Virus record (IMG/VR): IMGVR_UViG_3300050505_000421 | Coordinates: 26,579 to 90,578 of that record | Origin: a virus | Strand: one strand, 5' to 3' | DNA length: 64,000 nucleotides | In this document: piece after piece, positions 1-64,000 of the stretch | How the letters are laid out: every line of letters begins with the position of its first letter | How positions within the stretch are numbered: position 1 is the first letter of the stretch | Translations under genes and position numbers: made by a program | The notes under the pieces: model-generated | Told to the model about the DNA's origin: nothing | The model's input: the letters and a program-made list of their open reading frames with translations, nothing else | Database searches by the model: none

Positions 1-2
1 CT

Positions 3-197
3 GAGCTCCGGCGCTGGGACGTAACCGTGTGGGTGGCCTTGGCCAGTGCGCTGGCAGGTGGTGTGATCGGACAGGGACTGTGCGCTCTCGTCGGGTTTCC
101 GCCAACCTGGCTGGGCTTTGGCGTCAGCGCAACGGTCGGTTTTCTCGCGGCGCTGCTCGAGCGGCGCGCCGGACTCTTTCGGAGGCATCGGACATGA
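3..197 (+). CDS. partial (5'-truncated) membrane protein
   Basis: Open frame from window edge, ELRRWDVTVWVALASALAGG...RRHRT*, two hydrophobic stretches; ATGA overlap with next gene. Confidence 0.6.
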   Translation, partial: ELRRWDVTVWVALASALAGGVIGQGLCALVGFPPTWLGFGVSATVGFLAALLERRAGLFRRHRT

Positions 198-547
198 ACA
201 TCTTCTTCCTTGTGTTTGGTGGCTGGCTTCTTGGTGGCTTCCTGACGTACATCGCTGCATTCGGGCGGATGAACGATCAGGACATCGTGGTGTTCCTGGA
301 TGGCGCGCCCCTGGGGGGCGTGGCTGCGATGATCGCGGTGGCGTGGCCCTTCTTCGCCGGCGGGGAACTCCTGCATCGCGCTACCCGCAACTCCGAGGAG
401 GCGTGCCGCGAGATGATCTCCAAGCTCACCAAGTTGCAGAACCGACTCGATGGTCGGAACTCCAAGTACTTCACACGCCTCGTGGCCCGCGACCTCGCGA
501 TGTTCGAGAGGCGCCTTGCCGCCACCATCGCGAAGAAGGCGCAGTAG
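194..547 (+). CDS. hypothetical membrane protein
   Basis: GGAGG at 181-185, ATG 194; MNIFFLVFGGWLL... with two hydrophobic segments. Confidence 0.7.
   Translation: MNIFFLVFGGWLLGGFLTYIAAFGRMNDQDIVVFLDGAPLGGVAAMIAVAWPFFAGGELLHRATRNSEEACREMISKLTKLQNRLDGRNSKYFTRLVARDLAMFERRLAATIAKKAQ
202..218 (+). repeat. 17-bp element, orientation A (exact, inside CDS start)
   Basis: CTTCTTCCTTGTGTTTG. Confidence 0.9.
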
Positions 548-549
548 TC

Positions 550-783
550 GTGTCCGACGAGACACTGAACCAGCGCTGCGTCTGGATCGTCGAGCGCATC
601 GTTGAGTTCGACGGCATGGACACCGTTTGCAAGGTCATCGGCGCGTTCGACAGCGAGGCGAAGGCGGTCGCCGAGAGCCAGCGGTTGAACGAGCGCGAGG
701 AAGCCGACGCAACGAGCAAGATCGCAAAGTACCAGTACGGTTTCACTATCACGTACCACTACTACGGTGTGGGGTTGCAGTGA
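550..783 (+). CDS. hypothetical protein
   Basis: GTG start after upstream stop; packed operon. Confidence 0.6.
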   Translation: MSDETLNQRCVWIVERIVEFDGMDTVCKVIGAFDSEAKAVAESQRLNEREEADATSKIAKYQYGFTITYHYYGVGLQ

Positions 784-977
784 GTGTCTACTTGGAGGTG
801 GAAATCACCGTCGACACACTTGTGAGGGCCTGCGACGCCTTGACACCGGAAGACCTCATTGCCCTCATCAAAGAACTCGACGCGAAGCGAGAGGATTGGG
901 ACGTGACGTTGCTCCTGTGTGAGCACTTCGAGAAACTGCGCGAGATCTATAAGAGGGAAGAAGAGATGTGCAAATGA
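780..977 (+). CDS. hypothetical protein
   Basis: GTGA overlap, acidic helical ORF. Confidence 0.6.
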   Translation: MSVYLEVEITVDTLVRACDALTPEDLIALIKELDAKREDWDVTLLLCEHFEKLREIYKREEEMCK

Positions 978-1186
978 GCACCCTTGGACTGCTCGTCGGT
1001 CAATTGCTGGTGATTGCCGACTTCCAGGCTTCCGTCCGCGGGAGTATCCATGTTGTCGAAGGCGCAGCACAGGACCGCGGTGTACCTGACAACATCATCG
1101 AGCGTTTGCAACAGGTACAGCGCGACCTGAAACCTGTTGTCAGAGAACTTCGATCGATCGCGGATGAACTCGAAGAGGAGGGCTAA
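974..1186 (+). CDS. hypothetical protein
   Basis: ATGA overlap. Confidence 0.6.
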   Translation: MSTLGLLVGQLLVIADFQASVRGSIHVVEGAAQDRGVPDNIIERLQQVQRDLKPVVRELRSIADELEEEG

Positions 1187-1189
1187 ACC

Positions 1190-1714
1190 GTGGGCCCGAG
1201 CAGACAACACAACTTCGGGACGATCTGTCCGTTGAACTGCTGGGGGGAGGTACGCTGCCCGTGTCTCTGTCACGGGGCGCAAGCCTACGCCGGCGCACCG
1301 GAGTTTGTCGGTAAGTGGGCCAGCCGTGAGGGCGGCAGCCACCACACCCGGCTGGTCATCACGGATTCAGCGACCAGTGAAGTCCTGGGCAAGGCCCCAA
1401 TCGCCGTTGGCTTCGTCGCGTTGTCCCGCGAGGGTACCGTCGAGTCAGAGCTCTACATGATGAACCTCTTCAACGGATCGTCCGCCATGGCCGAGATCAT
1501 CAAGACCTTCAACCCCGTGATGCAGCGGATCGACCTCGAGTACGCGCCGTCCTGGGAGCCAATCTTCACGCCGGCGCAGCGCCTCGAGAAGGCCGCGCGC
1601 TGGGTCGCGACGGCCCTCCGGGGCTCGGACAAGGGCCGCGACCTCCAACTCGAGAAAGATCTCATTCAGGTCCTTGCGCACCGGGTCAAGTTCGAGGGGC
1701 TGTACTTGAAGTAG
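1190..1714 (+). CDS. hypothetical protein with N-terminal Cys cluster
   Basis: CPLNC..CPCLCHG motif; GAGGAGG upstream. Confidence 0.65.
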   Translation: MGPSRQHNFGTICPLNCWGEVRCPCLCHGAQAYAGAPEFVGKWASREGGSHHTRLVITDSATSEVLGKAPIAVGFVALSREGTVESELYMMNLFNGSSAMAEIIKTFNPVMQRIDLEYAPSWEPIFTPAQRLEKAARWVATALRGSDKGRDLQLEKDLIQVLAHRVKFEGLYLK

Positions 1715-1721
1715 GTCCTCA

Positions 1722-1738
1722 CTTCTTCCTTGTGTTTG
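1722..1738 (+). repeat. 17-bp element A (exact)
   Basis: 7 nt after stop 1714. Confidence 0.95.
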
Positions 1739-1755
1739 GTTCAGGAGCAACGGCG

Positions 1756-2094
1756 ATGGACGTTCCGGAAAAATTGACTTGGAAAACCAAGGATGGGCGC
1801 GTCATTCCGATCGAGGAGATGTCGGACGGACACCTCCTCTGCACGCTGCGTTGGATGCGGCGGCACTGGCGGGTGAAGCTCGAGCACGTGAAGATTGGAG
1901 CCATGGCGGCGGGCTACGCTGCGACTGCGCCTGATGGAGCAGCGGTAGCTGCTTGCGATGCGATTGTTGAAGCATACGAGATTGCCTTTGGCGACCGCTT
2001 GGCACCGAACGAAACGACAGCGCGCGCCTTCCCACGCCCTTTCTGGGCGATGAAGGCGGAGGCGGACTACCGGGGGTTGAAAGAATACGAGTAG
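1756..2094 (+). CDS. hypothetical phage protein
   Basis: AGGAG upstream; WKTKDGRVIPIEEMSDGHL resembles a common small phage protein motif. Confidence 0.65.
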   Translation: MDVPEKLTWKTKDGRVIPIEEMSDGHLLCTLRWMRRHWRVKLEHVKIGAMAAGYAATAPDGAAVAACDAIVEAYEIAFGDRLAPNETTARAFPRPFWAMKAEADYRGLKEYE

Positions 2095-2112
2095 CGCGTT
2101 TTGTGTGTAGAC

Positions 2113-2129
2113 CAAACACAAGGAAGAAG
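2113..2129 (-). repeat. 17-bp element B (exact)
   Basis: CAAACACAAGGAAGAAG, 6 nt before ATG 2136. Confidence 0.95.
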
Positions 2130-2135
2130 GATCAT

Positions 2136-2435
2136 ATGAGCAGAACGCCGGGGGTTTGGGGCGCGACGAAGGAAGAGATCGAGGGGGGTGGTTGGACGAT
2201 CACGGCGCAAACCAGGGGCAAGCGTGTCGTGGTAGGCCGTGTTCTGCGACAGGTTGATGCGCGCCTTGTTGCGTTCGCACCTGACGTAGTTGACGCGGCG
2301 GTGGTCCTGCTCGACTGCTTGGAGCGAATGGACATTCCGGGCGTCGAGCGGAGTTCTATGTTGCAGGACGCGATGGAAACACTCGGGGGCTTCGTCGAGT
2401 GTGCACAGAACCCTGACGGCCTTGAGGACGAATGA
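2136..2435 (+). CDS. hypothetical phage protein (TPGxW-type)
   Basis: MSRTPGVW...DARLVAFAPD; preceded by motif B as RBS. Confidence 0.7.
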   Translation: MSRTPGVWGATKEEIEGGGWTITAQTRGKRVVVGRVLRQVDARLVAFAPDVVDAAVVLLDCLERMDIPGVERSSMLQDAMETLGGFVECAQNPDGLEDE

Positions 2436-2665
2436 GCGAGCCGCGCGCCATCGGCCGTTGCCTCGCCTGCGCTACGTGGGTCTACGGAGACGAATACCTG
2501 CCCGAGATGTGCCCGCAGCGCTACATCACGCCGCACACCGAGGCCTTCATGGATCTGGTGGCGCAGGAACTCGCAGCTGTGGATGCCTTGAAGGCACCAT
2601 CGCGTGTGCAGCACGAGGAGGCGATTCAGAAGGCACTGTTGCGGTACAACGAGGAGGAACGATGA
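2432..2665 (+). CDS. hypothetical protein
   Basis: ATGA overlaps; CxxC and CxxxH. Confidence 0.6.
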   Translation: MSEPRAIGRCLACATWVYGDEYLPEMCPQRYITPHTEAFMDLVAQELAAVDALKAPSRVQHEEAIQKALLRYNEEER

Positions 2666-3072
2666 CTGCGACGGCGCGCGAGATCCTGCAGAACGTCCGT
2701 GCGCAGATGGCGGCAGGAAACTGGTGCAAGAACACCTGGGTGCAGTACGTTCCGATTGCGGACCCCGCAGAGGCGGGTGGGCTTCCTGCGGAGATTAGAC
2801 GTGGGGTGGGCAATCAGGCCCCCGCGTACTACAAGGTACTGTGCTGTTTGCACTCAGCACTGGCGCGAGAGAGCACTAAGCGCGAAGGACCGTACGGTGG
2901 TCCCGCAGGCCACGAGGCCACTTGGGCCTTGTGGTTGAGCCTTCCGCAGGGCTTTGACAAAAGCATCCCTCGCTTCAACGATCACTCTACCACTGAGCTC
3001 AAGGACGTACTGGAGGTGCTGGACCTCGCCATTACACGGATTCAGAATCCTCCTCCCAGGGTTGGTGTGTAG
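2662..3072 (+). CDS. DUF6197-like phage protein
   Basis: WCKN...CCLHSAL...IPRFND...DVLEVLDLAI pattern; GAGGAGG RBS. Confidence 0.55.
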   Translation: MTATAREILQNVRAQMAAGNWCKNTWVQYVPIADPAEAGGLPAEIRRGVGNQAPAYYKVLCCLHSALARESTKREGPYGGPAGHEATWALWLSLPQGFDKSIPRFNDHSTTELKDVLEVLDLAITRIQNPPPRVGV

Positions 3073-3366
3073 ATGCCACTGCCGCTCGAGTCGATCCTTC
3101 GTATCGGGCTGTTCATGGAAGGGTCAACGCAAGGCGTCTCCTACTTCCCACTTGAAATCCTGCCGCACCCGCCTTGGTTCCACGTTGTTCGGCGAGAGTT
3201 CGTGGCATTATCGAACCGTACGCACGGACGTTGGCCGGGGAGGAAGGCGCTGCGCAGGGTTGCGCGCATCGCGAAGTGCCGTGTGAAGGATGTCGATGCG
3301 AGCCTGTACGTTTGGCCGTTGATCGCACGAGAAACGCAGGAGATGGAAGGAAGGATCGATGAGTAG
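3073..3366 (+). CDS. hypothetical protein
   Basis: Fills gap, abuts both neighbours. Confidence 0.5.
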   Translation: MPLPLESILRIGLFMEGSTQGVSYFPLEILPHPPWFHVVRREFVALSNRTHGRWPGRKALRRVARIAKCRVKDVDASLYVWPLIARETQEMEGRIDE

Positions 3367-3682
3367 CGACGACTTCAGCATCGGCAGCAAGAAGTGGCCG
3401 GGGATCTCCAAGCTGGTCGAGGAAGCCGGGGAGGTCCAGCAGGTCTGCGGGAAGCTCATCGGGGCGCGCGGCGAAACGTTGCACTGGGACGGTACCAACC
3501 TCCGGCAGCGCCTAGAGGAGGAACTGGGCGACTTGGTTGCTGCGATCGGTTTCGTCATCGAGCGCAACGGCCTCAACGAGGACGCGATCGAGCGCCGTTC
3601 CGTTGAGAAGCACAAGTTGTTTTGGGACTGGCAAGGTGAGCCGCTGGAAGAGCCTGGAGTACCGCCGACGGAGTTGAAGTGA
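3359..3682 (+). CDS. MazG-like nucleotide pyrophosphohydrolase
   Basis: KLVEEAGEV...LEEELGDL acidic motifs of the all-alpha NTP-PPase fold. Confidence 0.75.
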   Translation: MSSDDFSIGSKKWPGISKLVEEAGEVQQVCGKLIGARGETLHWDGTNLRQRLEEELGDLVAAIGFVIERNGLNEDAIERRSVEKHKLFWDWQGEPLEEPGVPPTELK

Positions 3683-4140
3683 CCGAACCGCGCCTCACGA
3701 TTGAGCTCGTGCCGAAGACAAGTTTCACAAAGAACGTACGGAATCTGGTCTCGGTCGCGGAGTGGGACCGCCTTCGCCATGCGGCGTACGCGTGTGCCGG
3801 GCACGCGTGTCTGATCTGCAGGGAGACGGGGCCTAAAGGTGTTCTCCACGCGCACGAGGTGTGGGAGTACACGATGCCTGCGGTGGCAGATCTTCCTGAG
3901 ACACCAGGGCGTCAGCGCTTGGTTGGTATCGCGGCTCTGTGCCCTGCCTGCCACAACGTCAAACACATCGGATTCGCGGGCATAATGGGACGGCTCGAAG
4001 AGGCTTTCGTTCATCTACAAAAGGTGAACGGGTGGTCGCGTGACGAGACGATGGACTACGTCGAGGCGTGCCTCGAGACTTGGAAGGCCCGTTCGAAGCG
4101 CCAGTGGCACGTGGACGTCTCGTTGCTTGGGAAACTGTGA
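3679..4140 (+). CDS. HNH (His-Me finger) endonuclease
   Basis: CLIC...LHAHEVWEY...LCPACHNVKH. Confidence 0.8.
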   Translation: MTEPRLTIELVPKTSFTKNVRNLVSVAEWDRLRHAAYACAGHACLICRETGPKGVLHAHEVWEYTMPAVADLPETPGRQRLVGIAALCPACHNVKHIGFAGIMGRLEEAFVHLQKVNGWSRDETMDYVEACLETWKARSKRQWHVDVSLLGKL

Positions 4141-4141
4141 A

Positions 4142-4678
4142 ATGCCGCGAACAGTGAAAGAAGTCTATCCGGAAGGGTGGAAAGAGCAGTACGACAGGAT
4201 CTCTCGGCTGGCGCGTAAGTTGGGCGTGCGTCTCTGCAAGCGTGTCGCCGCGGACAGCGCGCAGTGGAATGGACGTTCGATCGCGTTGTACGGCTTCGAA
4301 GGCGAACGCCTGTCACCGTCCGAGCTCATTCATGAGATCGCACACTGGCTGTGCGCCTCTCCTGCCCGCCGGCGCTTGTACGACTACGGTCTTGGGAGCG
4401 GGAACTTCTCCAACATGGCGGTGCGCCGTGTAGATGGGATAGACGATGATGAAGAGCAGGCCAGCCTGCTCGGGATCCTGTTCGAACGCGCCTTTGCCAT
4501 GAACTGGGAGCAGACCTGGGAGGACCACAACTGGGCGGGCCACAACCGGTGGGCGGAGTTGGGCGAATGCTCCTGGGAGGGGTACAGCAACTTCTGGTGC
4601 ACCCTCGCAACGTTATACAAGCGACGACTCGTCAGGCTAAACGGTACGCCACGAACACTCTTTTCTCCTTGTGTTTGA
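4142..4678 (+). CDS. EpmC (EF-P hydroxylase)-like HExxH metalloprotein
   Basis: HEIAHWLCASPARRRLYDYG closely follows the recalled EpmC/YfcM core HEISHWCIAGKARRELVDFG. Confidence 0.55.
   Translation: MPRTVKEVYPEGWKEQYDRISRLARKLGVRLCKRVAADSAQWNGRSIALYGFEGERLSPSELIHEIAHWLCASPARRRLYDYGLGSGNFSNMAVRRVDGIDDDEEQASLLGILFERAFAMNWEQTWEDHNWAGHNRWAELGECSWEGYSNFWCTLATLYKRRLVRLNGTPRTLFSPCV
4661..4677 (+). repeat. 17-bp element A (3 mismatches)
   Basis: TTTTCTCCTTGTGTTTG overlapping stop 4678. Confidence 0.8.
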
Positions 4679-4738
4679 CCTGCACGTGCTTTAGATAAGA
4701 TGGTGTAGACCCGTATGGGTCACGCGTGGGAGCGCGAC

Positions 4739-4972
4739 ATGAACGAAAACCAAAGCCGTCCGAAACCCGGCGAAATCTATCAGCATTTCAAGGGTTCGCA
4801 GTACGTCGTCGTAACGGTCGGCACGCACACCGAGACCGAGGAAGACTGCGTCGTCTATCACGGACGCGGGAGCGATAAAATCTGGATTCGGTCCCTGAAA
4901 ATGTGGAACGAGCAAGTGGACGGGAAGCCCCGGTTCCGCTTGGTCGAGGGCCCGTTGCCCTCGGTTGTTTGA
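4739..4972 (+). CDS. DUF1653 domain protein
   Basis: PGEIYQHFKGSQY...ETEEDCVVY...WIRSLKMW...RF. Confidence 0.85.
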   Translation: MNENQSRPKPGEIYQHFKGSQYVVVTVGTHTETEEDCVVYHGRGSDKIWIRSLKMWNEQVDGKPRFRLVEGPLPSVV

Positions 4973-4984
4973 AAGAGGTCTTCG

Positions 4985-5587
4985 ATGTACGAAACGCAGC
5001 GGAAGATCAGGGCTTGGATGCGCGCCGTGGAGCAGGTGGCGCCGGAGAAGCCGACGCTCGCGACGCACGAGGTCCGTGTACTGCGCGCGAAGCTAGTCCT
5101 CGAGGAGGCGCAGGAACTCGTGGACGCATTGGGCTTCTCCGTCAAGATCGAGCTCGATGTGCGAGATCCGAAAGAGCCGGACTTCGTCGAGACGATCGAT
5201 GCGCTGTGCGATTTGATGTACGTCGTGGAGGGCGCTGGCTGTGCTTTCGGCGTGGACCTCGAGGCTTTCTTCACGGAGGTCCACGACTCCAACTGTACGA
5301 AAATCGGTGGTTTGCGCAGGGAAGACGGCAAAGTCGTCAAGCCGCCTTGGTACCGCGTGCCCAACCTGCGGCCGATTCTCGAGGCGCAGATGGGGGATGG
5401 CTTCGTGTTGCCGACAGATGCGGCTGAACTGACGCGGGAGCTCCAATTGGTGCAGCAGGTCTCGCGCCTGCAGTTCGAGAAGAAGTTGTTGTACCAGGAG
5501 AACGAGTCGGTGTGGGAGCAACTGGCGGAAGCCAAGCGCCAACTGGCGGGGTTGAAGGCGGAGTTGAAGGGCGAGCCGGAGGACTAG
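4985..5587 (+). CDS. MazG/PRA-PH-like NTP pyrophosphohydrolase with coiled-coil tail
   Basis: LVLEEAQEL...DALCDLMYV...EVHDSNCTK...DGKVVKP. Confidence 0.85.
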   Translation: MYETQRKIRAWMRAVEQVAPEKPTLATHEVRVLRAKLVLEEAQELVDALGFSVKIELDVRDPKEPDFVETIDALCDLMYVVEGAGCAFGVDLEAFFTEVHDSNCTKIGGLRREDGKVVKPPWYRVPNLRPILEAQMGDGFVLPTDAAELTRELQLVQQVSRLQFEKKLLYQENESVWEQLAEAKRQLAGLKAELKGEPED

Positions 5588-5588
5588 C

Positions 5589-5774
5589 GTGGGTCCGATA
5601 CAGCACCTACGCCTCTGGTTGTGGAAGGCTTGGTCTCGAGGGCGTACGCGCCTTTGCGATTGCGGTTGGGTGCGCGCCGAGGACGAGAAGGCAGCGCGTG
5701 CGTATGCGCGTTCGGTTGTTGGCGGTCCCTGGAAAGAACTCGCGGCTGAATTCGAGATCCGCGAGATCGCGTAG
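5589..5774 (+). CDS. hypothetical protein
   Basis: Fills gap after GGAGG. Confidence 0.45.
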   Translation: MGPIQHLRLWLWKAWSRGRTRLCDCGWVRAEDEKAARAYARSVVGGPWKELAAEFEIREIA

Positions 5775-5784
5775 GGAAGGACAA

Positions 5785-6030
5785 ATGATCAAAGAGTTCG
5801 AAGTCACCGTCAAGCCGCCGGACACAGTGCCTTTGTACTGCCCGATGTGTGGCAGTCGGCACGGGTGTAGTGCCGCTGCGGACCTGGCCGCTGAGAACTG
5901 CGGCTCCTTGGGTCCTTGGCGTCCTGGTCACCACGTGTGTGTCTCGTGTGGCATCGTGTTCGCCATCTTTGCGATCGAAGATGGTGCGGTCCTGCACTAC
6001 TTTGGTAGTCGTGAAGGACTCGCCACATGA
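5785..6030 (+). CDS. small zinc-finger protein
   Basis: CPMC...CVSC; GGAAGG RBS. Confidence 0.65.
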   Translation: MIKEFEVTVKPPDTVPLYCPMCGSRHGCSAAADLAAENCGSLGPWRPGHHVCVSCGIVFAIFAIEDGAVLHYFGSREGLAT

Positions 6031-6281
6031 GTCGCGTGCCTTACGTCACTGGTTGCGGAATCTGGCCGGGCTCACCTGTTACCCAGAAACTTGTCGGGCG
6101 GCTGCACGAACGTTGCGAGGAGGTTTTGCGCAACGTCAATCCCGACGCGGTTCGCGGGGCCATTCTGCGTGAGATGCGAATGGTCAAGGCTGTGCTCAAG
6201 GAAGAGTATGGTATCGATGCCGACGGTATCTATGTGACAGTCACAGATGGAACCGCGGCTGAAAGGATCGACTTGCCATGA
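6027..6281 (+). CDS. hypothetical protein
   Basis: ATGA overlaps both ends. Confidence 0.6.
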   Translation: MSRVPYVTGCGIWPGSPVTQKLVGRLHERCEEVLRNVNPDAVRGAILREMRMVKAVLKEEYGIDADGIYVTVTDGTAAERIDLP

Positions 6282-6478
6282 AGAAGGGCGGCTGTGTAGT
6301 GGAGTTCTACATCGACAAGGATTTGGACGGGGGCGAGTGTTGGGAAGGTCCCTTCAAGACGGAGAAGAAAGCGCGCGCCCGCTTGAAAGAATATCTCAAG
6401 GCGGATACCGAGGCCGGTCGCCGTGCGTGGGGGCAGGTCTTCTACGTCGTGAAGCAGACGCGGGAGAGGATTTCGTGA
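6278..6478 (+). CDS. hypothetical protein
   Basis: ATGA/GTGA overlaps. Confidence 0.6.
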   Translation: MKKGGCVVEFYIDKDLDGGECWEGPFKTEKKARARLKEYLKADTEAGRRAWGQVFYVVKQTRERIS

Positions 6479-6840
6479 GTACTGAGCTGATCACTGCCGA
6501 ACGCGCCCTTACTTTGGCCCTCGACGCGCTGCTGACCGCGTTGACGCAAATGTCGGGGGGAGAGCCCTGCCCTGTCTGCGGCGGTGAGGGAGGCCTAGAG
6601 ACACGCGTCGCTGGAGATTGGGTGCCGTGCTGGCTGTGCGGTAAGACTGGTAGGCTGCCGCTCCTAGCGCCCGGCATCTGCGCGAGTTGCGGTCGTCCGT
6701 GTGAGGTATTTCACGAGATGGCGACTACTGACGGTTCACACCTCGTCTGCTTGTCCGTCAAGTATCCGGGCCACGCGGTTGGAGTCTTTGACCTGCGTTC
6801 GAGCCCGCTCCAGTGCGCTTGGCCGCGAGAGGCACGATGA
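6475..6840 (+). CDS. zinc-finger protein
   Basis: CPVCGGEG...CWLCGKTG, CASC. Confidence 0.6.
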   Translation: MSTELITAERALTLALDALLTALTQMSGGEPCPVCGGEGGLETRVAGDWVPCWLCGKTGRLPLLAPGICASCGRPCEVFHEMATTDGSHLVCLSVKYPGHAVGVFDLRSSPLQCAWPREAR

Positions 6841-7238
6841 ACAACGACCAGAATATTTGCACCTGCAATCTGGAATTGACCATGATGCAGCACGAACCGG
6901 AGTGTCCAGCGGTTCGGTTCGGAAGATCGAAGCCGGATGTGAAAGTCGATGCGACAAAGCATTGCAAGACCTGCGTCTGTGAGAGGCGTGCTCCAGTTCA
7001 GCAAGATCACGCGTGGAACGGACCGCAGGGCGGCCGAGTACTGCGCGGGCCGGGGACGATCGCTTGGGCGGAGCATGAATTGGCGTGGTCTGGCTACGCG
7101 GTTGCGTACGAGTCTTCCGCTCAGTCGCAGTCCGCGGAACAGAAGGCCCAACGCGGTGGTTTCAGTTACGGCGAGTTGATCATGTTCCTGGGCCGAGAAC
7201 CGACGACGTGGGTTCCGCGAGGAAGGGAACAGAAATGA
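6837..7238 (+). CDS. hypothetical Cys/His-rich protein
   Basis: CTC...HEPEC, HCKTCVC; ATGA overlaps. Confidence 0.6.
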   Translation: MNNDQNICTCNLELTMMQHEPECPAVRFGRSKPDVKVDATKHCKTCVCERRAPVQQDHAWNGPQGGRVLRGPGTIAWAEHELAWSGYAVAYESSAQSQSAEQKAQRGGFSYGELIMFLGREPTTWVPRGREQK

Positions 7239-8212
7239 GGGACGCTGCAAAGCAAGCGTGCTCGAAGTGCGGCGAGAACCACTTCGGGCTCCCCCATTGC
7301 GCGATGCCTGGGTGCGCGAACGCGGCAGATCCACGGTGGTACGACACGCAGGGGCATATGACCTGCGATGGACACTTCGTTCAGACGCCGGATGGCGCCG
7401 TCTCGCCGGAGTGTAGGTGTGCACCGGCGACAACACAGAATGGCGGTACGAACGAGAAGCTGAAGCTGGCGCACTTCCGGGCGCTGTGCGAGGTGGCAAG
7501 CCCGGGGCCGTGGTGTATGAAGGATTTTAGCCCTTATCTTCCTGTGAAGATTCTAGCGGCGCGGTCCAGCCTCGCGGTGAGCGCCCCGGAAATAGCGGGG
7601 GAAGTTTTTGTTGATGCCGAGTTCATCACCGCGTCCCGTGAGTGCGTGCCGCTCCTGTTCGCGCGGCTCGATGAGGGTGATCGCCTCTTAGTCGAGGCCT
7701 GTCGAATGTTCAACGCGACTGTCTCTGCACGGGACGTGGAGATCGAGCGCCTCCAGAACGAACTCGACAACGCCATCTCGGAGAGCGAAGAAGCAGGCGC
7801 CGACGATGAGTCGGTGCAGGCGGACCTTCAAAGCCAAATCACTTTCCTGGAGAAGGACGTCGAGCACTGGATGACGCGCGCCGAGGTGGCCGAGCACGAG
7901 CGCGACGCAGCGCTTGTCGAGGTTCAGCGCGTTCGGGACCTGATCGACCGCGACCGCACGGGGCTTGCTGCTGCACTCAACGAGGTCATCCGGTACCTGA
8001 GCGCGTACGCGTGGATCCCAAGCGGCGAGTGGGGCTCATACAACGAGTCGGAGCGGACCGAGCGAGCCCTCCGCAAGGAAATCGGCTGGTGCCACGACGC
8101 CGTGGAGAAGGTCGCACGCGAGGCACTCCAGGAGTCGGGGCGCCGCGCGCACCAGGCGTTCCATGCGCAGAGCGAGGCGAAGGCCGCACACGACGCCGAG
8201 GAGAAAACATGA
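7235..8212 (+). CDS. multidomain hypothetical protein (Cys-rich, xPGPW module, coiled coil)
   Basis: CSKC, ASPGPW...DAEFITASRE motif, long heptad-like C-terminus. Confidence 0.7.
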   Translation: MRDAAKQACSKCGENHFGLPHCAMPGCANAADPRWYDTQGHMTCDGHFVQTPDGAVSPECRCAPATTQNGGTNEKLKLAHFRALCEVASPGPWCMKDFSPYLPVKILAARSSLAVSAPEIAGEVFVDAEFITASRECVPLLFARLDEGDRLLVEACRMFNATVSARDVEIERLQNELDNAISESEEAGADDESVQADLQSQITFLEKDVEHWMTRAEVAEHERDAALVEVQRVRDLIDRDRTGLAAALNEVIRYLSAYAWIPSGEWGSYNESERTERALRKEIGWCHDAVEKVAREALQESGRRAHQAFHAQSEAKAAHDAEEKT

Positions 8213-8496
8213 ACCAAGTCTGTACTGGGTCTAATCGCTCTGCGAACGATGCACCGTGTGGGTCGATTAGCTACTACGATTCCACGTGTGGTGTCTGTAA
8301 GCAAACCGTACGCGCTCGGATCGTGGAAAATCCACTGGGTAATTACTTCGCGCTCGACGTGCATGCGTACCGGGTCGGCGACGATGAAACTGTACGCGCG
8401 CAGGTTCGGGAAGCAGCCGCGCGTTACGCGGCCGACAACAACTTACCGGCGCTCCTGTTGGCGCTGGGTGCGATTGGCGAGTGGGAGAAGCCATGA
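8209..8496 (+). CDS. hypothetical protein
   Basis: GAGGAG RBS, ATGA overlaps. Confidence 0.55.
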   Translation: MNQVCTGSNRSANDAPCGSISYYDSTCGVCKQTVRARIVENPLGNYFALDVHAYRVGDDETVRAQVREAAARYAADNNLPALLLALGAIGEWEKP

Positions 8497-8930
8497 GCGA
8501 CAAGCCAGTAACAATCCGTGAGCTTGTAAAGCGCTTCGTAGCGGACAGCGGCTTAGAGGAGAACGAGAATCGCGATGAATTGATTACCGCCCTGGAAGAG
8601 CGGGAGTACGAACTCTACGACGGCTGGACGGGCGCAGAGATGAACGACTACAACACGGTTAGCAAGCTAATCGAAATGGAAGAGCAGCGCGATCGCCTCG
8701 CCTTGGTACTGTCCGAGGCCAACCGCTCCCTCGGTGAACTGCGTCACGCCGCCAAGCTCGCCCTTGAAGAACTCGACACCGAGTACGTAGGTGGTCGCGA
8801 GGACACACAGGAAATTGCACAGTTTGCGCTGCGAAATGCACTCGAGGGCTCCGAATCGAAGGAAGACAGGGCGCGGCGCGAAGAGCTTGTGGCGCGGTTG
8901 GGGTGCGGAACGCCGAAAGGTGGCGAATGA
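8493..8930 (+). CDS. hypothetical acidic coiled-coil protein
   Basis: ATGA overlaps. Confidence 0.6.
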   Translation: MSDKPVTIRELVKRFVADSGLEENENRDELITALEEREYELYDGWTGAEMNDYNTVSKLIEMEEQRDRLALVLSEANRSLGELRHAAKLALEELDTEYVGGREDTQEIAQFALRNALEGSESKEDRARREELVARLGCGTPKGGE

Positions 8931-9124
8931 AGAAGCTCACACCAGCGCAGCGACGTGTGTTGGAACGCCTGGCCCGCGATGGCTCGTGGGCTTTCGGCTA
9001 CGAGTTTGGAGGTGTCCCGGCGTCGTTGCGGCACCGGGAGTTGGTGGTGGCGTCTGAACGCATGGGGCGCAACCGTATGTACAAAATCACGGATGCGGGA
9101 CGAGCCGCGTTGGAGGCGAAGTGA
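8927..9124 (+). CDS. small winged-helix DNA-binding protein
   Basis: LTPAQRRVL...YKITDAGRAAL pattern. Confidence 0.6.
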   Translation: MKKLTPAQRRVLERLARDGSWAFGYEFGGVPASLRHRELVVASERMGRNRMYKITDAGRAALEAK

Positions 9125-9378
9125 CCAAGGAAGAACGTAAGCGAATTGCCGATGCGGCTATCCACACCGCGCTCACCAACGAAATCCTCGCGAATCGAAA
9201 GTGGAGCATCGTTGGCTGCGAGATGTGTGTGTTCCTTGAACCGCTTCCGGGCGGTGGTCACTCCAGTACGCCGGTCGCTACGAAGATCGCCGCGTTGATG
9301 GCGGAGGTACTGGAGTGGAGAAGCCGCGCGTCGCAGCACGGTTGTAACGTGATTGAGGGTGACGGAGAGTGTGGATGA
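9121..9378 (+). CDS. hypothetical protein
   Basis: GTGA/ATGA overlaps. Confidence 0.55.
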   Translation: MTKEERKRIADAAIHTALTNEILANRKWSIVGCEMCVFLEPLPGGGHSSTPVATKIAALMAEVLEWRSRASQHGCNVIEGDGECG

Positions 9379-9848
9379 GTGAAGTGATAAACCGGTTGTG
9401 CTTGAAGTGTGGTGGCAGCGGGGTGTACGGCTATGGCTCGTATGATAAGTTGTATCAACCGTACACGTGTGATCGCTGTCGTGGTTCCGGTAAGGAAGCA
9501 AATCAACTCGCGAGCGGCCAGGTCGGCCGAGAGGGAGAACTGGCAGACCAAGCTGCTGGTGTTTTCACGGGAGGCTCAGGCGCAGCCCCGTCCCAGACTA
9601 CTGCGCCTGCCTTTGATGACGAAGATGCAACGGAAGCGCAATACGAGGTGATGATCAAGTTCATTGAGGAGCTGTTGGAGGAGCGAAACGAAGCACGGAA
9701 ACTCGCGTTGCGAGTCGCGCGCTGTGGGGTTCACCACGCGTCGGACTGTGGCTACAATGAGTGCCAGCCCTGCGATTGCGCGAGCATGTGGTTCATGCGA
9801 ACAGCGGACGAAGTTCTTACCCAGCCTTGGGCCGAGTACCCTAAGTGA
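9375..9848 (+). CDS. DnaJ-type zinc-finger protein
   Basis: CLKCGGSG...CDRCRGSG. Confidence 0.65.
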   Translation: MSEVINRLCLKCGGSGVYGYGSYDKLYQPYTCDRCRGSGKEANQLASGQVGREGELADQAAGVFTGGSGAAPSQTTAPAFDDEDATEAQYEVMIKFIEELLEERNEARKLALRVARCGVHHASDCGYNECQPCDCASMWFMRTADEVLTQPWAEYPK

Positions 9849-10705
9849 AGAAGCGGACGAACGACACGATCGGCGCAGGCCAAATCTTGAACACGCTGCG
9901 CGCCGGGCCCTTCCGCGAGCCTGCCCATGCTTGGCTCTACGAAGTCCGGAACGGCACCGGGTACAATCGGAGCGAGCGGTATGCGGACGCCCTCGTGGTG
10001 TCGCTGTGGCCGTCGCGCGGCATTTGGTTCGCCGGCATCGAGGTGAAATCTCACAGATCGGACTGGCTGCGCGAACTAGACGATCCGCAGAAAGCGGCGG
10101 CCATCCAGCGCTGGTGCCACTACTGGTGGGTGGCGGCGCCGCCGGGCGTTGTGGAGGTCGCCGAAGTACCGGAGCGCTGGGGCTACTACGAGGTGGACGA
10201 ACGGAAGGCGAAGTGCGTGAAGGACGCACCACGACTGGAACCAGAGTCGTTGGACGCCGGCTTCGTGGCATCGTGCCTGCGGAACGCGGCACAGCAGCAT
10301 ATGTTCGCCAGAAATGTCGGGCGCGATGAAGGCGTCAAGAGCACCGAAGAGCGTCTTGGTGCGGCTGCGTACGGAGAGATCACGGACGAACTGAAGTCTA
10401 TGCGGGCGGAGTGGCAGCGGGCCACCTACGAACGCGATCGCGTTAAGACGGAGTTGTCGAATCTTCGTGAGAACGTTCTCCGCTTCGAGCGCGCGGCTGG
10501 AATACCGGAGGGTGAGATCGATCGCGACGGGCGATGGAGTGGTCTTGGTGGCCCGGGCCGTGCTTACAGGGCAGCGCAACTTCTCTATGAGATCGGAATC
10601 GAGAACCTTGCTATGAAGTTCTCAGCAGTCGCCGAAGCGCTGCGCGAACTTCCCGACACCGATAAGCAGGAGACCGCAGAAGTACAAAGAGGGGAAGGGG
10701 CGTGA
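9845..10705 (+). CDS. MmcB-like PD-(D/E)xK nuclease
   Basis: RYADALVV...GIEVKSHRSDWLREL...YWWVAAP. Confidence 0.75.
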   Translation: MKKRTNDTIGAGQILNTLRAGPFREPAHAWLYEVRNGTGYNRSERYADALVVSLWPSRGIWFAGIEVKSHRSDWLRELDDPQKAAAIQRWCHYWWVAAPPGVVEVAEVPERWGYYEVDERKAKCVKDAPRLEPESLDAGFVASCLRNAAQQHMFARNVGRDEGVKSTEERLGAAAYGEITDELKSMRAEWQRATYERDRVKTELSNLRENVLRFERAAGIPEGEIDRDGRWSGLGGPGRAYRAAQLLYEIGIENLAMKFSAVAEALRELPDTDKQETAEVQRGEGA

Positions 10706-10848
10706 AGCGAAAGAAGCGTCGCACCACGTCCGTCTCGGCGATCTTGCTCGCCCTAGCACTTGGGTGGGGCGTCGGTTGGTTCACGTGGTGGATCGTCGCG
10801 CACCCGAACATCGCGGCCAATCCCGGTGCTGGAATCGGCGTTCGATGA
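10702..10848 (+). CDS. small single-pass membrane protein (48 aa)
   Basis: MKRKKRR basic N-terminus plus hydrophobic helix; GTGA and ATGA overlaps; below ORF-track cutoff. Confidence 0.55.
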   Translation: MKRKKRRTTSVSAILLALALGWGVGWFTWWIVAHPNIAANPGAGIGVR

Positions 10849-11075
10849 AGCGCACTCTGTGGAAGCCGGGGTACTACCCGGTGCAGAAAAACACCCGTGA
10901 TTGCAAGCGCAAGTACTTCCGGGGCGGCTATTACGAATGTCGTCTGCGTGCTCATCGCGTCAACGGCCGCCTATGTAGACACCCCGACTGCTTTGGCATA
11001 TGCGGGAAGATGCACAAGACCATGGCTCTAGCACGCAAGCACTGTGTTGTTCTCAATCGGGAAGGACAGGAGTAG
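10845..11075 (+). CDS. hypothetical basic Cys-rich protein
   Basis: ATGA overlap. Confidence 0.5.
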   Translation: MKRTLWKPGYYPVQKNTRDCKRKYFRGGYYECRLRAHRVNGRLCRHPDCFGICGKMHKTMALARKHCVVLNREGQE

Positions 11076-11079
11076 AAGC

Positions 11080-11379
11080 ATGGGATTCACAATGGAAGAG
11101 GGGATGGTTAGGGCTGATCGGTTCAAGGAGAGCGGGAAGTGGTATGACACGTTCGCTCTCCCGATGCGTGGATTCCACGACAAGCCTGTGATCCATGAAG
11201 CCGTGCACGCGGCGTTGAACTCCATGCGTATTGCGGATACAGACCGAGGATTCCCGCACGCAGCGGAGGGCTGGTTCGTGGTTGTGCTTGATCCATATCA
11301 CCACAATTCACACCCGATCGTCGCGTGGGGACGCAAGGATGGGACTTGGGGTTATCGCGACGAGGAGAACTCGCGATGA
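11080..11379 (+). CDS. hypothetical protein
   Basis: AGGAG RBS. Confidence 0.6.
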   Translation: MGFTMEEGMVRADRFKESGKWYDTFALPMRGFHDKPVIHEAVHAALNSMRIADTDRGFPHAAEGWFVVVLDPYHHNSHPIVAWGRKDGTWGYRDEENSR

Positions 11380-11485
11380 TCGCCGATTGGATCAACAACT
11401 GGCACGACGTGATTGAAGGAGCTCTACTGCTCTCGATCGCATTCGGCCTGGCCTGCATGGCGTACGGGTCGACGAGGAGGATGAA

Positions 11486-11716
11486 GTGATGGATGAAACC
11501 AAGTGCAACCACGGCGTCACGTTCGACCTCGAGGCCGCCAAGAAGCTCGAGGGTGATTGGCTACCCAAGACACCTGTGGAATTCGTCATGGGCAATCCAG
11601 CCCGTACGGAGATCCGCAAGCGCTGGCCGCGCCTTTCTGGTTTGTGCCCGCTCGGTTGTGGGTACAACGGCATCTACTACGCGAGCTACGAACACTACAT
11701 CTTCGGGGACTGGTGA
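11486..11716 (+). CDS. hypothetical phage protein
   Basis: GAGGAGG RBS; CNHG...CPLGCGYNG. Confidence 0.65.
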   Translation: MMDETKCNHGVTFDLEAAKKLEGDWLPKTPVEFVMGNPARTEIRKRWPRLSGLCPLGCGYNGIYYASYEHYIFGDW

Positions 11717-11970
11717 TGAAAACCCTGTCGCAATTCGACATCGACCCTTGGACGATCATCACCGTGGACGGAAAGGTTCCGTCCAGTCCGAACGGCGCAA
11801 TCCACTGGGTCAATGGCCAGGAGGCAGCTGAAGTCGAAGCCAAGCAGTGGGGGGCTCTCCCTGTCTCCATCGCGCTTCTCGAAGCCTTCTATGCTGTGTG
11901 GTTGGAGACTGGTGACTACCAGCTAACGGCCGAAGAACCGAGTGAGACCAAGCACAAGGAAGAGAAGTGA
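11716..11970 (+). CDS. hypothetical protein
   Basis: TGATG overlap; ends inside motif B. Confidence 0.55.
   Translation: MKTLSQFDIDPWTIITVDGKVPSSPNGAIHWVNGQEAAEVEAKQWGALPVSIALLEAFYAVWLETGDYQLTAEEPSETKHKEEK
11949..11965 (-). repeat. 17-bp element B (2 mismatches)
   Basis: CAAGCACAAGGAAGAGA, 1 nt before GTG 11967. Confidence 0.9.
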
Positions 11971-12578
11971 CCTACCTCGAGATTGGCTTCGTGGCCGGCG
12001 GGGTGTTCTGGCTGGTCTGGAGCGTCGTCTACTTCTATCGCGCCCTGGTCTACAGCCCCTTCCCCCCGTCCCAACCGCTGGTGCGCCGCGTCGACCCTCA
12101 CCTCGAGATGCAGGACAACACGCCGACCGGCGGGAGTCCCTACCGCACGCCGCCTCCGCAGGCCCGCGACGAGACGCGGTTTCCCAAGAAGCCCTGTCGC
12201 CGGCGCTACTGGCTCTTCGGCCAGCGCCTCCACCAGTGGCATCAAGTGGTACACGATCACTGGAACATGTGGTGTTGGGACTGCGGTGTCACGGGCTACG
12301 CCAACCACACGCGACAGCACCGCAACTACCCACCCGAAGTTAGTGAAGGATCCACCATTGGATACGTGTTGGGTGTGGTCTCTTGGCGCTACGACGGCCC
12401 GCCACTCTGCTGTCGCAACTGCCGAGCTCTACACCGGGCGCCCGTCCTGCACGGCTGTCGTCCAGACTACGAGATCGCTGCTGTAAGCAGCTACCTATGC
12501 GTCTGCGGAAACAGGGACTGCACCGAATCCAACCCAGTCGCCCCGGTGCGGTTCCCCTGGGACACCTACTACAAATAG
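11967..12578 (+). CDS. membrane-anchored Cys/His-rich protein
   Basis: N-terminal TM, CWDC, CCRNC, CVC; bracketed by motif B and motif A. Confidence 0.7.
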   Translation: MTYLEIGFVAGGVFWLVWSVVYFYRALVYSPFPPSQPLVRRVDPHLEMQDNTPTGGSPYRTPPPQARDETRFPKKPCRRRYWLFGQRLHQWHQVVHDHWNMWCWDCGVTGYANHTRQHRNYPPEVSEGSTIGYVLGVVSWRYDGPPLCCRNCRALHRAPVLHGCRPDYEIAAVSSYLCVCGNRDCTESNPVAPVRFPWDTYYK

Positions 12579-12585
12579 GCACCAC

Positions 12586-12602
12586 TTTCTTCCTTGTGTT
12601 TG
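12586..12602 (+). repeat. 17-bp element A (1 mismatch)
   Basis: 7 nt after stop 12578. Confidence 0.95.
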
Positions 12603-12644
12603 ACTTGATCGTGCGTAGGATGTCTACAGAGGATGGGTTAAACC

Positions 12645-12881
12645 ATGAACAAGTTGACCTGGACGAATGCGCGCCCGACAACTCCCGGATTGTACTGGCT
12701 TCTCGAGCCGGAGAAGGAACCGACCGTCGTGAAGATTGCGCCGACCTCCACTCGGTCTTCCGGCGGTGAACTTCTTCTCGCCGTTCAACGTCTTGGCGGA
12801 TCGGTTGTGTTGCTCTCGACCTTCGACGAAAACGTCAAGTGGACACAGGCGCTGGCCGCTCCCGGCGTGGAGGACGCATGA
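12645..12881 (+). CDS. hypothetical protein
   Basis: WTNARPTTPGLYW motif common in phage proteins. Confidence 0.6.
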   Translation: MNKLTWTNARPTTPGLYWLLEPEKEPTVVKIAPTSTRSSGGELLLAVQRLGGSVVLLSTFDENVKWTQALAAPGVEDA

Positions 12882-13354
12882 GTGTCGAGGTGACGCAAGG
12901 TGATATCGTCGAGGCCCACGATCCCATCAAGGTGCTGTGCGAGTTACTGCGGGATTACGTCGACGTAGACGTGACCGTGAACTTTGTCGGCAACGCAACC
13001 GCCGGCCTACGGTTCGAGCAGCCATCGGCGGTAGAAACAGGCAAGCCGGATACCATCGTCCTTCACTGCGGCGGGGGGAGTGCCTTCACTCTGGAAGGGG
13101 CACTCGAGGACCTCCGCCAGGTGATTCGTAACGGGGCCGCTGAGATCTTGGCGCCGGGGGACTTTGAGGCGGAGCGCGCTGCGCAGGGGGAACTTGCCTC
13201 TGTAAAAGAGGAGCTCCAAGCGCTGAGCGATGACATCCGGCGGATTCGGCTGAACCTGAAAGAGGACAAGCCTCTCAAGCGCGAGGATCTGGAACGCCTG
13301 GAGGCGTTGGGGGATACGATCGATCGCCTCTCGGGGTACGCGGTGGCTGAATGA
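12878..13354 (+). CDS. hypothetical protein
   Basis: GGAGG RBS, ATGA overlaps. Confidence 0.65.
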   Translation: MSVEVTQGDIVEAHDPIKVLCELLRDYVDVDVTVNFVGNATAGLRFEQPSAVETGKPDTIVLHCGGGSAFTLEGALEDLRQVIRNGAAEILAPGDFEAERAAQGELASVKEELQALSDDIRRIRLNLKEDKPLKREDLERLEALGDTIDRLSGYAVAE

Positions 13355-13596
13355 TCAGGGAGTACCTGCGCGATTGCGACGACACGCCGTGCCTCGGCTT
13401 CGAGTTGATCGGGCGGGGACACATGCACTGCGCGCTCTGCGATGACGAGCCGGTGCGTGTTCAGCACGTTCACTGTCCGCGATGCAATTCGGCGCCGATC
13501 GATCACGATGTGTTGAACTTTGATCGGCTGTGGCGGGAGATCGACGTTATCTGTCGTGTTTGCCAGACACTTGTCCGCTCATCTGAAACAGGTTGA
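13351..13596 (+). CDS. small zinc-finger protein
   Basis: CALC, CPRC, CRVC. Confidence 0.6.
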   Translation: MIREYLRDCDDTPCLGFELIGRGHMHCALCDDEPVRVQHVHCPRCNSAPIDHDVLNFDRLWREIDVICRVCQTLVRSSETG

Positions 13597-13602
13597 GGGT
13601 TG

Positions 13603-13806
13603 ATGGACACACAGGCAAAAGCGCTCGCTGAGGCGGTGCTGAAGTGGCACGAGGCGCGGACGAAGGCGTTGAAGTCTCAACCACGAGGACACCCGGCCGC
13701 ACCACCGGTTCTGTCGGCGCACATGACAACGGAGTACCGAGCCGAGATCGAGTACAGGCGTGTTGCGGTAGAGCTCGCGCAACAAATTTTGGAGGCGGCT
13801 GAATGA
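13603..13806 (+). CDS. hypothetical protein
   Basis: GAGG RBS; ATGA overlap downstream. Confidence 0.55.
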   Translation: MDTQAKALAEAVLKWHEARTKALKSQPRGHPAAPPVLSAHMTTEYRAEIEYRRVAVELAQQILEAAE

Positions 13807-14057
13807 TCCTCGCTTGGCTTCGTCGGCGTTGCTGGTTCGGCTTGCGGCACGAGGGTCCTTGGCGCGACGTCAGCCTCGTCTACACGCAGTACCGTGGCGT
13901 GAACACGTGGCATCCGGCACAGCGCTGCGCGACCTGCTACAAGGAGCGGATCGACCGCACGCGCTTCTGCTATCCGCAGGTGCCGACGCCGAAGAGTTCT
14001 CCACAGCCGCCCCCCGTACCGAAACCATTTGTGCCTCCGGGGCAAAGGCCGAACTAA
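13803..14057 (+). CDS. hypothetical protein, Pro-rich C-terminus
   Basis: CWFGLRH...CATC. Confidence 0.55.
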   Translation: MILAWLRRRCWFGLRHEGPWRDVSLVYTQYRGVNTWHPAQRCATCYKERIDRTRFCYPQVPTPKSSPQPPPVPKPFVPPGQRPN

Positions 14058-14332
14058 TGACCGTCTACGTCGACCAGCCCATTCATAAGTTCGGGCGAAT
14101 GATCATGTGCCATTTGATCGCGGACTCCACGGAGGAACTCCTCGCGATGGTGGACCTGATCGGCGTTGCGCGTCAGTGGATTCAGAAGCAGGGCCAACCC
14201 GAAGAGCACTTCGACATCGCCAAGAGCAAACGCGCTTTGGCCCTGGCGAATGGTGCCGTCGAAGCCGACAGAGAGACGATCGTCGCCGTCATTCGAAGGA
14301 AGCGCGCCGTTACACAAACAACAGCCCGGTAG
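14057..14332 (+). CDS. DUF4031 family protein
   Basis: MTVYVD...MCHLIADSTEEL...WIQ...EHFDI...ALANGA. Confidence 0.85.
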   Translation: MTVYVDQPIHKFGRMIMCHLIADSTEELLAMVDLIGVARQWIQKQGQPEEHFDIAKSKRALALANGAVEADRETIVAVIRRKRAVTQTTAR

Positions 14333-14361
14333 TCGGGTAGTTCAACAACGAGGAGAACGAG

Positions 14362-14814
14362 ATGAAGACCGAGACGCTGAAGGAATTGCAGGTGGTAGCG
14401 AACGATCTAGTGCAACGCATCGCCACGATCATCGACACAACGCGGGTCGCTGAGTTCAAGAACATCGTCGACAAGACGTTCGCGTTGGAAGGGACGAACG
14501 CCGTCGTCGCCAGGGTCGACACCAATGGCGCGAAGAAGACGAAGGCGCCGACCGCCAACGGGAAGCGCGGGCGTCCGGCGTCGAAGGACTACGAGGGCCT
14601 TCTGCCGGGGCTGGCTGTGATGCTGATCCGGGCAGGGGAGAACGGCCTTGAGCCGGGCGCCATGGGCAAGGTGTTCCACATGACCCTCGGGCAGCGGCAG
14701 GCCTTCGTACGCCTGGCAACAACGCGTGGTGTTCTTCGTTCAACGGGCGCCAAGCGTGGCACGCGCTACTTCCCGGGACCCGGCGCCAAGGCGCGCGCCA
14801 AGGAAGCATCCTAA
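14362..14814 (+). CDS. putative nucleoid-associated/DNA-binding protein
   Basis: KRGRP AT-hook-like segment, C-terminal winged-helix-like LRSTGAKRGTRYF; GAGGAG RBS. Confidence 0.6.
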   Translation: MKTETLKELQVVANDLVQRIATIIDTTRVAEFKNIVDKTFALEGTNAVVARVDTNGAKKTKAPTANGKRGRPASKDYEGLLPGLAVMLIRAGENGLEPGAMGKVFHMTLGQRQAFVRLATTRGVLRSTGAKRGTRYFPGPGAKARAKEAS

Positions 14815-14831
14815 CTTCTTCCTTGTGTTTG
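14815..14831 (+). repeat. 17-bp element A (exact)
   Basis: Immediately after stop 14814. Confidence 0.95.
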
Positions 14832-14844
14832 ACCGAAAGGAAAC

Positions 14845-15060
14845 GTGATGGAAGGTCACAAGAAGAAGTTCGCTAGTCTCACTCCGCGGGAGAAACAGAT
14901 CGTGGTGGCGATAGTGGACGGGAAGGCCACGAATCTGATCGCAGAGCAGTTGGGTGTCAGCGTGCAGACGGTGCGGACGCACGTGCAAAACACCTTCCGC
15001 AAGCTGGCGATGCACTCGCGGCTCGAGCTCGTCGCTGCGTGGCATCGGGCTCGCCCGTAG
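14845..15060 (+). CDS. LuxR/GerE-type HTH regulator
   Basis: LTPREKQIV...G..TNLIAEQLGVSVQTVRTHVQNTFRKL..HSRLELV. Confidence 0.9.
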   Translation: MMEGHKKKFASLTPREKQIVVAIVDGKATNLIAEQLGVSVQTVRTHVQNTFRKLAMHSRLELVAAWHRARP

Positions 15061-15066
15061 GCGGCT

Positions 15067-15363
15067 GTGATGAAGAAGACGAAGAAAACGAAGAAGCGGA
15101 AGACGCCGAAGGCGACGGGCTTCCATCGACTGCGCGACGCGACGATCGCGGTCAATCGCAAGAAGAGTTCCTTCATGAAGCCATTCGGCAGTCGAATCTT
15201 CACGCCGCTGGAGCCGGGGCCTGCGGGTAAGGCCAATCCCGTGCGCATCCCGCAGGTCGTAGAGCGCAAGGTCGTCAAGGAGACGCAAGTAGCGCTGCGA
15301 CCGGGCCCTCGTCCGCTAGAACCATCTGCTCCGCGACCGCGCGGGAACATTCTAGAAGTGTGA
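15067..15363 (+). CDS. hypothetical basic protein
   Basis: Lys/Arg-rich ORF filling gap. Confidence 0.5.
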   Translation: MMKKTKKTKKRKTPKATGFHRLRDATIAVNRKKSSFMKPFGSRIFTPLEPGPAGKANPVRIPQVVERKVVKETQVALRPGPRPLEPSAPRPRGNILEV

Positions 15364-15376
15364 TGGCTACTGAAAG

Positions 15377-15405
15377 TGGACAAGGCGAGGGGTTGCGCCT
15401 AACGT
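15377..15405 (+). promoter_or_regulatory. putative sigma70-like promoter
   Basis: TGGACA-N17-TAACGT in an intergenic gap. Confidence 0.4.
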
Positions 15406-15430
15406 CCACTGCATCAACAGGGAGGCCTTG

Positions 15431-15709
15431 ATGGCTAAGGGAACGGTATCGATAACCTACGAGAAGATGGAGCAGGTTCTACTGGAACTGAAGGCGATGG
15501 ATAAGCAGTACACAACGCTATCAGACAGAGAACTCGCACACATCCTCGAAGCCGACATGTTGAAGCGCACGCAGGTGCTCTCACTCGAGTACGTGCTGTG
15601 GTCCCAGGTGATCTGGCGGCTCCTGCGCAGTGCGGGCGGGCCTGGTGTGGTCGTGCCCCCGGAAGGAAGCACGGCGAGCAGTGAAGCGGAGATAGAGCAC
15701 GAATCGTGA
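15431..15709 (+). CDS. hypothetical protein
   Basis: GGAGG RBS. Confidence 0.6.
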   Translation: MAKGTVSITYEKMEQVLLELKAMDKQYTTLSDRELAHILEADMLKRTQVLSLEYVLWSQVIWRLLRSAGGPGVVVPPEGSTASSEAEIEHES

Positions 15710-15900
15710 CCGCGATCGAGACGGCCTACGAACTGCAGCACGGCCAAGCCTCGCCGCGCGTGGTGTTCGAGGCTTGGTGCATCGCGGCGCGCCAAGCGGT
15801 CTCTGTGTATGACAAGGAAGTCTGTGTCGACCACGCGCGGCGCTATGCGCGGTACATGCTGGGGTGGGAGCGGTTTCACGAACGGATGACCCATGAGTGA
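15706..15900 (+). CDS. hypothetical protein
   Basis: Overlaps both neighbours. Confidence 0.55.
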   Translation: MTAIETAYELQHGQASPRVVFEAWCIAARQAVSVYDKEVCVDHARRYARYMLGWERFHERMTHE

Positions 15901-16594
15901 TGACGATCGCAACCCAGCCTTGTTCCTGCCGTTTGCCCTCGCGTCGGACGCGTCTGGACTGACGTCCGGGCGTTTGATTCGCATGGCCAAGCGCGGGTCG
16001 ATTACCACCCGTATGTTCGGGCCTGTAAGTTACGTCTACTGGCCAACCGTGGTCGCGGCGTTGCCGCCCCTAGTCGTGAAGATCCTGGAACTCTCCGCGC
16101 TCGTCCTTCCGGCGCGACGTACACACGCAGAACTACTGCAACTTCTGCACGGCAAGGGCTTCGTGGACATCACAGCGGCGCGCAGCGCGGTCGGCGCAGG
16201 GCGGAGTTCATTCTACCGCTGGATCAAGACGGGTAAGATCGCGATGTTCCGCCTCGACCGGAAGATCTTCCTGAAGTGGTCGGAGCTTCTGAAGGTTCTG
16301 GGCGCGTTCGCGGAGATCACGCACCTGGACCCCAAGAAACCGCCTGTGCCCAAGATCTTCGGCGCCGCTCGCCAACCGCAGGGCCCTCGTCTGATGCCGG
16401 GCTCCCTCATCGCCAAGCGGCTGCGTGCGGAAGGCTTCGTCTCCGTGCGTGAGGCCGCGCGGGAAATCGGGCTGGGTGAACACGTCCTGCGGAAGCTCGT
16501 GACAAAGGGCGAGGACGGGATTCGGTCTCGTCGCTGGGGCTCCTCTGTTCTGGTCAACCTGGAGTCCGTGCAACGGCTCGTTCAGGGCAAGTAG
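15893..16594 (+). CDS. triple Xis/MerR-like HTH DNA-binding protein
   Basis: Three units: LIRMAKRGSI, ITAARSAVGAGRSSFYRWIKTGKI, SVREAAREIGLGEHVLRKLV. Confidence 0.7.
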   Translation: MSDDDRNPALFLPFALASDASGLTSGRLIRMAKRGSITTRMFGPVSYVYWPTVVAALPPLVVKILELSALVLPARRTHAELLQLLHGKGFVDITAARSAVGAGRSSFYRWIKTGKIAMFRLDRKIFLKWSELLKVLGAFAEITHLDPKKPPVPKIFGAARQPQGPRLMPGSLIAKRLRAEGFVSVREAAREIGLGEHVLRKLVTKGEDGIRSRRWGSSVLVNLESVQRLVQGK

Positions 16595-16597
16595 TAA

Positions 16598-16614
16598 CTT
16601 CTTCCTTGTGCTTG
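16598..16614 (+). repeat. 17-bp element A (exact, C variant)
   Basis: 3 nt after stop 16594. Confidence 0.95.
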
Positions 16615-16646
16615 GTTGTACAAGGAGATGAGGCTCGACGAGAAGG

Positions 16647-16663
16647 CAAACACAAGGAGAGAG
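16647..16663 (-). repeat. 17-bp element B (3 mismatches)
   Basis: CAAACACAAGGAGAGAG, 4 nt before ATG 16668. Confidence 0.85.
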
Positions 16664-16667
16664 ACGG

Positions 16668-16856
16668 ATGGCGACGAAGGGGAAGGGCGGGAAGACGAAG
16701 GCAAAGGCTCGTACGAAGAACCGCAAGCAGTCGTGTGGCGTGTGCAACAAGGCGGGGCACAATTCGAGGCGCTGTCCAACGCGTAGCGCCCCGGCGAGTG
16801 TCACTGTGGAAGCGGACTACGACACTTCGTTCTTGTTTGATGATGACGACTTCTAG
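16668..16856 (+). CDS. basic CCHC zinc-knuckle protein
   Basis: CGVCNKAGHNSRRC = CX2CX4HX4C; Lys-rich N-terminus, acidic C-terminus. Confidence 0.75.
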   Translation: MATKGKGGKTKAKARTKNRKQSCGVCNKAGHNSRRCPTRSAPASVTVEADYDTSFLFDDDDF

Positions 16857-16870
16857 ATGTGGAGGCTGTG

Positions 16871-17155
16871 ATGATCGACAGGTCGCGGGGTCTGCGCGCT
16901 GGTGATATCGTCAAGCACACGGATACCGGCGAGCACTGGATACTCGCCTACGCACGAACCGATGGAACGATCTCTTGGTTCGGTTGGCCGGAGGGCGTGG
17001 CACAGGCGGACGATGTTGAACTCGTCAAGGCTGCAACTGATGAAGAGCATTTGTCGGCCCTGCATGATTGGGCGGACAAGAACTGGCACGACCATCGCTG
17101 CGTGGAAGCGCGAAGGCAACTGGCCGATTTGACGCACGACGAGCCCAAGGATTGA
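16871..17155 (+). CDS. hypothetical phage protein
   Basis: GGAGG RBS; GDIVKH..TGEHW...SWFGWPEG. Confidence 0.65.
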   Translation: MIDRSRGLRAGDIVKHTDTGEHWILAYARTDGTISWFGWPEGVAQADDVELVKAATDEEHLSALHDWADKNWHDHRCVEARRQLADLTHDEPKD

Positions 17156-17157
17156 GT

Positions 17158-17943
17158 GTGGGTGACCTGTTGTACTTCAAGCCATTGCCACGCCGGCGCC
17201 CGCCGATGAGTTCGCTCAGTCGGGCCCTGCTCGTTTGGGTCGTGCTGATCGGTGGCATGGCCGTCGTGATGCTGTGGTACCGGTGCTCGCGCGATACAGC
17301 CTGCCCGTCTGTGAACGGAGGTTCCAGTTGCCCCGCGTCGTTGATCATTGTCCCGCGTGCGACCACGACCACAACGGCTTCTGCCGGGGTCCTGGTGACA
17401 TCGTACTCTCCGGTGTGGATCGAGACGGCAAGCAACTCGTCATCGGCGTCTGCGGTTGTAGACTCGTCGCGATCTCGCTTGATTTCGTCGTTGACCGGCG
17501 CATTGCTTCGGACGAAGAGGGTGGAGGGACCTGAAGCTGCGCGCCTCGCAACGCTCTTCGTTTCTGTTGCGGTGCCGCGCGTCGATGCGTGGTTACTGGC
17601 CGCCTTCGCGTGGGTCGAGTCTGGGTTTCGTCCTTGGGCTGTTGAGGGTGACAAAGGTGTACGGGGCCACACGGGCGGGCCGGGCCTGGGTCTGTATCAG
17701 CACCACGTGCGTTGGTATGACCCAGAGTGTTCCTTCGACGTGGTCTGTGCTTCACGGGCAGAAGTGGTGGAGGAACTGCGTTGGGCCCGCTGGCACGCAA
17801 CGCATTGTCGAGGGTTGAAACCACATGATGTACTCGCGCACCACTTTGGTGGCGTGCGTGTTGAATCGAACGAATCCGCAATTGTGTCCGCAGCCAAGGT
17901 GCGCGCTGCACGGCGATGGCTCTTGCACAGAGGTGAGATGTGA
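17158..17943 (+). CDS. membrane-anchored lytic transglycosylase (SLT-like)
   Basis: TM helix, Ser/Thr linker, AWVESGFRPWAV...GLGLYQ; start uncertain. Confidence 0.65.
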   Translation: MGDLLYFKPLPRRRPPMSSLSRALLVWVVLIGGMAVVMLWYRCSRDTACPSVNGGSSCPASLIIVPRATTTTTASAGVLVTSYSPVWIETASNSSSASAVVDSSRSRLISSLTGALLRTKRVEGPEAARLATLFVSVAVPRVDAWLLAAFAWVESGFRPWAVEGDKGVRGHTGGPGLGLYQHHVRWYDPECSFDVVCASRAEVVEELRWARWHATHCRGLKPHDVLAHHFGGVRVESNESAIVSAAKVRAARRWLLHRGEM

Positions 17944-18152
17944 CACCGTTTCCGCAAAAGAAGCATACGTGGCGACCGCCTGTTGTGGGGGAACTGCAGG
18001 ATGAGGGCCTGTATTGTCCACGGTGCGGTCGTTGGGAGAACGAACTTCGGGCTCTGGGCGGTGATCCAGAGGGAGACTGTTTCTACGTGATCGTCACCAG
18101 GGATTCAGCCATTGATGATGCAGGAGGTCACGGTGACGGGGAGCTCGGGTAG
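17940..18152 (+). CDS. hypothetical protein
   Basis: GTGA overlap; CPRC. Confidence 0.5.
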   Translation: MTPFPQKKHTWRPPVVGELQDEGLYCPRCGRWENELRALGGDPEGDCFYVIVTRDSAIDDAGGHGDGELG

Positions 18153-18158
18153 GTTTCA

Positions 18159-18359
18159 GTGAAAGCCAAGAACAAGAAGCGCGGCTGTACGTGCTGCGAC
18201 GCGGACACGACGAAGGCGCAGATGGCTCGGCGGCACGGGACGCCGGAGGAGTTCGCGCGCTCCGTACTCGGAGCCACACCAGAGGTGACGCCGGAGGAAG
18301 CCGCCGATGTTATCTCGCGCTACGAGGACGAGTGGGCGCAGGCACTAGATGATGCGTAA
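18159..18359 (+). CDS. hypothetical protein
   Basis: Fills gap; CTCC. Confidence 0.55.
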   Translation: MKAKNKKRGCTCCDADTTKAQMARRHGTPEEFARSVLGATPEVTPEEAADVISRYEDEWAQALDDA

Positions 18360-18927
18360 CTTCCAGCTTCGGAAGCCGCGTTGTCTTCTGGACGTGGACG
18401 GCGTGATCTGCGCCTTCGTGGACGGGGCCATCAAGGTCATCGAAGAGATCACAGGGAAACACTACCAACCCGACGACTTCCGAGACTTCGTTCTCTCCCT
18501 GGCAGTCGAACAACGGTTCCGTGCCGCGATTCACGAACGCTTCCAGCGGCCGGGTTGGTGCGCCAACCTGAAGCCCTATCCTGGTGCGATCGACTTCGTG
18601 GACAGGCTTCAACAGCACTGTGAAGTCTACGTCGTCACGACGCCGATGTACGGTGCCGCTACTTGGGCAAGCGAACGCGAGGGGTGGCTTCGAGACTACT
18701 TCGGGATCCCGTCGAGCCGTGTCGTACACACGTCGGCGAAGTACGTTGTGTCCGGTGCCTCGTTCATAGACGATAAGCCGTCTCATGTAGAAGAGTGGAT
18801 GCAGTACCACCCAGACGGGATCGGCGTGGTGATGGCGCGGTCCTACAACGAAGACACCACGATCACTCGCGTACACGACTACGACTCAGCGTTGGCCTGC
18901 TTGATCCCGCCGGGGCTGTTTCGATGA
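18349..18927 (+). CDS. 5'(3')-deoxyribonucleotidase (HAD, NT5C-like)
   Basis: LLDVDGV...PYPGA...VVTTP...FIDDKP. Confidence 0.85.
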   Translation: MMRNFQLRKPRCLLDVDGVICAFVDGAIKVIEEITGKHYQPDDFRDFVLSLAVEQRFRAAIHERFQRPGWCANLKPYPGAIDFVDRLQQHCEVYVVTTPMYGAATWASEREGWLRDYFGIPSSRVVHTSAKYVVSGASFIDDKPSHVEEWMQYHPDGIGVVMARSYNEDTTITRVHDYDSALACLIPPGLFR

Positions 18928-18993
18928 ACAGGAGGAAGAACACCATGACCGAACAGAACAGGAGGAAGAACACCATGACCGAACAGAACAGGA
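18926..18993 (+). repeat. perfect 30-bp tandem duplication (2 copies plus 8 bp)
   Basis: GAACAGGAGGAAGAACACCATGACCGAACA at 18926-18955 and 18956-18985. Confidence 0.95.
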
Positions 18994-19358
18994 TCGAGAT
19001 CTGCGCGCGGATCGCGCACAGCGTGAATCGAGAGTACAGCAGGTCGCTTGGCGACTTCTCCCACGACTCGTGGTGGAGCTCGCCGGAGTGGCAGCGTACC
19101 AGTTGCATCGCCGGCGTGCGTGGCGTGCTCAACGGCAACACACCGGAGCAGTCGCACGAGAGTTGGACCGCGCACAAGTTGAAGGAGGGCTGGGTCTACG
19201 GCCCGGAGAAAGACGCGGCTGCCAAACGCCATCCGTGCCTAGTCCCGTACACCGAACTGCCACCTACACAGCGCTTGAAGGACACCATCTTCGTCGCGGT
19301 CGTTCGCTCTGTGTGGTACGCGCTGAGTGATCCGGCGGTTGACCCTTCGGGCGTCTGA
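18975..19358 (+). CDS. RyR-domain protein
   Basis: PEWQR..CI.GV...TPEQSHESW...EGWVYGPEKD...HPCLVPY.ELP; alternative in-frame starts 18924/18945. Confidence 0.85.
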   Translation: MTEQNRIEICARIAHSVNREYSRSLGDFSHDSWWSSPEWQRTSCIAGVRGVLNGNTPEQSHESWTAHKLKEGWVYGPEKDAAAKRHPCLVPYTELPPTQRLKDTIFVAVVRSVWYALSDPAVDPSGV

Positions 19359-19360
19359 AC

Positions 19361-19377
19361 CAAGCACAAGGAAGAAG
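19361..19377 (-). repeat. 17-bp element B (exact)
   Basis: 1 nt before ATG 19379. Confidence 0.95.
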
Positions 19378-19378
19378 A

Positions 19379-19648
19379 ATGCAAACCCAGCAGGACGCGC
19401 ACGTCAGTGCATTCATCGTTGGTTGTGATGTCTACCCGCGCTTCCTGCGCTGGGAACTCGGCACCTTCGGTGTGGTGGCGCCGACCAGGATCAGAGAAGA
19501 GCGCTTGAGCAAGATGCTCGACAAGGAGTACGAGAAGGCCTACGGCGTCGTGATGTTCAGGTTCGCGTCCATCTACACGAAGCGCATCCGCTGCTCGGTG
19601 TGCGGGATGCTCAACCACAACGCGGCGGGGCATAAACGACGGGCGTAA
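19379..19648 (+). CDS. hypothetical protein with C-terminal zinc-knuckle-like motif
   Basis: CSVCGMLNHNAAGH = CX2CX4HX4H; motif B as RBS. Confidence 0.65.
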   Translation: MQTQQDAHVSAFIVGCDVYPRFLRWELGTFGVVAPTRIREERLSKMLDKEYEKAYGVVMFRFASIYTKRIRCSVCGMLNHNAAGHKRRA

Positions 19649-19696
19649 GGTTTGCAGGATCTTCCCACCAAGCCCCGCCTCCGCTACCATCAATCA

Positions 19697-19987
19697 ATGA
19701 AGTTCTTCCTCTTCGCGGTCCTTCTCCTCGCCATCGCAGGTTGCGCTGCCAAGTCGCCCATCACGGTCACGCCAGCCTCGGTCACCATGACGCCGCCTCC
19801 GAACCCGTGGACCTACGACGACTCCACTGTCGACGTGAAGATCATGCACGACACGGTCTACGGTGTGACATGCTGGCTCTATGAGCGGCGCACGCCGGGC
19901 GGGGCCTACTCGTCCTCGATCTCCTGCGTGTCCGACGGGCTTCTGCGTCCTGGCGGTGAGCGCGTACCCGTGCGGCTTCTCCCGTAG
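19697..19987 (+). CDS. lipoprotein
   Basis: MKFFLFAVLLLAIAGC lipobox signal; TTCCCA-N17-TACCAT ends 6 nt before ATG. Confidence 0.75.
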   Translation: MKFFLFAVLLLAIAGCAAKSPITVTPASVTMTPPPNPWTYDDSTVDVKIMHDTVYGVTCWLYERRTPGGAYSSSISCVSDGLLRPGGERVPVRLLP

Positions 19988-19990
19988 TAA

Positions 19991-20007
19991 CTTCTTCCTT
20001 GTGCTTG
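19991..20007 (+). repeat. 17-bp element A (exact)
   Basis: 3 nt after stop 19987. Confidence 0.95.
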
Positions 20008-20026
20008 GTCTGCACGCGGAGAGTTC

Positions 20027-20404
20027 ATGACTGACAAGCAGAAGACAGAGACGTGGACGTACCTCGAGGGTCTGATGCTCGGGGTCATCCTGTTTCACGC
20101 GGTGCAGCCGCTCGCGGTGGCGACCAAGCTCCTTGTCTACACCGATAAGATCTGGGTCAGCTTTGCTGGCGGCATCTTGTACTTTGCCGTGTGGGAAGGC
20201 CTGTGCCACAGAACACGTTGGTCTTTGTGGGGTACAATCATTGGACCCTGCGTTGGTTTGACGGCTGTGCTGCTCGGTTGGCTTCTGGGTGCTCTTCATA
20301 TCATCTCGTTGACGATCCGCCCTGACGTCTTCCAGTTGTCCGCCGGCGTGTTGCAGGTCGTCGCGCTCGTGAACGCGATTCGTCTTCTGAAGGCGAGGGT
20401 CTGA
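20027..20404 (+). CDS. multi-pass membrane protein, holin candidate
   Basis: About four hydrophobic helices, upstream of amidase. Confidence 0.6.
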   Translation: MTDKQKTETWTYLEGLMLGVILFHAVQPLAVATKLLVYTDKIWVSFAGGILYFAVWEGLCHRTRWSLWGTIIGPCVGLTAVLLGWLLGALHIISLTIRPDVFQLSAGVLQVVALVNAIRLLKARV

Positions 20405-20481
20405 TGCGCTTGCTCTTGGCCGTTCTGTGGCGCCTCGCACGGCGACTCCTCGCCTACCTCTGGGAAATCATCTCGCGCTGA
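20404..20481 (+). CDS. 25-aa cationic amphipathic peptide
   Basis: MRLLLAVLWRLARRLLAYLWEIISR*; TGATG coupling to upstream gene; below ORF-track cutoff. Confidence 0.55.
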   Translation: MRLLLAVLWRLARRLLAYLWEIISR

Positions 20482-20491
20482 AAGGTTGATC

Positions 20492-21313
20492 ATGTCCTAC
20501 CTTCAGAAGCGCTGGACGACCGTTCGTGACGGTCGGGACCGACGCGCACACACGCCTCTCCTTGTGTTCCACACAACGGGCAGTGGCAAGGTTGTGGAGG
20601 GCCTCGACAAGGGGCGGGACCCAAACCTGTTCCTTCCTGATTATTACGACGAGCCGGGCGCGGATGGACCGCACGAGTGCATCACTTACGAAGGCTTCGC
20701 GGCCTTGGTTCCAGGTGCGGACCACGCAGATGCAGATGCGTGGGTGATCCGAGAAGAGGAAGACTTCGCACCGCACGCTGGTATCGGGATGTCGGCGATC
20801 GAGCTCTATCGCAAGGGTTTCGACGTTTGGTCGAAGTACACGTGGGACGCAAAGAATAAGACGCTCGTCCCGCATAGCACTACGTTGGAGCGGTACCAGA
20901 CGTGGCGGAAACGCTTTCCCAACCTGCAATCCCCGCTCGATCTACTGCCCAAGGGTGTCGTGAACCCGAACGAGTGCAGTTACAGTTGGGAGATGATCCA
21001 GCCTGTGGCGAAGAAGCCTGGCGGTGGTTGGAAGACCGTTGGCTTCACGCCGCGCATGCATGACGTCGCGGCTTGGCGCGCGATGGAGCGCGTCTCGCAC
21101 TATCATCTACCGCGCGATCTCGAGGCGCTCCACCTGCAAATCGTTGGGCATGAGGACTTGCATCCAATCGTTCGGACAGACGATTGGGGTCCGTGGGACC
21201 CCGGTGCCGGCCCCCGAAAGCTCTGGGATTGGGACCTGTTCTTTGCGCGCCTCGCGTACTGGATGCAGGTTCCGTCAACACACCCGGCAAGCGATCCATC
21301 CTGGCGGCCTTGA
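20492..21313 (+). CDS. N-acetylmuramoyl-L-alanine amidase (Amidase_2-like endolysin)
   Basis: LVFHTT, PH..I, PHAG, NECSYSWE, IVGHEDL.P, DPG..WDW motif order of Zn amidases. Confidence 0.7.
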   Translation: MSYLQKRWTTVRDGRDRRAHTPLLVFHTTGSGKVVEGLDKGRDPNLFLPDYYDEPGADGPHECITYEGFAALVPGADHADADAWVIREEEDFAPHAGIGMSAIELYRKGFDVWSKYTWDAKNKTLVPHSTTLERYQTWRKRFPNLQSPLDLLPKGVVNPNECSYSWEMIQPVAKKPGGGWKTVGFTPRMHDVAAWRAMERVSHYHLPRDLEALHLQIVGHEDLHPIVRTDDWGPWDPGAGPRKLWDWDLFFARLAYWMQVPSTHPASDPSWRP

Positions 21314-21315
21314 TC

Positions 21316-21537
21316 ATGGAACAGAAGATCCTTTTCAGTTGCTTCAAGCACATCGGTCCGTGCGCAGACTGTGGTGTGCCTACGATCTGCCTGCGCGCGA
21401 AGGACCACACGGGCAACTGCGTTCCGATCTGCCCGCGGAAGAAGTACGCGAACATGGATCCCGTTGGACCGTACGATGAGGATCTCGTTTTCCCGCTCGC
21501 TCCGTACGCGCGGATGCATCGCTACGGACAGAATTGA
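21316..21537 (+). CDS. small Cys-rich protein
   Basis: CFKH..PCADC..IC; fills gap. Confidence 0.5.
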   Translation: MEQKILFSCFKHIGPCADCGVPTICLRAKDHTGNCVPICPRKKYANMDPVGPYDEDLVFPLAPYARMHRYGQN

Positions 21538-21608
21538 TGTTGTGATCGATCTGCGGGTCTGTTAGACCGAGATCAATCTTCACGACTTCCGTCGACCCGA
21601 GGAAAATC

Positions 21609-24600
21609 ATGACGTGGCACGATGACGCGCCGTTCCGGCTGGATGACAGCTTCATTGCGCGGTACGCGGGTAAGCAACCGCTCTGGGGACCGATCGGTTA
21701 CGTGACTTACAAGAGGACGTACGCGCGCAGTCGGGACAGTGTACCGGAGCGAATCATCGATCTCGGGCAACGCTTTGGTGTTTGGGATCTCGGTGGAGCT
21801 AGCGGAGCCGCGTCAGAGGAGTTCTGGTTGACGCTTGTCCGCGTAACGGAAGGTACGTACAGAATCCAGCAACAGCACTGTATCAAGCATCGCTTGCCTT
21901 GGAGCAATGAGAGGGCGCAGCGGTCGGCGCATGATTTCTTCGACCGTATGTGGACGTTCAAGTGGCTGCCGCCGGGTCGCGGGCTCTGGATGATGGGAAC
22001 GGATTATGTTGATCGTTGCGGTGGGGCCGCGCTTAACAACTGCGCGTTTGCGTCCACGGATCGACTCGACATCCTGTTCTCGGCGCCGTTCACGTTTTTG
22101 ATGGACATGTCCATGCTCGGTGTCGGTGTGGGAGGGGACACCAAGGGCGCGGGCAGTGTCCGTATTCAGATGCCAGCGACCGACGTAGAACCTTACGTTG
22201 TCGCGGACTCTCGTGAGGGTTGGGTCGAGCTTGTGCGCCGTACCCTAGATGCCTATGTCGGCGTCGGCGCGTTACCTGTAAACGTCGATTACTCTCAGAT
22301 CCGGCCGATTGGCAGCCCGATCAAGGGTTTTGGCGGGACAGCTGCAGGGGCTAGTCCACTACTGGAACTGTACAACACGATCCGCGACATCTTGGGTCCA
22401 TTGGTCGGTCGGAAGATCACATCGACTGCGATCGTCGATCTTTTCAACGTCATCGGGCGCTGTGTTGTTGCCGGGAACATTCGGCGTAGCGCTGAGATTA
22501 TGTTCGGGGAGCCTGGTGACTCCGTGTTCTTGAAGTTGAAAGACCCAACGCAGATCAGCGCCCTCGAAGAACAGCATCGCCAAGCTGTTGCCGCGGGCGT
22601 GCGTGCTGAGGTGAGTGCTGCCATCGCAGCGCGCATCGCAGCACATCCACTGAAGGCGTGGCGCTGGGCTTCAAACAACACGCAACTTGCTGTTGTCGGT
22701 ATGGACTACGCGGAACCGGCCGAACTGACTGCAAAGAACGGGGAGCCTGGGTACATGTGGCTCGAGAATGCGCGTGCGTACGGGCGGATGACCGATCCGC
22801 CCAATAACCGCGATCACCGTGCCGCTGGCGGTAACCCTTGTGTCCCAGCCGGAACGCTAGTGCTGACCCGTGAAGGATACCGCTCGATCGAGAACCTAGT
22901 CGGGATGCGCGTTCAAATTTGGAATGGCGCCCAGTGGTCATACGTCGAGCCGCGCGTCACCGGGCGTAACGAACGAATGGTCCGTGTTCGGCTCTCCGAC
23001 GGGACGAGCCTCACCTGCACTGAGTATCACGAATGGCTGACGACCGAGGGGCGCAGGCGTGCCGTCGACCTGATGCCTGGCGATGCGCTGGAGAAGGTGT
23101 CGATGCCGCTCGTCGAGTCCGGAGTACCGTTCACGCACGCTTACACGCACGGGTTCTTCTGCGGGGACGGCCAGGTCTCTGAAAGCGGATCGAAAGGTGC
23201 GCTCCTCTGCGGCGAGAAGATGCGACTCGTTGAGCATTTGGAGGGACAGACGACGGGCGAGGTCGACGAGTATGGACGTCTCTGGTTCGGCATGCCGCGG
23301 ACCATGGCCGAGAAGTTCGTCGTGCCGCTGGACGCAACGGTGTGTGACCGGATTGCGTGGTTCGCGGGTCTGCTCGACGCTGACGGTTGCGTCGTCCGCA
23401 ACCTCCACAGTGTCGGACTCCAGATGACGAGCGTGAATCTGGATTTCCTGCTCCGAGTGCGTCTGATGCTTACGACGCTCGGGGTACAGGCGAAGGTAAC
23501 ATCCCGCGACGGGAGCGCCTGGACGCGGGAGATGCCAGACGGTCGCGGCGGGGTGAAGAGCTACGAACGCCAACAGCTATACCTCCTGTCGGTCAATGCG
23601 ACGGACACTTACAACCTGCGCAGGATGGGACTAGCGACCCGGCGACTCGATGTCCCGCTTGCAAAGCCGCAACGAGATGCTCGGCGATTCGTCACCGTCG
23701 AGGAAATCGACCGCCTGGGCTTTGCCGATGTCGTCTACTGTTTCAACGAGCCATTTCGGCACGCCGGCTGTTTCGACGGGATCGTGACTGGGCAATGCCT
23801 GGAGCAGACGCTCGAGTCATTCGAAACTTGCTGTTTGGTTGAGACGTTTCCCTCACTTCATGATTCCTATCAGGACTACGAACGCACGCTGAAGAAAGCG
23901 TATATGTACGCTAAGACGGTCACGCTTGTGCCAACGCACGACGAACGCACGAACGCCGTCATGCTGCGGAATCGACGGATCGGTTGCTCGATGTCCGGCA
24001 TTGTTCAAGCCATGAATCGGCACGGGCGTCGTTCATTCTTGAAGGACTGGTGCAATCGTGGATATGCGTACCTGACCGAACTCGACAACATGTACTCCGA
24101 TTGGTTGTGCGTGCCGCACTCTATCAAGATCACCAGCGTGAAACCGTCGGGTACCGTCAGCTTGCTGCCGGGTGTAACACCAGGCATCCACTTTCCGCAC
24201 GACGCGTACTACTTCCGGGTCATCCGATTCGACACAGCGTCGCCCCTCGTTCGAATCTTGCGGGCCGCTGGTTACCGTTGTGAGGAGATCGATCCCCGCA
24301 AGGAACCGAACACGACGGCGGTGTATTTCGCCGTCGCCGAACCGTTCTTTGCGCGCGGGAAACGGGACGTCTCCATGTGGGAACAGTTGGAGATGGCTGC
24401 GCAGATGCAAGCGTACTGGGCAGACAACCAAGTCAGTTGCACGGTCACGTTTCAAGCGCACGAAGCCAAGGACATCAAGCACGCACTGGAACTATACGAG
24501 ACGCGCCTCAAGGGGATTTCCTTCTTGCCCTTCATGGATGAAGCCGACCAATACAAGAGTCGCGGTTTTGAGCACGTGCCGTATCAGGCAATCGACCGCG

Positions 24601-24728
24601 TTACCTATGAAGACTACGTCGCCAAGTTGCAGCCGCTTGATTTGAACTCTGTCCGCGCAGAGGTCGTGGATAAGTTCTGCGATGGACCGATCTGTGACCT
24701 GCCGCAAAAGGCCGGAATCACATCCTGA
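21609..24728 (+). CDS. nrdJ: class II (B12-dependent) ribonucleotide reductase, intein-containing
   Basis: TYKRTYAR, PPGRGLW, NNCAF, GNIRRSAEI, NP|CLE, ITSVKPSGTVS, C-terminal CDGPIC. Confidence 0.95.
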   Translation: MTWHDDAPFRLDDSFIARYAGKQPLWGPIGYVTYKRTYARSRDSVPERIIDLGQRFGVWDLGGASGAASEEFWLTLVRVTEGTYRIQQQHCIKHRLPWSNERAQRSAHDFFDRMWTFKWLPPGRGLWMMGTDYVDRCGGAALNNCAFASTDRLDILFSAPFTFLMDMSMLGVGVGGDTKGAGSVRIQMPATDVEPYVVADSREGWVELVRRTLDAYVGVGALPVNVDYSQIRPIGSPIKGFGGTAAGASPLLELYNTIRDILGPLVGRKITSTAIVDLFNVIGRCVVAGNIRRSAEIMFGEPGDSVFLKLKDPTQISALEEQHRQAVAAGVRAEVSAAIAARIAAHPLKAWRWASNNTQLAVVGMDYAEPAELTAKNGEPGYMWLENARAYGRMTDPPNNRDHRAAGGNPCVPAGTLVLTREGYRSIENLVGMRVQIWNGAQWSYVEPRVTGRNERMVRVRLSDGTSLTCTEYHEWLTTEGRRRAVDLMPGDALEKVSMPLVESGVPFTHAYTHGFFCGDGQVSESGSKGALLCGEKMRLVEHLEGQTTGEVDEYGRLWFGMPRTMAEKFVVPLDATVCDRIAWFAGLLDADGCVVRNLHSVGLQMTSVNLDFLLRVRLMLTTLGVQAKVTSRDGSAWTREMPDGRGGVKSYERQQLYLLSVNATDTYNLRRMGLATRRLDVPLAKPQRDARRFVTVEEIDRLGFADVVYCFNEPFRHAGCFDGIVTGQCLEQTLESFETCCLVETFPSLHDSYQDYERTLKKAYMYAKTVTLVPTHDERTNAVMLRNRRIGCSMSGIVQAMNRHGRRSFLKDWCNRGYAYLTELDNMYSDWLCVPHSIKITSVKPSGTVSLLPGVTPGIHFPHDAYYFRVIRFDTASPLVRILRAAGYRCEEIDPRKEPNTTAVYFAVAEPFFARGKRDVSMWEQLEMAAQMQAYWADNQVSCTVTFQAHEAKDIKHALELYETRLKGISFLPFMDEADQYKSRGFEHVPYQAIDRVTYEDYVAKLQPLDLNSVRAEVVDKFCDGPICDLPQKAGITS
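22839..23795 (+). mobile_element. intein with LAGLIDADG homing endonuclease (319 aa)
   Basis: Begins CVPAGTLVLTREG after GGNP; HGFFCGDG and FAGLLDADG blocks; ends GIVTGQ before C+1. Confidence 0.92.
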
Positions 24729-24744
24729 GTTAGTTCAAAGCAGG

Positions 24745-24773
24745 TTGCGCCAAAGGCCCCGAACTGGCACACT
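24745..24773 (+). promoter_or_regulatory. putative promoter giving leaderless mRNA
   Basis: TTGCGC-N17-CACACT, ATG 24780 follows after 6 nt, no SD. Confidence 0.4.
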
Positions 24774-24779
24774 CGGCGC

Positions 24780-25367
24780 ATGAAGCTTCGCTTTCCGGCC
24801 TTTGTTCTTCTCCTCAGCCTTGGGATCTTCTCGGCGTTCGCCGTTCCCGCCCTTGTGTGGGCCGGCGCCCCGGGGCAGGACGACTTCACGGCGGAAATGG
24901 ATGACGCGTCCGTTCCGTTGCCCCGTGATGCAGTGGTCGTCAACACCGCCACGGGCGAGCCGTTCGCGCCTGCGATGACGGTGAATCTCGATCCGCCGAA
25001 TGCGCCCGAGATCACCATGGGTTGGGCGCTCGACATCATCAAGCAGATCTTGAAGGCCTTCAACGAGGGCAACTACAGCTGGGCCGCCGGCGCGCTCATG
25101 CTCTTCGGCCTTGCGTTGCTGCGGCGCTTCTGGTCGTTCATCCCGAATGATTACAGGGTCTACTTTGTCAGCGGCGCAGGTGTCGTCGCTTCCATCTCAA
25201 CGGGACTGATGTCCGGGGCCTCGGTGCTGCACAGCTTGTACATGGGTGTGACGGCTGCGGCCTTCGCGTCGCTCTTCTGGGCTTGCCTGAAGCCTCTGCG
25301 AAAGAAGTTCCCCGCGCTGGACAAGTTCCTGACAACCTCCTGGCCTTTCAAGGCCAAGGAAGCCTAG
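24780..25367 (+). CDS. membrane protein with signal-like N-terminus (holin-like candidate)
   Basis: Hydrophobic N-terminus plus three C-terminal helices, basic tail. Confidence 0.65.
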   Translation: MKLRFPAFVLLLSLGIFSAFAVPALVWAGAPGQDDFTAEMDDASVPLPRDAVVVNTATGEPFAPAMTVNLDPPNAPEITMGWALDIIKQILKAFNEGNYSWAAGALMLFGLALLRRFWSFIPNDYRVYFVSGAGVVASISTGLMSGASVLHSLYMGVTAAAFASLFWACLKPLRKKFPALDKFLTTSWPFKAKEA

Positions 25368-25369
25368 AC

Positions 25370-25410
25370 CGAACACAAGGAAGAAAGACACCACTTCTTC
25401 CTTGTGTTTG
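25370..25410. repeat. element B (25370-25386) then A (25394-25410), inverted pair
   Basis: CGAACACAAGGAAGAAA-GACACCA-CTTCTTCCTTGTGTTTG between stop 25367 and portal. Confidence 0.95.
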
Positions 25411-25434
25411 AGTCCCGGGCTACAATGACGGGCG

Positions 25435-27192
25435 ATGCCAATCAAGAGCACTAAGGTTCGCATGGGGAATCGTACCGCCTTCGTCAAGGCGCACATCATT
25501 GCGCGGGCGGAGCCCTCGGCCCAGGTTCCGGACAAGCAGCACGAGGGGCTTCCTTGGCTGGAGCCGCCGTTCGATCCTTCGTCGCTCGCTAAGACGTACG
25601 AGAACTCCTCTCTGCTGCGGCCGAACATCAGCGCCTACACGACGAACATCCACTCGCTCGGGCATCGTTTCGAGCCTGTGATTGATCTGAACGCACCTGA
25701 CGCGGAGACGCTCGTCGCGGATGCGTTGTTCCTCGATCGCGTCACCGAGGCGGAGGATGCGGGGACCGACCCGAAGTTGGTGCAGGATCCAACACCGGAG
25801 GAAGTGAAGACGCGGCTCGAGGAACTGAAGCGCGCTGCGCGAGTCGAGCTCAGCAGGCTCAAGTTGTTCTTTGACTACTGTTGCCCTGGCACCACGTTCA
25901 CACGCTTCCGGCGAGAGCACAGCGAGACACAAGAGGTTCTCGGCAACTCGTATTGGGAGGTCATTCGGTCCAAGGACGGTAAGCCCGCGCGCTTCGTATT
26001 GGCGCCTGGCGTTTGGATGCGCGCAACTAAACAGGACGGCGAGTACACGCCCGTCGATGTAGAGATTGCTGTCTCGCCGTTCCGTACCAAGAAGGTGGAG
26101 CAACATCTTCTCTTCCGGCGATACATGCAGCTTGACGACATGACCGCGCAGCCTGTGGTGTGGTTCAAGGAGTTCGGGGATCCGCGTGTCATCTCGCGCA
26201 GCACGGGCGAAGTCTACACAGATGAAGTGGCGATGCGGGAGAAGGAGTCGAACGCCAAGCCCGCGACGGAGATCTTGCACTTCAAGATCCACTCCGTGCG
26301 TGACAGTGCGTACGGTATCCCGCGCTTCGCGGCGGCGATGCCTGCGGTTCTCGGCTCGCGCGAGAACGAAGAGGTCAACCTCGCCTACTTCGAGAACAAG
26401 AGCGTGCCTCCCCTTGCGTTGCTCGTGAATGGTGGGCGCTTGGGCAAGAGCGCGATGACCAAGCTCGAGGACTTCTTCGAAGAGAACCTCAAGGGCAAGA
26501 AGAACTTCCATCGCATCCTCATCTTGGAGGCGGAGCCGTCGAAGGGTCTCGGTAACGGGCCGTCCGCTGTCCCGAAGATTGCGTTCGAGCGCCTGCGTGA
26601 TCAACAGCAGCAGGACGCGCTATTTCAGGTCTACGATGAGCGGAACGAGACCAAGGTTGGGTCGCAGTATCGCATGCCCCGGATCCTGCGTGGCGATGAT
26701 CGCAACATCAATCGTTCGACAGTGTTCGGGTCTATCCGTCTTGCCGAGGATCAGGTTTTCGAGCCTGAGCGGAATGACTTCGACGCTGTCATCAACGTGA
26801 AGTTGCTCAGCGCGCTCGGTGTGCGCTTCTGGCGCTTCCGTTCGAACGCGCCGGTCACACGCGATCCGGAGATTCTTGGCGCGATCGTATCCGACATGGT
26901 GCGCTTCGGAATTCTCACGCCGGCGGAGGCGCGCGAACTGGCGAAGGACATCTTCTCGAAGGACTTTGCGACCATCGACGCGCAGTGGATGCACCAACCG
27001 TTGATGCTCACGCTGGCCTTGGTCAAGAACGGCATGGCACCCGAGGCTGTGTTGGGCGCTTCCAGCACGAAGGACGCGCTTGCGGCTCGTGCGCAGGAGC
27101 AGGCACCAGCGCCGACGGCCGGGAACGGCGCGAACGGTGCCGTCGTACCTGCGCCTGCCAACGCACCGAAAATTCAAGAAGGAGAGGCTTGA
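25435..27192 (+). CDS. portal protein (PBSX/XkdE-type)
   Basis: GNSYWEVIR, YGIPR..A...EEVNLAYFEN..VP..ALLVNGG, ILTPAEARE. Confidence 0.88.
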   Translation: MPIKSTKVRMGNRTAFVKAHIIARAEPSAQVPDKQHEGLPWLEPPFDPSSLAKTYENSSLLRPNISAYTTNIHSLGHRFEPVIDLNAPDAETLVADALFLDRVTEAEDAGTDPKLVQDPTPEEVKTRLEELKRAARVELSRLKLFFDYCCPGTTFTRFRREHSETQEVLGNSYWEVIRSKDGKPARFVLAPGVWMRATKQDGEYTPVDVEIAVSPFRTKKVEQHLLFRRYMQLDDMTAQPVVWFKEFGDPRVISRSTGEVYTDEVAMREKESNAKPATEILHFKIHSVRDSAYGIPRFAAAMPAVLGSRENEEVNLAYFENKSVPPLALLVNGGRLGKSAMTKLEDFFEENLKGKKNFHRILILEAEPSKGLGNGPSAVPKIAFERLRDQQQQDALFQVYDERNETKVGSQYRMPRILRGDDRNINRSTVFGSIRLAEDQVFEPERNDFDAVINVKLLSALGVRFWRFRSNAPVTRDPEILGAIVSDMVRFGILTPAEARELAKDIFSKDFATIDAQWMHQPLMLTLALVKNGMAPEAVLGASSTKDALAARAQEQAPAPTAGNGANGAVVPAPANAPKIQEGEA

Positions 27193-27569
27193 TGGCGGAC
27201 TTCGGCGCTTTCGCCCAACTGATCACGAATCCAGACGACCTGAAGCGCGTGGCGATTCACGCGGAGCGTGTGCTGTGGCAGTCGTTCTTGGTGGATCGGC
27301 AACGCGAGACAGGGAAGCCTTTTGCGTGGCCGCCGTCGGAAAGGGCCATCGACTACCGCTTTCAGATCTACGCGAAGTGGTTCCGCATCTTCTACGGCGA
27401 CCTCAAGTACGTCTTGCAGAAGACGCTGGACTTGCTGCCTTGGGTCCTGCGGCGAGAGATCGACGGTCTTCCGATCGAGTTGCCCAGCGACGGTGTGTGG
27501 CCCGCGCCGATGGAAGCGGAATTCTTGATGCCCGAGGAACGCCAGGCGGCCAGGATCGTGAAGAAATAG
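27192..27569 (+). CDS. hypothetical protein
   Basis: TGATG overlap, GGAGAGG RBS. Confidence 0.65.
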   Translation: MADFGAFAQLITNPDDLKRVAIHAERVLWQSFLVDRQRETGKPFAWPPSERAIDYRFQIYAKWFRIFYGDLKYVLQKTLDLLPWVLRREIDGLPIELPSDGVWPAPMEAEFLMPEERQAARIVKK

Positions 27570-27574
27570 CCACT

Positions 27575-29152
27575 ATGGCCAATATCAAGGACGTCCTTGA
27601 TCGAGCCCGCTCTGTCCTGAAGGGAATCGGAGTCCCGGAGATCCGTCTGCCTGCGCCTCTCGTCGAGCTCGTGCAGATCGGCAGCGTCACGCACATCATT
27701 CTAGGCGCGCCCCTCGAGGCCGGTGAGTATCGCCTCGTCGACGGCCAAAAAGATCTGCGTGTTGAATTGGAGAAGGGGGAGGAGTGTAGCGCGTCTGGGT
27801 CTGACGCGCGCTACCCGCAACACTACGTCTCGACGGAGCTTCGCAAGAAGTTGTTCCCGCGTGCCGCGAAGGTGTACCTACACAAGGTCGCCGCGATGGA
27901 AGCACCATCTAATGATGGTGGTACCACGCCGGTGCTAAAACCTGTTGGCCCGTGGGGTTCCTTCAACGAATGCGTCCTCGCCATGCAGGGACGAGGATAC
28001 AGCGAGCAGGTTGCGCGACGCATCTGCGGCTCGATGGAAGCGCAGGCCAAGAAGCAGGAAGAGGTCGAGAAGAAGGATCGTGGCGAAGACCCGGGTGTGA
28101 TGGTCGGCTTGTTCCTGCCGGGTGAGGTTGCGAAAGCCCTCGCTGTCGAGGACGGGGAGGCACCAGACGAACTCCACGTCACGATGGCGTACCTCGGGCG
28201 TCAGTCCGAAATTCCAAACCTCGCTGGCATCGACGCAGTCTTGGAGAAGGTGGCGGCGGAAAGCGCTCCCTTGACGGGGGAGCTTTCGGGCAGCGGTCGG
28301 TTCGAGGCCTCTGAGTCGTCCGATGGTAAGGACGTTCTCTTCAAGACGGTCGACGTGCCCGGCCTCGCCGAACTGCGCGTGCGTGTGGTCGAGGCGTTGA
28401 AGAGCGCGGGATACCCTGTCAATGAGAAGCACGGGTTCACGCCTCACGTGACCCTGCGCTACTTGGATCCCACCGAGAGCAACACGCACGCACCGGGCAA
28501 GCACCCCGTCGGCTTCGACGAAATCACCCTTGCCATCGGTACCACGCGGCGCAAGTACAAGCTGCGGGGAATGAAACCTCTTGTACTACCTACTTCCCTT
28601 GTGCTTGACCGAGCGGACAAGCGCACTGTTGAGAAGGTACTCAAGGGCTTCGCGATCAAGTTGCACAAGCTCGAGGCTCCTGCCGAGGAGCGGTATGTAC
28701 TTGGTGTTGTGCTCGAACCGGACGTAATCGATGCAACGCGAGTGCGGGAGCACGTAGTAGATGGAGAGGTTGTTCCCGCCAGCATCGGAGATACGTACAG
28801 TGAAGAGGAAGTGCGCAAGGCGTGTCACTTCTGGATGGAGAACTACGCGCAGATCGGATTGCAACACACGCGCGTGATCGGTGGTGTGCCGCAGCGTTAC
28901 TCGCTCGCGCCATCGCAGGTACGAATCCTCGAGTGTTTCCTCGCACCGATCGACTTCGAGCTCAATGGCGAGATGGTCAAGAAGGGAACGTGGCTTCTTG
29001 CTGTGCGTGTGATCGATGATGCGTTGTGGGAAGCTGTCAAGCGCGGTGAGTTGACAGGTTTCTCTATCGGCGCTGAATCCTTCTGGGAGTTGCTTTCGGC
29101 TGCGGAATCTGCCAATCTTCCTGTTGCGGGTGCTCAAACAAGTGCAAACTGA
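27575..29152 (+). CDS. XkdF-type prohead protease fused to 2H phosphoesterase domain
   Basis: LHVT (28175) and PHVT (28445) 2H motifs; C-terminal VLGVVLEPD..GD.YS.EEV...KKGTWL...KRGELTGFSIG. Confidence 0.8.
   Translation: MANIKDVLDRARSVLKGIGVPEIRLPAPLVELVQIGSVTHIILGAPLEAGEYRLVDGQKDLRVELEKGEECSASGSDARYPQHYVSTELRKKLFPRAAKVYLHKVAAMEAPSNDGGTTPVLKPVGPWGSFNECVLAMQGRGYSEQVARRICGSMEAQAKKQEEVEKKDRGEDPGVMVGLFLPGEVAKALAVEDGEAPDELHVTMAYLGRQSEIPNLAGIDAVLEKVAAESAPLTGELSGSGRFEASESSDGKDVLFKTVDVPGLAELRVRVVEALKSAGYPVNEKHGFTPHVTLRYLDPTESNTHAPGKHPVGFDEITLAIGTTRRKYKLRGMKPLVLPTSLVLDRADKRTVEKVLKGFAIKLHKLEAPAEERYVLGVVLEPDVIDATRVREHVVDGEVVPASIGDTYSEEEVRKACHFWMENYAQIGLQHTRVIGGVPQRYSLAPSQVRILECFLAPIDFELNGEMVKKGTWLLAVRVIDDALWEAVKRGELTGFSIGAESFWELLSAAESANLPVAGAQTSAN
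28590..28607 (+). repeat. degenerate element A inside CDS
   Basis: CTACTTCCCTTGTGCTTG (1 mismatch plus 1-nt insertion) in the linker between 2H and protease domains. Confidence 0.6.
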
Positions 29153-29167
29153 TCCAGGTTATTGACA

Positions 29168-30871
29168 ATGAGCACAAAACAAGGCAATGTTCGGCGGTTG
29201 AAGGGAATCGAGCCGGAGGAAGTTTCGATGGTCGATCGCCCGGCGAACAAAAGGAAGTTCCTGGTCTTCAAGCGGGCCGATGGAACAGAACAGCGGGTGG
29301 AACTGATGAGCACGGATACGAAGCTCACGCTCAACAAGGAAACCAAGCAGTCGGTCCTCGCTGCACTCGCGTCGCCGCTCGATCTCCTGACCACGCTCGT
29401 CGCCAAGGTCGAGACCGCGCTCGAGACGGACGAGCTTCTTGCTCTTCCGGAGTCGCTCGTCACGGACGCGCTTGGCATCGGGCAGGCTGTCGTGGCCACG
29501 GTCGCGCCGAGTCTGCAGCACGAGGTCGAGGCGGCGCAGCAAGCGATCGAACTGGCGAAGTCCGCTGGCACGGGCGCGACGATCATGAAGAACGTGATCG
29601 AGGCTGCGAACGCCGCCGCTGCAAAGCTTGAGGAGCCGACTGGCAAGCTGAATGCCGAGACGCTTGCGGTGGTCAAGCGGATTCACGCGGGTCTCTCGGT
29701 CCTCAAGGCGCGCTTCCCCGTCTCGCTTACGAAGAGCGAGGACGACCTTCCGGCGCCGGCGCTTGCGCTGCCGTCGGATCTCGGTAAGGCGAGTGGCGTT
29801 GCGGCGCGGGTGCTCCGTGAGGTCGCGGACACAGGCGCGGCTGTGCTGAAGGCGATGGAAGCGCTCGAGTCGGGCACGCTCTTGAAGGCGGGTCCGGTTC
29901 GTGCGATCGTTCGCATGTCGGACAGCGCGCAGGCGCTCGAAGAGAAGTTCCCGGCCGAAGCCGCCGCCGACGTTGCGGTGTCCGTGTCGAAGGCGCGCCT
30001 AGTCGAGCTCGCGAAGGGCATGGCCTCGCCGGCTGACGTTGCGATGGCGCTCGCTGGTGTGATCAAGGAACTGCCCGGCACGCCGCAGGACATCATGGAT
30101 GCCGTCGGCGCGCTCTGCGAGATGATCGCGCCGTACTGCAACGGCGGTGCGGCTGCGGGTGGCAGCGCGGATCAGGTCGCGATGTCCGAGAAGGCCGATG
30201 TAGCGAAGGCCGAGTGGGACACCGCGTACATCAACGACCTCCCGGACTCGGCCTTCCTCTACATCGAGGCGGGTGGTTCGAAGGACGCGGACGGCAAGAC
30301 GGAGCCGCGCAGTCTGCGGCACTTCCCGGTTCGTGACGCCAGCGGTGCCGTTGACGAGGCGCATGCGCGTGATGCGATCGGCCGCATTCCGCAGAGCGAC
30401 GCGCCGGGTCTCGATGATGCGAAGAAGGCGTCTCTGCAGGACGAGGCACGCAAGCTCATGGAGAGTGTGAAGAAGACCGAGGTCGTCGAGACGACCAAGA
30501 CGGAACCCGCGCCTGCGGCGTCCGAGACTGCGACACCGCCCGCTGCCGTGTCGACGGAGATCACAGTGACACCGACCCCGAATCCGGAGCTCGAGAAGGC
30601 GATCGCGGAACTGAACAAGGCCACCGAGATCATCAAGAAGCTCGAGGGTGAGCAGAAGACGGTCATCACGAAGCACGAGGGCGAGGTCGCTACACTGAAG
30701 GCGGACATCGCGAAGCTGCAGAAGTCGACCGAGGCCCCGGCCTCGCGGCCGACAGAGGGCAGCCCGGCGCGTGTGAACAAGACGGGCAACGGGGTTCCGA
30801 TCTACCCGAACGATTACAACGATCCGGAGTACAAGGCTGCGGTGGCGAAGGCCGGCGGCCTTGTGTACTAG
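29168..30871 (+). CDS. capsid scaffold protein with inserted domain
   Basis: EVSMVDRPANKRKF N-terminus typical of XkdF-linked scaffolds; coiled-coil C-terminus; upstream of capsid. Confidence 0.7.
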   Translation: MSTKQGNVRRLKGIEPEEVSMVDRPANKRKFLVFKRADGTEQRVELMSTDTKLTLNKETKQSVLAALASPLDLLTTLVAKVETALETDELLALPESLVTDALGIGQAVVATVAPSLQHEVEAAQQAIELAKSAGTGATIMKNVIEAANAAAAKLEEPTGKLNAETLAVVKRIHAGLSVLKARFPVSLTKSEDDLPAPALALPSDLGKASGVAARVLREVADTGAAVLKAMEALESGTLLKAGPVRAIVRMSDSAQALEEKFPAEAAADVAVSVSKARLVELAKGMASPADVAMALAGVIKELPGTPQDIMDAVGALCEMIAPYCNGGAAAGGSADQVAMSEKADVAKAEWDTAYINDLPDSAFLYIEAGGSKDADGKTEPRSLRHFPVRDASGAVDEAHARDAIGRIPQSDAPGLDDAKKASLQDEARKLMESVKKTEVVETTKTEPAPAASETATPPAAVSTEITVTPTPNPELEKAIAELNKATEIIKKLEGEQKTVITKHEGEVATLKADIAKLQKSTEAPASRPTEGSPARVNKTGNGVPIYPNDYNDPEYKAAVAKAGGLVY

Positions 30872-30922
30872 AGGCGGCGCAAGCTAGGTCACTGAACGAA
30901 AGATAACGAGGAGACAGACATC

Positions 30923-31867
30923 ATGGCGGTTACCGAAGGCAAGACGCTCCTGCAGAAGGCTGACCTGGCACTCGCCGACATCCTGACGGGAGGCCGGCTT
31001 GCGCCGGAGCAGTTCGATCGTTACGTCCAGCTGAACATCAAGGAGGGCACCCTCCTGAAGGACGTCACGGTCGTGGGCATGGACAACGACCGGCAAGAGA
31101 TCTCGAAGATGCGCTTCTCGGGTCAGGTGTTGCAGCCTGGCACCGAGGCGTCGGCGCTTCCGGTGGGTCTCCGGTCGAAGCCCTCGCTGGCGAACGTCAC
31201 CCTCACGGCGCAGCTGCTCCGTGCCGAGGTGCGTATGAGTCAGGAGGTCGCGGAGGACCAGATCGAGCGCGGCACGTTCGCGCAGTCGGTCATGGGTGCC
31301 TTCGTGAAGGCCATCAACCGCGACCTTGAGAAGCTCCTCATTCAGGGTGACACCCTGTCTGCGGATGTGCTCCTGGCTGTGCTGGACGGTCTGATCAAGC
31401 AGGCCACGAGCAACGTCGTGGCCGGCGGCAGCGTCACGCTCAGCAAGGAGATCCTCCGGGACATGTGGAAGCTGATGCCCGACGAGTTCGCGACTCCGGG
31501 CAACGTCTTCTACACGAACCGGCAGGCGGTCGTGGCCTACAAGGACTCGATCTCGAACAAGGCGACAGGCCTTGGCGACATGCAGACCGTTGCGGGTTGG
31601 CCCGCCGGCGAGTTCATGTGGTCGGATCTGAAGGGCAAGGCGAATCCGCTCTTCCCGAACAACCTCGGTGGTTCGACGAACGAGACGGTCGTGCTCCTGA
31701 CGGACCCGAAGGAGAACATCCACGTCGGGTTCCACCGCAAGGTGAAGCTGCAGACCGTGGAGGTCCCGCAGGAAGGCGTGCTGCTCATCGTCGGCTCGAT
31801 GCGCGTCGATGTGAAGTACGTCGAAGAGACGGCCGTGGTGAAGGCGACCGCGATCAAGGGCGTGTAG
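30923..31867 (+). CDS. major capsid protein (HK97 fold, XkdG/P2-like)
   Basis: GGRLAPEQFDRY, size 314 aa, strong codon bias, GAGGAG RBS. Confidence 0.85.
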   Translation: MAVTEGKTLLQKADLALADILTGGRLAPEQFDRYVQLNIKEGTLLKDVTVVGMDNDRQEISKMRFSGQVLQPGTEASALPVGLRSKPSLANVTLTAQLLRAEVRMSQEVAEDQIERGTFAQSVMGAFVKAINRDLEKLLIQGDTLSADVLLAVLDGLIKQATSNVVAGGSVTLSKEILRDMWKLMPDEFATPGNVFYTNRQAVVAYKDSISNKATGLGDMQTVAGWPAGEFMWSDLKGKANPLFPNNLGGSTNETVVLLTDPKENIHVGFHRKVKLQTVEVPQEGVLLIVGSMRVDVKYVEETAVVKATAIKGV

Positions 31868-31936
31868 TAGGCGGCGTCAGCCGGAAACAACTGGTTCGGT
31901 TTGGGCGGCGACGCCCCATAAGGAAGGCAGAAGACC

Positions 31937-32272
31937 ATGGCAGCCAACGCATTCGTTCTCGTTTCGAACACGATCGCCGGCGACCAGACCTCGGCGCCCG
32001 CTTTCGTGCGTATGGTGAAGCTGACGGCGCCCGATGCGTACTCCGCGGGCGGCACGCCGTTCGACTGGACAACGTACCTCCCGAAGGGCGCGGCCCTCAT
32101 GGGTATTCACGTGCGTGACGTGACTCGTGCGACGGGCGTGCCTTCGACGCACGTCTGGGAGTACGACATCACGAACAAGAAGCTCATCGCGTACGTGCGG
32201 ACGACGGGCGTCGAGAACGCGACGGCGGACATCTCGGCGGAGGACGTCTACGTCACGCTCTTCGGCGTGTAG
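31937..32272 (+). CDS. virion structural/head decoration protein
   Basis: YSAGGTPF motif, position after capsid. Confidence 0.6.
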   Translation: MAANAFVLVSNTIAGDQTSAPAFVRMVKLTAPDAYSAGGTPFDWTTYLPKGAALMGIHVRDVTRATGVPSTHVWEYDITNKKLIAYVRTTGVENATADISAEDVYVTLFGV

Positions 32273-32300
32273 TTCGAGCCGTTGATCAAGGAGACCCGAA

Positions 32301-32705
32301 ATGGCATCTGCAATCACTACAACGTTCGGCTCCGGTGGCGCGAACCTGACCCCTTCGGCTGCGGGCACACCCACCCTAGCCGGCGCTCTTCGTGACATCG
32401 CCGACGACATCGCCGACGTCAACGCAGGACCTGTCCCTGCTTGGGTGGCGGGTGTCACTGTCACGACGAACGTGGCGGTGCGTGTGGCCGCGAGTTGGAT
32501 CATCTCGGTGCACGTGACAGCGGGCGGCGTGACCGGCATCATCAACATCATCTCGACGGGTACGCCTGCGACGAAGCAGTGCACGGTGACCTACGCGGCT
32601 GGGGTGGCGACACTCACCTTCGCGGCCGGCGACGCGGTCACGGCGATCTCGATCCTCGAGATTCCGAAGGTGGCAGGCCTGTCGGCGCGTCTCACCAAGG
32701 CCTAG
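32301..32705 (+). CDS. virion structural protein
   Basis: Ala/Thr/Gly/Val-rich; head module. Confidence 0.6.
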   Translation: MASAITTTFGSGGANLTPSAAGTPTLAGALRDIADDIADVNAGPVPAWVAGVTVTTNVAVRVAASWIISVHVTAGGVTGIINIISTGTPATKQCTVTYAAGVATLTFAAGDAVTAISILEIPKVAGLSARLTKA

Positions 32706-32751
32706 CATTCTGCTGGAGTCGTAGTAGACTCCAAGTTCAACAAGGAGGACC

Positions 32752-33285
32752 ATGTCCGATTTCCTGTGGGCTCGTCTCAAGCCGAAGAACATCAAGGCCG
32801 GTCATCTGATCGAGCGGCTCTACTTCAAGGACGTCCTCTACCGCGGTGGCGATCGCCCCGACTGGTACAAGGTACGCCCAGAGCTCGCCGCCGACCTTCG
32901 GAAGGTCAAGCAGGAGGACACCAATCCTCGCTCGGAACCTGCCTTCGACCTCGTTTCCGATGACGAGCGGAAGCGCATCGACCACGTGGAGAACTCGCGG
33001 CGTATGGCCATGCTCGGCCTAGTCGCGGCGCATCACCAAGAGTCGGTGAGTACACCTCTTCGGGAGGTGGATCTCACAGAGTCGAGTGCCACACCGGTCG
33101 CTCCGATTGCGCATGCGGCCCCCGCGGCGCCTGCGAAGGCGCCCGAAGCCTTCTCTGCGGAGACTGCGCCCCCGATCGACAGCGAGGCCGGTGAGGGTCG
33201 CGCTTCGGCCATCCCGCCCGCGCAGGGCGCGCTGACGACAGACGACATCCCGAGGGGTGGGCGACGCGGGCGCTCGTCGCGGTAG
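32752..33285 (+). CDS. hypothetical head-module protein
   Basis: AAGGAGG RBS. Confidence 0.7.
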   Translation: MSDFLWARLKPKNIKAGHLIERLYFKDVLYRGGDRPDWYKVRPELAADLRKVKQEDTNPRSEPAFDLVSDDERKRIDHVENSRRMAMLGLVAAHHQESVSTPLREVDLTESSATPVAPIAHAAPAAPAKAPEAFSAETAPPIDSEAGEGRASAIPPAQGALTTDDIPRGGRRGRSSR

Positions 33286-33289
33286 CGCC

Positions 33290-33613
33290 GTGGCCCTGCC
33301 GCTTCCGACCGGCACCGCGCGTCCTGCGAACGGTGCACAGCTAGACCGCGCCGGAAACTACAAGCAAGAAGGGCAGCACGTTACAGTCGCGGACTATGAC
33401 TTCGCGGCCTTTCTGTTGATGAAGGGCGTCCCTCTCGTCGAAGCAACGAAGCTGTCCGAACACACGCACAGCTTTGTCTTCCTCGATCAAACAATGGAGG
33501 GCAAGAGCACTGTTGCAACGTTGGCGATCACATTCGCGAACTCAGAATCCGCTCGCTTTGCGGAAGCCATTCGCCGCCTGAAGAAAACGATCTACTCGCG
33601 ACGCCCCCGATAA
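33290..33613 (+). CDS. DUF5659-like protein
   Basis: DYDFAAFLLMKGVPL...FVF; start uncertain. Confidence 0.5.
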   Translation: MALPLPTGTARPANGAQLDRAGNYKQEGQHVTVADYDFAAFLLMKGVPLVEATKLSEHTHSFVFLDQTMEGKSTVATLAITFANSESARFAEAIRRLKKTIYSRRPR

Positions 33614-33627
33614 GGTAGGCTGGAGCC

Positions 33628-34686
33628 ATGCCAGGTCTTGTCGTCGGAGAGGTCAACGGCTGCGCGAATCCCCGTGTGTTCTTCGTGCACCGCACGACCG
33701 GTGTACTCAGCGACCCGTTCGAACTGAAGTACTCCGTCATCAACCTGACAGGTGCCACGCCTTCGACAACGATCGCGGAGACCACGGTCAACTTGGCAGC
33801 CTGTCCGGTTGGTTCCAAGGTTGGGCTCGGCCGCTTCGCGCCGCCGATCGACACGACAAGCTACACGGTTGGTACCTACGAAGTGCGTTGGAAGTACAAG
33901 AGCGTCTCGACGAGTGACTATCACACGGCGCGGCAGCGCTTCGAGGTGCTCGACGCGACCAAGTTCCTCGAGGGCGATGAGTACGTCGGCTACGTCACCA
34001 CGAAGCAGCTACAGAACTGGGGCTTTGCACAGACGGTGGCCGAGCTCCAAGATCTCATCAACATTGCGTCGCGGCGCGTGGAACGCCTCACAGGGCGCTT
34101 CTTCGAGCCCCGTTTCCTCGACATGATCGTGTCCTCGCGCGGCAACCGCATGCAGACGTTCGACCAGCCGATCATCGCGATCGAGTCCGCGGACATTCAA
34201 GCCACAAGCCTTGCGGGTACGATCGAGGTCATCCCAATCGACCCGTCGGTGATCCAGGTGTTCAACCGTCACCTAGGCGGGCTCTTGTCCCCAGATGACC
34301 GCGACGACCCGAAGATCCAGTTCGTAGATGCGTGGGCTACTGCAGACACCGCAACACTGCCCCCGGTGCTCACGTTTCCCCGCGGCGTTCTGAACATCCA
34401 CGTACCGGGCGTCTACGGATACACAGACCCAGATGGCTCCCCGATGGGCGAGACCCCAGTAGAGCTCTCGCGCGCTGTCGCTATGCTCGTCGCGCAGGCT
34501 GCTATTTCACCTGTCTCCAGCGGGAGCGGCAGCGGTGGTGGTCTCATCAAGTCGGCGCGTACGCGAGATCAGGCAGTCACCTATTTCGGACCGACAGAGG
34601 GCGGCGGTTCCAACCTCACAGGGAACCGTGAAATCGACGACATTCTGATCTCCTACGCACGGCCCGCCCAACTGGGGGCAGTTTAG
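33628..34686 (+). CDS. head-tail connector/head completion protein
   Basis: INIASRRVERLTGRFF, IKSARTRDQAVTY, ILISY. Confidence 0.7.
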   Translation: MPGLVVGEVNGCANPRVFFVHRTTGVLSDPFELKYSVINLTGATPSTTIAETTVNLAACPVGSKVGLGRFAPPIDTTSYTVGTYEVRWKYKSVSTSDYHTARQRFEVLDATKFLEGDEYVGYVTTKQLQNWGFAQTVAELQDLINIASRRVERLTGRFFEPRFLDMIVSSRGNRMQTFDQPIIAIESADIQATSLAGTIEVIPIDPSVIQVFNRHLGGLLSPDDRDDPKIQFVDAWATADTATLPPVLTFPRGVLNIHVPGVYGYTDPDGSPMGETPVELSRAVAMLVAQAAISPVSSGSGSGGGLIKSARTRDQAVTYFGPTEGGGSNLTGNREIDDILISYARPAQLGAV

Positions 34687-34690
34687 GCAC

Positions 34691-34738
34691 CTTTCTCCTT
34701 GTGTTTGGTTGCAGGAATGTCCAAGCACAGGGAAGAAG
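34691..34738. repeat. element A (34691-34707) then B (34722-34738), inverted pair
   Basis: 4 nt after stop 34686; 18-position stem with 3 G:U and 1 mismatch. Confidence 0.92.
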
Positions 34739-34747
34739 TGATAGAAT
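34739..34747 (+). promoter_or_regulatory. putative extended -10 promoter, leaderless
   Basis: TGa-TAGAAT, GTG 34754 follows after 6 nt. Confidence 0.4.
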
Positions 34748-34753
34748 CCGCAG

Positions 34754-35260
34754 GTGGCAATTCGCGTCCCACTGCTTCTTGAAACGGTTCAGGCCGTAAT
34801 CAGTCGGGTTGACGGCCCTGCCACGGCTGCGTTCAATCCTCCCGGAGGTCCAGCGTCGGGTTACGACACGGACTTCCGCGAACCGATAAAGTACAAGTCT
34901 GGTACTGCCTCCGTGTCGTCCTTGCAATACAAGACGGCTATCAAAGTAGCTTGCCAGGTGGAGGCGCTTACGGCGGAGCGCTTGCGGGAGTACTTCCCGG
35001 GCGACTCTCCGAGTTCCAACTTGATCGTGGTGATTTCGCGCATCGACGCGGAGGCGATGGGCATCCTAGACAGCACTACACGGAAGATCGCGATCGGGGT
35101 GAACGATCGCGTGGAGCGTTTCGAGAAGGCTGGCGCAATCGTGCACCCACTGGCGCAGCCCTTGTACGTCTTTGAGGTGAGGCCCGCCTCCTGGGGCTTC
35201 GGGCCTGATGGTCACGACCTCGAGTTGCTGTTCCTCAACGATCGGCCGAAGGCGGTCTAG
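34754..35260 (+). CDS. head closure/neck protein
   Basis: GYDTDFREP; synteny. Confidence 0.6.
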   Translation: MAIRVPLLLETVQAVISRVDGPATAAFNPPGGPASGYDTDFREPIKYKSGTASVSSLQYKTAIKVACQVEALTAERLREYFPGDSPSSNLIVVISRIDAEAMGILDSTTRKIAIGVNDRVERFEKAGAIVHPLAQPLYVFEVRPASWGFGPDGHDLELLFLNDRPKAV

Positions 35261-36076
35261 ATGCCCGTCGAGATTCGAGGCGACTACGACAAGCTCCGCG
35301 CCGCGCTGACGGCTGTGGAGACGCGTCTGCCCTTGCATCTCGTGACGACAGCGGCGGGTGTCATCGAGGAAACAGAGCGCTGGATTCGCAAAGCCTACCT
35401 CGGTGTTGGAGCCGAGAGTCGCAAGGTGCAGCCGATCGCACCAATCGCGAAGGGTACGGCGATCAAGCGTCAGTTCGGTAAGGATGCGGGACAGACACCG
35501 GCCGCAGAGCGCACTGTCGGAGACATGCCGTTCATCGACACGTTCGGCTTGGCACGGGCAGGCGGTCCGATTCATCACGAACTGTCTGGTGGGGCCCGTG
35601 GTCTTCGTTTCTCCGTGTCCGTAGACCCGAGTTCGAAATCGCCGCGCGGTATGCCCTACACCAAGGCTGCTGCGATAATCGAACGCGGTGTGGCCGGTGC
35701 GTCGATCGAGATCACGCCGCGGATGCGAGCGTACTTGCATTGGCTCTTTCGGCAAGCAGGTCTTCCAGAGCCTGATGGGAAGGCGCAGGGCAGTAAGCGC
35801 ATGCTCTTGATGATCCCACCGCGTCCTGTGTGGGGGCGGGCTTACGAAGCGTTGGCGAAGTCCATGCTTTCCGAACACCCGGAGTTCCCGCAGTTGGGTT
35901 TCGCGCAGATCTTCATGAAGAAGCTCGCACGAGACATTCAAGGTTCGCTGGAGTCTACGAGCGCGCTTTCGAATCCGGGCGTCGTTGCGCCGGCAGTGCC
36001 CGCGAACATCACGGTTCCTGTGCCGCCTGCTTCTACAACGTCCAGCAGCGATGTCACCGTCGTGGGCCGCAAATAG
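35261..36076 (+). CDS. neck/tail completion protein (HK97 gp10-like)
   Basis: AAIIERG, IPPRPVW; synteny. Confidence 0.6.
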   Translation: MPVEIRGDYDKLRAALTAVETRLPLHLVTTAAGVIEETERWIRKAYLGVGAESRKVQPIAPIAKGTAIKRQFGKDAGQTPAAERTVGDMPFIDTFGLARAGGPIHHELSGGARGLRFSVSVDPSSKSPRGMPYTKAAAIIERGVAGASIEITPRMRAYLHWLFRQAGLPEPDGKAQGSKRMLLMIPPRPVWGRAYEALAKSMLSEHPEFPQLGFAQIFMKKLARDIQGSLESTSALSNPGVVAPAVPANITVPVPPASTTSSSDVTVVGRK

Positions 36077-37039
36077 ATGGCCGTACCCACGATCACATCG
36101 ATCACGCCGGCGAGTGGTCCCGCCCTCGGTCGGAACTTGGTCGAGATTGTCGGGACCAATTTCAACCTCCCCCCGCCGGTCACCGGCACACCTGTTCCGT
36201 ACGACTTCCGTGTGACCGCGGATGCGGCGCGGTCCGTGGACGTGTTGTTCGATGCGGAACTGTGTCCCCTCATCGAAGTCGTCTCGGCGACGCTCCTCCG
36301 TGTCTGGCCGCCGGCGTATCGCGGCGACTCAAATCAGGACACGTTTCTCGCGGTGACGATCACGATCACGAACATCGACACGTTCGGGAATCCGATCCTC
36401 GGGGAGACAGTCACCAGCCTGCCGCTGTACACGTATCAACGTACAGGTCTCATCCCGCCGGATGTAACCACGACGCCGTTCGAGTCGGTGACGCGAGAAC
36501 TGCTGCGCACGTACAAGCGCGCTGTGATCAAGAACGTCTCGCACTCCACGCATACGGACTACGCGGAGTTTCCGTACACGACGCTGCTTCTTGCGGACGT
36601 GCCGTCCCTGCACTTCGTTGGTCCGCGCGTCTCGCATGACCCGGAGTTCACACACAACGAGTTCTCGTACCGTGGCCCGGAGGATGCTGTTGAGGTGTTC
36701 GACCCTCCGATGGTCTATCAACTCGAGTACGACATCCTCGGTATCTCGGACAGCCAAGTGGAGCTCCAAGGCTTGATGGCAGCGACACGCGAGGTCCCGG
36801 AACGGGCGGGTTGGTTGGTCATGGACAACCCGCTCGGCGGGGACCGCCTAAAGCATTGGCTACAGTCGGTTGAGGACCCCAAGGAAGTCGGCGGTCCATC
36901 GGACGCAAACCTGCGTGTTTTCTCTTCTACGGTTCGCGTGCGCGGAGTTTCGGTCTACTTCTCGGAACGCCGCGATTTGACAGCAACTGTCGAGGAAGTA
37001 CAGCAAGAGATCTCGGACGAAGAGGGCGAAATCATATGA
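36077..37039 (+). CDS. tail terminator-like protein with N-terminal IPT/TIG domain
   Basis: PTITSITPASGPALGRNLVEIVGTNF. Confidence 0.7.
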   Translation: MAVPTITSITPASGPALGRNLVEIVGTNFNLPPPVTGTPVPYDFRVTADAARSVDVLFDAELCPLIEVVSATLLRVWPPAYRGDSNQDTFLAVTITITNIDTFGNPILGETVTSLPLYTYQRTGLIPPDVTTTPFESVTRELLRTYKRAVIKNVSHSTHTDYAEFPYTTLLLADVPSLHFVGPRVSHDPEFTHNEFSYRGPEDAVEVFDPPMVYQLEYDILGISDSQVELQGLMAATREVPERAGWLVMDNPLGGDRLKHWLQSVEDPKEVGGPSDANLRVFSSTVRVRGVSVYFSERRDLTATVEEVQQEISDEEGEII

Positions 37040-37082
37040 CCTCTCTTGACTTAGGTACCAGCGCCATGGCAGTATTGCGGTC

Positions 37083-37352
37083 GTGAACATCCTGCGCAAT
37101 GCGAAGGCCAAGCCCTTCGTCACAACGCTGTACCACGAGCTGTACTGTGCAAACGGCGGCCCGTGCAACTGCAAGTCGGAACTGTACAACCACGCCACGG
37201 AGAAGGGACTGGTCCGCGGGAAGCGAAAGCTCCCGGACAGCCTCACGATTCTGGGTGGCGAGGAGGTCAAGGATCCGCATCCTGCGCTCCTGAAGCTTCC
37301 GCAAGTTGCGGATGCGCTGAAGCGTGGGGACCTGATCTCGCGGTCGGCTTAA
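37083..37352 (+). CDS. hypothetical protein upstream of sheath
   Basis: H..YC...CNC, ALKRGDL; TTGACT-N18-CAGTAT upstream. Confidence 0.6.
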   Translation: MNILRNAKAKPFVTTLYHELYCANGGPCNCKSELYNHATEKGLVRGKRKLPDSLTILGGEEVKDPHPALLKLPQVADALKRGDLISRSA

Positions 37353-37376
37353 GCGGCTGCGTTAGCGAGGACCTTC

Positions 37377-39635
37377 ATGGGCCAGTTCCTGTCGTCCGGA
37401 ATCTTCATCTCCGAGCCGCCGCCGCGGATTCGCAATCAGCCGACGATCGCCAGCGCGGTCGCGGGTTTCATCGGCATCGCGGAGTCGGGGCCGATCGGGG
37501 TGGCCACCGCTCTCACCTCGTACGAAGAGTTCGTGAACATCTTCGGCGGCTTCATCACAGCCGGGGAACTCGCGCTGCAGGTGCGGCAGTTCTTCCTGCT
37601 CGGGGGTAGTTCGTGCTTCGTGGTGCGTACAGCGCACTACACAGACATCACAAGCCACGGTTCGTACACCGCGTTGACCGCCGACGTCGATCTGTTGACC
37701 GCGTCGACCACACCAGGTCCGGGTGAGGTGGAGGGTTCCGCGTCGGCGCCGTTCGATCTCGAGCCCGGTGACACGTTCATCGGCAGTGTTGGTGGTGCCG
37801 CGAACCAGACCGTCACGTTTACTGCGACGGCGGCTGTGCGCAAGAGCACGAACGTCTCGCCTTTCGCGCTGGCAGACCTCGACACGCTCACGTTCAAGAT
37901 TGACGGTGGCTCCGTGCAGACGGTGACGTTCCACACGTCGCAGTTCATCGCCATCGCCGCCGCGACTGCGGCCGAGGTGGCCGCGGTGCTGAACGCTGGT
38001 TCCACGGGCGTGGCCTGGACGGTCGGTGCCGGCGGCGACGCTGGCAAGGTGATCGCGACGTCTGACAAGCGCGGTACAGCCTCTTCGGTCGAGGTTACGG
38101 GCGGGACCGCCAACGCGGGCGGCAAGCTGAACTTCGCGACGGCCCTCACCAGCGGTACGGGCAACGTCGCGAACATCGACGCGGTAACCTTCGCTGAGAT
38201 CGAGAGCCTTGTCGAGGCGACCTGGACAAACAACAGCGGCGTGTCCGTGACGAACGTCGGTGGCAAGGTTCACATCGCGACGGTGGCCACGGGCGCGTCT
38301 GCCAGCATTCAGGTCATCGCGACCTCGACGGCGGACGACGAGCTTGGTTTCGACAACGCGACGCACACGGGGACCTCCGGTGTGGCCGCGGCGACGCTTA
38401 CCGTGGCCGCGAAGTGGCCCGGTGCGTACGGGAACGACCTGACTGCGGAGGTTGCGGCGGCGACGTCTGGCGTGGCGAGCGAGTTCAACTTCAACATTCG
38501 GCAGGACTCGATTCTGGTCGAGCAGTGGCCGAACATGACGATGGACACGACCGCGGACAACTACATCCTGACCGCCGTCAACGATGCCTCGACAGGCTCG
38601 TTGCTCGTCCAAGTGACGGACCTCGGTCTGGCGGGCAGCGCGACGCAACGTCGGCCGGCCAACGTCGGTTCGCCGTACGCGGCGCTCATCGGTGGAGACG
38701 ACGGGCTGAGCGCGATCGCGGACGTTGACTTCAGCGGGGACGAGGCCGGGCAGACCGGCATCCGCGCGTTCGACGGTGTTCCCGAGATCACGATGCTTGC
38801 GTCGCCGGACCGTAGCACGACTGCGGTGCAGAGCGCCATCCTGACGTACTGCGAGATCACGCGGGCCTTGACCAACGAGAAGGTCTGGGCGGTGCTCGAT
38901 CCGCCGGCCGGTCTGTCGTACACGGCAATCGGGACCCACCGCGATTCGCTCTCGCCGGGTGAGACGGAGGCGGGCGGTCTGTTCTGGCCCCGTATCGAGA
39001 TCGCGAACCCATCGAGCGCCGTGTTCGGGAATGACGAGCGCTTGGTCATCTGCCCGTCTGGCTCGATCATGGGGCGCTGCTCGTTCAATGACGCGCAGAA
39101 GCGGGAAGGCGCGTTCGCGCAGCCCGGCGGGTCGGAGGACGGTGTGCTGGACGGCGTCCTCGGTGTCGAGAACGCCGACGTCAATCGCAAGGCGGTGCGC
39201 GACGTCATCTACCCGAAGCAGATCAACCCGATTCGCTTCGTGGACGGGAAAGGCACCTACATCGACGGCGTGATGACGCTGAAGGCGAACGGGAACTTCC
39301 CGTCGATCGGCGAGCGTCGTGGTGTGGACGACATCGAGCGGACACTCAACTCCGGCCTCGACTTCCTTCGGCACAAGAACAACACGCCGGAGCTCCGCGC
39401 TTCGGCCGAGCGGACCGTGGTCGCGTACCTCACGCTCAAGATGAACCAGGGCTGCTTCGCGTCGAACAACCCGAAGGAGGCTTTCTTCGTGGACGCGAGT
39501 GCGCGCCTCAACACACCGGCGGTCATCGCGGCGCGGCAGTTGAAGATTCGGATCGGCCTGGCGACGAACTCGCCGGCGGAGTTCGTCATCGTCGAGATCA
39601 CCAAGGACCTGCAGGCGCTGCAGGACGCTGCGTAA
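37377..39635 (+). CDS. tail sheath protein with inserted decoration domains
   Basis: SGIFISE..., AGFIGIAESGPIG, KWPGAYGN, QINPIR, IGERR, PAEFVIVEI. Confidence 0.92.
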   Translation: MGQFLSSGIFISEPPPRIRNQPTIASAVAGFIGIAESGPIGVATALTSYEEFVNIFGGFITAGELALQVRQFFLLGGSSCFVVRTAHYTDITSHGSYTALTADVDLLTASTTPGPGEVEGSASAPFDLEPGDTFIGSVGGAANQTVTFTATAAVRKSTNVSPFALADLDTLTFKIDGGSVQTVTFHTSQFIAIAAATAAEVAAVLNAGSTGVAWTVGAGGDAGKVIATSDKRGTASSVEVTGGTANAGGKLNFATALTSGTGNVANIDAVTFAEIESLVEATWTNNSGVSVTNVGGKVHIATVATGASASIQVIATSTADDELGFDNATHTGTSGVAAATLTVAAKWPGAYGNDLTAEVAAATSGVASEFNFNIRQDSILVEQWPNMTMDTTADNYILTAVNDASTGSLLVQVTDLGLAGSATQRRPANVGSPYAALIGGDDGLSAIADVDFSGDEAGQTGIRAFDGVPEITMLASPDRSTTAVQSAILTYCEITRALTNEKVWAVLDPPAGLSYTAIGTHRDSLSPGETEAGGLFWPRIEIANPSSAVFGNDERLVICPSGSIMGRCSFNDAQKREGAFAQPGGSEDGVLDGVLGVENADVNRKAVRDVIYPKQINPIRFVDGKGTYIDGVMTLKANGNFPSIGERRGVDDIERTLNSGLDFLRHKNNTPELRASAERTVVAYLTLKMNQGCFASNNPKEAFFVDASARLNTPAVIAARQLKIRIGLATNSPAEFVIVEITKDLQALQDAA

Positions 39636-39652
39636 GCGCGAGGAGTTGATCG

Positions 39653-40129
39653 ATGCCTACCGTCGGAACACCGCGCGAGCTTCACGGACGTTTCAAGTTC
39701 GTGGTCGAGATCGACGGCTTCGAGGCCGCCTTCTTCTCGAAGTGCTCGGCCCTCGTCTTCGAAGCCGCGATGATCCCGTACCGCGAGGGCGGTTCGCTCA
39801 TCCCGCACAAGATCCCGGGGCTGGTCACCTTCCCGCCCATCACGCTTGAGCGCGGCGTCTCCGTGAACGCGGACTTCCACGCGTGGGCGCTTGAGGTTGC
39901 CGACGCGTCGTCCGGTACGCCGCTCGGGACCGGGCAGTTGACGCCGGCGTACAAGCGCACCCTCTCGATCATCCAGCGCGACCGCGACAACTCCGTGATC
40001 CTGCGCTACGACCTGTTCGGCGTGTTCCCCACCAAGCTCGAGGCGGGCCAGTGGGACAACAACGCGAACGAGGTCACCATCGAAATGATGACTCTGGAGT
40101 ACGACTACTTCCAGCGCATTGTGGGCTAG
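39653..40129 (+). CDS. tail tube protein (T4 gp19-like)
   Basis: RFKFVVEIDG..F..CS.L...YREGG..HKIPG...ITLERG. Confidence 0.9.
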   Translation: MPTVGTPRELHGRFKFVVEIDGFEAAFFSKCSALVFEAAMIPYREGGSLIPHKIPGLVTFPPITLERGVSVNADFHAWALEVADASSGTPLGTGQLTPAYKRTLSIIQRDRDNSVILRYDLFGVFPTKLEAGQWDNNANEVTIEMMTLEYDYFQRIVG

Positions 40130-40142
40130 CAGCCCATTACAG

Positions 40143-40181
40143 TCTTCTTCCTTGTGGTTGGTTGAACCGCAGGAAAGAAGA
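40143..40181. repeat. element A (40144-40160) paired with degenerate B (40165-40181)
   Basis: TCTTCTTCCTTGTGGTT-GGTTG-AACCGCAGGAAAGAAGA, 16/17 pairs incl. 2 G:U and a compensatory G-C. Confidence 0.85.
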
Positions 40182-40201
40182 AGTTCAAAGGAAGGTTCGA
40201 C

Positions 40202-40978
40202 ATGGAAGTTTCCTGCCCGTCCGGTCTTCAGGGCCGGATTCGTGGTTTCAAGGTCTCCGAAATCGCACTGTTGTCGGATCGAACGCGGACGCGCAGCGGC
40301 GCAGTCCTAGGCGAGATCTACCGCGATTGTTGGTTGGAGACGCTGGACGCCGGACCCTACAATTTTGTAGACAAGGCCGGTGCTCCAACGAAGCCGGACT
40401 GGGATGTTGTGTTGGAAGGAGACCGTCTTCATCTCCTCCTCGAGCTTCGGCGTAATACGCACGGGGACGAGTACGAGTTCGACCTGCGCTGCGAGCGGGA
40501 AGAGTGCGGTCGTCCGATCCCGACGATGATCAAGCTATCCGAGCTCGAGCGCGAACCTCTGGGCAAGTCTGGTCGGGAGCACGTACAAACGGGAAAACCC
40601 TTCGAGACGGTGTGCGAGGGCAAGACCGTGAAGTACCGTTTGCTTGTCGGACGAGACCAGAAGTTCCAAGCGCAGTTGACCGAACAGTCGGCACCACAGC
40701 GCTTGATCAGCATTATGGCGCGGCGCATCGTTGAAGTGGAAGGCATCGGCACGGACTTCCGCAAGATCCGTGACTGGCTCAAGGATGTGGATGCGAACGA
40801 GGCCGACGCGCTGCAGGACGAGATGGATGCCGTAGAGGGCGGAGTCAAGACGGACATCCAAGTCACCTGTCGGAACTGCGGGTGGGATCAGGTGCAACTC
40901 CTCCCTTTAGAGATTGGGTTCTTCTCGAGCCGGAAGCGTTTCTCGCACTCCCGTCGAGCCAAGGATGGTTCGATCTGA
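40202..40978 (+). CDS. tail assembly chaperone (T4 gp26/baseplate-hub assembly-like)
   Basis: GDR..LL..LR..THG.EY.F...C...C; C-terminal CRNCG; between tube and tape measure. Confidence 0.7.
   Translation: MEVSCPSGLQGRIRGFKVSEIALLSDRTRTRSGAVLGEIYRDCWLETLDAGPYNFVDKAGAPTKPDWDVVLEGDRLHLLLELRRNTHGDEYEFDLRCEREECGRPIPTMIKLSELEREPLGKSGREHVQTGKPFETVCEGKTVKYRLLVGRDQKFQAQLTEQSAPQRLISIMARRIVEVEGIGTDFRKIRDWLKDVDANEADALQDEMDAVEGGVKTDIQVTCRNCGWDQVQLLPLEIGFFSSRKRFSHSRRAKDGSI
40903..40909 (+). other. -1 programmed frameshift slippery site (C CCT TTA)
   Basis: XXXYYYZ heptamer in correct phase; -1 frame open to 41133. Confidence 0.65.
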
Positions 40979-41132
40979 TGTGGGACCTGACGGTTCAGTG
41001 GCCGAGTTCTTGGTACACGAACCTGAATCTGTCTTGGTCGGAAGTCTTGAACTTGGATCTCGAGGTTGCGGTTGCGCTGCGGACACGGTTGAATGAGCAG
41101 AGGGAGGAACAGGCGCAGAACCTGAAACGCTA

Positions 41133-43550
41133 GTGGCGAACAACGCTTACGTCATTCGCATTGAGATCGTGGCACCTGAGTCGAACGTTCCGGCACAGGT
41201 GAAGAAGGTTGGTGCGTCTCTCGATGAAATGAAGGGTAAGGTCAAGGACGTTTCCGAGAAGACCGACGGGAGTTTCAAGAACCTCGCCGGTGCATTCACA
41301 GGCCTCGTCGTCGCCGCGCACGCCAAGGATGCCATCGTCAGTTTCCTGAGTCCGGCCGCCGCCATGTCCGATGCCACCGCGAAGCTCGGTGTTGCCACAG
41401 GCGTTACGGGCAAGAAGCTCGACGACCTCGTGAAGTCGGCCGAAGCGGCGCGTGCGGCAACAATGTTCTCTCCGGAAGAGGCCATCTCCGGTATGGCCGA
41501 CCTTACCCAGAAGCTCGGATCGTCTGAAGCAGCCGCGAAGGCGTTGAAGCCCGCGATGGAGCTCGCGGCTGCTTCCGCAGGGCGCCTTGGCCTTGGGACG
41601 GCCGTGGACTTGACCGCGGACTTGCTTGATGAGTTCGGCATCTCTGCAGACCGGTCCGCTGCGGCGGTCGATAAACTCGTCATCACGTCGCGTCTTACAA
41701 AGACGCCGTTGGATGAGTTCAAGAATTCGCTCGGCAAGATCGGTGTGGTCGCGAGCGAAGCGAACGTCGGCTTCGAGGACTCTGTAACGGCGTTTGCGTT
41801 GGCGCGCGACGCGCTGCAGAGTGGCCGCGCAACGTTCTCTGGAATGGGGGCGTTGCTCAAGGGCCTCACAACGCCGGACACAATCACCTCTTTGAAGCGC
41901 TACGGTATTGAGGCCCTGGACGCAACCGGGCACTTCCGGGGCTTTCGCGCGGTCGTTGCGGACATCGCAGAGAAGGGCATCAATCCGTTCGTACTACAGA
42001 GCGAGTTGGGCGAGTCCGCGACCAAATTCCTGACGGCTGCCGTGGACAGTTTGAATGGCGGTATCACGGACATGAATGGCAACCTCGTCACCGGTGCTGC
42101 CGCAATGGAAGCGTTGACCAACGCACAGACGCACGCCGGCGGCGTGACGACCAAGCTTTCTGAAGAGTCGCTAGCTGGTTTCACTGCGCGCATCGAGAAT
42201 CTCAAAGGCTCGTTGTCGGAACTGGCTGCGACAATCGGCGGGCCGATCCTGAGTACCGTGGGCACACTGATCATGTTCATCGCGAAGGGTGCCGCCAAGG
42301 TTGTGGAGTGGGCCAACTCCAACAATCCGCTTGTGTCTGGTCTCACGAAGCTCGCTACTGTTGGACTCGGCGCGACAATCATAATTGGCACCCTGATCTT
42401 CGGGCTCTTGGCCGCTTCAGCCGCGACACGCATTTTCCAGGGCGCCATGGCCGCAGCTGTCGTCGAGACAGGCGCACTCGCCACTGCCATCAAGGTCCTG
42501 CAAGCATCGGCGGGTCCTCTGGGTCTCGCTTTGATGGCCGTTGGTTTCATCGGCTATGAAATCTATGACACGTACGCAGCTAAAGCGGCCGGTTCCACAG
42601 AGGATCTAACCAAGAACCTCAATGTACTGCCGGACGCTCTTGGGAATACGAAGGACGCAGCCGAGAAGGCGGGCGTCGCTGTCTCTGGTTTGCAGTCCGA
42701 TTTCAAGAAGTTCATGGACTTCATCGCCGGCGTCGCGAAGTTCAACTTGGCCATCTTCACGGACAAGGACTTCTCGACACTGGACAAGGCCAAGAAGGAA
42801 CTCAACGAGATTGGCAAGACCGCCGGCATGGATCCGGTTGCGCTGGCTAAGACAGGCGAGCGCCTCGCGGCACTCCCAAAAATGTTCGACGATCTACGCA
42901 AGGGCATTCCCGGCGCTACCGAGAACATGAAGGGGTTGGAGATCGCAGTGCTTGATACACTGACGGCACTGCGAATTCACCACCCCGAGCGCACAGCACT
43001 CATCAAGGACCTTGAGGCTACGGCGGATCGTATTCACAAGACGACCACGCCGGAGCAGATCGAAGCCTTGAATCGTTACGCCGGCATGTTTGCAGCGGGT
43101 AAGCCCGGACTTGAAAGCCTCAAGATTGGGTCTACGGAAGAAGGACTCACGCCAGAGGAGCGCCTCAAGGCCGCCGCTGCAGCAGCGGCCGGCGGTGGTG
43201 CAGGCGCATCGACACTTGCGACTCCTGGTGCAAGTGCAGGAACAAAGGGAAGTGGCAGTACGGCGGCGCGCGACTTGGACCGCTTGATGCTCGGTCCAGC
43301 CGCGCCCGGAATGCCATTTGGGGCCACACCCCTCGAGGGCCTCTATCATGCGTTGCGCGCTATTACGACAGCGTCTGAGAACACTACTTGGGTTGGCGGG
43401 CGCAACCTTACACACGCACCGCCGCTTCATATCACAGTTGTAATGCCGGATAAGACGCACGAAGTCTCGGACACAGCGATTCGATCGGCTGCTTCCGGTA
43501 TAGACCCGGCTGGCGGCGGGTTTGGCTACGTCGTGGAACCGAAATTCTAG
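41133..43550 (+). CDS. tape measure protein (TP901-like core)
   Basis: Ala-rich helical; FSPEEAISGM..L.Q..G, A..VDKLV, central hydrophobic segments. Confidence 0.88.
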   Translation: MANNAYVIRIEIVAPESNVPAQVKKVGASLDEMKGKVKDVSEKTDGSFKNLAGAFTGLVVAAHAKDAIVSFLSPAAAMSDATAKLGVATGVTGKKLDDLVKSAEAARAATMFSPEEAISGMADLTQKLGSSEAAAKALKPAMELAAASAGRLGLGTAVDLTADLLDEFGISADRSAAAVDKLVITSRLTKTPLDEFKNSLGKIGVVASEANVGFEDSVTAFALARDALQSGRATFSGMGALLKGLTTPDTITSLKRYGIEALDATGHFRGFRAVVADIAEKGINPFVLQSELGESATKFLTAAVDSLNGGITDMNGNLVTGAAAMEALTNAQTHAGGVTTKLSEESLAGFTARIENLKGSLSELAATIGGPILSTVGTLIMFIAKGAAKVVEWANSNNPLVSGLTKLATVGLGATIIIGTLIFGLLAASAATRIFQGAMAAAVVETGALATAIKVLQASAGPLGLALMAVGFIGYEIYDTYAAKAAGSTEDLTKNLNVLPDALGNTKDAAEKAGVAVSGLQSDFKKFMDFIAGVAKFNLAIFTDKDFSTLDKAKKELNEIGKTAGMDPVALAKTGERLAALPKMFDDLRKGIPGATENMKGLEIAVLDTLTALRIHHPERTALIKDLEATADRIHKTTTPEQIEALNRYAGMFAAGKPGLESLKIGSTEEGLTPEERLKAAAAAAAGGGAGASTLATPGASAGTKGSGSTAARDLDRLMLGPAAPGMPFGATPLEGLYHALRAITTASENTTWVGGRNLTHAPPLHITVVMPDKTHEVSDTAIRSAASGIDPAGGGFGYVVEPKF

Positions 43551-43559
43551 GAGGCTGAC

Positions 43560-44246
43560 GTGGCAAACTTCGCGCAGCGACCCCTACTTCCGCACGACCC
43601 GTTTGGTGGAGGCCGCCCACTGCCGGATATAGAGGGCGTCTCTCTCCCAAAGACGGGCTTCACCGCGGTCAAGTGCTTCTTGGTGAACGAGAAGTCTGGC
43701 GAGTCGCTCGAGGTCCTCCTCAATCCGACTGCCTATCCTGAGGGTATCCAGGTCGTCTGGGCCAAGCAACCCGTTCTCGGCCTTTCCCACGAGGTCTTGC
43801 AATACGTTCGCACGGTGTCGATGCAGACGAGCTTCCAACTCGTGGTCTCTGAAGCCGTCATGGCGGAGTTCGGGATCACCCGAGCGCCGATCGACTATCG
43901 GAACTTCTTCCTCGGTCTTGGGTACCCCTTCGTAGAGCGCGATGCCCCGACCGACGTCCTGTTTGTGTGGCCGCAGATCACGTCTATCCGCGGTGTGATC
44001 GAGCAGGCACGCATCAACCACCAGCGCTTCAACCTCCACACCGGAGGGGCGATGGACTATACGATCGACATCACCATCATCGAGCGCCGGAGCTCTCTCC
44101 GCACGCACGCGCTGGCGCGGCAGTTCGGCTTCCGTGATCCAGACATTCGCCCTGTGCGCAGCCAAGTTCGTACCGAGTCCCCCATCGCCGGCGGACGCAG
44201 CCTGGGTGATTTCCCCATCGTTGTTTCCACGGTGGAGGCGGCGTAG
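43560..44246 (+). CDS. CIS tube-like baseplate initiator
   Basis: LNP..Y...VVWAKQPVLGLSHEVLQY; synteny. Confidence 0.65.
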   Translation: MANFAQRPLLPHDPFGGGRPLPDIEGVSLPKTGFTAVKCFLVNEKSGESLEVLLNPTAYPEGIQVVWAKQPVLGLSHEVLQYVRTVSMQTSFQLVVSEAVMAEFGITRAPIDYRNFFLGLGYPFVERDAPTDVLFVWPQITSIRGVIEQARINHQRFNLHTGGAMDYTIDITIIERRSSLRTHALARQFGFRDPDIRPVRSQVRTESPIAGGRSLGDFPIVVSTVEAA

Positions 44247-44582
44247 ATGCCGCCCTTTCCGGGATCGCGATACCTGCCAGGCGGCGTGCTCCAGCGCGAC
44301 GTGGACGGCATCTCGCTACTTCCTGTGCGAGAGCCGTTTCTATTCGAGGAGCGCCCGGACAACACACTGCACCGGGTCATCTCGGGTGACACGCTCGAAA
44401 ACCTCGCCGAGCAGTTCTACAACAACGCACTTCTCTTTTGGGTCATCGCCGACTTCCAGCCCGAACCGCTACTGGATCCTTCGGAGGATCTCGAGACCGG
44501 CTCCATTCTAGTTCTACCGTCCGTCGAGTACGTCAACTCCAAGGTGCTCGGAAGCCCTGAAGGCGCCCGAGTAATCTTGTGA
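44247..44582 (+). CDS. LysM-domain baseplate protein (gpX-like)
   Basis: HRVISGDTLENLAEQFY...WVIADF...GSILVLP. Confidence 0.85.
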   Translation: MPPFPGSRYLPGGVLQRDVDGISLLPVREPFLFEERPDNTLHRVISGDTLENLAEQFYNNALLFWVIADFQPEPLLDPSEDLETGSILVLPSVEYVNSKVLGSPEGARVIL

Positions 44583-44583
44583 A

Positions 44584-44600
44584 CTTCTTCCTTGTGCTTG
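44584..44600 (+). repeat. 17-bp element A (exact)
   Basis: 1 nt after stop 44582. Confidence 0.95.
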
Positions 44601-44607
44601 GTGACAC

Positions 44608-45816
44608 GTGACACTGCAAGGACACGATCCAAAGAACCCGCGTGTTCGCTTCGGTTTGGAGGACGGATCTGCTCTGTCGGGGCTCGATCTCAACGGACGC
44701 TTGGTGTCCTTTGAGTATTCAGAGGAACTCGGCAAGGCGGACGAGAAGGTCACCTTAGTTTTCGAGAACAGTGACGGTTCGATGATGGCGTTGGAGCGCA
44801 TCGCGCTCGGCGTTGCGATGGACGTGTCTTGGGGTTATCCAACGCTGTGGTCTCCTGTGCGTCGAGTCATCATTCGGAAGATCAAAGGCGGTGTGCCGCG
44901 GTCCGGTGCGCGGAATGCGGGTGGTAACGCGACGGTGACGTACGAAGGACACGGCAAGCTGGTCGACATGAACCGTCTTGTCGCCACGGATGCCGTGCGC
45001 CTGTTCCGGAACACGACGATCTCTGCCGTCGTTGCTGAGATCGCGCGGCGCAACGGATTCTCGAACGGCACTACATTCGTAGAAGACACAGAGCAAGTCC
45101 ACGACACGATCGCGATGATGGTTGGTGAGTCGGAAGCTCAATTCCTTCACCGTTTGGCGCGTATGGAGAAGAACTTCCACTTCTCGATTTCGGACAAGGG
45201 CTTTCACTTCGGATCGGAACGCCTCGAAGATCCGTTGGAGACGATCACGTTCTTTCAGGGACCCGACGTGATCAGCTTCGAGGTCGAAGGCGATTTCACG
45301 CTGCCGAATCCGGATTCTCTCGTCGCTTCTCGCCCAACCGTTGGTGGTGCGATTGACAAAGCTTCTGGTAAAACGGGAGCAGGCTTGGTTTCGCGCGCCG
45401 GTCCGGCTACCGCCGAACGCACAAGGAACTTGGCGGCGTTCGATGAAGTACTCGGACCGCCTTCTCGAACAGCCGACAAGACAGCTATTCGTCGTCTCGA
45501 GAGCGCAGCGTTCAATACGTGGAAACTGAAGCTCACCGTCGTGGGGAACCCGCGCTTGTTCGTGCGTACCACATTGAACTTGGTCAATTTCGGACCATTG
45601 ATCGACGGTCTGTGGTTCATCAGGAAGGTACAGCACAAGATTGAGTCGGGGTATCAAACAACGATTTGGATCGGACGAAAGGGTCTGTCCAAATCGACCG
45701 GTGTGCCACTGGTCGGTGGTTATACCGCCGGTGGTCGCACGCCCGGTGGTGGCGTTCCGGTGGACGGGGGTGTCGTGTTCCGTGTCTCCCCGGATGCGCT
45801 ACGGAGACCGCGCTGA
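44608..45816 (+). CDS. baseplate hub (gpD/VgrG-like)
   Basis: F.NTTISAVV.EIARRNG, ESEAQFL.RLA, GNPRL...G.W.I.KV.H. Confidence 0.8.
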   Translation: MTLQGHDPKNPRVRFGLEDGSALSGLDLNGRLVSFEYSEELGKADEKVTLVFENSDGSMMALERIALGVAMDVSWGYPTLWSPVRRVIIRKIKGGVPRSGARNAGGNATVTYEGHGKLVDMNRLVATDAVRLFRNTTISAVVAEIARRNGFSNGTTFVEDTEQVHDTIAMMVGESEAQFLHRLARMEKNFHFSISDKGFHFGSERLEDPLETITFFQGPDVISFEVEGDFTLPNPDSLVASRPTVGGAIDKASGKTGAGLVSRAGPATAERTRNLAAFDEVLGPPSRTADKTAIRRLESAAFNTWKLKLTVVGNPRLFVRTTLNLVNFGPLIDGLWFIRKVQHKIESGYQTTIWIGRKGLSKSTGVPLVGGYTAGGRTPGGGVPVDGGVVFRVSPDALRRPR

Positions 45817-46433
45817 TGCCGGGCCGCCCCGATTCGCCGGATGTCGATCGGCACTATGGTTTTTACAAGGGTAAGGTCGTCAACGTGTCCGATCCGGAGA
45901 AGCGCGCTCGTATCAAGGCGACCATTCCGGGTCTCATCACGCCGGAGACTGCGTGGGCAGAGCCGATCGGTTTACCCGGGTCCGGTTCTATTGGACGTCC
46001 TGACCTACCGCACGGCCTCGTCTTTGTGCCACCTCTGCAAGCAGTTGTGGTGATCGGCTTCTATCAAGGTGACTTGGACAGCCCTTTCTACTTGGCGGGA
46101 CCGCCGCAGAAGACAGGAGACGCAAATCCTCTGCAAGACGTCGAGCCTCTGGACGCAGAAGATCAACCGAACGTGATGGTCACTGCAACAGCCAACTGGC
46201 AAGTCGTCTTGGACGATCGAGAAGACGCAACCCCACAGGTTTCGATCCTGCGTCGTGGAACAAATGACGGGCTCCGAATCACCATCTACGACAATGGGGA
46301 CAGCGTCACCGTTCTAAGTGGTGGCTCTTACCTGTTCCTTGAGTCGCGAGCCGCCATCACGATCAAGGCGCCCAACATCAACCTTGATGGGGCTGTCGTA
46401 CAGATTCGTGAAGGGGGCAAGCGAGTCCTGTAA
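45816..46433 (+). CDS. baseplate spike (gpV/gp5 OB-fold)
   Basis: GKVVNVSDPEKRARIKA..P...WAEP...F..GDLDSP. Confidence 0.85.
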   Translation: MPGRPDSPDVDRHYGFYKGKVVNVSDPEKRARIKATIPGLITPETAWAEPIGLPGSGSIGRPDLPHGLVFVPPLQAVVVIGFYQGDLDSPFYLAGPPQKTGDANPLQDVEPLDAEDQPNVMVTATANWQVVLDDREDATPQVSILRRGTNDGLRITIYDNGDSVTVLSGGSYLFLESRAAITIKAPNINLDGAVVQIREGGKRVL

Positions 46434-47149
46434 TGCCCAATATCCCGCGCCCACCGATTCCACCGGACGTCTGTCCGCCCGAACCGCCGGCGATCCCCGC
46501 GCTGGAGGTGACGTTTCCAGGCGGTGCTACGCTGCAGTCCTTCCCGACGCCGCGCGCCAGCATTGACCCGCTCCTCGTCGCGAAGACTCTGGTCGATCAG
46601 GCCGCGCCATTGTTGGGGTCCCTAGCACCATTCTTCAAGCTGCTCGATTTGGTCATGGGCTTGGTGAAGTTGGGACAGGCGATCCCAGACTCCATCACAC
46701 AACTCAGTCCTCAGCCGATCATCGAAGCGCTGGAGGAACTCGCGCCCAAGGTCGCCGCTGTCATAAAGCTCATCCCGCAACTGTCCATCCCGGTGATGAT
46801 CGTGAACTTGATCGATCTCATCATCGTGTTCCTGCAAGGATTGGTCGAGCAACTCGAGGCCTTCGCTGTTTCGCAGGCGCAGGGACAAGCCTTGCTCACT
46901 GATCCCAGCCCCGCCGCGCAGGCGATCGGTCAGTGCATCATCGATAGTACCAACACGAAGACTGCAAATCTCGTGGCAGGGCTTGGGCCCCTCGGGAAGA
47001 TCTTAGAAATCGTCAATCTTATGAGTAGTTTGGCCGGACTCCCGGGGCTGCCTGCAATCGGGGACTTCACGACACCAGCGGAGGGTGTCGAACTACTCAG
47101 TGCTTTTGTTGAAACGATCGCGGATATACGCGACTCCATTCCGATCTAG
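46433..47149 (+). CDS. hypothetical helical baseplate-region protein
   Basis: TAATG overlap, long ORF. Confidence 0.7.
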   Translation: MPNIPRPPIPPDVCPPEPPAIPALEVTFPGGATLQSFPTPRASIDPLLVAKTLVDQAAPLLGSLAPFFKLLDLVMGLVKLGQAIPDSITQLSPQPIIEALEELAPKVAAVIKLIPQLSIPVMIVNLIDLIIVFLQGLVEQLEAFAVSQAQGQALLTDPSPAAQAIGQCIIDSTNTKTANLVAGLGPLGKILEIVNLMSSLAGLPGLPAIGDFTTPAEGVELLSAFVETIADIRDSIPI

Positions 47150-47173
47150 CGCAGGATGCTGTAAGCTTCAGGG

Positions 47174-47190
47174 CAAGCACAAGGAAGAAG
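47174..47190 (-). repeat. 17-bp element B (exact)
   Basis: Directly abuts ATG 47191. Confidence 0.95.
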
Positions 47191-47610
47191 ATGCCGGGTC
47201 TACCGATTGAAGGAAAGCAGAGCTTCTTGGGCTACGGCCTGGTTCTTCCGTTCGCCCGAACGGGTGGCGCGGACTTTCGCGCCGCGGGTGGGGCTACGCT
47301 CGTTTCCTCGTGCGTGAGTCAGATCGTTGGAACGGTTCAAGGAGAGTTGCGCTGGCGCCCTTCTTTCGGCTTGGACGCGGAGAAACTTCGGCACAAGAAC
47401 ATGAACGAAGGGCTCGAGGAACTCGGACGGCAGAAGGTCGCGGACGCGGTGAGCACTTGGGAGCCGCGTGTCGCAATCATCGATGCCGAAGTGCTTCGAG
47501 AGCAAACAGAGCGGACGCTGCGCATCCGAATCGTGTGGACGATCGAGGCCCGGAACAACCCGCGCAACCGCGTGCTCATTGATCCGATCACGCAGGAGGT
47601 GCCGATCTAA
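47191..47610 (+). CDS. baseplate wedge gp25/gpW-like
   Basis: GELRWRPSFG...WEPRV. Confidence 0.85.
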   Translation: MPGLPIEGKQSFLGYGLVLPFARTGGADFRAAGGATLVSSCVSQIVGTVQGELRWRPSFGLDAEKLRHKNMNEGLEELGRQKVADAVSTWEPRVAIIDAEVLREQTERTLRIRIVWTIEARNNPRNRVLIDPITQEVPI

Positions 47611-49154
47611 TGAGCATCCTTCCTCGGCCAGAGTTCGACTACACGTCCCGGGATTTCGACGCCATCCGGTTTCGGCTCCAGGGTCTGATTCGTTCTGTCT
47701 TCCCGGACTGGACGGATTTTAATGTTTCAAACTTCGGGAATCTCTTGCTCGAACTGGACGCGTACGCTGGAGACACGAAGCACTTCTACATCGATGGAGC
47801 CGCGCGGCAGGCGTTTTGGCCTACCGTAGACCAGCGTGTTTCTGCGATTCGACTGGGGCGGCAGACCGGTTTCGCGCTGCCCGGTGCCACGGCAGCGACA
47901 GTCGACCTGACTTTCTCGCTGCCGTCTGCTGCGGCCGTTGCTGTACCGATCCTTCAGGGCACGCGCTGCAAGACGAAGGATCCGGCCAATCCGATCTCCT
48001 TCCAGACGCTCGCGGCGGACGTCATCGCAATCGGACAGACCTCGATCACGATTCCAGCAGAGCAATCCATTCCCGCGCAGGAGCTCTTCAATTCTTCCGG
48101 TGCGCCGAACCAAGAGTTCACGCTCTCCCAGACGCCGTTCCTTGATGATAGTGCCGTGGTCACGGCGGTGAACGGCGACTACACCGAAGTGGACAGTTTC
48201 CTCGGTGCGGGTCCTACTTCGCGTGTGTTTGTCGTCTTGGTCGATCAGTTCGACCAAGCGCGCCTCCGTTTTGGAACTGGGACCAACGGGGCTATCCCGC
48301 AGGGCGCGGTCGTAGTGGACTACAAGACCGGGGGTGGGTCGAACGGGAATGTGGACATCGATCAGATTCAGGTCTTGGATACAACCATCATCGACTCGAA
48401 TGGAGACGTCGCACCGATCTCTGTGACGAACCTCGTGAAGGCTTCGGGCGGTGGACCGCGCATGACCGTGAAGGCTGCTCGTGTAGCGGCGCCGGCGGCT
48501 CGTCGCGTTCTGACACGCTGTGTCACGAAGGATGACTTCGAGACCAAGGCGCAAGAGGTGCCCGGCGTGGCTCGCGCCTTGATGGCGACATCGAACGAGA
48601 GCCCGGCCGTCCAGGAGAACACAGGGCTGCTCTACATCATCGCCAAGGGAGCTTCCTTGCCCTCGGGCCGCATCCTCGGCGCTACGCCCTCCCAGGCACT
48701 CCTGGACGAGGTTCTAGAGCAGGTGACGGTGAACTTCCCTCAGACGTTGACCTTTCTTGTCACGCCGATGGTTGCGACGTACACAACTATCAACGTGTCT
48801 ACGCGTGTTTACCTGGCGACAGGATCCTCGCCGGCGGTCGTTGGACCGCTGATCGCGTCTAACCTGCGGGATTTCTTCGCAGTATTGGACGAGGACGGGC
48901 TCCTGAATACCACGGTGGACTTCGGCGCAAACCTGAAGGATACCGAGGGTGTAGTCATCGCGGAACTCGCCTGGTCGGACATCTTCAACGTCATCAGGGA
49001 CACGGCGGGCGTGCGCAAGGTGGACGAGGGGCCGGTCGGCCTTCTGCTCAACAGCCTGCGTCAGTCCGTGGTGATTGGGGCGCTCAACTTCCCGCAGCTG
49101 GGAACAATCTCCATTACGAATGCGGCCACCGGGCTGCCGATGCCAACGGCGTAA
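47610..49154 (+). CDS. baseplate J/gp6-like wedge protein
   Basis: DYTSRDFDAI...WTD...G..LLE, RCVTKDDFE...VPGVARA. Confidence 0.9.
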   Translation: MSILPRPEFDYTSRDFDAIRFRLQGLIRSVFPDWTDFNVSNFGNLLLELDAYAGDTKHFYIDGAARQAFWPTVDQRVSAIRLGRQTGFALPGATAATVDLTFSLPSAAAVAVPILQGTRCKTKDPANPISFQTLAADVIAIGQTSITIPAEQSIPAQELFNSSGAPNQEFTLSQTPFLDDSAVVTAVNGDYTEVDSFLGAGPTSRVFVVLVDQFDQARLRFGTGTNGAIPQGAVVVDYKTGGGSNGNVDIDQIQVLDTTIIDSNGDVAPISVTNLVKASGGGPRMTVKAARVAAPAARRVLTRCVTKDDFETKAQEVPGVARALMATSNESPAVQENTGLLYIIAKGASLPSGRILGATPSQALLDEVLEQVTVNFPQTLTFLVTPMVATYTTINVSTRVYLATGSSPAVVGPLIASNLRDFFAVLDEDGLLNTTVDFGANLKDTEGVVIAELAWSDIFNVIRDTAGVRKVDEGPVGLLLNSLRQSVVIGALNFPQLGTISITNAATGLPMPTA

Positions 49155-49157
49155 GAC

Positions 49158-50111
49158 ATGGCCGAACCAATTGTAAACGCTTCCTTCGAACTGACCGGCG
49201 ACGACGAGGTCCTGCCGACAGGTTGGACTATCGTCATCGTCAACACGTTCGAGGAAGTCGCCATCTTCGGGAATCGGCACGTTGGCTACGACGACTTCGA
49301 GCGGCAGTGGAAGGCACCGAAGACGCCGGCGACGCCGCCGTTCAACGACGCCAGTTTGTTCGAGCTCGAGGCTCCGAACGTTGCCCTCGCGTTGTTCGGC
49401 GGTCTCAAAGAGTTCGACGACTTCGAAGATGGCTGGGACAACGACGCGGGGTTGCTCGACGACTTCAACGCGATCTCGAGTTCGACGGCGGCGTTCGACA
49501 CAGCGCCCGAGAACTTCGAGGACTTCGAAGAGGATTGGAAGGACCCGGCGGCGGGTGGTGCTCCGTTCAACGAGGCAAGCCTGTTCTCCTGGGATGACGT
49601 GACCGAGAGCGCTGCGCTGTTCAACAGTGGGGTTGATGCATTCGAAGCTTTTGAAGAGGGCTGGCGTTCGAACGAGAACTCGCTGTTCACGTTCGCGCCG
49701 ACGGACATCGAGACGACTGGTTGGGGTGCGGCGGTGGCCCTTGCAACCTTCAACATGAACCAGGATCCGGAGGATCGCTTCACCGATGGCGCGGCCTATA
49801 CCCCGCCGGCCTTTGCAAAGGTCGTGGCGATCGACATCACGGTTACCACTGGCGTGTTGGCCGACGCGTGGGACGTGACGTACACGAACGGGGCGGGCAC
49901 CGCGGGGCAGGTTGGAAGTGTCGCCATTCCAGCCACCGCGGTCGTCGGGCGCCGTTTCATTCTGGAATTGGATGTAGCGGGTGAGGGCGTGCGTGATATA
50001 ACGGACGCGGTTTCAACAGGACCTATCGCGCAGCAACTCGGAACGGCTACACTGAACGGATTCTTGAAGGACACAGAGGACTTCGAGGACGCCTGGACGT
50101 CCATGCTGTAA
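49158..50111 (+). CDS. acidic repeat-containing structural protein
   Basis: Five xxFExxW motifs and recurring FNxxSLF. Confidence 0.75.
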   Translation: MAEPIVNASFELTGDDEVLPTGWTIVIVNTFEEVAIFGNRHVGYDDFERQWKAPKTPATPPFNDASLFELEAPNVALALFGGLKEFDDFEDGWDNDAGLLDDFNAISSSTAAFDTAPENFEDFEEDWKDPAAGGAPFNEASLFSWDDVTESAALFNSGVDAFEAFEEGWRSNENSLFTFAPTDIETTGWGAAVALATFNMNQDPEDRFTDGAAYTPPAFAKVVAIDITVTTGVLADAWDVTYTNGAGTAGQVGSVAIPATAVVGRRFILELDVAGEGVRDITDAVSTGPIAQQLGTATLNGFLKDTEDFEDAWTSML

Positions 50112-50126
50112 GACAAGGAGTGCAAG

Positions 50127-50825
50127 ATGGCGGAGATCGACTGGGCAGTGATGGACGACGTTGTTTCGTCGTCCTCGATTCTGAGCGGTGTGACTGCGGG
50201 TGCGACCACACCACCGAACGGGGGTGGAACGTTCTTCTTCGGTTTCAACTCGCTGGTCGCGGACTTGGGCGTCGCGGGGCGCTACGTCGATCTCACGAAC
50301 TTCAACCCGTACGTGAAGGGGATCTCCGTCCGTGCGGCGTTGAAGCGTGGCGTGAGTGCCGGCGTGACTGGGTTCGCTCCAATGCTGTGGGCGGGGATCC
50401 AGTCGAACCCGCCGAGCGTGAACGATCCGGGCTACCTGCTGTTCCTTTCGGACGACGAGCCGCACTCCATCGTATTGAAGAAGGGCGCCCCTTCCGGTGC
50501 GATGGAAGCCGTGGGCTCCGGTGTTCTAGCCGTGTCGTCCGCCACCTACTTGGCGGACACGTGGCTCCACCTCCGGATGGACGTGATCGCCAACCCGAAC
50601 GGAGACGTGGTGATCAATGTCTTTCAATCGGATCTGAACCTGCACGCGGTGACCACACCCACTTGGGACGCCATTCCTGGCATGGCGCAGGTGATCGACG
50701 ACTCCCTGCGTGTGCTTACAGGGTCTGACCCGTTGACCGGCGGCTTCGCAGGCTTTGCCTTTCAATCCGCCGCACTCAACCGACGTAGCTACGTGGACCA
50801 TTTTGCCGTACAACGCCAAATTTGA
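50127..50825 (+). CDS. structural protein (beta-sandwich-like)
   Basis: ACAAGGAG RBS; baseplate region. Confidence 0.7.
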   Translation: MAEIDWAVMDDVVSSSSILSGVTAGATTPPNGGGTFFFGFNSLVADLGVAGRYVDLTNFNPYVKGISVRAALKRGVSAGVTGFAPMLWAGIQSNPPSVNDPGYLLFLSDDEPHSIVLKKGAPSGAMEAVGSGVLAVSSATYLADTWLHLRMDVIANPNGDVVINVFQSDLNLHAVTTPTWDAIPGMAQVIDDSLRVLTGSDPLTGGFAGFAFQSAALNRRSYVDHFAVQRQI

Positions 50826-50828
50826 TGA

Positions 50829-50845
50829 CTTCTTCCTTGTGCTTG
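50829..50845 (+). repeat. 17-bp element A (exact)
   Basis: 3 nt after stop 50825. Confidence 0.95.
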
Positions 50846-50858
50846 ACGGAGGTTGCGC

Positions 50859-50957
50859 GTGGACATTGATGTAGACGAGCTCGACATCGATCTTGGAGAG
50901 GCCCTGCTCGCGGATCTAGAAGTGGATGCGTACGAGTTGGTCTTCGTCGACAGCTAG
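50859..50957 (+). CDS. 32-aa acidic micropeptide
   Basis: GGAGG RBS, MDIDVDELDIDLGEALLADLEVDAYELVFVDS*; fills gap exactly; below ORF-track cutoff. Confidence 0.55.
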   Translation: MDIDVDELDIDLGEALLADLEVDAYELVFVDS

Positions 50958-50965
50958 GAGGCGGC

Positions 50966-51919
50966 ATGGCTTTTCATCACAACCCGAACGTTTCCATCTC
51001 CGGTGCTTCCGATCTCGAGCGCTCGCGCCTGTTCTTGTTCACGCTGAAGACGCTGCTCAAGGCGCACGGCTGGGTGGCGAAGGGCTCGGGAACTGGGAAC
51101 ACCGGCGCATTCGACAACAGCGGTGTCGATCTCTGGGTGACGGCCGCGTCCGTAGTTGGGCAGGGCGCGTGGATTCGCCTGCGGCACTCGATCACCGGTA
51201 CCGAGGCGATTCTCGCGATGCGGAACACAGCGGGCACGGAAGAGGACCTCGGCTTCTTGTGGAGTCGGCAAGCGGGTTTCGGCGGTGGAGCACCTTCCGC
51301 GACGGTCCCGCCCACAGCGACCGACCAAGTGCTGGTAGCTGATCGCGCCGTTTCGGACTGCACGATTCCGACAGCGAACTTCAAGGCGCAATTCATCTGT
51401 GACGATGCGTCGCCGTCATTCATTGCGTACGCGTCGACGGCGGGCCCTGTATTTCGACTGCTGTGCATGTTCGACTGGGCACGGAATGCCGTGGCGGGAG
51501 ACACCTCCCCAGGGGCCGCTTGGTGGATCAGTGGGAGCCCCCTTGAACTCGGTGTGAAACTTGTCGACGGTGCATTTGGTGGAGGGTATGATTCCGACGA
51601 TCTCAGTATCCTTGAACCTTCGGCTGGTAATGGCATGTCCATAACAACCTTCGTTGTTGGTACGCAGGATTTCTTCCAGAACGCACCCACAACGAATCCT
51701 CGAGATGGCAATGCGACCTATGTATCGCCCTTGATCTGCGTCGCACAAGGGGCCCTTGTTGTGGGTCCGCACGTGAAAGGAACAAGTCGGCTCTTGAAGA
51801 TGGTATCTTCTTCGCATGCACTCAACGCCGTACTCAGCAGCAAGCGGTACTGGGTAATAGGAAATACGGACACCAAGTTCTTAGTGCCTGGTGATGGCAC
51901 GAGTACACCGACGGTCTAA
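50966..51919 (+). CDS. structural protein
   Basis: AGGAGG RBS; LKTLLKAHGW..GS pattern seen in virion proteins. Confidence 0.7.
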   Translation: MAFHHNPNVSISGASDLERSRLFLFTLKTLLKAHGWVAKGSGTGNTGAFDNSGVDLWVTAASVVGQGAWIRLRHSITGTEAILAMRNTAGTEEDLGFLWSRQAGFGGGAPSATVPPTATDQVLVADRAVSDCTIPTANFKAQFICDDASPSFIAYASTAGPVFRLLCMFDWARNAVAGDTSPGAAWWISGSPLELGVKLVDGAFGGGYDSDDLSILEPSAGNGMSITTFVVGTQDFFQNAPTTNPRDGNATYVSPLICVAQGALVVGPHVKGTSRLLKMVSSSHALNAVLSSKRYWVIGNTDTKFLVPGDGTSTPTV

Positions 51920-51921
51920 GT

Positions 51922-52665
51922 ATGGCGTCCGCCGAAGGATACGTCTGGGGACCGCTCACCCCGCAAACGCAGGGTAGTCCTTGGACCTACGACCTTGGTG
52001 TTTCACAGGGACGGATCCGTCCGCAGAACTGGACGCCTGTAGACGGTGAGTTCGTGTTCTGTGCGGGCAGTGACTTGGTTCCACCGCCCGTATTTCAACT
52101 GAACTTTGGGGATCAGATCACGCTGGAGCAGAGCATCGATCTCACAGGTCTCGACCTGATCGGTGCGCGTTTGCATATTCGGCAACCGGCCAGTCTACCC
52201 GTGCAACTAGAGCTCCAAGGTGATCCGGAAGACGCACAACTATACAGCTTGGCTTCCACAGAACTGTCTGAGTTTGTCGGTGTGTCTGGCAACGTTGGGA
52301 GTCTGCTTCTCGTGCCAAGCGGCAACCTGACCGACGCAGATCTTGGCGGGACCGTGGAAATCAGTGGTTCCGCCGAACCACCCAACGACGGGCAGGCGAC
52401 GATTTTGGGTGTTCTGTCGCCCTCGTTGGTGGCCTTGGACAAGATCCTACTCGACGAGGGGCCGACTGGTGGTCAACGCGTGACGTTGCTCGGAGGCCGT
52501 TTTCGCACCGCTATCTACCTTGACGACGTGCTGATACAGCAGACCGTAGAATTCCTGGGGCGTGAACGCGATCGGAAGGACTTCAAGCTCCACGTCTCAA
52601 AGCTCGGTGGCATGCACGTGGTTCGCTTTGCCTTCGAGCTTATCGACGAGCGGCAGGTGCCCTGA
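51922..52665 (+). CDS. structural protein
   Basis: Long ORF in baseplate/fibre module. Confidence 0.7.
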   Translation: MASAEGYVWGPLTPQTQGSPWTYDLGVSQGRIRPQNWTPVDGEFVFCAGSDLVPPPVFQLNFGDQITLEQSIDLTGLDLIGARLHIRQPASLPVQLELQGDPEDAQLYSLASTELSEFVGVSGNVGSLLLVPSGNLTDADLGGTVEISGSAEPPNDGQATILGVLSPSLVALDKILLDEGPTGGQRVTLLGGRFRTAIYLDDVLIQQTVEFLGRERDRKDFKLHVSKLGGMHVVRFAFELIDERQVP

Positions 52666-54341
52666 TGTACGTCCCGCTTGGAGCCCTGTACGTCGATCTC
52701 GTCTCGCAGGAGACCAGTTCGACGTTTGCAGGGCTCATCAACCGGGACCCAGAGCCTGATTCGCCATTCGTAGGCGAACGCGGCGCTCCTCGAGACACGC
52801 CGATTCGACTCACGATCGTCGCGTTCGGCGACGGCGAGATCGCCAATTCGCAGGTGTACGCCTCCGTGAACGGTGGGGCTGAGGTTCTTGTCTTTGATCA
52901 GTTCGCGTTGGTTCCGTTCGACGCAGCGTACAGTAGTTCTGAGTTCACACTCAGCTTCTCGCCCGGTTCCTCCGTCGTGGACGAGCACATCTTCAAGCTT
53001 GTCCGCGCCACGCAGTTCAATTCGCAAGACGTCGTCACGGTTCGTGTTGTAGCAGAACTCGTCTCGAGCGATGTGCTCAACACAAGCTACTCCTTCACGA
53101 TCGAGGACCTCACCGCTCCGGTCATCGATGACGTGCGAACGCGCGGCCTGCGCAACGTTCGTGTGCTCTACAACGAGGTTGTGGAGCAGGCTACAGGAAC
53201 ACGCGGCGACGCGCGGCTTCTGCGCCTTCTGACCAATGGAGTGGAGTTCGTCGGCCCGGACCGCCTGCGGACTCCGAACGGGAACTTCACCAGCGCGGAC
53301 CTTGGGCAGTACATCGGATCGGCTCGTTGTGCGAACGCGTTGAACAACGGTTACTTCGAAATCATCACGGTCATCGATTCCCAGAACGTACAACTCGATC
53401 GCCTGATCGAACCGGAGTTCGCCCCCGTCGATTCGATCATCACGCTGTCGCCGTACCGCTTTGTTTACACGGCGCCGACTACAGAGGTTCTGCCCGGTTT
53501 CACACCGATCGTGGTCGAAGCCAACGCGGTGCCCGCAGACGATCTTGCGCCCGGTACGGATCTCGCGCGCTACGTGGACTTGGTGCTGCAAGACGACCTC
53601 AGCCCTGGCCGCACGTACGTCCTTCAGGCGGCTGTCATCAACGATGTGCTTGGTAACACCGGCCTAGATTTGGAGCGGGCCTTCACGGCGGAAACACTGC
53701 CCACTGCACGGCGTCGTCGGTTCGAGTTGTGGGATCTGATCCCACAGAAGAACAAGAACGAGGATGCGACGGCAGAACTCGAGAAGTACATCAAGTGCCT
53801 CGATGAGGTGTACCAACTACAGCGCGCGGAAACAGACGGACTGCTTACGCTGACGGACATCGATCTGATTCCGGCCCCGCTGCTCGACATCTTGTTGGAA
53901 CACTTGGGGAATCCATTCCAGTTCGAGCTCACGGATCTCGAGAAGCGCCGCCTTGCCGACGTGCTGGAGAAGATGTATCAGGCGAAGGGAACAGAGAAGG
54001 GTATGGAAGACGCCCTTCTCTTCTTCCTCGGTATTCCGATGGACGTCCAGCCATTCAACGCAGTGGGCGGCTTCTGGATCTTGGGCGAGTCTTTCCTCGG
54101 GGAAGACACCGTCCTCGCCCCCGGCACTTCGTTCCTGCGCTTCTCGTTCCAGATCGTGTCGCCGGTGGCGTTAACGGATGAGCAGCGCTTCATCGTGGGG
54201 CAGGTGGCCACGTACCTCAAACCTGCGCATGTACATTTCGTTGCCCTGCTGGAACCGAGTGGCGGAGCGCCGCCATCGCCGTTGACTTTCTGGGAGCTCG
54301 GCTCCTCCGCACTGGGTGAGTCCACAGTGCTCGGTAGTTGA
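52665..54341 (+). CDS. baseplate wedge/tail protein I-like with Ig-like N-terminal domains
   Basis: DLIPAPLLDIL.EHLG...KGTEKG..DAL; KPAHVH. Confidence 0.8.
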   Translation: MYVPLGALYVDLVSQETSSTFAGLINRDPEPDSPFVGERGAPRDTPIRLTIVAFGDGEIANSQVYASVNGGAEVLVFDQFALVPFDAAYSSSEFTLSFSPGSSVVDEHIFKLVRATQFNSQDVVTVRVVAELVSSDVLNTSYSFTIEDLTAPVIDDVRTRGLRNVRVLYNEVVEQATGTRGDARLLRLLTNGVEFVGPDRLRTPNGNFTSADLGQYIGSARCANALNNGYFEIITVIDSQNVQLDRLIEPEFAPVDSIITLSPYRFVYTAPTTEVLPGFTPIVVEANAVPADDLAPGTDLARYVDLVLQDDLSPGRTYVLQAAVINDVLGNTGLDLERAFTAETLPTARRRRFELWDLIPQKNKNEDATAELEKYIKCLDEVYQLQRAETDGLLTLTDIDLIPAPLLDILLEHLGNPFQFELTDLEKRRLADVLEKMYQAKGTEKGMEDALLFFLGIPMDVQPFNAVGGFWILGESFLGEDTVLAPGTSFLRFSFQIVSPVALTDEQRFIVGQVATYLKPAHVHFVALLEPSGGAPPSPLTFWELGSSALGESTVLGS

Positions 54342-54343
54342 TC

Positions 54344-54372
54344 TTGTTCTAGCGTCGTTGAACCGGTAGGAT
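54344..54372 (+). promoter_or_regulatory. putative promoter for tail fibre gene
   Basis: TTGTTC-N17-TAGGAT in intergenic gap. Confidence 0.35.
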
Positions 54373-54393
54373 GACAACGCAAGAGGGTGCTAA

Positions 54394-56190
54394 ATGAGCG
54401 ATCGAGTTGACTATTTTTTCGGCCAGCTTGTGACTGAGGCAGAGCTCGACTTCGCACAGTCGCAGCTCGAAGCCGCCGATCGCAACTACGCGCTGGACAC
54501 CGACGCGGCTCTGGTAGACCTCTCGGCCTCCCCGAACATCGACGGCGGCATTCACAAGGCGATGGCCACTTCGTTCGTGGGCTTCACGGTGACCGTGACT
54601 GGTCCTGGTGTGGCCTACGACCACCTTGGTCGGCGCATCCCGCTCGCGGCGAACACGGACGTATCCATCACAGCGACCGGCGAAACGGCGATCGGAGCCG
54701 GTGGAACGCCGACGGGGGGCTCGGCCACGGATCCCGGCGTTGGACTCGAGCGCTGGATCTCCCTCTTCGTTCGATTCGACCGCCTCCTGTCCGACCCGCG
54801 CGTGGACGCGAACAGTGTCCCGATCAACTTCCAGCAGGCAGAGAGCTTCGTCTTCAAGGTCACGATGGGCACGGCGGCGGGGAGTCCGACGAAGCCCCCG
54901 CTCGAGTCCGGCATGCTCCTACTGGCCGACTTCCGCCGGTCGGACGCGGCGATTCTTCAGATGGACCTCACGCGGCGCCACGATTGGCTCGTGCGTGAGG
55001 ACGGTACGACGTACCCCGTTCACACCATGCGGATGGGGAACGCGCGTGCAGCCATTGCGAAGGTGCTCGAGTTGATCGACAAGCACGTCGCAGGGACAGC
55101 GGACCTGCACGCGGCAGCGGCCATCAACTACGCCGGCGGTGGCACCTGGGCAGACGCTACGACCAACCCCGCGACGACGGTCGAAGCGCAACTCGACAAG
55201 GTCATCTCGGATCTCGCTTCGACCGGTGGCAGCGACGGCACCGCGAAGATCGGCGGTAAGGCGACGACGGGCTCATTGAACACAACGACCGGCGCCACCT
55301 CGACGACTGCCACGACGCTGTTCGCACAGATCGGACAACTCTTGGCCGGCATCAACGGCCGCCTACAGCGCGGCGGCGATTCCATGGCCGGCAACATCAC
55401 GACCGACGGTACGACACGGAACCTCGGCGCGACCGGCGCCGCGGGAAACCGCTTCAACATCTTCGGGAACAACCTCAACGTGCTCGCAGTGAGTGCCGAC
55501 ATCCCGACGGACGGAACGGCTCGCGCTCTCGGCGCGACGGGGGCGGCAGGAAACCGCTTCGGTATCTTCGCGAATGCGATCGACGCTGCTGGCGACGTGC
55601 TCCCGGAAGCGGATGGCACACGGAACCTGGGTTCCGGCGCCAAGTCTTGGGCGAACGTGGTCTCGGTCGGCTTCCAGTACGACCCCGTTCTCACCAAGGT
55701 CTGTTCGGTTGGATCCATCAACGGGCGCCCTCAGATCGATGCTGCTGGTGTGAGTGACTGGGTCGCCCCTGCCATTCTCACCACGGATACGACGCGGCAG
55801 CACTGGCGGACAACGTCAGCCCTCGGCGCCGGGACCAAGGGCGGTACGCTGAGCATCCCAATCAGCAGCCTTCCGGACAGCGCTACGATCACCGGCATCA
55901 GCGTCGTTTGGATTGGTCAGGGCGGTGGTTCGCCGGACACCCTGTTCTACGGTGCCTGGCTCGAGGCCAACGGTACGAGCAACACACGGTCCGCGATCGG
56001 GACGGCGAGCTCCACGGCGGGGACTGCGGCCATCGTCTCCACGTCCATCTTCAGCGGATCCGTGTCCTACGACCGCGACGCCGTCTCCATCATCGTAGAT
56101 TTGCAGGTCAGCCAAGCCGGCGCGGGTGCTGCCGACGTACGCGTCTACTGCGTCAACGTCACCTACACCACCGCCTCTCCGCAGGTGTAA
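54394..56190 (+). CDS. baseplate-anchored tail fibre protein
   Basis: DRVDYFFGQLVTEAEL N-terminus; three ~34-aa DGT.RNLG repeats; beta-sandwich C-terminus. Confidence 0.8.
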   Translation: MSDRVDYFFGQLVTEAELDFAQSQLEAADRNYALDTDAALVDLSASPNIDGGIHKAMATSFVGFTVTVTGPGVAYDHLGRRIPLAANTDVSITATGETAIGAGGTPTGGSATDPGVGLERWISLFVRFDRLLSDPRVDANSVPINFQQAESFVFKVTMGTAAGSPTKPPLESGMLLLADFRRSDAAILQMDLTRRHDWLVREDGTTYPVHTMRMGNARAAIAKVLELIDKHVAGTADLHAAAAINYAGGGTWADATTNPATTVEAQLDKVISDLASTGGSDGTAKIGGKATTGSLNTTTGATSTTATTLFAQIGQLLAGINGRLQRGGDSMAGNITTDGTTRNLGATGAAGNRFNIFGNNLNVLAVSADIPTDGTARALGATGAAGNRFGIFANAIDAAGDVLPEADGTRNLGSGAKSWANVVSVGFQYDPVLTKVCSVGSINGRPQIDAAGVSDWVAPAILTTDTTRQHWRTTSALGAGTKGGTLSIPISSLPDSATITGISVVWIGQGGGSPDTLFYGAWLEANGTSNTRSAIGTASSTAGTAAIVSTSIFSGSVSYDRDAVSIIVDLQVSQAGAGAADVRVYCVNVTYTTASPQV

Positions 56191-56194
56191 GGCC

Positions 56195-56235
56195 TTTCTT
56201 CCTTGTGTTTGGGCTAACCAAGCACAAGGAAGAAA
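56195..56235. terminator. motif A/B hairpin between convergent genes; probable bidirectional terminator
   Basis: TTTCTTCCTTGTGTTTGG-GCTAA-CCAAGCACAAGGAAGAAA, 18-bp stem with one G:U; no U tract. Confidence 0.6.
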
Positions 56236-56238
56236 GAT

Positions 56239-56901
56239 TCAAACCCCACGGACGAGGAGCCCGGCGAGATCGCGGTGGTCGGCGCCGATCGTTGAGGAGG
56301 TAACACTGGAAGTTCTCTGCCAGTGAATCTCGACGAGGTCGCCTTCAACGAGGTCTGGAGTTGTGTAGTTGATGGAGACGTTAACGGCTTCGACATCGTC
56401 CGTTCCAGTTGGGTACCGCTTGGTCTTTATGTCGCCGTTGATTCTGAGTGTTACCGTGGCGAGAACACGCTTCCCGAGTTCGAGTGCGTAGACGGACGTA
56501 GAGAAACTGAAGTTCCATTTCCCGGCACCGTTCGCGGGAATGGTCAATTGCATTCCAGGGATGAGCTCGTCTGTGAATACAGCTACATTCGTAACTGCGT
56601 CCTCGGCGTGCACATTCAAACTGACGGGGGCCGCGTCGAATTCGCCTCCGATAGCGCGAATGAGCGAGTCGAGGAAACCCGGCACATGGTAGGCCGCGCC
56701 TGTCGTCTTTCGGTCGCCTCGAACGATGATCGGTGCGCCGGGTGTGCCGATGCCTGTTTGAAGGTCCGGATCTCCACTCGCGTCCGCGATGGCCTGCAGG
56801 CGCGCTTTGATGGCGTCGCTCGTGCTCATGTCTTCCGGAGGCGGAGGGCCGCCTGAAGTTGTGTCGCCGGGCCAGTAACCAAGCGGCCAGTAGCCTGCCA
56901 T
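56239..56901 (-). CDS. structural protein with C-terminal beta-sandwich
   Basis: ORF in coupled minus-strand run. Confidence 0.7.
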   Translation of the reverse strand: MAGYWPLGYWPGDTTSGGPPPPEDMSTSDAIKARLQAIADASGDPDLQTGIGTPGAPIIVRGDRKTTGAAYHVPGFLDSLIRAIGGEFDAAPVSLNVHAEDAVTNVAVFTDELIPGMQLTIPANGAGKWNFSFSTSVYALELGKRVLATVTLRINGDIKTKRYPTGTDDVEAVNVSINYTTPDLVEGDLVEIHWQRTSSVTSSTIGADHRDLAGLLVRGV

Positions 56902-56907
56902 TGTTGT

Positions 56908-58026
56908 TTAGCTTCCATTCAGTACGATGGCGGTGCGGTTTCCAGTCGCTGTATCCACCGTGGCTGTGATTCGATTCGTTGTTCCGTTGCGCGCCTTGAA
57001 GTGAATCGTGGTCGTGGTCCCACCGTCCGACACTCCTGCGAGTGCAGCCAGGATGATTCGCATGAACTCCGCGAATGTTTTACTGTCCTCGAGCACGAAT
57101 GCAAACACAGCGGAGGCAATCGCAGCGAGTGCGTCGACGGCGAGTGCGTCTGCGTCTACGGCTCCAGTCGCGATGCTCGCAGCAGTGATGCCGCCTGCGG
57201 CTACAGACCCAACGCTTCCGGTCACGCTGGCGACGCTGCCCGTGACCGATCCCTGCACGCTCGCGACGCCCTGCCCGAAGCTGCCTGCCGTGACGTGGCC
57301 GGCTCGCGCCTCGTCCCACACCTTGTCGGCGATCGTGTCCTCTTCACCAGACGTCAGGGCATAGCCGGTCTTGTCCCCGACGACCTGTGCGTTCGCGTCC
57401 ACTCGGTTCGAGATGAGTGCGTTCGGTGTTCCGCCGGCGTTGTCCGTCAGCCAGCGGAGCAGCATCGACTGCACGTAACCGTTCGTCGTGAGGGCCGCTG
57501 GCGCAGCTGCAAGCCAGAGCTTCACGTCGCTCGGGACCTTACCGGAAGAGAGAGCGTCAGGAGCAGCGGTGAGCCAGAGCTTGATGTCAGCGGGGACTTT
57601 ACCGGAGGAGAGCGCGTCTGGCGTCACGGTGAGCCACTTGTTCACATTGACGTTCTGGTCCGCGGTGATCTCCACGCCGCCGGTGGCGTCCACGTCGATC
57701 CCGCGGCCCGAGACGTTTGGGTAAGCAAGGTCGTCTTCTAGGCGCGCATGAACACGGAATTGGAGGTTGATCTGCTTCGTCCCGGGCGCGGAGAACGACA
57801 GGGAAAGGATTCCGAGCGTGTCCGTATGCGAACTGGAGAGGGTGATTCCGTACCAACCCAGGCTGGCCTCCGTCACAGTGACCGTCATTGCGTTGATTGT
57901 GGTGGATCCGCCCTTGCTGATGCTCTTCGTCCAATCGCCTGTCACGAGGTCCGTGACCGGGTCGCCGTTCGCGTCGTACGCAAAGAACAGCACATCCAAG
58001 GCCGTCGATTGCTTGAGGGGATACAT
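56908..58026 (-). CDS. virion structural protein with 20-aa repeats
   Basis: KLWLTAAPDALSSGKVP repeats; C-terminal ILAALAG...NRITATVD..GNRT. Confidence 0.8.
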   Translation of the reverse strand: MYPLKQSTALDVLFFAYDANGDPVTDLVTGDWTKSISKGGSTTINAMTVTVTEASLGWYGITLSSSHTDTLGILSLSFSAPGTKQINLQFRVHARLEDDLAYPNVSGRGIDVDATGGVEITADQNVNVNKWLTVTPDALSSGKVPADIKLWLTAAPDALSSGKVPSDVKLWLAAAPAALTTNGYVQSMLLRWLTDNAGGTPNALISNRVDANAQVVGDKTGYALTSGEEDTIADKVWDEARAGHVTAGSFGQGVASVQGSVTGSVASVTGSVGSVAAGGITAASIATGAVDADALAVDALAAIASAVFAFVLEDSKTFAEFMRIILAALAGVSDGGTTTTIHFKARNGTTNRITATVDTATGNRTAIVLNGS

Positions 58027-58029
58027 GGC

Positions 58030-58239
58030 TCAGAACACCCTGTCCCAGACGCGGCCGAAAACGTGGGCGAATATGGCGCGCGCCTGTTGTCCCACGCCGA
58101 TTGGGCTCTTGAGTGGAAGCTGCCACTTCGTCTCGCCTGTACTCGGCAGCGATTCCGTATCGCTGTAGACACGGGTATTCAACTGGTCATGCATTCCCAT
58201 GTGCATTAGGGATGGACCCGGGCCGGCGAACTTGATCAT
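58030..58239 (-). CDS. hypothetical protein
   Basis: ATGA overlap with upstream stop. Confidence 0.55.
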   Translation of the reverse strand: MIKFAGPGPSLMHMGMHDQLNTRVYSDTESLPSTGETKWQLPLKSPIGVGQQARAIFAHVFGRVWDRVF

Positions 58240-59405
58240 GACCACACCACCTCTCCGCCGCCCGTCAACGTGAACGGGAGCGCGGCCGGTCCCCACGCAA
58301 TCATCGAGAGACAAGCGCCGTCGAGAATACGCTCTCCGGAAGCGACTCCGATGATCGTGTCCATCATTGTCGGATCGTGTGCGATCGGCAGGGGGAGAAT
58401 TGCCAGGGGCCGCGCGAGCACCCAAGTGATTGTACCCGTATTGTTCGCGCTGAACGTGCGGTTGTCGATCAACTGGACGCCGCAGTCCCCAACCGCGAGC
58501 GGGAGGAACGGCCCCCAGACGAGCGTGGCGGCTGCGGTGCAAGGCGCGATTATCCGGGCGCCGATCGTCGTCGTCGGTGTGGCAGCAGCCGTGATTGTGG
58601 CCACTGTCGGAGTCGTCGGCATGGACTGCAGCGTGTTTCCGTCCTGATCCGTATACTGGAATTGCGTTAGGTTAGCCGCAGTAGCACCCGTCAGAGATTC
58701 AACGCAGACCATCGGCTTCAGGCCGTCGCCGGTCGCTGTCCCGGCTGTTCCGAGATAGCGTGCGGCCGGTAGCGTGTTCGTCATGACGACGTTTGCGTTG
58801 GTAATCGTTCCCGCTTCGTACGTTAAGACTCGATCGTAGAGGATGATCGTCGTGAAGGAGTTGCCGGCAGCACCGCTGGAGTCGGTGAGCCCGCCCCAAA
58901 AGAAGGACAAGTGTTTTGTCTCGGCGCTCTTGTTCCCGTCGTGCCAGATCGCGCCGGCTTCTGTATCATCGTGGGGCTTCGCCGTGTGTGCCGTCCCGCC
59001 GTACGCGCCCGCGCCGGGCGCTCCGCCAACCGGCCAGAGGTCGTACCAGTTGCCCGTCGTCGTGGTCCCGGTCGCCGTCTTCTGAAACTGGAACGGGAAG
59101 CGCTTGCCCTGGCGCTGCGCCTTGCGAACGCTCTCGTAGGTTGGGAACCCCGCGAGGTCCAGGGTCGGCCGCCGTCGCTCGCCGGGCATCTCGCGCCGCC
59201 ACCAGACACCGCGCCCGGGCATCCACCAGGGATCGGAGAACACCCACCCGAGCCGCTGCCCGCCGTGGAACACCGGCACGGGCGCCTGGTCGAGCCCGGC
59301 GCCGGCGAGAAGCGCCGCGCGCCACGCCCGGTCCTCTGCGCTCGGTCCGCCGCGCGACTTCCGCGGGAGCCCGACGAGGGCGGGGGCCTGTGCCTCGACC
59401 TGCAT
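58236..59405 (-). CDS. virion structural protein, paralog 2 (389 aa)
   Basis: TGATG overlap; aligns end to end with 59800-60969. Confidence 0.8.
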   Translation of the reverse strand: MQVEAQAPALVGLPRKSRGGPSAEDRAWRAALLAGAGLDQAPVPVFHGGQRLGWVFSDPWWMPGRGVWWRREMPGERRRPTLDLAGFPTYESVRKAQRQGKRFPFQFQKTATGTTTTGNWYDLWPVGGAPGAGAYGGTAHTAKPHDDTEAGAIWHDGNKSAETKHLSFFWGGLTDSSGAAGNSFTTIILYDRVLTYEAGTITNANVVMTNTLPAARYLGTAGTATGDGLKPMVCVESLTGATAANLTQFQYTDQDGNTLQSMPTTPTVATITAAATPTTTIGARIIAPCTAAATLVWGPFLPLAVGDCGVQLIDNRTFSANNTGTITWVLARPLAILPLPIAHDPTMMDTIIGVASGERILDGACLSMIAWGPAALPFTLTGGGEVVWS

Positions 59406-59797
59406 CAGGCGGCGTCCCCGTCGCGCACGAAGCCGTGCCAGTTGCAGCCACCCACCAGTTGGACGGACGCCGCGTCCGGTCCAACGAACGTCAGGTCGTC
59501 GATGCCGGTCCCGGCCGGGCGCCAGCGTCCAGGTTTCGGCTGCGTGTCGTCTGGAACACCGCGGTCGGCGAACCAGCAGATCACCGCGTGGACGCCAACG
59601 TTCGAGCGCCCGTTCGCCTCGAAACACTTTGGGCAGAGGAACCAAAGCCCCTGGGCCTCGGAGAGGTTCTCCACCGGCACGTAGCGCTGCCTGGGTCCCG
59701 TGATCTCCTCACGATCACCGTCCGGACGAACGCGCACCCACGTCGTGATGTACTCCTCGATTCGGTAGAAATGGGCTTCGAGATCGCGTAGTCGCAT
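59405..59797 (-). CDS. DUF6527-like Cys/His protein
   Basis: FLCPKC...W...DLTF...GGCNWHGFVRDG. Confidence 0.6.
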   Translation of the reverse strand: MRLRDLEAHFYRIEEYITTWVRVRPDGDREEITGPRQRYVPVENLSEAQGLWFLCPKCFEANGRSNVGVHAVICWFADRGVPDDTQPKPGRWRPAGTGIDDLTFVGPDAASVQLVGGCNWHGFVRDGDAA

Positions 59798-59799
59798 CG

Positions 59800-60969
59800 T
59801 CAGCTCCACGCCACGGAGCCGCCGCCGTTCGCGGTGAACGCCGTCGTCGTCGGGACGAACGCGTAGAGCGCGAGCGCGGCGCCGTCGATGATGCGCTCGA
59901 GGGAGGTGACCCCGTGTACTGAGTTGATCACTGTGGAGTCCCCCGCCGTCGGGCACGGGATCACAGCAAGCGGGCGCGCCAGGATCCACGTGATGGTCCC
60001 CGTGTTGTTCGCGCTCCACGTGCGGTTGTCGATCAGGAACACGCCTCCGTCGCCGACGGCCAGCGGGATGAACGCGCCCCACGGGAGCGTCGCCCCCGAC
60101 GTTGCGGGACATACCACACGTGCCCCAATCGTCGCCGTCGCCGCTGTTGCTGCTGTGATGTGGGAAACAGTCGGCGTCGTGGGCATCGACTGAAGGGTGT
60201 TTCCTGATTGATCCGTATACTGAAATTGCGTTAGGTTCGATCCGGTAGCACCAAGGTTCGTCTCGACGCAACACATTGGCTTCATCCCGCCACCCGTGGC
60301 GGTACCTTCCGTGCCGAGGTACCGAGTGGCTGGCAGTGTGTTGGTCAAAACAACGTTGACGTTCGAGATCGTCGAGGCCTCGTACGTGAGGACGCGGTCG
60401 TAGAGCACGATCGTCGGGTTCTGCGCGCTGCACATCCCCCAGACCATCGTGAGGTGCTTCGTCGCCGTGCTCTTGTTCCCACCATGCCAGATCGTCCCCG
60501 CCGTTGTGTCATCGATCGGCTTGGCGGTGTGCGCCGTCCCGCCGAACACCCCGGGGTTCTGGCCCGACGCCCAGAGATCGTAGAAGTTCCCGGCGAGGGA
60601 GGCCGTCGTTTGAGTCTTCGACCACGGCCCGAAGTTGAACTTCTTACCCGTGGTATTCGCTTCCACGATTTTATCGAACGTCGGGAAGCCGGCGAGGTCC
60701 ATCGTCGGCTTGCGGCGCTCGCCCGGGAACTCGGGACGCCACCAGACGCCGCGCGCCGGCGCCCACCACGGGTCCGAGATCACCCAACCAATCCTTCGGC
60801 CGTCGAGGTAGACCGGAAGCGGCCACTGGTCGCAACCGCGGGCAGCGGCGAGCGCCCCACGCCAGGCTGTGTCCTGCTCACTCGGGGACGATCGCGACTT
60901 TCGAGCGAGTCCGATCAAACCCGGAGCCTTGGACTCCACACCCACATCGACTGTGTTGAATCCGGCCAT
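59800..60969 (-). CDS. virion structural protein, paralog 1 (389 aa)
   Basis: AG.FYDLW...LYDRVL...QYTDQSGN motifs; paralog of 58236-59405. Confidence 0.8.
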   Translation of the reverse strand: MAGFNTVDVGVESKAPGLIGLARKSRSSPSEQDTAWRGALAAARGCDQWPLPVYLDGRRIGWVISDPWWAPARGVWWRPEFPGERRKPTMDLAGFPTFDKIVEANTTGKKFNFGPWSKTQTTASLAGNFYDLWASGQNPGVFGGTAHTAKPIDDTTAGTIWHGGNKSTATKHLTMVWGMCSAQNPTIVLYDRVLTYEASTISNVNVVLTNTLPATRYLGTEGTATGGGMKPMCCVETNLGATGSNLTQFQYTDQSGNTLQSMPTTPTVSHITAATAATATIGARVVCPATSGATLPWGAFIPLAVGDGGVFLIDNRTWSANNTGTITWILARPLAVIPCPTAGDSTVINSVHGVTSLERIIDGAALALYAFVPTTTAFTANGGGSVAWS

Positions 60970-60981
60970 GCGATCTCCAGT

Positions 60982-61248
60982 CTACTGCGGCGGCGTGCGG
61001 TGGCGCCAGCCAGGAATGGACGGAGCAACGGCGGAATCACGTGTCCCGTACAGAACAAGCTCTGGAATAGCGGCGGCCGTCCAACTGCACGCGCGTACCG
61101 CCAAGCCGAGCTCGCCTGCGCGGCGAACAGCCTTCGCCTTCAAGTCTTCCCGGTCCCTGCCCTGCGTGTCACGAACCTCGACCGTCTTCGTGACCTGCGA
61201 GCGCCCATCAACTCGAGCGACTTCGAAGATCTTCACTTTTGCTTGCAT
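60982..61248 (-). CDS. hypothetical protein
   Basis: Fills gap in minus-strand run. Confidence 0.6.
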   Translation of the reverse strand: MQAKVKIFEVARVDGRSQVTKTVEVRDTQGRDREDLKAKAVRRAGELGLAVRACSWTAAAIPELVLYGTRDSAVAPSIPGWRHRTPPQ

Positions 61249-61251
61249 GAC

Positions 61252-61581
61252 TCAGCCCTTCCTGAAACCGGGACAGTCTTCGTAGGCTGTGACCTTTGTG
61301 CGCGCAGCCAGGACGTAGGGACAAAGAGCGCGCTCTCCGATAGGCGGTACAGCGAGACCGTTCTGCGCGCCCCACTTGCGCAACCAACTGCAGGATCCGT
61401 CGTCCCCAAGACGCTGGCAAAGACGGCGCACCGGCATCTGTTCTCTGATCTCGTTCAGTAGTTTCTGGCTCGGGATGATACCCTGCGCCCATAAAGCTAA
61501 GGCGCGGTCGACAAGGCGCCGGCCTTGCCCGTCCGCCCGGCACTTCCCCCGGGCGTCCTGAAGCCACTCCACCAGTTCCAT
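61252..61581 (-). CDS. hypothetical Cys-containing protein
   Basis: MELVEWL...; upstream part of the track ORF overlaps a plus-strand gene so start placed at 61581 (uncertain). Confidence 0.55.
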   Translation of the reverse strand: MELVEWLQDARGKCRADGQGRRLVDRALALWAQGIIPSQKLLNEIREQMPVRRLCQRLGDDGSCSWLRKWGAQNGLAVPPIGERALCPYVLAARTKVTAYEDCPGFRKG

Positions 61582-61598
61582 CGAACGCAGGATAGCAT

Positions 61599-61615
61599 CT
61601 CTTTCCTTGTGTTTG
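61599..61615 (+). repeat. 17-bp element (2 mismatches); reads as B for the minus-strand block
   Basis: CTCTTTCCTTGTGTTTG; minus strand CAAACACAAGGAAAGAG upstream of first minus-strand gene. Confidence 0.85.
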
Positions 61616-61630
61616 AAATAGTTGTCCGCC

Positions 61631-61659
61631 TTGACGGCGTTCGCAGGGCACGGTAGGGT
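61631..61659 (+). promoter_or_regulatory. sigma70-like promoter, leaderless
   Basis: TTGACG-N17-TAGGGT, ATG 61666 follows after 6 nt, no SD. Confidence 0.55.
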
Positions 61660-61665
61660 TTCGGC

Positions 61666-62082
61666 ATGGGCATGGTCATTCCGTACTCTGGCGTGATTGC
61701 TATCGAACAGGTGATCACAGCCGGCAGCCAATTCACCGGAGCCGCTCCGAATACGACGGCAACAGCGGTCAACGGCGTATGGACCTACCCAACAGCTACG
61801 GCAGGAGGCCTCTTCGACTTCGCGCAAGTGACGGCGATCGAAGTGCTTGGTTTGATGATCACGTTCGGAGGTCAGTCGTCTTGGACGCTGAAACACGTTT
61901 GTGCAAACACCGGGAAGTACCTCATTCGATCGGGCGCGGGCGACACGGATCTTTACATCACAGCGGACACCAAGTGGAAGCTTATGCCGGGAGATAAGCT
62001 GGAGCTCATCACTACTGGTGCTACCACAGCGATGAAGGCCCGCGTGCTGGTGCGTCGTGAGGACACAGGGGACGGGAACTAG
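61666..62082 (+). CDS. structural protein
   Basis: Thr/Ala/Gly-rich beta-type ORF. Confidence 0.7.
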   Translation: MGMVIPYSGVIAIEQVITAGSQFTGAAPNTTATAVNGVWTYPTATAGGLFDFAQVTAIEVLGLMITFGGQSSWTLKHVCANTGKYLIRSGAGDTDLYITADTKWKLMPGDKLELITTGATTAMKARVLVRREDTGDGN

Positions 62083-62085
62083 GAC

Positions 62086-62928
62086 ATGTCCGTCTTCATC
62101 AACGGTGCCGGCGTTGAAGCCGCGATTGTTTCGGGTGGAAACGTGCCGCTAGGACTAGCTTACACAGACAGCCCTTCGACGCCTCTGCCGTACCGCAACG
62201 TCACCGGGCAAGCGCTTACTCCGGGTCAGGTAGTGATCTTCGACACGGCAGGGGCAGAGACCGTGAACTTCGGTTCCGGTAACGCGCGCTGGCCGATGGT
62301 CGTTGTGATCGGAGGCGCGTACCTTGGTACAGTTTGGTGTGCGGCGGACGGGCAGAAAGCTGATGTGATCATTTCGGGTTCTGTGACACTCGGTGATCAA
62401 CTCGTGATGGCCTCGAACGGGTTTCAAGCCTCCGCCGATAACACAGAAACCGATCCATCGCGTATCCTCGGCGTCGCGTTGGCGTCCGCGGCAAGCGGAA
62501 CGATTCCAATGCGTGTTGGACCCTACCCAACGCTGCGACCCCAGACACCGGGAACGGTGCGCCCTTTAGCGTTTCCTGTGACCAATCGTACTGGTGGATC
62601 TCTCATCGCAGGCGATTGCTGTCGTCTCTCAAGTGCAAACGACAGTTCGGTCATCGCAAATTCGGGGGCTGCTCAAACCGGAGCCTGCGTTGTGGTATAC
62701 GGCGGAGCGGACACGGCAACAGTGTGGGTCGCGCAGTGCGGAGTAGCCTCTGTTCTGTGCACAACTGTCGCCGTTGCGCGAAGGGACATCCTGCAACTTT
62801 CCGCTACCGCTAAACAAGCGGAGACGACGGCAACACCTACCGCTGGTGCGACGATCGGATTTGCTCTCACTGCCAAGGGCGCGGGCTCCGCCGGCCTTGT
62901 AACTGCGGTTATCGGACCGTCGCTCTAA
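62086..62928 (+). CDS. protein with two DUF2190/cement-like modules
   Basis: NxTG...GxxV ... GD.L ... xLGVAL/IGFAL repeated twice. Confidence 0.6.
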   Translation: MSVFINGAGVEAAIVSGGNVPLGLAYTDSPSTPLPYRNVTGQALTPGQVVIFDTAGAETVNFGSGNARWPMVVVIGGAYLGTVWCAADGQKADVIISGSVTLGDQLVMASNGFQASADNTETDPSRILGVALASAASGTIPMRVGPYPTLRPQTPGTVRPLAFPVTNRTGGSLIAGDCCRLSSANDSSVIANSGAAQTGACVVVYGGADTATVWVAQCGVASVLCTTVAVARRDILQLSATAKQAETTATPTAGATIGFALTAKGAGSAGLVTAVIGPSL

Positions 62929-62932
62929 AACG

Positions 62933-64000
62933 ATGGCCACACCGCAACTGATCCCGGCCCGGGTTTCATCCCAGGTCGCGAACGCCACAGGCAGCACGGT
63001 CGCCTCCGGTGACCTCGTTGTAGCGGATCCAGGCGCAGACACAGTCGCCATCTTTGCCACGCGCATGCGGGACAAGAGTCCTGCGGTAGTCACTGTGGGC
63101 GGTGCAAACGGGCAGCCCATCATGATCGCCACCGCAGGTCGCCACACAGTGCGTGTTCTGCAAGCACAGCAAGTAAATATCGGTGATCGCTTGGTGGCTT
63201 CGGCTACCGCGAAGCTTGCGATGGTGGACAACGACGCGCGTTCCGGCCTGGTTGTGCTCGGCGTGGCACGTACAGAGAAGACCGCAGGAATCGCCGGGAC
63301 TGTCGTTGTGGATCTCGGCGTCGGTAGCGGCGGCAGTCGAAACCGCCTCGACTTCGTCGACGACTTCGGGGCTGACCCGAACAAGGGCGGCACGTTCGTC
63401 ACATGCGATCAGGCGTGGCAAGACTACCTCGACTCGCTCGAGGTGGACAGTTACGGCCTTTCGGGTGGAACCATCCACTTTCCGCACGGGCACTTCTACT
63501 TCGAGGACGACATCATCATTCCGCGCGCCATCATCATTGATGGTACCGGCGGTGGCTTTGCCGGTCGTTCGATGACGGCCATCCACACGGCACTCGGCAA
63601 AGAAATCTTCTTCAGCAACTTCGACTCGTTCAGCCTCGACGCGTCCGGTGCGATTCTTCGCAACGTGAACGTCCTGACAGCACCGCCGGCCAACTTCGCG
63701 CAGGCTGGGCACGGCATCAGAATGAACAGCGCGGGCTACTGCGAGAACGTGTTCGTCGGCTACGTCGGGAAGAATGCGTTTCACATCGAGACCGGCCTGG
63801 ACCCGGCCAATGCGAACGACTGGTTCCTCTACCGTTGTACAGCGTCGAACATCGGCGTCGCCGATCGTCCGGACTACAACACGGGCAACGGGATCTGGGT
63901 CAAGGGCGGAGACACCAACGCGGGCGGCTCCCTTCGTTTTCGCGGATTCAACTGTCTCGAGAGTTGCATCCACGACGAGAGCTTCCTCGGCAACTCGCAC
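62933..64000 (+). CDS. cement-like module plus pectate-lyase-like beta-helix (depolymerase/tailspike), 3'-truncated
   Basis: Open to window end (absent from ORF track); DDFGADPN.G...DQAWQ...GGTIHFPHGHFYF motif. Confidence 0.75.
   Translation, partial: MATPQLIPARVSSQVANATGSTVASGDLVVADPGADTVAIFATRMRDKSPAVVTVGGANGQPIMIATAGRHTVRVLQAQQVNIGDRLVASATAKLAMVDNDARSGLVVLGVARTEKTAGIAGTVVVDLGVGSGGSRNRLDFVDDFGADPNKGGTFVTCDQAWQDYLDSLEVDSYGLSGGTIHFPHGHFYFEDDIIIPRAIIIDGTGGGFAGRSMTAIHTALGKEIFFSNFDSFSLDASGAILRNVNVLTAPPANFAQAGHGIRMNSAGYCENVFVGYVGKNAFHIETGLDPANANDWFLYRCTASNIGVADRPDYNTGNGIWVKGGDTNAGGSLRFRGFNCLESCIHDESFLGNSH

Follow-up and report, generated by a model that had tools for sequence, protein, structure and literature searches.

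The window analysed here is a stretch of 64,000 nucleotides (64 kb) from the genome of an uncultured soil phage, a large myovirus whose virus record is 137,073 bp long and 84% complete. No nucleotide match to this phage was found among deposited phages, and its portal shares about 30% identity with the portals of known phages. The structural genes of the window encode, in order, the portal, a prohead protease, a head-tail adaptor-like protein, a tail tube protein, a baseplate hub and a gp25-like baseplate wedge. A single sequence of 17–19 bases is reused about 45 times between the genes of the 137-kb phage; Table 1 gives its copies in the window. The forward form is designated A and its reverse complement, (AC)CAARCACAAGGAAGAAG, is designated B, the consensus of the record copies in the B reading being CAARCACAAGGAAGAAG. 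The information content is 1–2.3 bits across 17 positions; two further positions (AC before CAAR...) are more weakly conserved, and conservation stops sharply, being nil outside the 19 nt.

Exact CTTCTTCCTTGTGYTTG occurs 11 times in the window and in none of 100 shuffles; these are the 11 exact matches reported in the initial annotation, all recovered at identical positions. When up to three mismatches are allowed, the window yields 23 matches, as against a shuffle mean of 0.17 and a maximum of 2. The initial annotation had listed 23 copies, 22 of which are among these matches (0.17 would be expected by chance). Its copy at 28590 is absent at three or fewer mismatches, comprising the core CCCTTGTGCTTG only, within the prohead protease gene, and is probably not functional; the proposed 15 forward and 8 reverse copies therefore become 14 forward copies and one partial copy, the 8 reverse copies standing. 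An additional match at 43904 is weak (three mismatches) and intragenic. The whole record contains 42 copies at two or fewer mismatches (26 forward, 16 reverse), and 35 of the 42 lie mostly in the non-coding 10% of the genome, i.e., the part left uncovered by the gene calls of this analysis (binomial p ~1e-28), which bears out the remark that the copies mark non-coding gaps. Relative to local genes, 17 copies are in the A and 22 in the B orientation. The element has no match in Rfam, and no multi-copy host repeat was seen among the matches listed, the first 120 from genomes and the first 120 from metagenomes containing single chance hits; together with the 42 record copies, this agrees with a genome-wide, phage-specific element.

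Table 1. Copies of the element in the window, their settings and the corresponding sites in relative R; hairpins are predicted.
Position	Strand	Copy	Setting	Relative R
202..218	+	A, exact	Within 5' end (codons 3–8, IFFLVFG) of predicted + gene 194–547, which has its own GGAGG 9 nt upstream of ATG	
1722..1738	+	Solo A, exact	Starts 7 nt past stop of gene 1232–1714; ends 17 nt before ATG 1756	
2113..2129	-	B, exact	Shine-Dalgarno leader on + mRNA; ends 6 nt before ATG 2136	
4661..4677	+	A orientation, degenerate, 3 mismatches	Overlaps stop codon of gene 4154–4678	
11949..11965	-	B, 2 mismatches	Ends 1 nt before GTG 11967	
12586..12602	+	Solo A, 1 mismatch	7 nt past stop of gene 11967–12578	
14815..14831	+	Solo A, exact	Adjoins TAA of gene 14362–14814; ends 13 nt before gene 14845–15060	
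16598..16663	+	A-loop-B hairpin: A 16598–16614, exact; 32-nt loop; B 16647–16663, 3 mismatches	Starts 3 nt past tandem stop of HTH gene 15893–16594; B arm ends 4 nt before ATG 16668	
19361..19377	-	B, exact	2 nt past a stop; ends 1 nt before ATG 19379	
19991..20007	+	Solo A, exact	3 nt past tandem stop TAGTAA of gene 19697–19987; ends 19 nt before ATG 20027	
25370..25410	+	B-loop-A hairpin; 7-nt loop; -27.7 kcal/mol	Starts 2 nt past stop of gene 24780–25367; ends 24 nt before portal start; B arm serves no start codon	
28594..28607	+	Core-only partial copy CCCTTGTGCTTG	Inside prohead protease gene	
34691..34738	+	A-loop-B hairpin; sense -25.3 vs antisense -15.0 kcal/mol; 4 G·U pairs	After head-tail adaptor-like gene 33628–34686	
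40144..40183	+	Hairpin: A copy with G at Y position; degenerate B arm 40166–40183 with compensating C	After tail tube gene 39653–40129	Hairpin kept
44584..44600	+	Solo A, exact	1 nt past stop of gene 44286–44582, before baseplate hub gene	Solo A kept
47174..47190	-	B, exact	Adjoins ATG of gp25-like baseplate wedge gene 47191–47610	B kept
50829..50845	+	Solo A, exact	3 nt past tandem stop TGATGA of gene 50127–50825 (232 aa)	Full A-B hairpin
56195..56235	+	A-loop-B hairpin; 19 bp; -32.1 kcal/mol	Between stops of convergent genes 54394–56190 (+) and 56239–56829 (-)	Hairpin kept
61599..61615	+	B for minus strand, 2 mismatches	Head of minus-strand gene block; ATG directly after opens short upstream ORF, real first gene starts ~17 nt further on	B with same arrangement

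The B form contains a Shine-Dalgarno sequence, and 15 copies with two or fewer mismatches lie before called starts, 14 of them ending 0–7 nt and one ending 15 nt upstream. These start-associated copies (n = 15) are distributed over both strands and each of the three genome arms; their AAGGA is situated 5–12 nt upstream of the start codon, which is ATG in 12 of the 15 cases compared to 59% genome-wide. Three tRNA genes have a B copy within 4–28 nt downstream, followed by a start codon, and, at gene 11967–12578, a B copy (11949) precedes the start while an A copy (12586) follows the stop. Genes free of the motif use similar CAAGGAG sites, and the CAAGCAC part of B is conserved beyond the needs of 16S rRNA pairing. 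On the coding strand, (AC)CAARCACAAGGAAGAAG is identified by its position as a translation-initiation leader.

When A and B are adjacent, the transcript may fold into a hairpin of 16–23 bp directly past a stop codon; six or seven such pairs are predicted in this phage. Ten A/B pairs from three phages have predicted energies of -21 to -35 kcal/mol, and the transcribed strand gives the more stable fold in nine of the ten. The covariation alignment, a small sample of nine partly paralogous sequences from three phages, has 89% of its cells paired, with both-side changes in 8 of 19 pairs; the observed pairing and covariation values were reached by 2–10 of 500 shuffles, and a shift of the partner by 1–3 columns reduced the pairing to about 50%. 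RNAalifold independently recovered the same stem, with six covarying pairs, and, where one side alone had changed, U·G (13 cells) predominated over C·A (4 cells). Across homologous sites, the A/B hairpins thus seem to carry the compensatory changes that mark a structured RNA element, although homogenisation of inverted repeats could mimic such changes. The loops vary from 2 to 32 nt, which fits RNA and not a dimeric DNA site. No T-run or U-tract follows the stems and terminator scans picked up none of the A/B hairpins, so an intrinsic (Rho-independent) terminator was rejected. The hairpins might be double-strand RNA processing sites (RNase III type), 3'-end stabilisers or attenuators, and would thereby adjust how much product adjacent genes yield relative to one another; where the B arm doubles as the ribosome site of the next gene, the hairpin would also mask that site. 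An RNase III gene was not found in the phage.

Relatives compared here cover the late region, and the early region is covered by none. Relative R, with full synteny and 28–62% protein identity (about 55%), has the element at each of the six orthologous sites that were compared, one of them with a solo A and two with a solo B copy. The flanking bases differ by genome in concert, GGT/ACC here versus ATC/GAT in R. Relative Q (sheath 52% identical) possesses the tube-site hairpin with an extra base per arm (TTT in one, AAA in the other).

Among the three options raised initially, a protein site, an RNA structural element and a recombination site, the evidence favours RNA, at least for the B copies and the A/B pairs; the B leaders at a fixed distance from starts and the covarying hairpins uphold that option, but the solo A copies, having no local partner, do not. 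The probability that the element acts mainly in mRNA, as an intercistronic punctuation with two faces, can be estimated as roughly 0.5. None of the RNA runs searched for this phage holds it.

The main rival is a DNA-binding-protein site: the 17–19 bp would be an asymmetric double-stranded site by which a phage or host protein controls transcription genome-wide, and the Shine-Dalgarno role would be a side effect of fitting an AAGGA-containing site into very short gaps. This appears unlikely, but it has real points in its favour. The core CCTTGTGCTTG / CAAGCACAAGG is common to solo copies of either orientation, also across phages, and solo A copies fit the consensus better than B copies (mean of 0.65 vs 1.5 mismatches, p = 0.009) in spite of having no RNA partner, as might be the case if B copies drifted through ribosome-site tuning; a reader of double-stranded DNA would simply account for both. 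The concerted flanks point the same way, as do candidate readers adjoining copies, namely the GerE/LuxR-type HTH protein encoded by gene 14845–15060 and the product of gene 15893–16594, with a weak HTH_17/excisionase-like match. The 17-bp inverted repeats of Cluster K phages, whose left arm is nearer the consensus, as here, were judged to be DNA sites (PMC3203893). A dimeric site is, however, hard to reconcile with half-site spacing of 2 to 32 nt, and double changes leave the genome's own consensus but preserve pairing, G·U wobbles occur preferentially on the transcribed strand and B copies keep a fixed distance from start codons. Moreover, the 84%-complete record yielded no tyrosine integrase, hence there is no sign of lysogeny to accompany a genome-wide repressor.

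The A copies begin 0–14 nt past stop codons and end 7–53 nt before the next start. For solo A copies, complements within 200 nt were not more frequent than chance would give, and these copies pair with their own downstream ribosome sites no better than with those of other genes, so neither a local hairpin nor a cis anti-Shine-Dalgarno role accounts for them. One solo A copy has a counterpart at the orthologous site of a relative, and as a class the solo A copies are closest to the consensus, which suggests that they are kept by selection. The copy at 14815..14831 is partly complementary to CACAAGAAGAAG, codons 5–8 of the HTH gene 14845–15060. In terms of RNA, solo A copies would most likely pair with B leaders at a distance or in trans; alternatively, they may be bound by whatever factor recognises the conserved core.

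The position of A, after the upstream stop and 7–50 nt before the next start, might also suit a phage-specific promoter or part of one. In an A-loop-B arrangement, read-through transcripts would then mask the ribosome site and transcripts begun after A would leave it free, a mode of control known from genes e, soc and 49 of phage T4. Besides the distances to the next start, this is consistent with A being the most AT-rich part of the gaps, with two A copies (genome positions 3199 and 115666) located between strong GC-rich hairpins and starts, and with the scan of the window for sigma-70-type promoters, which do not stand out, being at or below shuffle expectation with none at the copies. A promoter is nevertheless improbable: nothing is conserved upstream or downstream of the 19 nt, copies at convergent junctions (56195; also in R) have no following gene, and nearly all copies of the left arm would fire antisense. 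Neither a phage RNA polymerase nor a sigma factor matching sigma-70 region 2 was found in the 84%-complete record, in which the 71-aa protein 14845–15060 matches region 4/GerE.

Recombination or mobility sites, i.e., module boundaries, crossovers of a minus-block inversion or REP-like mobile repeats whose identity reflects spread and gene conversion rather than function, represent a very improbable explanation, and the corresponding initial suggestion was not upheld. Inverted copies in the B...A arrangement enclose several genes or gene groups, among them the minus-strand block 56219–61615, copies at neighbouring positions carry the same T or C variant, and relative L039 has one A copy at a point where its gene content differs from this phage. 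On the other side, no alternative joints or inversions were found at any copy in four metagenomes, contigs of which span 56195–56235 and 61599 with an unchanged arrangement. Gene order and sites are shared with R, although the proteins have diverged by about 45%; neither duplications nor conservation were seen in the flanks, and an integrase was not found. Three or more rhizosphere metagenomes and several independent assemblies contain the sequence at 100% identity and in collinear order over the copies; misassembly at the copies is not indicated, and that objection, foreseen initially, fails.

The intercistronic RNA reading can be set against several known systems. Cluster A stoperators, asymmetric sites of 13–14 bp to which the prophage repressor binds, number in the dozens throughout the genome; they lie in short intergenic gaps and hold a constant orientation with respect to transcription. 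The present element is likewise asymmetric and distributed genome-wide in dozens of short gaps, but both orientations are used, as initially noted, each with its own positional rule; because of this, and since a search of the 84%-complete record for a tyrosine integrase was negative, a stoperator was rejected. Long stem-loops that have no U-tract and lie right behind stops in polycistronic mRNAs are typical of T7 intercistronic RNase III sites and of REP/BIME, which serve in processing, 3'-end protection and differential expression; REPs of enterobacteria occur singly or as inverted pairs. The predicted A/B hairpins, as putative cleavage sites, are similar in position and in having no U-tract. 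Neither of these is known to double as a ribosome-binding leader, nor are their single arms known to be conserved alone, whereas B is here the leader of about 20 genes and single arms are conserved.

The PeSL cassettes of T4-type phages combine a strong sigma-70-like promoter with a stem-loop, are located in hyperplastic regions and mediate gene shuffling (Arbiol et al. 2010, PMC2839356). Repeated intergenic cassettes with a stem-loop in a large myovirus are common to both systems; unlike PeSL, the sites described here have no sigma-70-type promoter and are found in a conserved late operon, positionally stable between relatives. A PeSL cassette was rejected, as the promoter scan did not exceed shuffle expectation and nothing is conserved outside the 19 nt. 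The late region is syntenic with R at 6/6 sites, and one possible gene-swap boundary of the PeSL type was seen in comparison with L039.

The closest resemblance is to the repeats of Cluster K phages. Their ESAS, located before gene starts, are imperfect inverted repeats of 17 bp whose spacer varies (PMC3203893) and, as here, related phage groups have different consensus sequences. The arms of ESAS are distinct from SAS and, having no RNA pairing support, were judged DNA sites (PMC3203893), while the right arm here doubles as the ribosome site and the two arms show covariation and accept G·U. Cluster K SAS are 13 bp long (GGGATAGGAGCCC), present in 11–19 copies per genome, in one orientation and in the non-structural half only (Pope et al. 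2011, PMC3203893; survey PMC12699233); their function itself is untested (PMC3203893). The present element differs in its length (17–19 nt) and unrelated sequence, not GGGATAGGAGCCC, in occurring also in the late structural operon and in using both orientations (17 A vs 22 B), about 40% of the copies being the exact reverse complement behind stop codons. Membership of the Cluster K SAS is ruled out by the consensus CAARCACAAGGAAGAAG and the lack of a nucleotide match to deposited phages. At the same time, the initial description as an undescribed regulatory system was too strong, since the traits that define SAS (PMC3203893) are present in the B half: a short asymmetric group-specific repeat with a Shine-Dalgarno core a few nt before starts, a strong bias of these starts to ATG, conserved positions exceeding 16S rRNA pairing and, among the matches listed, absence from host genomes.

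The exact 17-mer CTTCTTCCTTGTGYTTG occurs 11 times in the window, each time at a position already listed in the initial annotation, and not once in 100 shuffles. The annotation had counted 23 copies; with up to three mismatches allowed, 23 matches are found in the window against 0.17 expected, 22 of them being copies on that list, while the listed copy at 28590 is a core match only (CCCTTGTGCTTG) within the prohead protease gene, and the remaining match, at 43904, is weak and also lies within a gene. The whole record (a 137,073 bp IMG/VR virus with an estimated completeness of 84%; the window comprises its bases 26579–90578) contains 42 copies at up to two mismatches. Gene calling with a self-trained codon model yielded 209 genes, which together take up 90% of the record; of the 42 copies, 35 fall within the 10% outside the called genes (p ~1e-28). 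An alignment of 48 copies displays 17 strongly conserved positions and two weaker ones, which in the reverse-complement reading are an AC preceding CAAR..., and the conservation ends there. The phage was recovered at 100% identity in several rhizosphere metagenomes by independent assemblers, so that adapters and misassembly are excluded as the source of the copies. The observation is therefore confirmed, and its interpretation is partly supported, as set out below. A second repeated word, GAGTGCGGCG(A/T)GG, is probably a coding repeat; it has 10–20 occurrences across the genome, most of them outside the window.

The best explanation of the repeat, to which we assign a probability of about one half, would be a two-faced intercistronic element acting at the RNA level. 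The reverse complement of the repeat (orientation B), CAARCACAAGGAAGAAG, includes AAGGA, and coding-strand B copies (up to two mismatches) end 0–7 nt upstream of a start codon in 14 of 15 cases, the last one lying 15 nt away; this spacing is seen on both strands and in all genome arms. The starts served by B are ATG in 12 of 15 cases, compared with 59% of all genes, and motif-free genes have similar CAAGGAG-type sites. The genes of tRNA-Gln, tRNA-Leu and tRNA-Thr are each followed by a B copy 4–28 nt downstream and then by a start codon, and the tRNA-Ile gene adjoins a B-A hairpin; tRNA 3' processing would produce mRNAs beginning at the B leader. Where the minus-strand block begins, the ATG directly after B opens an upstream ORF of 34 codons, reduced to ATG-GTG-TAG in the related phage lineage R, and the true first gene of the block, overlooked by the gene caller, starts 17–20 nt further downstream and is devoid of a ribosome site of its own. 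The B arm of one hairpin is the ribosome site of a gene for a lysine-rich 62-aa protein with one CCHC zinc-knuckle-like motif, for which no match was found in Pfam or PHROG. The portal gene lacks a Shine-Dalgarno sequence and has a TACAAT hexamer 8 nt upstream of its ATG, so its transcript may be leaderless.

Positions of the repeat copies and associated features (window coordinates unless marked; A, forward orientation; B, reverse complement; solo A, A without an adjacent B)
Feature	Position	This phage	Relative R
Clear A/B pair	16598/16647
Clear A/B pair	25370/25394
Clear A/B pair	34691/34722
Convergent junction after fibre gene; clear A/B pair	56195/56219	A-B hairpin	A-B hairpin
After tube gene	40144 + 40166-40183	A + degenerate B hairpin	A-B hairpin
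After small gene preceding baseplate hub	44584	solo A	solo A, 2 nt past stop
Before gp25	47174	solo B	B
After 232-aa gene	50829	solo A	A-B hairpin
Head of minus-strand block (minus strand)	61599, within 61497-61615	B then ATG, short upstream ORF	B then ATG, short upstream ORF
True first minus-block gene	~61252-61581
62-aa CCHC protein gene, served by B arm of 16598/16647	16668-16856
Start region of portal gene	25410-25437
Tandem in-frame stops directly 5' of A	16592-16597, 19985-19990, 50823-50828	TAGTAA twice, TGATGA once	TAGTAG at one such site
GerE/LuxR HTH gene	14845-15060
HTH_17 / excisionase-like gene (weak)	15893-16594
tRNA-Gln gene (outside window)	genome 4880-4953
tRNA-Leu gene (outside window)	genome 10449-10539
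tRNA-Thr gene (outside window)	genome 129833-129907
tRNA-Ile gene (outside window)	genome 101742-101892
B-A hairpin adjoining tRNA-Ile	genome 101704-101739

Besides the A/B pairs of the window listed in the table, two further ones are located elsewhere in the genome, and the predicted fold energies of the pairs range from -21 to -35 kcal/mol. A U-tract is absent from every A/B hairpin, none was picked up by the terminator scan, and both terminator and promoter scans of the whole window returned hits at or below the shuffle expectation. An alignment of nine A-first hairpins from three phages, a small and partly paralogous sample, gave a 19-pair stem that is 89% paired, with both-side changes in 8 pairs; for four of five measures the observed values were reached by 2–10 of 500 shuffles, and pairing falls to about 50% when the partner is slid by 1–3 columns. 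RNAalifold independently recovered the same stem with 6 covarying pairs. Compensation is seen at the Y/R position of the tube hairpin (G:C in this phage, C:G in R), in one R hairpin (U-A to C-G) and in Q, another related lineage, where each arm has one additional base (TTT versus AAA). Homogenisation of the inverted repeats could mimic such compensation. The pairs might also be read as dimeric DNA sites; an RNA stem is favoured, since one-side-only departures are U·G in 13 cells versus C·A in 4, in 9 of 10 hairpins the fold is more stable for the transcribed strand than for the complementary one, and the loops range from 2 to 32 nt.

Coding-strand A copies (CUUCUUCCUUGUG... in the mRNA) begin 0–14 nt past the upstream stop and end 7–53 nt ahead of the next start, with three exceptions: two copies lie behind strong GC-rich hairpins, and one exact copy occupies codons 3–8 of a membrane protein gene. 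Such proximity to the stop is mostly what the room needed for the next ribosome site would predict; the bias is not significant once about 12 nt are reserved for that site, and it is not counted as a separate signal. Tandem in-frame stops directly precede some A copies. The other strand displays no consistent start codon after A copies, which speaks against their being ribosome sites of antisense genes. A cis anti-Shine-Dalgarno role of solo A copies was likewise rejected, because RNAduplex pairs them with their own downstream initiation regions no more strongly than with the corresponding regions of 180 other genes; the cases at 14815, 19991, and 44584 with its R orthologue are suggestive only. 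Solo A copies are themselves under selection, because they depart less from the consensus than B copies do (10 of 17 exact; mean 0.65 mismatches versus 1.5, p = 0.009) and one is retained at the orthologous site in R. Two candidate readers can be proposed for them: B leaders elsewhere, paired at a distance or in trans, or a factor reading duplex DNA. It is possible, though rather unlikely, that solo A copies in polycistronic mRNAs are a built-in antisense, pairing long-range or in trans with about 20 B leaders in a protein-free, genome-wide RNA-RNA network that would mask ribosome sites or tag them for double-strand cleavage, depending on the transcripts present or in translation. The T/C variants agreed in 4 of 6 B...A partner pairs, which is not significant.

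Exact-motif scans of IMG/VR, metagenome contigs and 185,579 species genomes revealed, among the matches listed (120 each for metagenome contigs and species genomes), single chance matches, the exception being another fragment of the same phage; a host repeat or adapter, either of which the initial annotation had named as a possible undoing of its proposal, is thus unlikely on these matches, although a multi-copy host may lie beyond those listed. Protein searches turned up three lineages at a greater distance. In R (L295/L297, IMG/VR 3300048080_000580; sheath 60% identical), full synteny extends over 20 kb with proteins 28–62% identical, and the element is present at 6 of 6 comparable sites. 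The copies are flanked by GGT/ACC in this phage and by ATC/GAT in R. Q (L298; sheath 52% identical) has the tube hairpin, and the lineage L039 (portal 65% identical) carries one A copy 4 nt past a stop and 26 nt ahead of the amidase gene. The repeat is absent from L288–L290, relatives at about 50% capsid identity, and no additional relatives spanning the early region were found. The core invariant across phages, CCTTGTGCTTG / CAAGCACAAGG, is mostly the portion unexplained by Shine-Dalgarno function. R also has a LAGLIDADG homing-endonuclease-like gene (L297 10281–10949) between gp25 and baseplate J that is absent from this phage, where the large subunits of ribonucleotide reductase and terminase (window 21609–24728; genome 124896–127529) each contain a LAGLIDADG-type insert that looks like an intein. 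The prohead protease (Peptidase_S78_2; window 27575–29152) carries a fused 2'-5' RNA ligase / 2H phosphoesterase domain, as it does in L039.

Of the three functions proposed initially, a recombination site fares worst: neither inversion nor shuffling at the copies is supported, because no alternative joints were found at any copy in contigs of four metagenomes, contigs span the junctions at 56195–56235 and 61599 with the arrangement of the reference, and the minus-strand block recurs in R between equivalent copies. A protein site retains real weight, as duplex DNA read by a factor: solo A copies have no complement within 200 nt on either side beyond the random-window level, yet they are selected. 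If such a reader exists, the obvious candidates are the products of the two HTH genes adjoining copies. No integrase, CsrA, sigma-70 region 2, T7-type RNA polymerase, RNase III or cold-shock protein was found in the 84%-complete record, and Rfam gave no match within the window; the B core nevertheless fits the CsrA/RsmE consensus ACANGGANG. The RNA-level reading is ranked first, ahead of a DNA-binding factor, because both the B data and the pair data point to RNA.

Start-associated sequences (SASs) of Cluster K mycobacteriophages have been known since 2011 and occur in a single orientation (PMC3203893); their function was still called unverified in a 2025 survey (PMC12699233). The present repeat offers an independent, sequence-unrelated example of an SAS-like element in a large uncultured soil myovirus, with three new handles: an exact complement that is conserved, also alone, hairpins with covariation, and sites held across phages at about 55% protein identity. 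Being short, the sequences could be tested with reporter constructs even though the phage is not in culture, and a simple comparative test could set an RNA reader against a DNA reader. Should solo antisense copies indeed pair with the leaders, this would be a new phage route to coordinated translation.

The B form shares the defining positional features of the Cluster K SAS (PMC3203893), but the element has another sequence and length, also occurs in the structural operon and, most notably, is used in two orientations. The A/B pairs recall the inverted repeats of the extended SAS, which, however, do not support RNA pairing (PMC3203893). Promoter-early stem-loop cassettes of T4-type phages contain sigma-70 promoters and act in gene shuffling (PMC2839356), neither of which is seen at the A/B copies. 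Stoperators, which are found in temperate phages, keep to a single orientation. The present element thus amounts to a start-associated repeat that is also used in the form of its exact complement.

Follow-up and report, generated by a model that had tools for sequence, protein, structure and literature searches.

Two kinds of short asymmetric repeat described in mycobacteriophages come closest to the element reported here. The Start-Associated Sequences (SAS) of cluster K phages, together with their extended form (ESAS), are asymmetric repeats present in 11 to 19 or more copies per genome, and their function was not tested (PMC3203893). The stoperators of cluster A phages, which are L5-type repressor sites, are 13-mer DNA targets of an immunity repressor that binds as a monomer, and they have one working orientation (PMC9283540). 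The sequence ACCAARCACAAGGAAGAAG, a 19-base asymmetric element of an uncultured soil phage represented by a 137-kb myovirus contig, resembles both. Like SAS, it contains a Shine-Dalgarno (SD) core, stands just upstream of start codons (3 to 7 nt for SAS and 0 to 6 nt here), shows more conservation than pairing with 16S rRNA requires, and sometimes overlaps the upstream stop codon (PMC3203893). However, SAS is an unrelated sequence of 13 bp (GGGATAGGAGCCC) that occurs almost exclusively in one orientation and is confined to the nonstructural arm, whereas 20 of the 44 copies here are reversed and follow stop codons, and the head, tail, and baseplate modules carry copies too. According to the same paper, the ESAS inverted repeats do not support RNA pairing, whereas paired copies of our element do (PMC3203893). 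With stoperators the element shares more than 20 asymmetric sites genome-wide, placement in short intergenic gaps by gene boundaries, and a consensus that is particular to each phage and varies among related ones, but it differs in having both orientations on the same operons, an SD within the element, and compensatory change in paired copies (PMC9283540). In this 84%-complete phage record, neither a repressor nor an integrase was found.

When the whole 137-kb contig was scanned with a PWM, 48 sites scored 16 or more, compared with none in a shuffled genome, and 40 of these lie mostly within the noncoding 11% of the genome. After four weak in-gene copies were left out of the placement counts, 24 forward copies (B) and 20 reverse copies (A) remained. 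The scan and these orientation counts cover the whole contig, and the coordinates given below refer to the window, meaning the 64,000-nt stretch of DNA that was analyzed, where the 11-mer core with up to one mismatch occurs 19 times against 0.88 expected. The repeated element and its placement at starts and stops are confirmed, and all the positions at which the original prediction had put A and B were verified.

The forward copy, B (5'-CCAARCACAAGGAAGAAG), would be a purine-rich arm bearing the SD of the following gene. As predicted, B stands before start codons: 17 of 24 forward copies in the contig end -1 to 6 nt before one, with AAGGA at SD distance. On the plus strand of the window, the copy at 2111 to 2130 ends 5 nt upstream of ATG 2136 with AAGGA as its SD, that at 11947 to 11966 overlaps the end of the upstream gene and ends at GTG start 11967, and that at 19359 to 19378 exactly fills the gap from stop 19358 to ATG 19379. 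The last base of the copy at 47172 to 47191 is the A of ATG 47191, which starts a gp25-like baseplate gene, and a weak copy at 16645 to 16664 (PWM score, 13.6) lies 3 nt upstream of ATG 16668, the start of a 62-amino-acid CX2CX4HX4C protein. Among the exceptions, the copy at 25368 directly follows a stop codon and has no start after it, and those at 34720 and 61598 lie 14 to 16 nt upstream of a start. The latter (61598 to 61617, minus strand; PWM score, 19.6) serves a minus-strand block and lies 16 nt before ATG 61581, while an A copy at 56217 to 56236 lies 2 nt from the minus-strand stop at 56239, as predicted for that strand.

The reverse copy, A (5'-CUUCUUCCUUGUGYUUGG), would be a pyrimidine-rich anti-SD arm just past the stop codon. 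Reverse copies, in which the element lies on the minus strand and A on the plus strand, begin 0 to 13 nt past a stop. Those at 1721 to 1740 (stop 1714; 15 nt upstream of ATG 1756) and 12585 to 12604 (stop 12578) begin 6 nt past their stops, and the copy at 14814 to 14833 abuts the TAA at 14812 to 14814, with the gene for a GerE-type helix-turn-helix (HTH) protein starting 14 nt on. The copy at 16597 to 16616, which forms the 5' arm of a loose hairpin with the weak copy at 16645 to 16664, and the copy at 19990 to 20009 each begin 2 nt past TAGTAA stops (16594 and 19987, respectively). The copy at 44583 to 44602 abuts TGA 44582 and makes up the whole 25-nt intergenic gap, and that at 50828 to 50847 begins 2 nt past TGA 50825 and is followed by GGAGG and a conserved small open reading frame (ORF). 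A variant, CTTTTCTCC (4660 to 4679; PWM score, 22.1), overlaps stop 4678, and the copy at 201 to 220 (PWM score, 35.8), 3 nt past stop 197, is exceptional in lying within the first codons of the next gene (I-F-F-L-V-F-G). The reverse copies at genome positions 3197 and 115664 do not adjoin a stop.

Where the flanking genes are codirectional, the nearer landmark is the upstream stop, not the next start, for 15 of 17 reverse copies (binomial P = 0.002), at least one of the distances to the next start being an overestimate owing to an unannotated ORF at 50859 to 50957. The predicted anchoring of A to stops is borne out but is weaker than it first appeared, the combined P value being 0.017 once 12 nt is allowed for the ribosome-binding site of the next gene. 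Palindromes in other compact phage genomes also anchor to stops, so that stop anchoring alone is weak evidence for arms acting in RNA. No credible antisense ORF follows any reverse copy, and these copies are therefore not hidden ribosome-binding sites. The ribosome alone reads both kinds of landmark, starts and stops, which is an argument for RNA arms.

A relative, Rel1, with 45 to 78% protein identity (about 65%), carries an identical CAARCACAAGG core in both orientations, but its purine tail differs (AAGGAAGAAG in this phage versus AAGGG[A/T]RGRA in Rel1) and has changed together in both orientations. Because the element stands at the same place and in the same orientation at seven orthologous junctions, sequence comparison indicates that it is conserved and positionally stable. 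The solo copies at 44583, 47172, 50828, 61598, and genome position 104712 keep their place, orientation, and core amid diverged flanking intergenic sequence. These comparisons bear on the predicted alternative that inverted copies bound gene cassettes that are exchanged or inverted, such as the minus block at 56239 to 61581 in the tail fiber region. Inverted copies do bracket the minus block, and three extra genes in Rel1 stand exactly at the site of a hairpin at 56194 to 56236 in this phage, which has no counterpart in Rel1. However, the seven junctions are stable, the one large gene-content difference within a unit, of 4.1 kb in the minus block (five extra genes; 56908 to 60969), has breakpoints away from any element, and the proposed units take in core structural modules. 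A recombinase acting on 48 copies with identical cores would scramble the genome, and the 84%-complete record contains no tyrosine integrase and no credible resolvase, the single match to the latter (15.6 bits) lying below the cutoff. Cassette exchange or inversion is therefore highly doubtful.

The two orientations are unevenly distributed. Eight B copies but a single A copy lie in the left arm, the plus block has 15 A copies versus 9 to 10 B copies, and it is true only of the plus block that every B has an A downstream (post hoc P = 0.004). The major capsid gene, whose expression is probably the highest of all, has no B as its ribosome-binding site. All four tRNA loci have a forward copy within 0 to 26 nt downstream, a setting where RNA processing occurs. 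This placement, the conservation of the core across phages beyond SD needs, and the small CX2CX4HX4C zinc knuckle protein encoded behind a B copy would suit a trans-acting reader of single-stranded RNA, such as a phage small RNA with an A- or B-like sequence, an RNA-binding protein, or an endonuclease, in which case pairing between mRNA copies would be incidental. We consider such a reader quite improbable: a single-strand reader would not recognize both a sequence and its complement, and no protein is tied to the element. The whole contig had no match to Rfam families besides tRNA, and the knuckle protein had no Pfam match.

Intercistronic hairpins would form where A and B lie near each other, as they do upstream of the portal gene, downstream of the adaptor and tube genes, and at convergent junctions. 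A B-loop-A hairpin at 25368 to 25412 (B, 25368 to 25387; A, 25393 to 25412) directly follows stop 25367, 49 nt upstream of the portal gene (-25.6 kcal/mol sense versus -23.6 kcal/mol antisense). At the convergent junction, a 19-bp A-loop-B hairpin (56194 to 56236; arms at 56194 to 56213 and 56217 to 56236) lies 3 nt past plus-strand stop 56190 and 2 nt from minus-strand stop 56239 (-32.1 kcal/mol on the plus strand and -26.4 kcal/mol on the minus strand). The A-loop-B hairpin at 34690 to 34739 (A, 34690 to 34709; B, 34720 to 34739), which separates the head-tail adaptor gene (stop 34686) from the neck gene (start 34754), is kept in Rel1, where the three substitutions in the B arm (C to U, A to G, and G to A) all pair via G.U on the transcribed strand only; the sense and antisense energies are -25.1 and -14.6 kcal/mol in this phage and -30.8 and -24.2 kcal/mol in Rel1. 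The hairpin after the tail tube gene (stop 40129; 40143 to 40181, 16 pairs, -20.8 kcal/mol) combines an A arm at 40143 to 40159, within the reverse copy called at 40143 to 40162, with a degenerate B-like arm at 40165 to 40181. In this phage the 3' arm is far from consensus (PWM score, 6.4), yet 16 of its 17 positions are paired. Compared with Rel1, this hairpin has two compensatory pair changes in the upper stem (U.G to A-U and G-C to U-A), one wobble change, and no disruption, and both arms in Rel1 have T where none of the 44 copies of this phage does. Pairing has thus been maintained in the local hairpins, with two compensatory, four wobble-compatible, and zero disruptive changes between the two phages. 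The sense strand is the more stable one in all 11 hairpins (27 versus 9 G.U pairs), a set that is partly selection biased, and in all five of the unbiased subset.

The element hairpins occupy junctions where more distant relatives carry ordinary hairpins; those relatives have GC hairpins after the tube gene, and in one of them, Rel2, the junction from adaptor to neck reads stop-CCTCCCAT-loop-ATGGGAG-SD-ATG. Related and other phages also carry multicopy identical sequences just past stops in the form of intergenic palindromes, including those of L047 (GTCCTCCCGGGAGGAC, three copies), whose arms are likewise anti-SD and SD in sequence, and L018 (22 bp, three copies), the phiC31 CIRs, and the 17-bp palindrome of cluster O. 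Those are symmetric and always complete, whereas the element here is asymmetric, occurs mostly as single arms, and has orientation-specific placement. The location of the hairpins would fit an explanation in which only the paired copies function, as terminators, attenuators, or mRNA stabilizers, while solo B copies are favored strong ribosome-binding sites and solo A copies are functionless half-hairpins spread or left by recombination between copies. The copies at 19990 to 20009 and 16591 to 16616 are identical over 26 nt, including the TAGTAA stops, which suggests copy-paste or gene conversion, and the 80 nt that follow solo A copies offer them no better pairing than random gene starts do, only one "solo" A, that at 40143, having a significant local partner. 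That explanation is nevertheless improbable, as the five solo copies are kept in Rel1, solo reverse copies fit the consensus no less well than the rest (PWM scores of 32 to 36), and every hairpin lacks a U-tract.

A and B are complementary over 17 to 19 nt, and when whole B...A units of 0.7 to 2.6 kb were folded, the B:A duplex dominated thermodynamically, with pairing probabilities of 0.81 to 0.93, so that B:A pairing appears unavoidable unless something prevents it. Both orientations are retained on the same messages despite this predicted pairing. The complementarity and the compensatory or G.U-compatible changes in hairpins support the pairing proposed in the original prediction, but specificity for cognate pairs does not emerge: B is no more complementary to the next downstream A than arbitrary B and A copies are to each other (mean difference, +0.3 kcal/mol). 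Likewise, intervals running from B through genes to A exist, but discrete units of this kind are not specifically supported, given the cognate fit, the almost B-only left arm, and the surplus of A. The lack of pair specificity, the chance-level partners of solo A copies, the composition of the left arm, and the capsid gene without B all count against RNA arms, as does the lack of a significantly closer fit to the consensus in solo copies than in hairpin arms (P = 0.35).

The main rival, which we regard as unlikely, is a multicopy DNA operator, comparable to cluster A stoperators and P1 C1 operators, in which monomers of a phage-encoded, sequence-specific DNA-binding protein occupy the asymmetric 19-bp site and control transcription genome-wide. 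The start and stop grammar would then follow from packing, with the SD-like sense run tolerated only as an SD and the antisense run fitting between a stop and the next ribosome-binding site, and stop anchoring is indeed only modestly significant once that site has room. The per-position information profiles of forward and reverse copies are statistically the same at all 19 positions, including position 6, which is A, G, or C but never T in either orientation; this and the core shared in both orientations by two phages diverged to about 65% protein identity fit recognition by one sequence-specific reader, for example, a protein that binds DNA. Candidate genes for small HTH proteins lie nearby, encoding a GerE/sigma-r4-like protein of 70 amino acids (14848 to 15060) and an HTH_17 protein (15893 to 16594), Rel1 has a 56-amino-acid sigma70_r4 gene, and more than 20 asymmetric sites per phage genome have precedent (PMC9283540). 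However, transcription units here carry both orientations, in near-equal numbers, whereas only one orientation of a stoperator is active (PMC9283540). Both arms at the tube junction drift off consensus with complementarity kept, and arm substitutions are G.U compatible on the sense strand only. Paired copies are spaced by 0 to 28 nt both head to head and tail to tail, which leaves no fixed dimer geometry, and no sigma-70-type promoters were found alongside the sites.

We give an even chance to the reading that the element works mainly at the RNA level, through complementary SD and anti-SD arms. Most likely, judging from the sequence, A and B pair in mRNA and thereby control translation or processing, and the hairpins are most likely attenuators, 3'-end stabilizers, or processing sites. 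A hairpin with the SD in its 3' arm would in addition conceal the ribosome-binding site that follows. In vivo, solo copies would find their partners among complementary copies further along the message or on other messages and may affect translation, stability, or cleavage. The stop lies directly at the CUUCUU end of A and the start at the AAGAAG end of B, so that a ribosome that terminates beside A would open precisely the stretch of the duplex in which the SD is concealed. SD sequestration is exemplified by the long-distance coat-replicase interaction of MS2 and by the early-transcript hairpins of T4 genes e and soc, where a complementary segment masks the ribosome-binding site and a ribosome or a different 5' end opens the structure. 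Here, too, a complementary upstream or distant segment would mask the site, but those cases are single and gene specific, whereas one sequence pair is reused about 45 times in this phage, half of the time without a local partner. RNase III stalks flank 16S and 23S rRNA, and T7 early mRNA has RNase III sites. The duplexes predicted from our sequence are similar, with about 17 to 20 bp formed by segments kilobases apart or as local intercistronic hairpins that would delimit RNA units, but units do not have arms exclusive to them; a phage RNase III was looked for in this record and not found. The repeat is an unusual but not unprecedented type of phage regulatory repeat, and the element is a variant, not seen before, of known phage repeats such as start-associated sequences and stoperators.

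The window covers bases 26579-90578 of a single 137,073-bp contig (GC 0.61), from an IMG/VR virus record with a completeness rating of 84%. Within it, an 11-mer core, CACAAGGAAGA, matches 19 times with at most one mismatch, against 0.88 expected. Scanning the contig with a position weight matrix built from the copies returned 48 sites scoring at least 16, against none in a shuffled genome. The 19-nt consensus is ACCAARCACAAGGAAGAAG, in which positions 3-5, 7-14, and 17-18 are near-invariant and position 6 may be any base except T. Forty of the 48 sites lie mostly in non-coding sequence, which makes up 11% of the contig, and copies are spread through the head, tail, and baseplate modules. All element positions in the original prediction were confirmed, and further copies lie at 201-220 (inside the first codons of the next gene) and 25393. 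Leaving out four weak intragenic copies, 24 are forward (B copies, in the sense of the local genes and carrying a Shine-Dalgarno [SD] sequence) and 20 are reverse (A copies, antisense).

The phage is a myovirus, since the window encodes a portal, prohead protease, major capsid protein, tail sheath, tube, tape measure, and baseplate proteins. Outside the window, the contig carries genes for a family A DNA polymerase, helicases, and a terminase, together with four tRNA loci (five calls by aragorn), and an Rfam search of the whole contig matched tRNAs alone. Gene calling by codon statistics gave 207 genes on the whole contig at a coding density of 89%; genes in the first 17 kb point left, those between 18 and 82.8 kb point right, and directions are mixed beyond. 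The general SD of the phage is AGGAG/GGAGG/AAGGA. No phage RNase III was found, and a search for a T7-type RNA polymerase gave no match, its own control being silent too. The phage is present in seven DNA sequencing runs from rhizosphere metagenomes and in none of the RNA runs among those listed. The prohead protease (27575-29152) is fused to a 2',5'-RNA-ligase/2H-phosphoesterase-like domain, with PHROG matches to RNA ligase and head maturation protease, and a 1039-aa ribonucleotide reductase (21609-24728) matches its PHROG profile in two separated stretches, suggesting an insertion such as an intein. Intein and LAGLIDADG domains are present in a PD-(D/E)XK nuclease (genome 109963-112221; positions marked genome refer to the whole contig). 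Genes of the tail-fiber region carry in-frame tandem repeats of 105 nt (78% identity; 55394-55574) and 60 nt (73%; 57490-57609). Short tandem repeats with a CCGCACTCC-type unit of about 9-12 nt at the contig ends (genome 1-140 and 137036-137073) may be terminal repeats or an assembly edge.

Start and stop codons are the landmarks for the placement of the element. In 17 of the 24 forward copies, the distance from the end of the copy to a start codon is -1 to 6 nt, which puts AAGGA at SD distance. Reverse copies begin 0-13 nt past the stop of the preceding co-directional gene, several directly abutting it as TAA/TGA plus CTTCTTCC, and for 15 of 17 the preceding stop is nearer than the start that follows (p 0.002; combined p by Fisher's method 1.7e-4). 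This stop anchoring is less impressive than at first view, because the combined p becomes 0.017 once 12 nt are reserved for the ribosome-binding site (RBS) of the next gene and because the apparent 118-nt spacer at 50828 really contains GGAGG and a conserved 32-codon open reading frame (ORF). This unannotated, very acidic ORF (50859-50957; VDIDVDELDIDLGEALLADLEVDAYELVFVDS) directly follows the A copy at 50828 with its own GGAGG, and its counterpart in Rel1, a relative with a diverged element, is a called 37-aa gene. The reverse copies at 16591-16616 and 19984-20009 share an identical 26-nt stretch that takes in the double stop GTAGTAA of two unrelated genes, a pattern suggestive of gene conversion or of an element equipped with stop codons itself. 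At all four tRNA loci (Gln, Leu, Ile with an odd tRNA-like call, and Thr), a forward copy lies 0-26 nt past the tRNA 3' end (genome 4854-4873, 10427-10446, 101722-101741, and 129787-129806), and the element after tRNA-Ile is a B-loop-A hairpin.

Several conventional explanations of this placement were rejected. Reverse copies are not the RBSs of overlooked antisense genes, as every motif-strand ORF behind them scores negative for coding. The element is not a promoter either: forward copies run into the start codon, and reverse copies would fire antisense. Neither sigma-70-type promoters nor U-tract terminators are enriched in the regions examined. No A/B hairpin was called as a terminator, and none is followed by the T-run that, with a GC-rich hairpin, marks an intrinsic terminator.

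Adjacent opposite copies form stems of 15-19 bp at several sites. Folds gave A-loop-B hairpins at 16597/16645, 34690/34720, 56194/56217, and genome 134368/134338, B-loop-A hairpins at 25368/25393 and genome 101702/101722, and at 40143 an A copy paired with a degenerate B-like partner (40165-40181). The sense strand is more stable than its complement in 11 of 11 folded hairpin regions (27 versus 9 G.U pairs), a set chosen in part from sense-strand folds, and the subset defined by the matrix alone gives 5 of 5. For solo copies, which have no adjacent copy in the opposite orientation, candidate local partners of the A copies at 14814, 19990, 44583, and -2440, each from a single fold, were no better than those of 175 control gene starts. 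Pairing of solo A copies with the next RBS is discounted because any SD region does likewise in the controls, against which only 40143 stands out. Closeness to the consensus does not differ significantly between solo copies and hairpin arms (p 0.35), and transition bias and the variable position 6, taken as a test of RNA against DNA, lean toward RNA pairing without reaching significance. A weak B copy within an A/B hairpin is the RBS of the gene at 16668-16856. Its 62-aa product, which has no Pfam match, combines a basic N-terminus with an exact CX2CX4HX4C zinc knuckle (CGVCNKAGHNSRRC) and ends in an acidic tail, FLFDDDDF, that recalls SSB C-terminal tips.

The phage GenBank collection holds no close relative, and the best tail sheath match among known phages is 28% identical. 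Sheath identities of 38-50% were found in IMG/VR and JGI metagenomes, where the matching loci lack the element, and the 18-mer gave only single, chance-level matches elsewhere (IMG/VR; 111 GTDB stretches). One locus, L002, is the same phage as studied here, and a 140,483-bp contig with the same proteins exists in the protein collection. A closer relative came from a large protein collection: Rel1, with a tail tube 78% identical, of whose 65.7-kb ENA contig 48.4 kb was recovered and to which two JGI contigs also belong. It is collinear with the window from 30.9 to 62 kb at protein identities of 45-78% and has the same prohead protease-ligase fusion (L183:1036-2508; PF13563 and PF14550). Another relative, GCA_044232415.1 (64% tube identity), known here from its gene table alone, carries an IS605 OrfB/TnpB-type gene on the opposite strand between neck genes. 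Tube identities of the relatives P0004-P0006 are 64-67%.

The Rel1 element, CAARCACAAGGG(A/T)RGRA, has an unchanged 11-nt core and a different purine tail, and this is true of copies in both orientations. Its T variants fall on neighboring copies, at Rel1 17439/21086 and 33452/34441, but such a pattern has a probability of about 1/6 by chance. Copies sit at orthologous junctions in unchanged orientation: an A after the adaptor gene and then a B before the neck gene (34690 and 34720; Rel1 5042 and 5086), the hairpin after the tube gene (40143; Rel1 10502 and 10515), an A filling the gap after a 110-aa gene (44583; Rel1 14869), a B running into the ATG of a gp25-like gene (47172; Rel1 17439), an A after a 231-aa gene (50828; Rel1 21086), a B ahead of the minus-strand block (61598; Rel1 28721), and a forward copy after a ParB-like gene (genome 104712; Rel1 45439). 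In pairwise intergenic alignments with Rel1 the element is the conserved block, and loops and flanks have diverged; solo copies are therefore kept by selection and are not decaying debris. Conservation of this kind speaks against the reading that only the hairpins function and solo copies are inert, which we regard as distinctly unlikely.

A DNA operator read by a DNA-binding protein would also produce a conserved core. The information profile is equal in both orientations, two diverged phages share one frozen core, small helix-turn-helix proteins are encoded near element copies (14848-15060 and 15893-16594), and there are good precedents for many asymmetric operators per phage genome (PMC9283540). 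A frozen core is, however, expected too if each A copy must remain pairable with many B copies, and we consider a DNA operator unlikely.

The changes between orthologous hairpins bear on the choice between protein binding and pairing. At the tube junction, with the register taken from each phage's own fold, the 9-pair upper stem differs from that of Rel1 by two pair-keeping double changes (U.G to A-U and G-C to U-A) and one single change (U.G to U-A), with none disruptive. An automatic two-sequence alignment of this junction gave three pairs kept with both sides changed, but such alignments partly misalign 3' arms, and the individual-fold register is preferred. Both Rel1 arms have T where the 44 copies of this phage never do, and the 3' arm of this phage scores only 6.4 with the matrix, yet 16 of its 17 positions pair. 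What the tube junction conserves is complementarity and not sequence. At the adaptor-to-neck junction, 13 nt of the 5' arm are identical in both phages, and the three differences in the 3' arm (C/U, A/G, and G/A) each pair through a G.U wobble available only on the sense strand; sense and antisense folds are -25.1 and -14.6 kcal/mol in this phage and -30.8 and -24.2 kcal/mol in Rel1. Together, the two hairpins show two double and four wobble-compatible single changes and none that is disruptive, in a comparison of two sequences. In the local hairpins of these two sequences, RNA pairing has been kept by compensatory and wobble changes. We hold a reader of the element as single-stranded RNA to be very unlikely.

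Hairpins also mark these junctions where the element is lacking. In four loci of more distant relatives (L011, L016, L042, and L180), an ordinary GC hairpin directly follows the tube gene, and in Rel2 (53% identity) the adaptor-to-neck junction reads stop-CCTCCCAT-loop-ATGGGAG and then an SD and ATG. Hairpins are therefore a long-standing trait of these late operons, and this lineage builds them from one shared arm pair, whose arms are also found singly. A de novo repeat search of the distant relatives found own repeats only in L018, L047, and possibly L016. An intergenic palindrome in L047, GTCCTCCCGGGAGGAC, has anti-SD and SD arms and lies at 1059, 8510, and 18461 (two of the three copies 3 nt past a TAG), and L018 carries an intergenic 22-bp palindrome, GTTGTAACCTCGAGGTTACAAC, at 1165, 14790, and 15921.

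Pairing over longer distances was also proposed, between the B and A copies bounding units of one or more genes. The intervals listed exist, but no mark beyond order distinguishes them, because a B copy is no more complementary to its own A than to other A copies, because the order in the leftward arm is B B B B B B A B B, and because A copies are in surplus (15 versus 9-10 B copies in the plus-strand block). In that block one or more A copies follow every strong B ahead of the next B (post hoc p 0.004). Pair-specific complementarity and covariation of long-range pairs are absent: the duplex energy of a cognate pair differs from the average by a mean of +0.3 kcal/mol, where the background over all B x A combinations is -27 kcal/mol. 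Folding of whole B...A stretches of 0.7-1.7 kb nonetheless gave B:A pairing probabilities of 0.81-0.93, in agreement with the long-range mRNA pairing suggested originally, and the minimum-energy fold of a 2.6-kb unit paired 17 of 20 B bases with A. These models predict that B and A copies on one ribosome-free RNA will find each other.

The alternative offered for the same intervals, exchange or inversion of cassettes bounded by the repeats, is not supported. Copies are positionally stable, the 84%-complete record has no match to a tyrosine integrase (PF00589), and its sole resolvase match (PF00239; 15.6 bits, below the cutoff) falls within the polymerase region, which together argue against mobile or invertible cassettes. 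Invertible segments (Mu G/P1 C) and integron-like cassettes require an encoded recombinase, and none was found in this record. Gene content differs at two places in the 30 kb compared. At the convergent junction, the site of the 56194-56236 hairpin in this phage, Rel1 carries three additional small genes. Five minus-strand genes absent from Rel1 (56908-60969) lie in the middle of a unit, with breakpoints far from any copy. The latter region is a lineage-specific expansion beside the tail-fiber genes; it includes two paralogous 389-aa genes on the minus strand (58236-59405 and 59800-60969) with about 71-75% DNA identity in blocks. An apparent joint of 12602 to 19358 with GGCT, from four sequencing runs compared with window positions 1-20000 and seen in short identical contigs only, arises from wrong placement of the 56194-56236 hairpin on two other copies and is not a deletion variant. 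Recombination boundaries are, in our judgment, a highly improbable account of the element.

We consider the chances about even that the element represents RNA-level SD/anti-SD arms. This reading rests on placement relative to start and stop codons, on the retention by the same messages of both orientations though these must pair, on the drift of paired copies away from the consensus through compensatory and sense-strand wobble changes, on the variable spacing and relative orientation of paired copies, and on the use of plain hairpins by relatives at the same junctions. As to its effect, we infer that A:B pairing might mask the SD until a terminating ribosome relieves the mask, and it might serve attenuation, 3'-end protection, RNase III processing, or several of these together. 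The local stems of 15-19 bp are comparable to the duplexes of about 17-20 bp that characterize RNase III-type processing stems. Sequestration of the SD by long-range or local pairing is classical, as in the MS2 replicase and the T4 e and soc genes. The mechanism favored here resembles it but is generalized into one reusable sequence pair.

The nearest described system is the start-associated sequence (SAS) found in cluster K mycobacteriophages, likewise an asymmetric repeat that contains an SD and lies a few bases ahead of start codons, of unexplained function (PMC3203893). SAS has essentially one orientation and the consensus GGGATAGGAGCCC, is confined to the non-structural half of the genome, and has associated inverted repeats that do not support RNA pairing (PMC3203893). 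The element studied here shares the asymmetry, the SD core, and the position a few nucleotides upstream of starts (17 of 24 forward copies), but it occurs in both orientations (24 forward and 20 reverse), has the consensus ACCAARCACAAGGAAGAAG, and is carried by head, tail, and baseplate modules. Cluster A stoperators are asymmetric sites, more than 20 in number, that lie in short gaps between genes with orientation strictly following transcription, and they are bound as DNA by the monomeric immunity repressor of a temperate phage (PMC9283540). Copy number and intergenic setting are similar here (48 sites, 40 mostly non-coding), but there is no orientation rule (9-10 forward versus 15 reverse copies in the plus-strand block), and an integrase was not found in the 84%-complete record.

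A bolder extension of the SD/anti-SD arms, which we put forward tentatively and think unlikely, is a genome-wide RNA-RNA network of about 45 copies, in which a shared anti-SD arm under the terminating ribosome gates a shared SD arm. When translation terminates at an A-tagged gene, the A:B duplex would melt at its SD-proximal end, and a B-tagged start brought near the stop by that duplex would be opened or would receive ribosomes. Such a network would amount to a bacterial "closed-loop" or to remote translational coupling over kilobases or between messages. Rival A copies could switch hairpin terminators on or off, and the early arm, which has only B copies, could be shut down as A-rich transcripts of the middle and late phases accumulate.

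Short phage-wide repeats such as SAS have gone unexplained for more than 10 years. Here, a start-associated repeat comes with its mirror image after stop codons, and a relative permits evolutionary tests, the outcome of which points to RNA pairing and not to protein binding alone. If the SD and anti-SD arms pair in vivo, they would constitute a compact device that can be used repeatedly to couple or silence translation and to delimit messages. Such a device, if true, would be relevant both to phage gene regulation and, as a portable 19-nt part pair, to synthetic operon design.

Follow-up and report, generated by a model that had tools for sequence, protein, structure and literature searches.

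A 17-20 nt element that occurs in two orientations, each anchored to a different codon, lies in intergenic gaps across the genome of an uncultured, myovirus-like phage (a 137-kb genome record, here G000). The A orientation is YTTCTTCCTTGTGYTTGG and B is its complement; B-sense copies carry a Shine-Dalgarno (SD) sequence 1-8 nt upstream of start codons, A-sense copies lie 1-8 nt downstream of stop codons (Fisher p = 1e-5 for this positional grammar), adjacent A and B copies fold into stable hairpins, and there is conservation in one relative. Two things are inferred from these observations, namely that the element works as RNA and not as DNA, and the role of the hairpin. The reading placed first, if tentatively, is of an element read in RNA and tied to translation, whose hairpins, where A meets B, would most likely act as intercistronic barriers.

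Large phage genomes commonly contain repeated intergenic motifs, and hardly any of these has had its function demonstrated; the SAS/ESAS repeats have been unexplained since 2011. The present case is unusually legible in that a single 17-mer has two orientations, different codon anchoring and hairpins where both meet. If the RNA-level reading is true, the element would provide a compact means to set expression ratios within long operons for a phage in which neither a phage-encoded RNA polymerase nor a phage-encoded sigma factor was found. The record is about 84% complete and gene absences are therefore not absolute. Its portal protein is at most 32% identical to that of any cultured phage, no near DNA match was found, and our gene calls are concordant with the public calls on the same DNA.

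The element and its positional grammar

In the window, the whole 64-kb stretch of the record that was analysed, 23 copies of the element were observed against 0.24 expected, and Rfam at the gathering threshold returned 0 matches. Intergenic sequence makes up 9.3% of the genome, the baseline against which 40 of the 41 copies with at most two mismatches are intergenic (p = 2e-40). The 17-mer is asymmetric and solo copies have no internal dyad, folding being possible only through adjacent inverted copies. Sense B contains AAGGAAG, the SD, together with a CA-rich leader, CAARCACAA; B-sense variation drifts to canonical SD forms (GGAGGAA, GGAGAAA) and CAARCACAA is invariant.

The grammar was counted in co-directional gaps, which hold 18 A-sense and 21 B-sense copies. 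A downstream start lies within 10 nt of 16/21 B-sense copies and 1/18 A-sense copies (Fisher p = 1.1e-5), and an upstream stop lies within 10 nt of 12/18 A-sense copies as against 5/21 B-sense copies (p = 0.01). The A copies hug stop codons despite free room, for instance 1 vs 41 nt and 4 vs 120 nt. Solo A copies at 44585-44600 and 50830-50845 on the plus strand sit 2 and 4 nt past their stop codons, and a solo B copy at 47174-47189 (minus strand; CAAGCACAAGGAAGAA on the plus strand) ends 1 nt before the ATG of a gp25-like baseplate wedge gene. The left arm of the genome has 7 B copies vs 1 A copy.

Hairpins formed where A meets B

The original prediction had described four adjacent inverted pairs that fold into hairpins; all four are present where it placed them, and when both strands were folded each gave a strong stem of 16-19 bp. 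The hairpin at 25370-25410 (plus strand, B-loop-A, arms 25370-25385 and 25395-25410 with a 9-nt loop) lies between a 195-aa gene, whose stop is 2 nt upstream, and the portal gene, whose start is 24 nt downstream, with plus/minus folding energies of -27.7/-27.0 kcal/mol (z -7.2/-5.0). That at 34691-34738 (plus strand, A-loop-B, arms 34691-34708 and 34721-34738, 12-nt loop; -25.3/-15.0 kcal/mol, z -3.6/-1.4) follows a 352-aa head-tail-adaptor-like gene, beginning 4 nt past its stop. The third, at 40143-40181 (plus strand, arms 40143-40159 and 40165-40181, 5-nt loop; -20.8/-16.2 kcal/mol, z -4.1/-3.0), separates the tail tube gene from the baseplate-hub gene, and is best written A-loop-B' as its 3' arm has diverged from the consensus. 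The fourth, at 56194-56236 (A-loop-B, 19 bp; -32.1/-26.4 kcal/mol, z -8.0/-5.9), occupies the convergent junction that closes the late operon, 3 nt past the plus-strand fibre-region stop and 2 nt past the stop of a minus-strand gene, so that each of the two genes has one arm as its own stop-anchored A copy.

A fifth pair in the window, on the plus strand and absent from the earlier list, spans 16598-16663, where an A copy (16598-16614) is followed after a 32-nt spacer by a degenerate B (16647-16663), 5 nt upstream of the start of a 62-aa gene. Further pairs occur outside the window at genome positions 101702-101741 and 134340-134385, and three more in the relative, G004. Loop length varies across pairs from 2 to 32 nt, and the arms can be ordered head-to-head or tail-to-tail; the sites include the region 3' of the tail tube gene and both gapped convergent junctions, places that would suit a barrier. 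The sense strand is the more stable in 6/7 one-directional pairs (sign test p = 0.06). The B-loop-A pairs violate the grammar of solo copies and hence are not merely coincidences of that grammar. In 3/4 pairs the B arm is 16-49 nt from the next start, and so is not the SD of that downstream gene.

The stems are only about 40% G+C and, as had been noted, all four lack a downstream T run. Canonical terminators that might do the work of a barrier in the hairpin-bearing region of the window are not in excess over shuffles (13 vs 15.2; 9 vs 17.5), and a plus-strand terminator scan picks up 0/4 hairpins.

Base pairing within the stems

What do the imperfections in these stems reveal about the molecule on which selection acts? 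It had been argued from an excess of G:U over true mismatches, and from one compensatory change, that selection acts on RNA pairing. The plus-strand count of 7 G:U vs 2 A.C is reproduced exactly by ungapped alignment of the arms, with 1, 3, 2 and 1 G:U pairs and 0, 1, 1 and 0 A.C pairs in the hairpins at 25370, 34691, 40143 and 56194, respectively. The split is nonetheless within chance (one-sided binomial p = 0.09), and several of the imperfections go back to swaps of TC and CT between variants of the motif, a change that always yields one G:U and one A.C. The excess is not replicated in six further pairs, where the ratio is 4:4 for the one-directional pairs on the sense strand and 5:5 for all. 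The compensatory change is real: at the variable position of the 40143 hairpin a G in arm A does face a C in its partner, and this G is unique within the window, but genome-wide it recurs at 104714 and 134370, and at 134370 it faces a T in the partner arm (pair 134340-134385) and is uncompensated. The chance that a partner would also bear the rare G variant is about 0.07-0.09.

Nor is there partner-specific covariation among the arms of G000 or G004. Arms re-paired exhaustively within a genome are as complementary as true partners (P = 0.47-0.51 in G000, 0.83 in G004), and a separate re-pairing comparison of true partners with non-partners gave P = 0.40. Paired cells amount to 90.7% vs 86.9% in shuffles, an excess that reflects the consensus differences of the two phages and that any model predicts. 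The arms are thus complementary because both keep the family consensus. The diverged arm at 40165-40181 has lost that consensus and retained pairing, matching its own A arm at 14/20 positions vs a mean of 11.9 for other copies. Selection on RNA pairing is therefore not demonstrated by the G:U pattern and the compensatory change, and the value of the G:U claim is mostly cautionary: since the arms share a held consensus, G:U counts between repeat copies are no test of RNA structure. A role at the RNA level is better argued from the stop/start positional grammar, and the evidence beyond the G:U counts leans towards an RNA-level, translation-linked reading of its function.

Conservation in a related phage

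G004, whose sheath protein is 60% identical, was the only relative compared. Its orthologous positions keep both element and grammar, with the core preserved over about 35% nucleotide divergence, and the remainder of each gap has diverged. The solo A at 44585-44600 corresponds to G004 17936-17951, 3 nt past a stop, and the solo B at 47174-47189 to 15337-15352, 3 nt before a start. Two pairs are retained as pairs, namely the tail-tube 3' hairpin (40143-40181; 22363-22402 in G004), whose variable pair is C:G instead of G:C, and that at the fibre-gene convergent junction (56194-56236; 5450-5502 in G004). The gap orthologous to that of the solo A at 50830-50845 bears a full A-loop-B hairpin in G004 (10882-10934), which indicates that pairs and solos interconvert by indels. 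In G000 the hairpin at genome 101702-101741 marks the end of the genes at 99.5-101.2 kb, and the G004 homologs of these genes are inverted and directly abut the fibre-end hairpin; rearrangement breakpoints thus coincide with the element.

Proposed function and alternative explanations

On the preferred, tentative reading, sense B would supply an SD and a CA-rich leader directly upstream of about 20 start codons, sense A would be placed immediately 3' of stop codons, and A meeting B in mRNA would form a U-less hairpin of 16-19 bp. Such a hairpin could act as a block to 3' exonucleases, as a processing site for a double-strand-specific enzyme, or as a weak or factor-dependent terminator, in each case allowing distinct expression levels on its two sides and preventing read-through where genes converge. 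With the arms ordered A-loop-B, the outermost stem pairs would come from the SD part (UUCUUCC with GGAAGAA), and a ribosome terminating a few nucleotides upstream would open just these. Local masking of the SD by solo A copies was considered and is unsupported, because translation-initiation regions (the stretch directly 5' of the start codon plus the start codon itself) downstream of a solo A pair worse with A than do other such regions (-7.7 vs -10.0 kcal/mol).

The most serious rival, although an unlikely one, is a double-stranded DNA site for a sequence-specific DNA-binding protein encoded by the phage, with a solo copy bound by one protomer, a pair by two, and the hairpin a by-product. 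As a protein site predicts, the arms hold to the family consensus and not to each other, conservation over all 17 nt is as strong in A-sense as in B-sense copies, and the consensus ends are lineage-specific genome-wide (TTGGT vs TTGATC in G000 and G004), as would be expected with a co-evolving reader. Candidate readers adjoin copies of the element, in the form of a 70-aa GerE/LuxR-type HTH (window 14848-15060) and a 233-aa HTH_17-like protein (window 15893-16594), and the authors of the ESAS work in Cluster K drew the same conclusion on the same grounds (PMC3203893). What such a site does not explain is why A copies hug stops or why orientation chooses the codon. Moreover, a dimeric DNA-binding protein usually needs constant spacing, whereas half-sites here are 2-32 nt apart in both arm orders, variation that a hairpin can tolerate; the pair that includes the 40165-40181 arm has been kept even though this arm matches the consensus poorly; no promoter-like hexamers were found at a constant distance from the element; and immunity of the stoperator type is unlikely because no integrase was found in the phage.

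It is improbable that the copies are module boundaries, i.e., short shared sequences at which homologous recombination shuffles gene cassettes, as proposed for the PeSLs of T4-type phages, with pairs as junctions of two modules. The B-[genes]-A order fits such a scheme (in the plus-strand block the next copy after B is A in 9/10 cases, about p = 0.05), as do the interconversion of pairs and solos, the breakpoints between G000 and G004, and the description of PeSLs as composite terminator/promoter motifs and points of exchange (PMC4122927). A passive scar, however, cannot explain near-perfect solo copies or a core kept over such divergence, neither a site-specific recombinase nor a Y1 transposase was found, and the scheme is compatible with a regulatory function rather than an alternative to one.

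Similarly speculative is a genome-wide sense/antisense RNA code, in which stop-anchored A copies would act as anti-RBSs that pair, in cis at a distance or in trans with other transcripts, with the B-type RBSs of roughly 20 genes. Termination of a ribosome on one gene would then expose the RBS of a different gene, or, alternatively, A-rich late transcripts would silence early B-type messages, and the adjacent hairpins would be merely the local case of a network. As every A would have to match every B, such a code would explain the concerted, lineage-specific consensus.

Least probable of all is that chance or strand-biased C-to-T mutation made the G:U pattern and the compensatory pair and that hairpins add no function beyond that of two copies: the unreplicated 7:2 split, the odds of a rare-G partner, A/B co-occurrence per gap at chance expectation (gaps of at least 20 nt) and a positive plus-strand GC skew, given that C-to-T change in A arms would turn C:G into U.G, all accord with this, but two pairs are kept as pairs in G004, B-loop-A pairs contradict the solo grammar, and A-sense copies show no significant difference from B-sense copies in T vs C use at the variable position.

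Relationship to known systems

The closest known analogue is the SAS/ESAS system of Cluster K mycobacteriophages (Pope et al. 2011, PMC3203893). Both are asymmetric multi-copy repeats a few nucleotides before starts, with an SD core and conserved non-SD flanks, and in both some gaps contain imperfect inverted repeats (17 bp) with a variable spacer, a consensus that differs by lineage, and arm departures that give no support for pairing (PMC3203893). As with SAS, 16/21 B-sense copies end at most 10 nt before a start and carry AAGGAAG and CAARCACAA; as with ESAS, arms are 16-19 nt, spacers 2-32 nt, and partner-specific complementarity is lacking. However, SAS is nearly single-orientation and ESAS is a separate sequence upstream of SAS (PMC3203893), whereas here 18 A-sense copies stand beside 21 B-sense copies and the inverted repeat is the start-associated motif itself. 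The reverse orientation is a second class, equally conserved and stop-anchored, and copies occur in structural and non-structural modules. Identity with SAS proper was rejected, as the motif is unlike GGGATAGGAGCCC and neither the portal nor any DNA match places the phage among actinobacteriophages.

Intrinsic terminators consist of a G+C-rich stem-loop with a U run starting within a few nt of it, and U-less 'I-shaped' forms have been proposed. The present hairpins resemble them in being stable and in lying right after stops, at operon ends and at convergent junctions, but differ in their long stems of modest G+C content without a T run. As terminators they fail the U-tract test and classical intrinsic termination is unlikely; a weak or factor-dependent form is kept as an option. 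REP/BIME sequences are repeated intergenic inverted pairs of bacterial chromosomes, whose mRNA hairpins can stabilise upstream messages, the REP unit being an imperfect palindrome that is mobilised by the RAYT Y1 transposase. The element shares with them a repeated intergenic sequence found as hairpin-forming inverted pairs, but it is asymmetric, SD-containing and carried by a phage; the suggestion of REP-like units accordingly fails, as the 17-mer is no palindrome and the PF01797 profile (Y1 transposase) has no match in the 137-kb record.

The RNase III hairpins between the early genes of phage T7 are each a structure in its own right, whereas the stems here are made from a genome-wide repeat, and the present phage record encodes no RNase III gene. 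The likeness is in stems that stand between cistrons, span about two helical turns and lack U tracts. In E. coli, RNase III targets are intramolecular duplexes of about two helical turns, which are cut to give 2-nt 3' overhangs, and the 3' hairpin left by cleavage stabilises the upstream message (PMC6212723); at 16-19 bp the present stems are slightly short of the 20-22 bp duplex. PeSLs of T4-type phages join a terminator stem-loop to an early promoter of the sigma-70 type (PMC2839356, PMC4122927) and are likewise repeated intergenic stem-loop motifs at indel and rearrangement breakpoints between related phages, but no promoter hexamers accompany the element here. Stoperators of Cluster A mycobacteriophages all point the same way relative to transcription and are found in temperate phages that have a repressor (PMC3203893, PMC4351075), and about a third of the 17-bp dyad repeats of Cluster O lie inside genes (PMC4351075). 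Both resemble the element in that a short site recurs many times genome-wide in short intergenic gaps, and both differ from it in that here the two orientations occur with different codon anchoring and almost all copies are intergenic; stoperator identity was rejected on the two orientations and the lack of a detected integrase.

A final observation in favour of the RNA-level reading concerns the tRNA loci, at all four of which a B copy lies 2-28 nt downstream, so that tRNA processing would put B at a new mRNA 5' end.

Anchoring of the element to stop and start codons

The window holds 23 copies of the element TTCTTCCTTGTGTTTG with three or fewer mismatches, as against 0.24 expected, and 50 copies are present in the whole 137,073-bp record of the phage, in which TTCTTCCTTGTGYTTG has 25 exact matches and its reversed control has none. 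When only copies with two or fewer mismatches are taken, 40 of 41 are intergenic in a genome where gaps account for 9.3% of the sequence (p = 2e-40). Genes were called with a codon-usage model, and from 27.5 to 49 kb of the window these calls equal the public calls on identical contigs.

The two orientations of the element, A and its complement B, are attached to different codons when copies are classed as sense-A or sense-B relative to their flanking genes. The sense-B RNA reads CCAARCACAAGGAAGAA, and in 16/21 cases a start codon lies 1-8 nt past the end of the copy. The sense-A RNA, UUCUUCCUUGUGYUUGG, instead begins 1-8 nt past a stop codon in 12/18 cases, and only one of these 18 copies has the next start within 10 nt. 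This dependence of codon anchoring on orientation is significant for starts (Fisher p = 1.1e-5) and for stops (p = 0.01), and in long gaps the sense-A copy still sits at the stop (1 versus 41 nt; 4 versus 120 nt). Within B-sense copies the purine block drifts toward canonical Shine-Dalgarno (SD) forms and CAARCACAA is nearly invariant, while A-sense copies are at least as conserved as B-sense copies and the choice of T or C at the variable position shows no significant strand bias between the two. In several cases an A copy follows two in-frame stop codons (window 16590-16597, 19983-19991 and 50823-50829; TAG TAA C twice and TGA TGA C once).

Outside the window, on the minus strand of loci L333, L335 and L336 of the record, all four tRNA loci have a B-sense copy 2-28 nt downstream, and a gene start comes after the copy; the genome positions concerned are 4856, 10429, 101724 and 129789 (numbered on the whole record), and the loci encode tRNA-Gln, tRNA-Leu, tRNA-Ile with an odd tRNA, and tRNA-Thr. 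Two left-arm gaps (L333:10601 and L333:14702, minus strand) contain another repeat, CTCGCCTGTTCTAGGC, with a G+C-rich hairpin after it, and one of these gaps adjoins tRNA-Leu.

Paired copies and their folds

Four inverted pairs had been predicted to form hairpins that lack U tracts, and they are found at window 25370-25410 (folding at -27.7 kcal/mol on the plus and -27.0 on the minus strand), 34691-34738 (-25.3 and -15.0), 40143-40181 (-20.8 and -16.2) and 56194-56236 (-32.1 and -26.4). Their plus-strand energies are reached by none of 200 shuffles, the hairpins exceed chance, and a T run follows none of the four stems. The window holds a fifth pair, at 16598-16663 with a 32-nt spacer, and the record two more, at genome 101702-101741 and 134340-134385. 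Among the locations of the hairpins are the gap behind the tube gene and the two convergent junctions that have a gap. In 6/7 one-directional pairs the sense strand is the more stable, which is suggestive only (p = 0.06), and the enrichment of A and B within one gap depends on the null that is used (p = 0.03 across 200 gaps; 0.60 across the 80 gaps of at least 20 nt).

The original prediction took an excess of G:U pairs, together with one compensatory change, as the mark of selection on RNA pairing. When every 5' arm is aligned without gaps to its own 3' arm, with the outer pair of 25370 counted separately, the plus strand has seven G:U and two A.C positions, exactly as claimed, although a ratio of 7:2 gives a one-sided p of 0.09 and the asymmetry is therefore not beyond chance. 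Behind several of the imperfections is an arm-variant swap, TTTCTCC versus TTCTTCC, which on either strand always produces one G:U together with one A.C. In six further pairs, three from the phage and three from its relative G004 (IMGVR_UViG_3300048080_000580), the sense strand carries four G:U and four A.C when one-directional and five of each when all are counted. The 40143 pair does have G at the variable position of its A arm and C in the partner, and, set against C:G in the G004 ortholog (22363-22402), this is a genuine double change. The same G variant recurs at genome 104714, in a solo copy that has no adjacent partner, and at 134370, where a T in the partner arm leaves it mismatched.

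Across the seven pairs of the phage, true partners have 15.4 of 20 positions in common and non-partner copies 15.9 (re-pairing P = 0.40), and exhaustive re-pairing in which Watson-Crick and sense-strand G:U pairs are scored gives P = 0.47-0.51 in the phage and 0.83 in G004. When seven A-loop-B hairpins drawn from both phages are taken together, 90.7% of cells are paired versus 86.9% in shuffles (5/500 reach 90.7%) and seven cells are doubly changed versus 3.5, but this excess disappears once shuffling stays within a genome and was rejected as evidence of covariation. It arises because the consensus differs between the two phages (TTGGT versus TTGATC, with Y fixed as C in G004), and arms that share such lineage differences are expected under any model. 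One signal is partner-specific: the diverged 3' arm at 40165-40181 agrees with its own A arm at 14/20 positions, where the mean with other copies is 11.9 and just 7% of them do equally well. Given the 7:2 ratio and the re-pairing nulls, selection on RNA pairing is not established from the G:U counts and the single compensatory change.

Relatives and conservation

The only relative with the element is G004, which extends to 27.6 kb and has a sheath 60% identical. In G004 the grammar is the same, with A 3-5 nt past stops and B 3-7 nt ahead of starts. It retains the hairpin between tube and hub, the hairpin that ends the fibre-region gene at a convergent junction, the solo A orthologous to window 44585 and the solo B orthologous to window 47174, and the remainder of each gap with a conserved site has diverged. 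Where the window has a solo A, at 50830, G004 has a full hairpin, and thus arms are gained or lost as units.

Portal and sheath relatives in IMG/VR at 38-49% identity do not have the motif. Exact-motif scans of IMG/VR returned, beyond the same phage and G004, only random single matches, and the paired-motif scan of IMG/VR returned G004 only; run on JGI metagenomes, it yielded 69 hairpins that are unrelated and have no BLAST match to the phage. Besides G004 (60%), a sheath search of 5.8 billion proteins found only a 3.7-kb Logan contig from SRR31655986 (52%). The phage was also recovered in four further assemblies, at 100% or 99.99% identity, which leaves no microdiversity in the hairpins.

Possible roles of the element

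What kind of signal is anchored to stops in one orientation and to starts in the other? No Rfam family matches within the 64-kb window, and neither canonical terminators nor sigma-70 promoters are in excess. Solo A as a local anti-SD that masks the SD of the next gene was rejected, since the initiation regions downstream of it pair worse with A than other initiation regions (-7.7 versus -10.0 kcal/mol), as was A as a promoter, there being no conserved -10 or -35 hexamer at a fixed distance and B-sense copies being left to point antisense. The element lies outside the stoperator families. Searches of the phage found no CsrA, sigma-70 domain, RNase III, Y1 transposase or tyrosine integrase, a resolvase search gave only a sub-threshold match within the DNA polymerase region, and the large ORFs that were examined included no RNA polymerase. 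The suggestion of REP-like units does not hold, the element being outside the REP family and the phage searches having found no Y1 transposase. The element also belongs to no terminator family and has no T run; a weak terminator is among the candidate roles of the hairpins. The nearest described system is the SAS/ESAS of Cluster K mycobacteriophages, in which an asymmetric repeat that contains an SD likewise lies at starts and is accompanied by 17-bp inverted repeats with variable spacers and arm departures unsupportive of pairing. Unlike in that system, it is the start-associated motif that makes up the inverted repeat here, and copies in the reverse orientation form a second, stop-anchored class.

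The best reading, on grounds other than the G:U counts and the compensatory change, is of a function at the level of RNA; that the element is RNA-level and linked to translation is put forward tentatively, at somewhat short of even chances. It is favoured because whether a copy is anchored to a stop or to a start depends on the strand, a feature left unexplained by a site in double-stranded DNA, and because loop length and arm order vary freely. Candidate roles for the hairpins are those of a barrier to decay, a processing site or a weak terminator, and a barrier would be useful where they are found, including behind the abundant tube gene. With the arms in the order A-loop-B, the outer pairs, which contain the SD, would be opened by a terminating ribosome, and tRNA processing would leave B at the processed 5' end of the downstream message.

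The main rival, that the element is a DNA site for a phage regulator, is rather unlikely and leaves the strand-dependent anchoring unexplained, although the arms track the consensus and not each other, the consensus is lineage-specific, and candidate helix-turn-helix (HTH) proteins adjoin copies. The candidate readers are a stand-alone 70-aa GerE/LuxR-type HTH protein directly downstream of a solo A (window 14848-15060) and a 233-aa protein with a sub-threshold HTH_17 match (15893-16594), after which comes the 16598-16663 pair. A role as a recombination boundary, compatible with either an RNA-level or a DNA-site function, is improbable. Homologs of the genes at genome 99.5-101.2 kb, which end at the 101702-101741 hairpin, are inverted in G004 and abut its fibre-end hairpin, so that rearrangement breakpoints between the two phages coincide with the element. 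The comparison is of G004 L123:2879-5502 with window 56194-56829 and genome 99544-101741; after the inverted genes, G004 has a gene with an N-terminus matching window 56239-56829.

Phage gene content

The window, bases 26579-90578 of the IMG/VR record, encodes a portal, tape-measure protein, baseplate J, tail tube, hub and major-head-like protein, and a family A DNA polymerase, helicases, terminase and C5 methylase are encoded elsewhere in the record. Cultured-phage portals reach at most about 32% identity, and megablast with 24 kb gave no near DNA match among cultured phages. A reported CCHC micro-protein (window 16668-16856), which has 62 aa and is Cys-rich, gave no Pfam match. A prohead protease (Peptidase_S78_2) and a 2',5'-RNA-ligase/LigT-type 2H phosphoesterase domain form a single fused protein at window 27575-29152. 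The class II ribonucleotide reductase (window 21609-24728) is split by a LAGLIDADG domain that is probably an intein, and a LAGLIDADG domain is also present in a PD-(D/E)XK nuclease (genome 109963-112221, minus strand). Finally, a distant relative, L139 (IMGVR_UViG_3300048606_000120), with a sheath 46% identical, is without the element but has six copies of a 14-mer of its own, CTCGAGGTTACAAC, in 22 kb; this phage group may in general have intergenic repeats that are lineage-specific.
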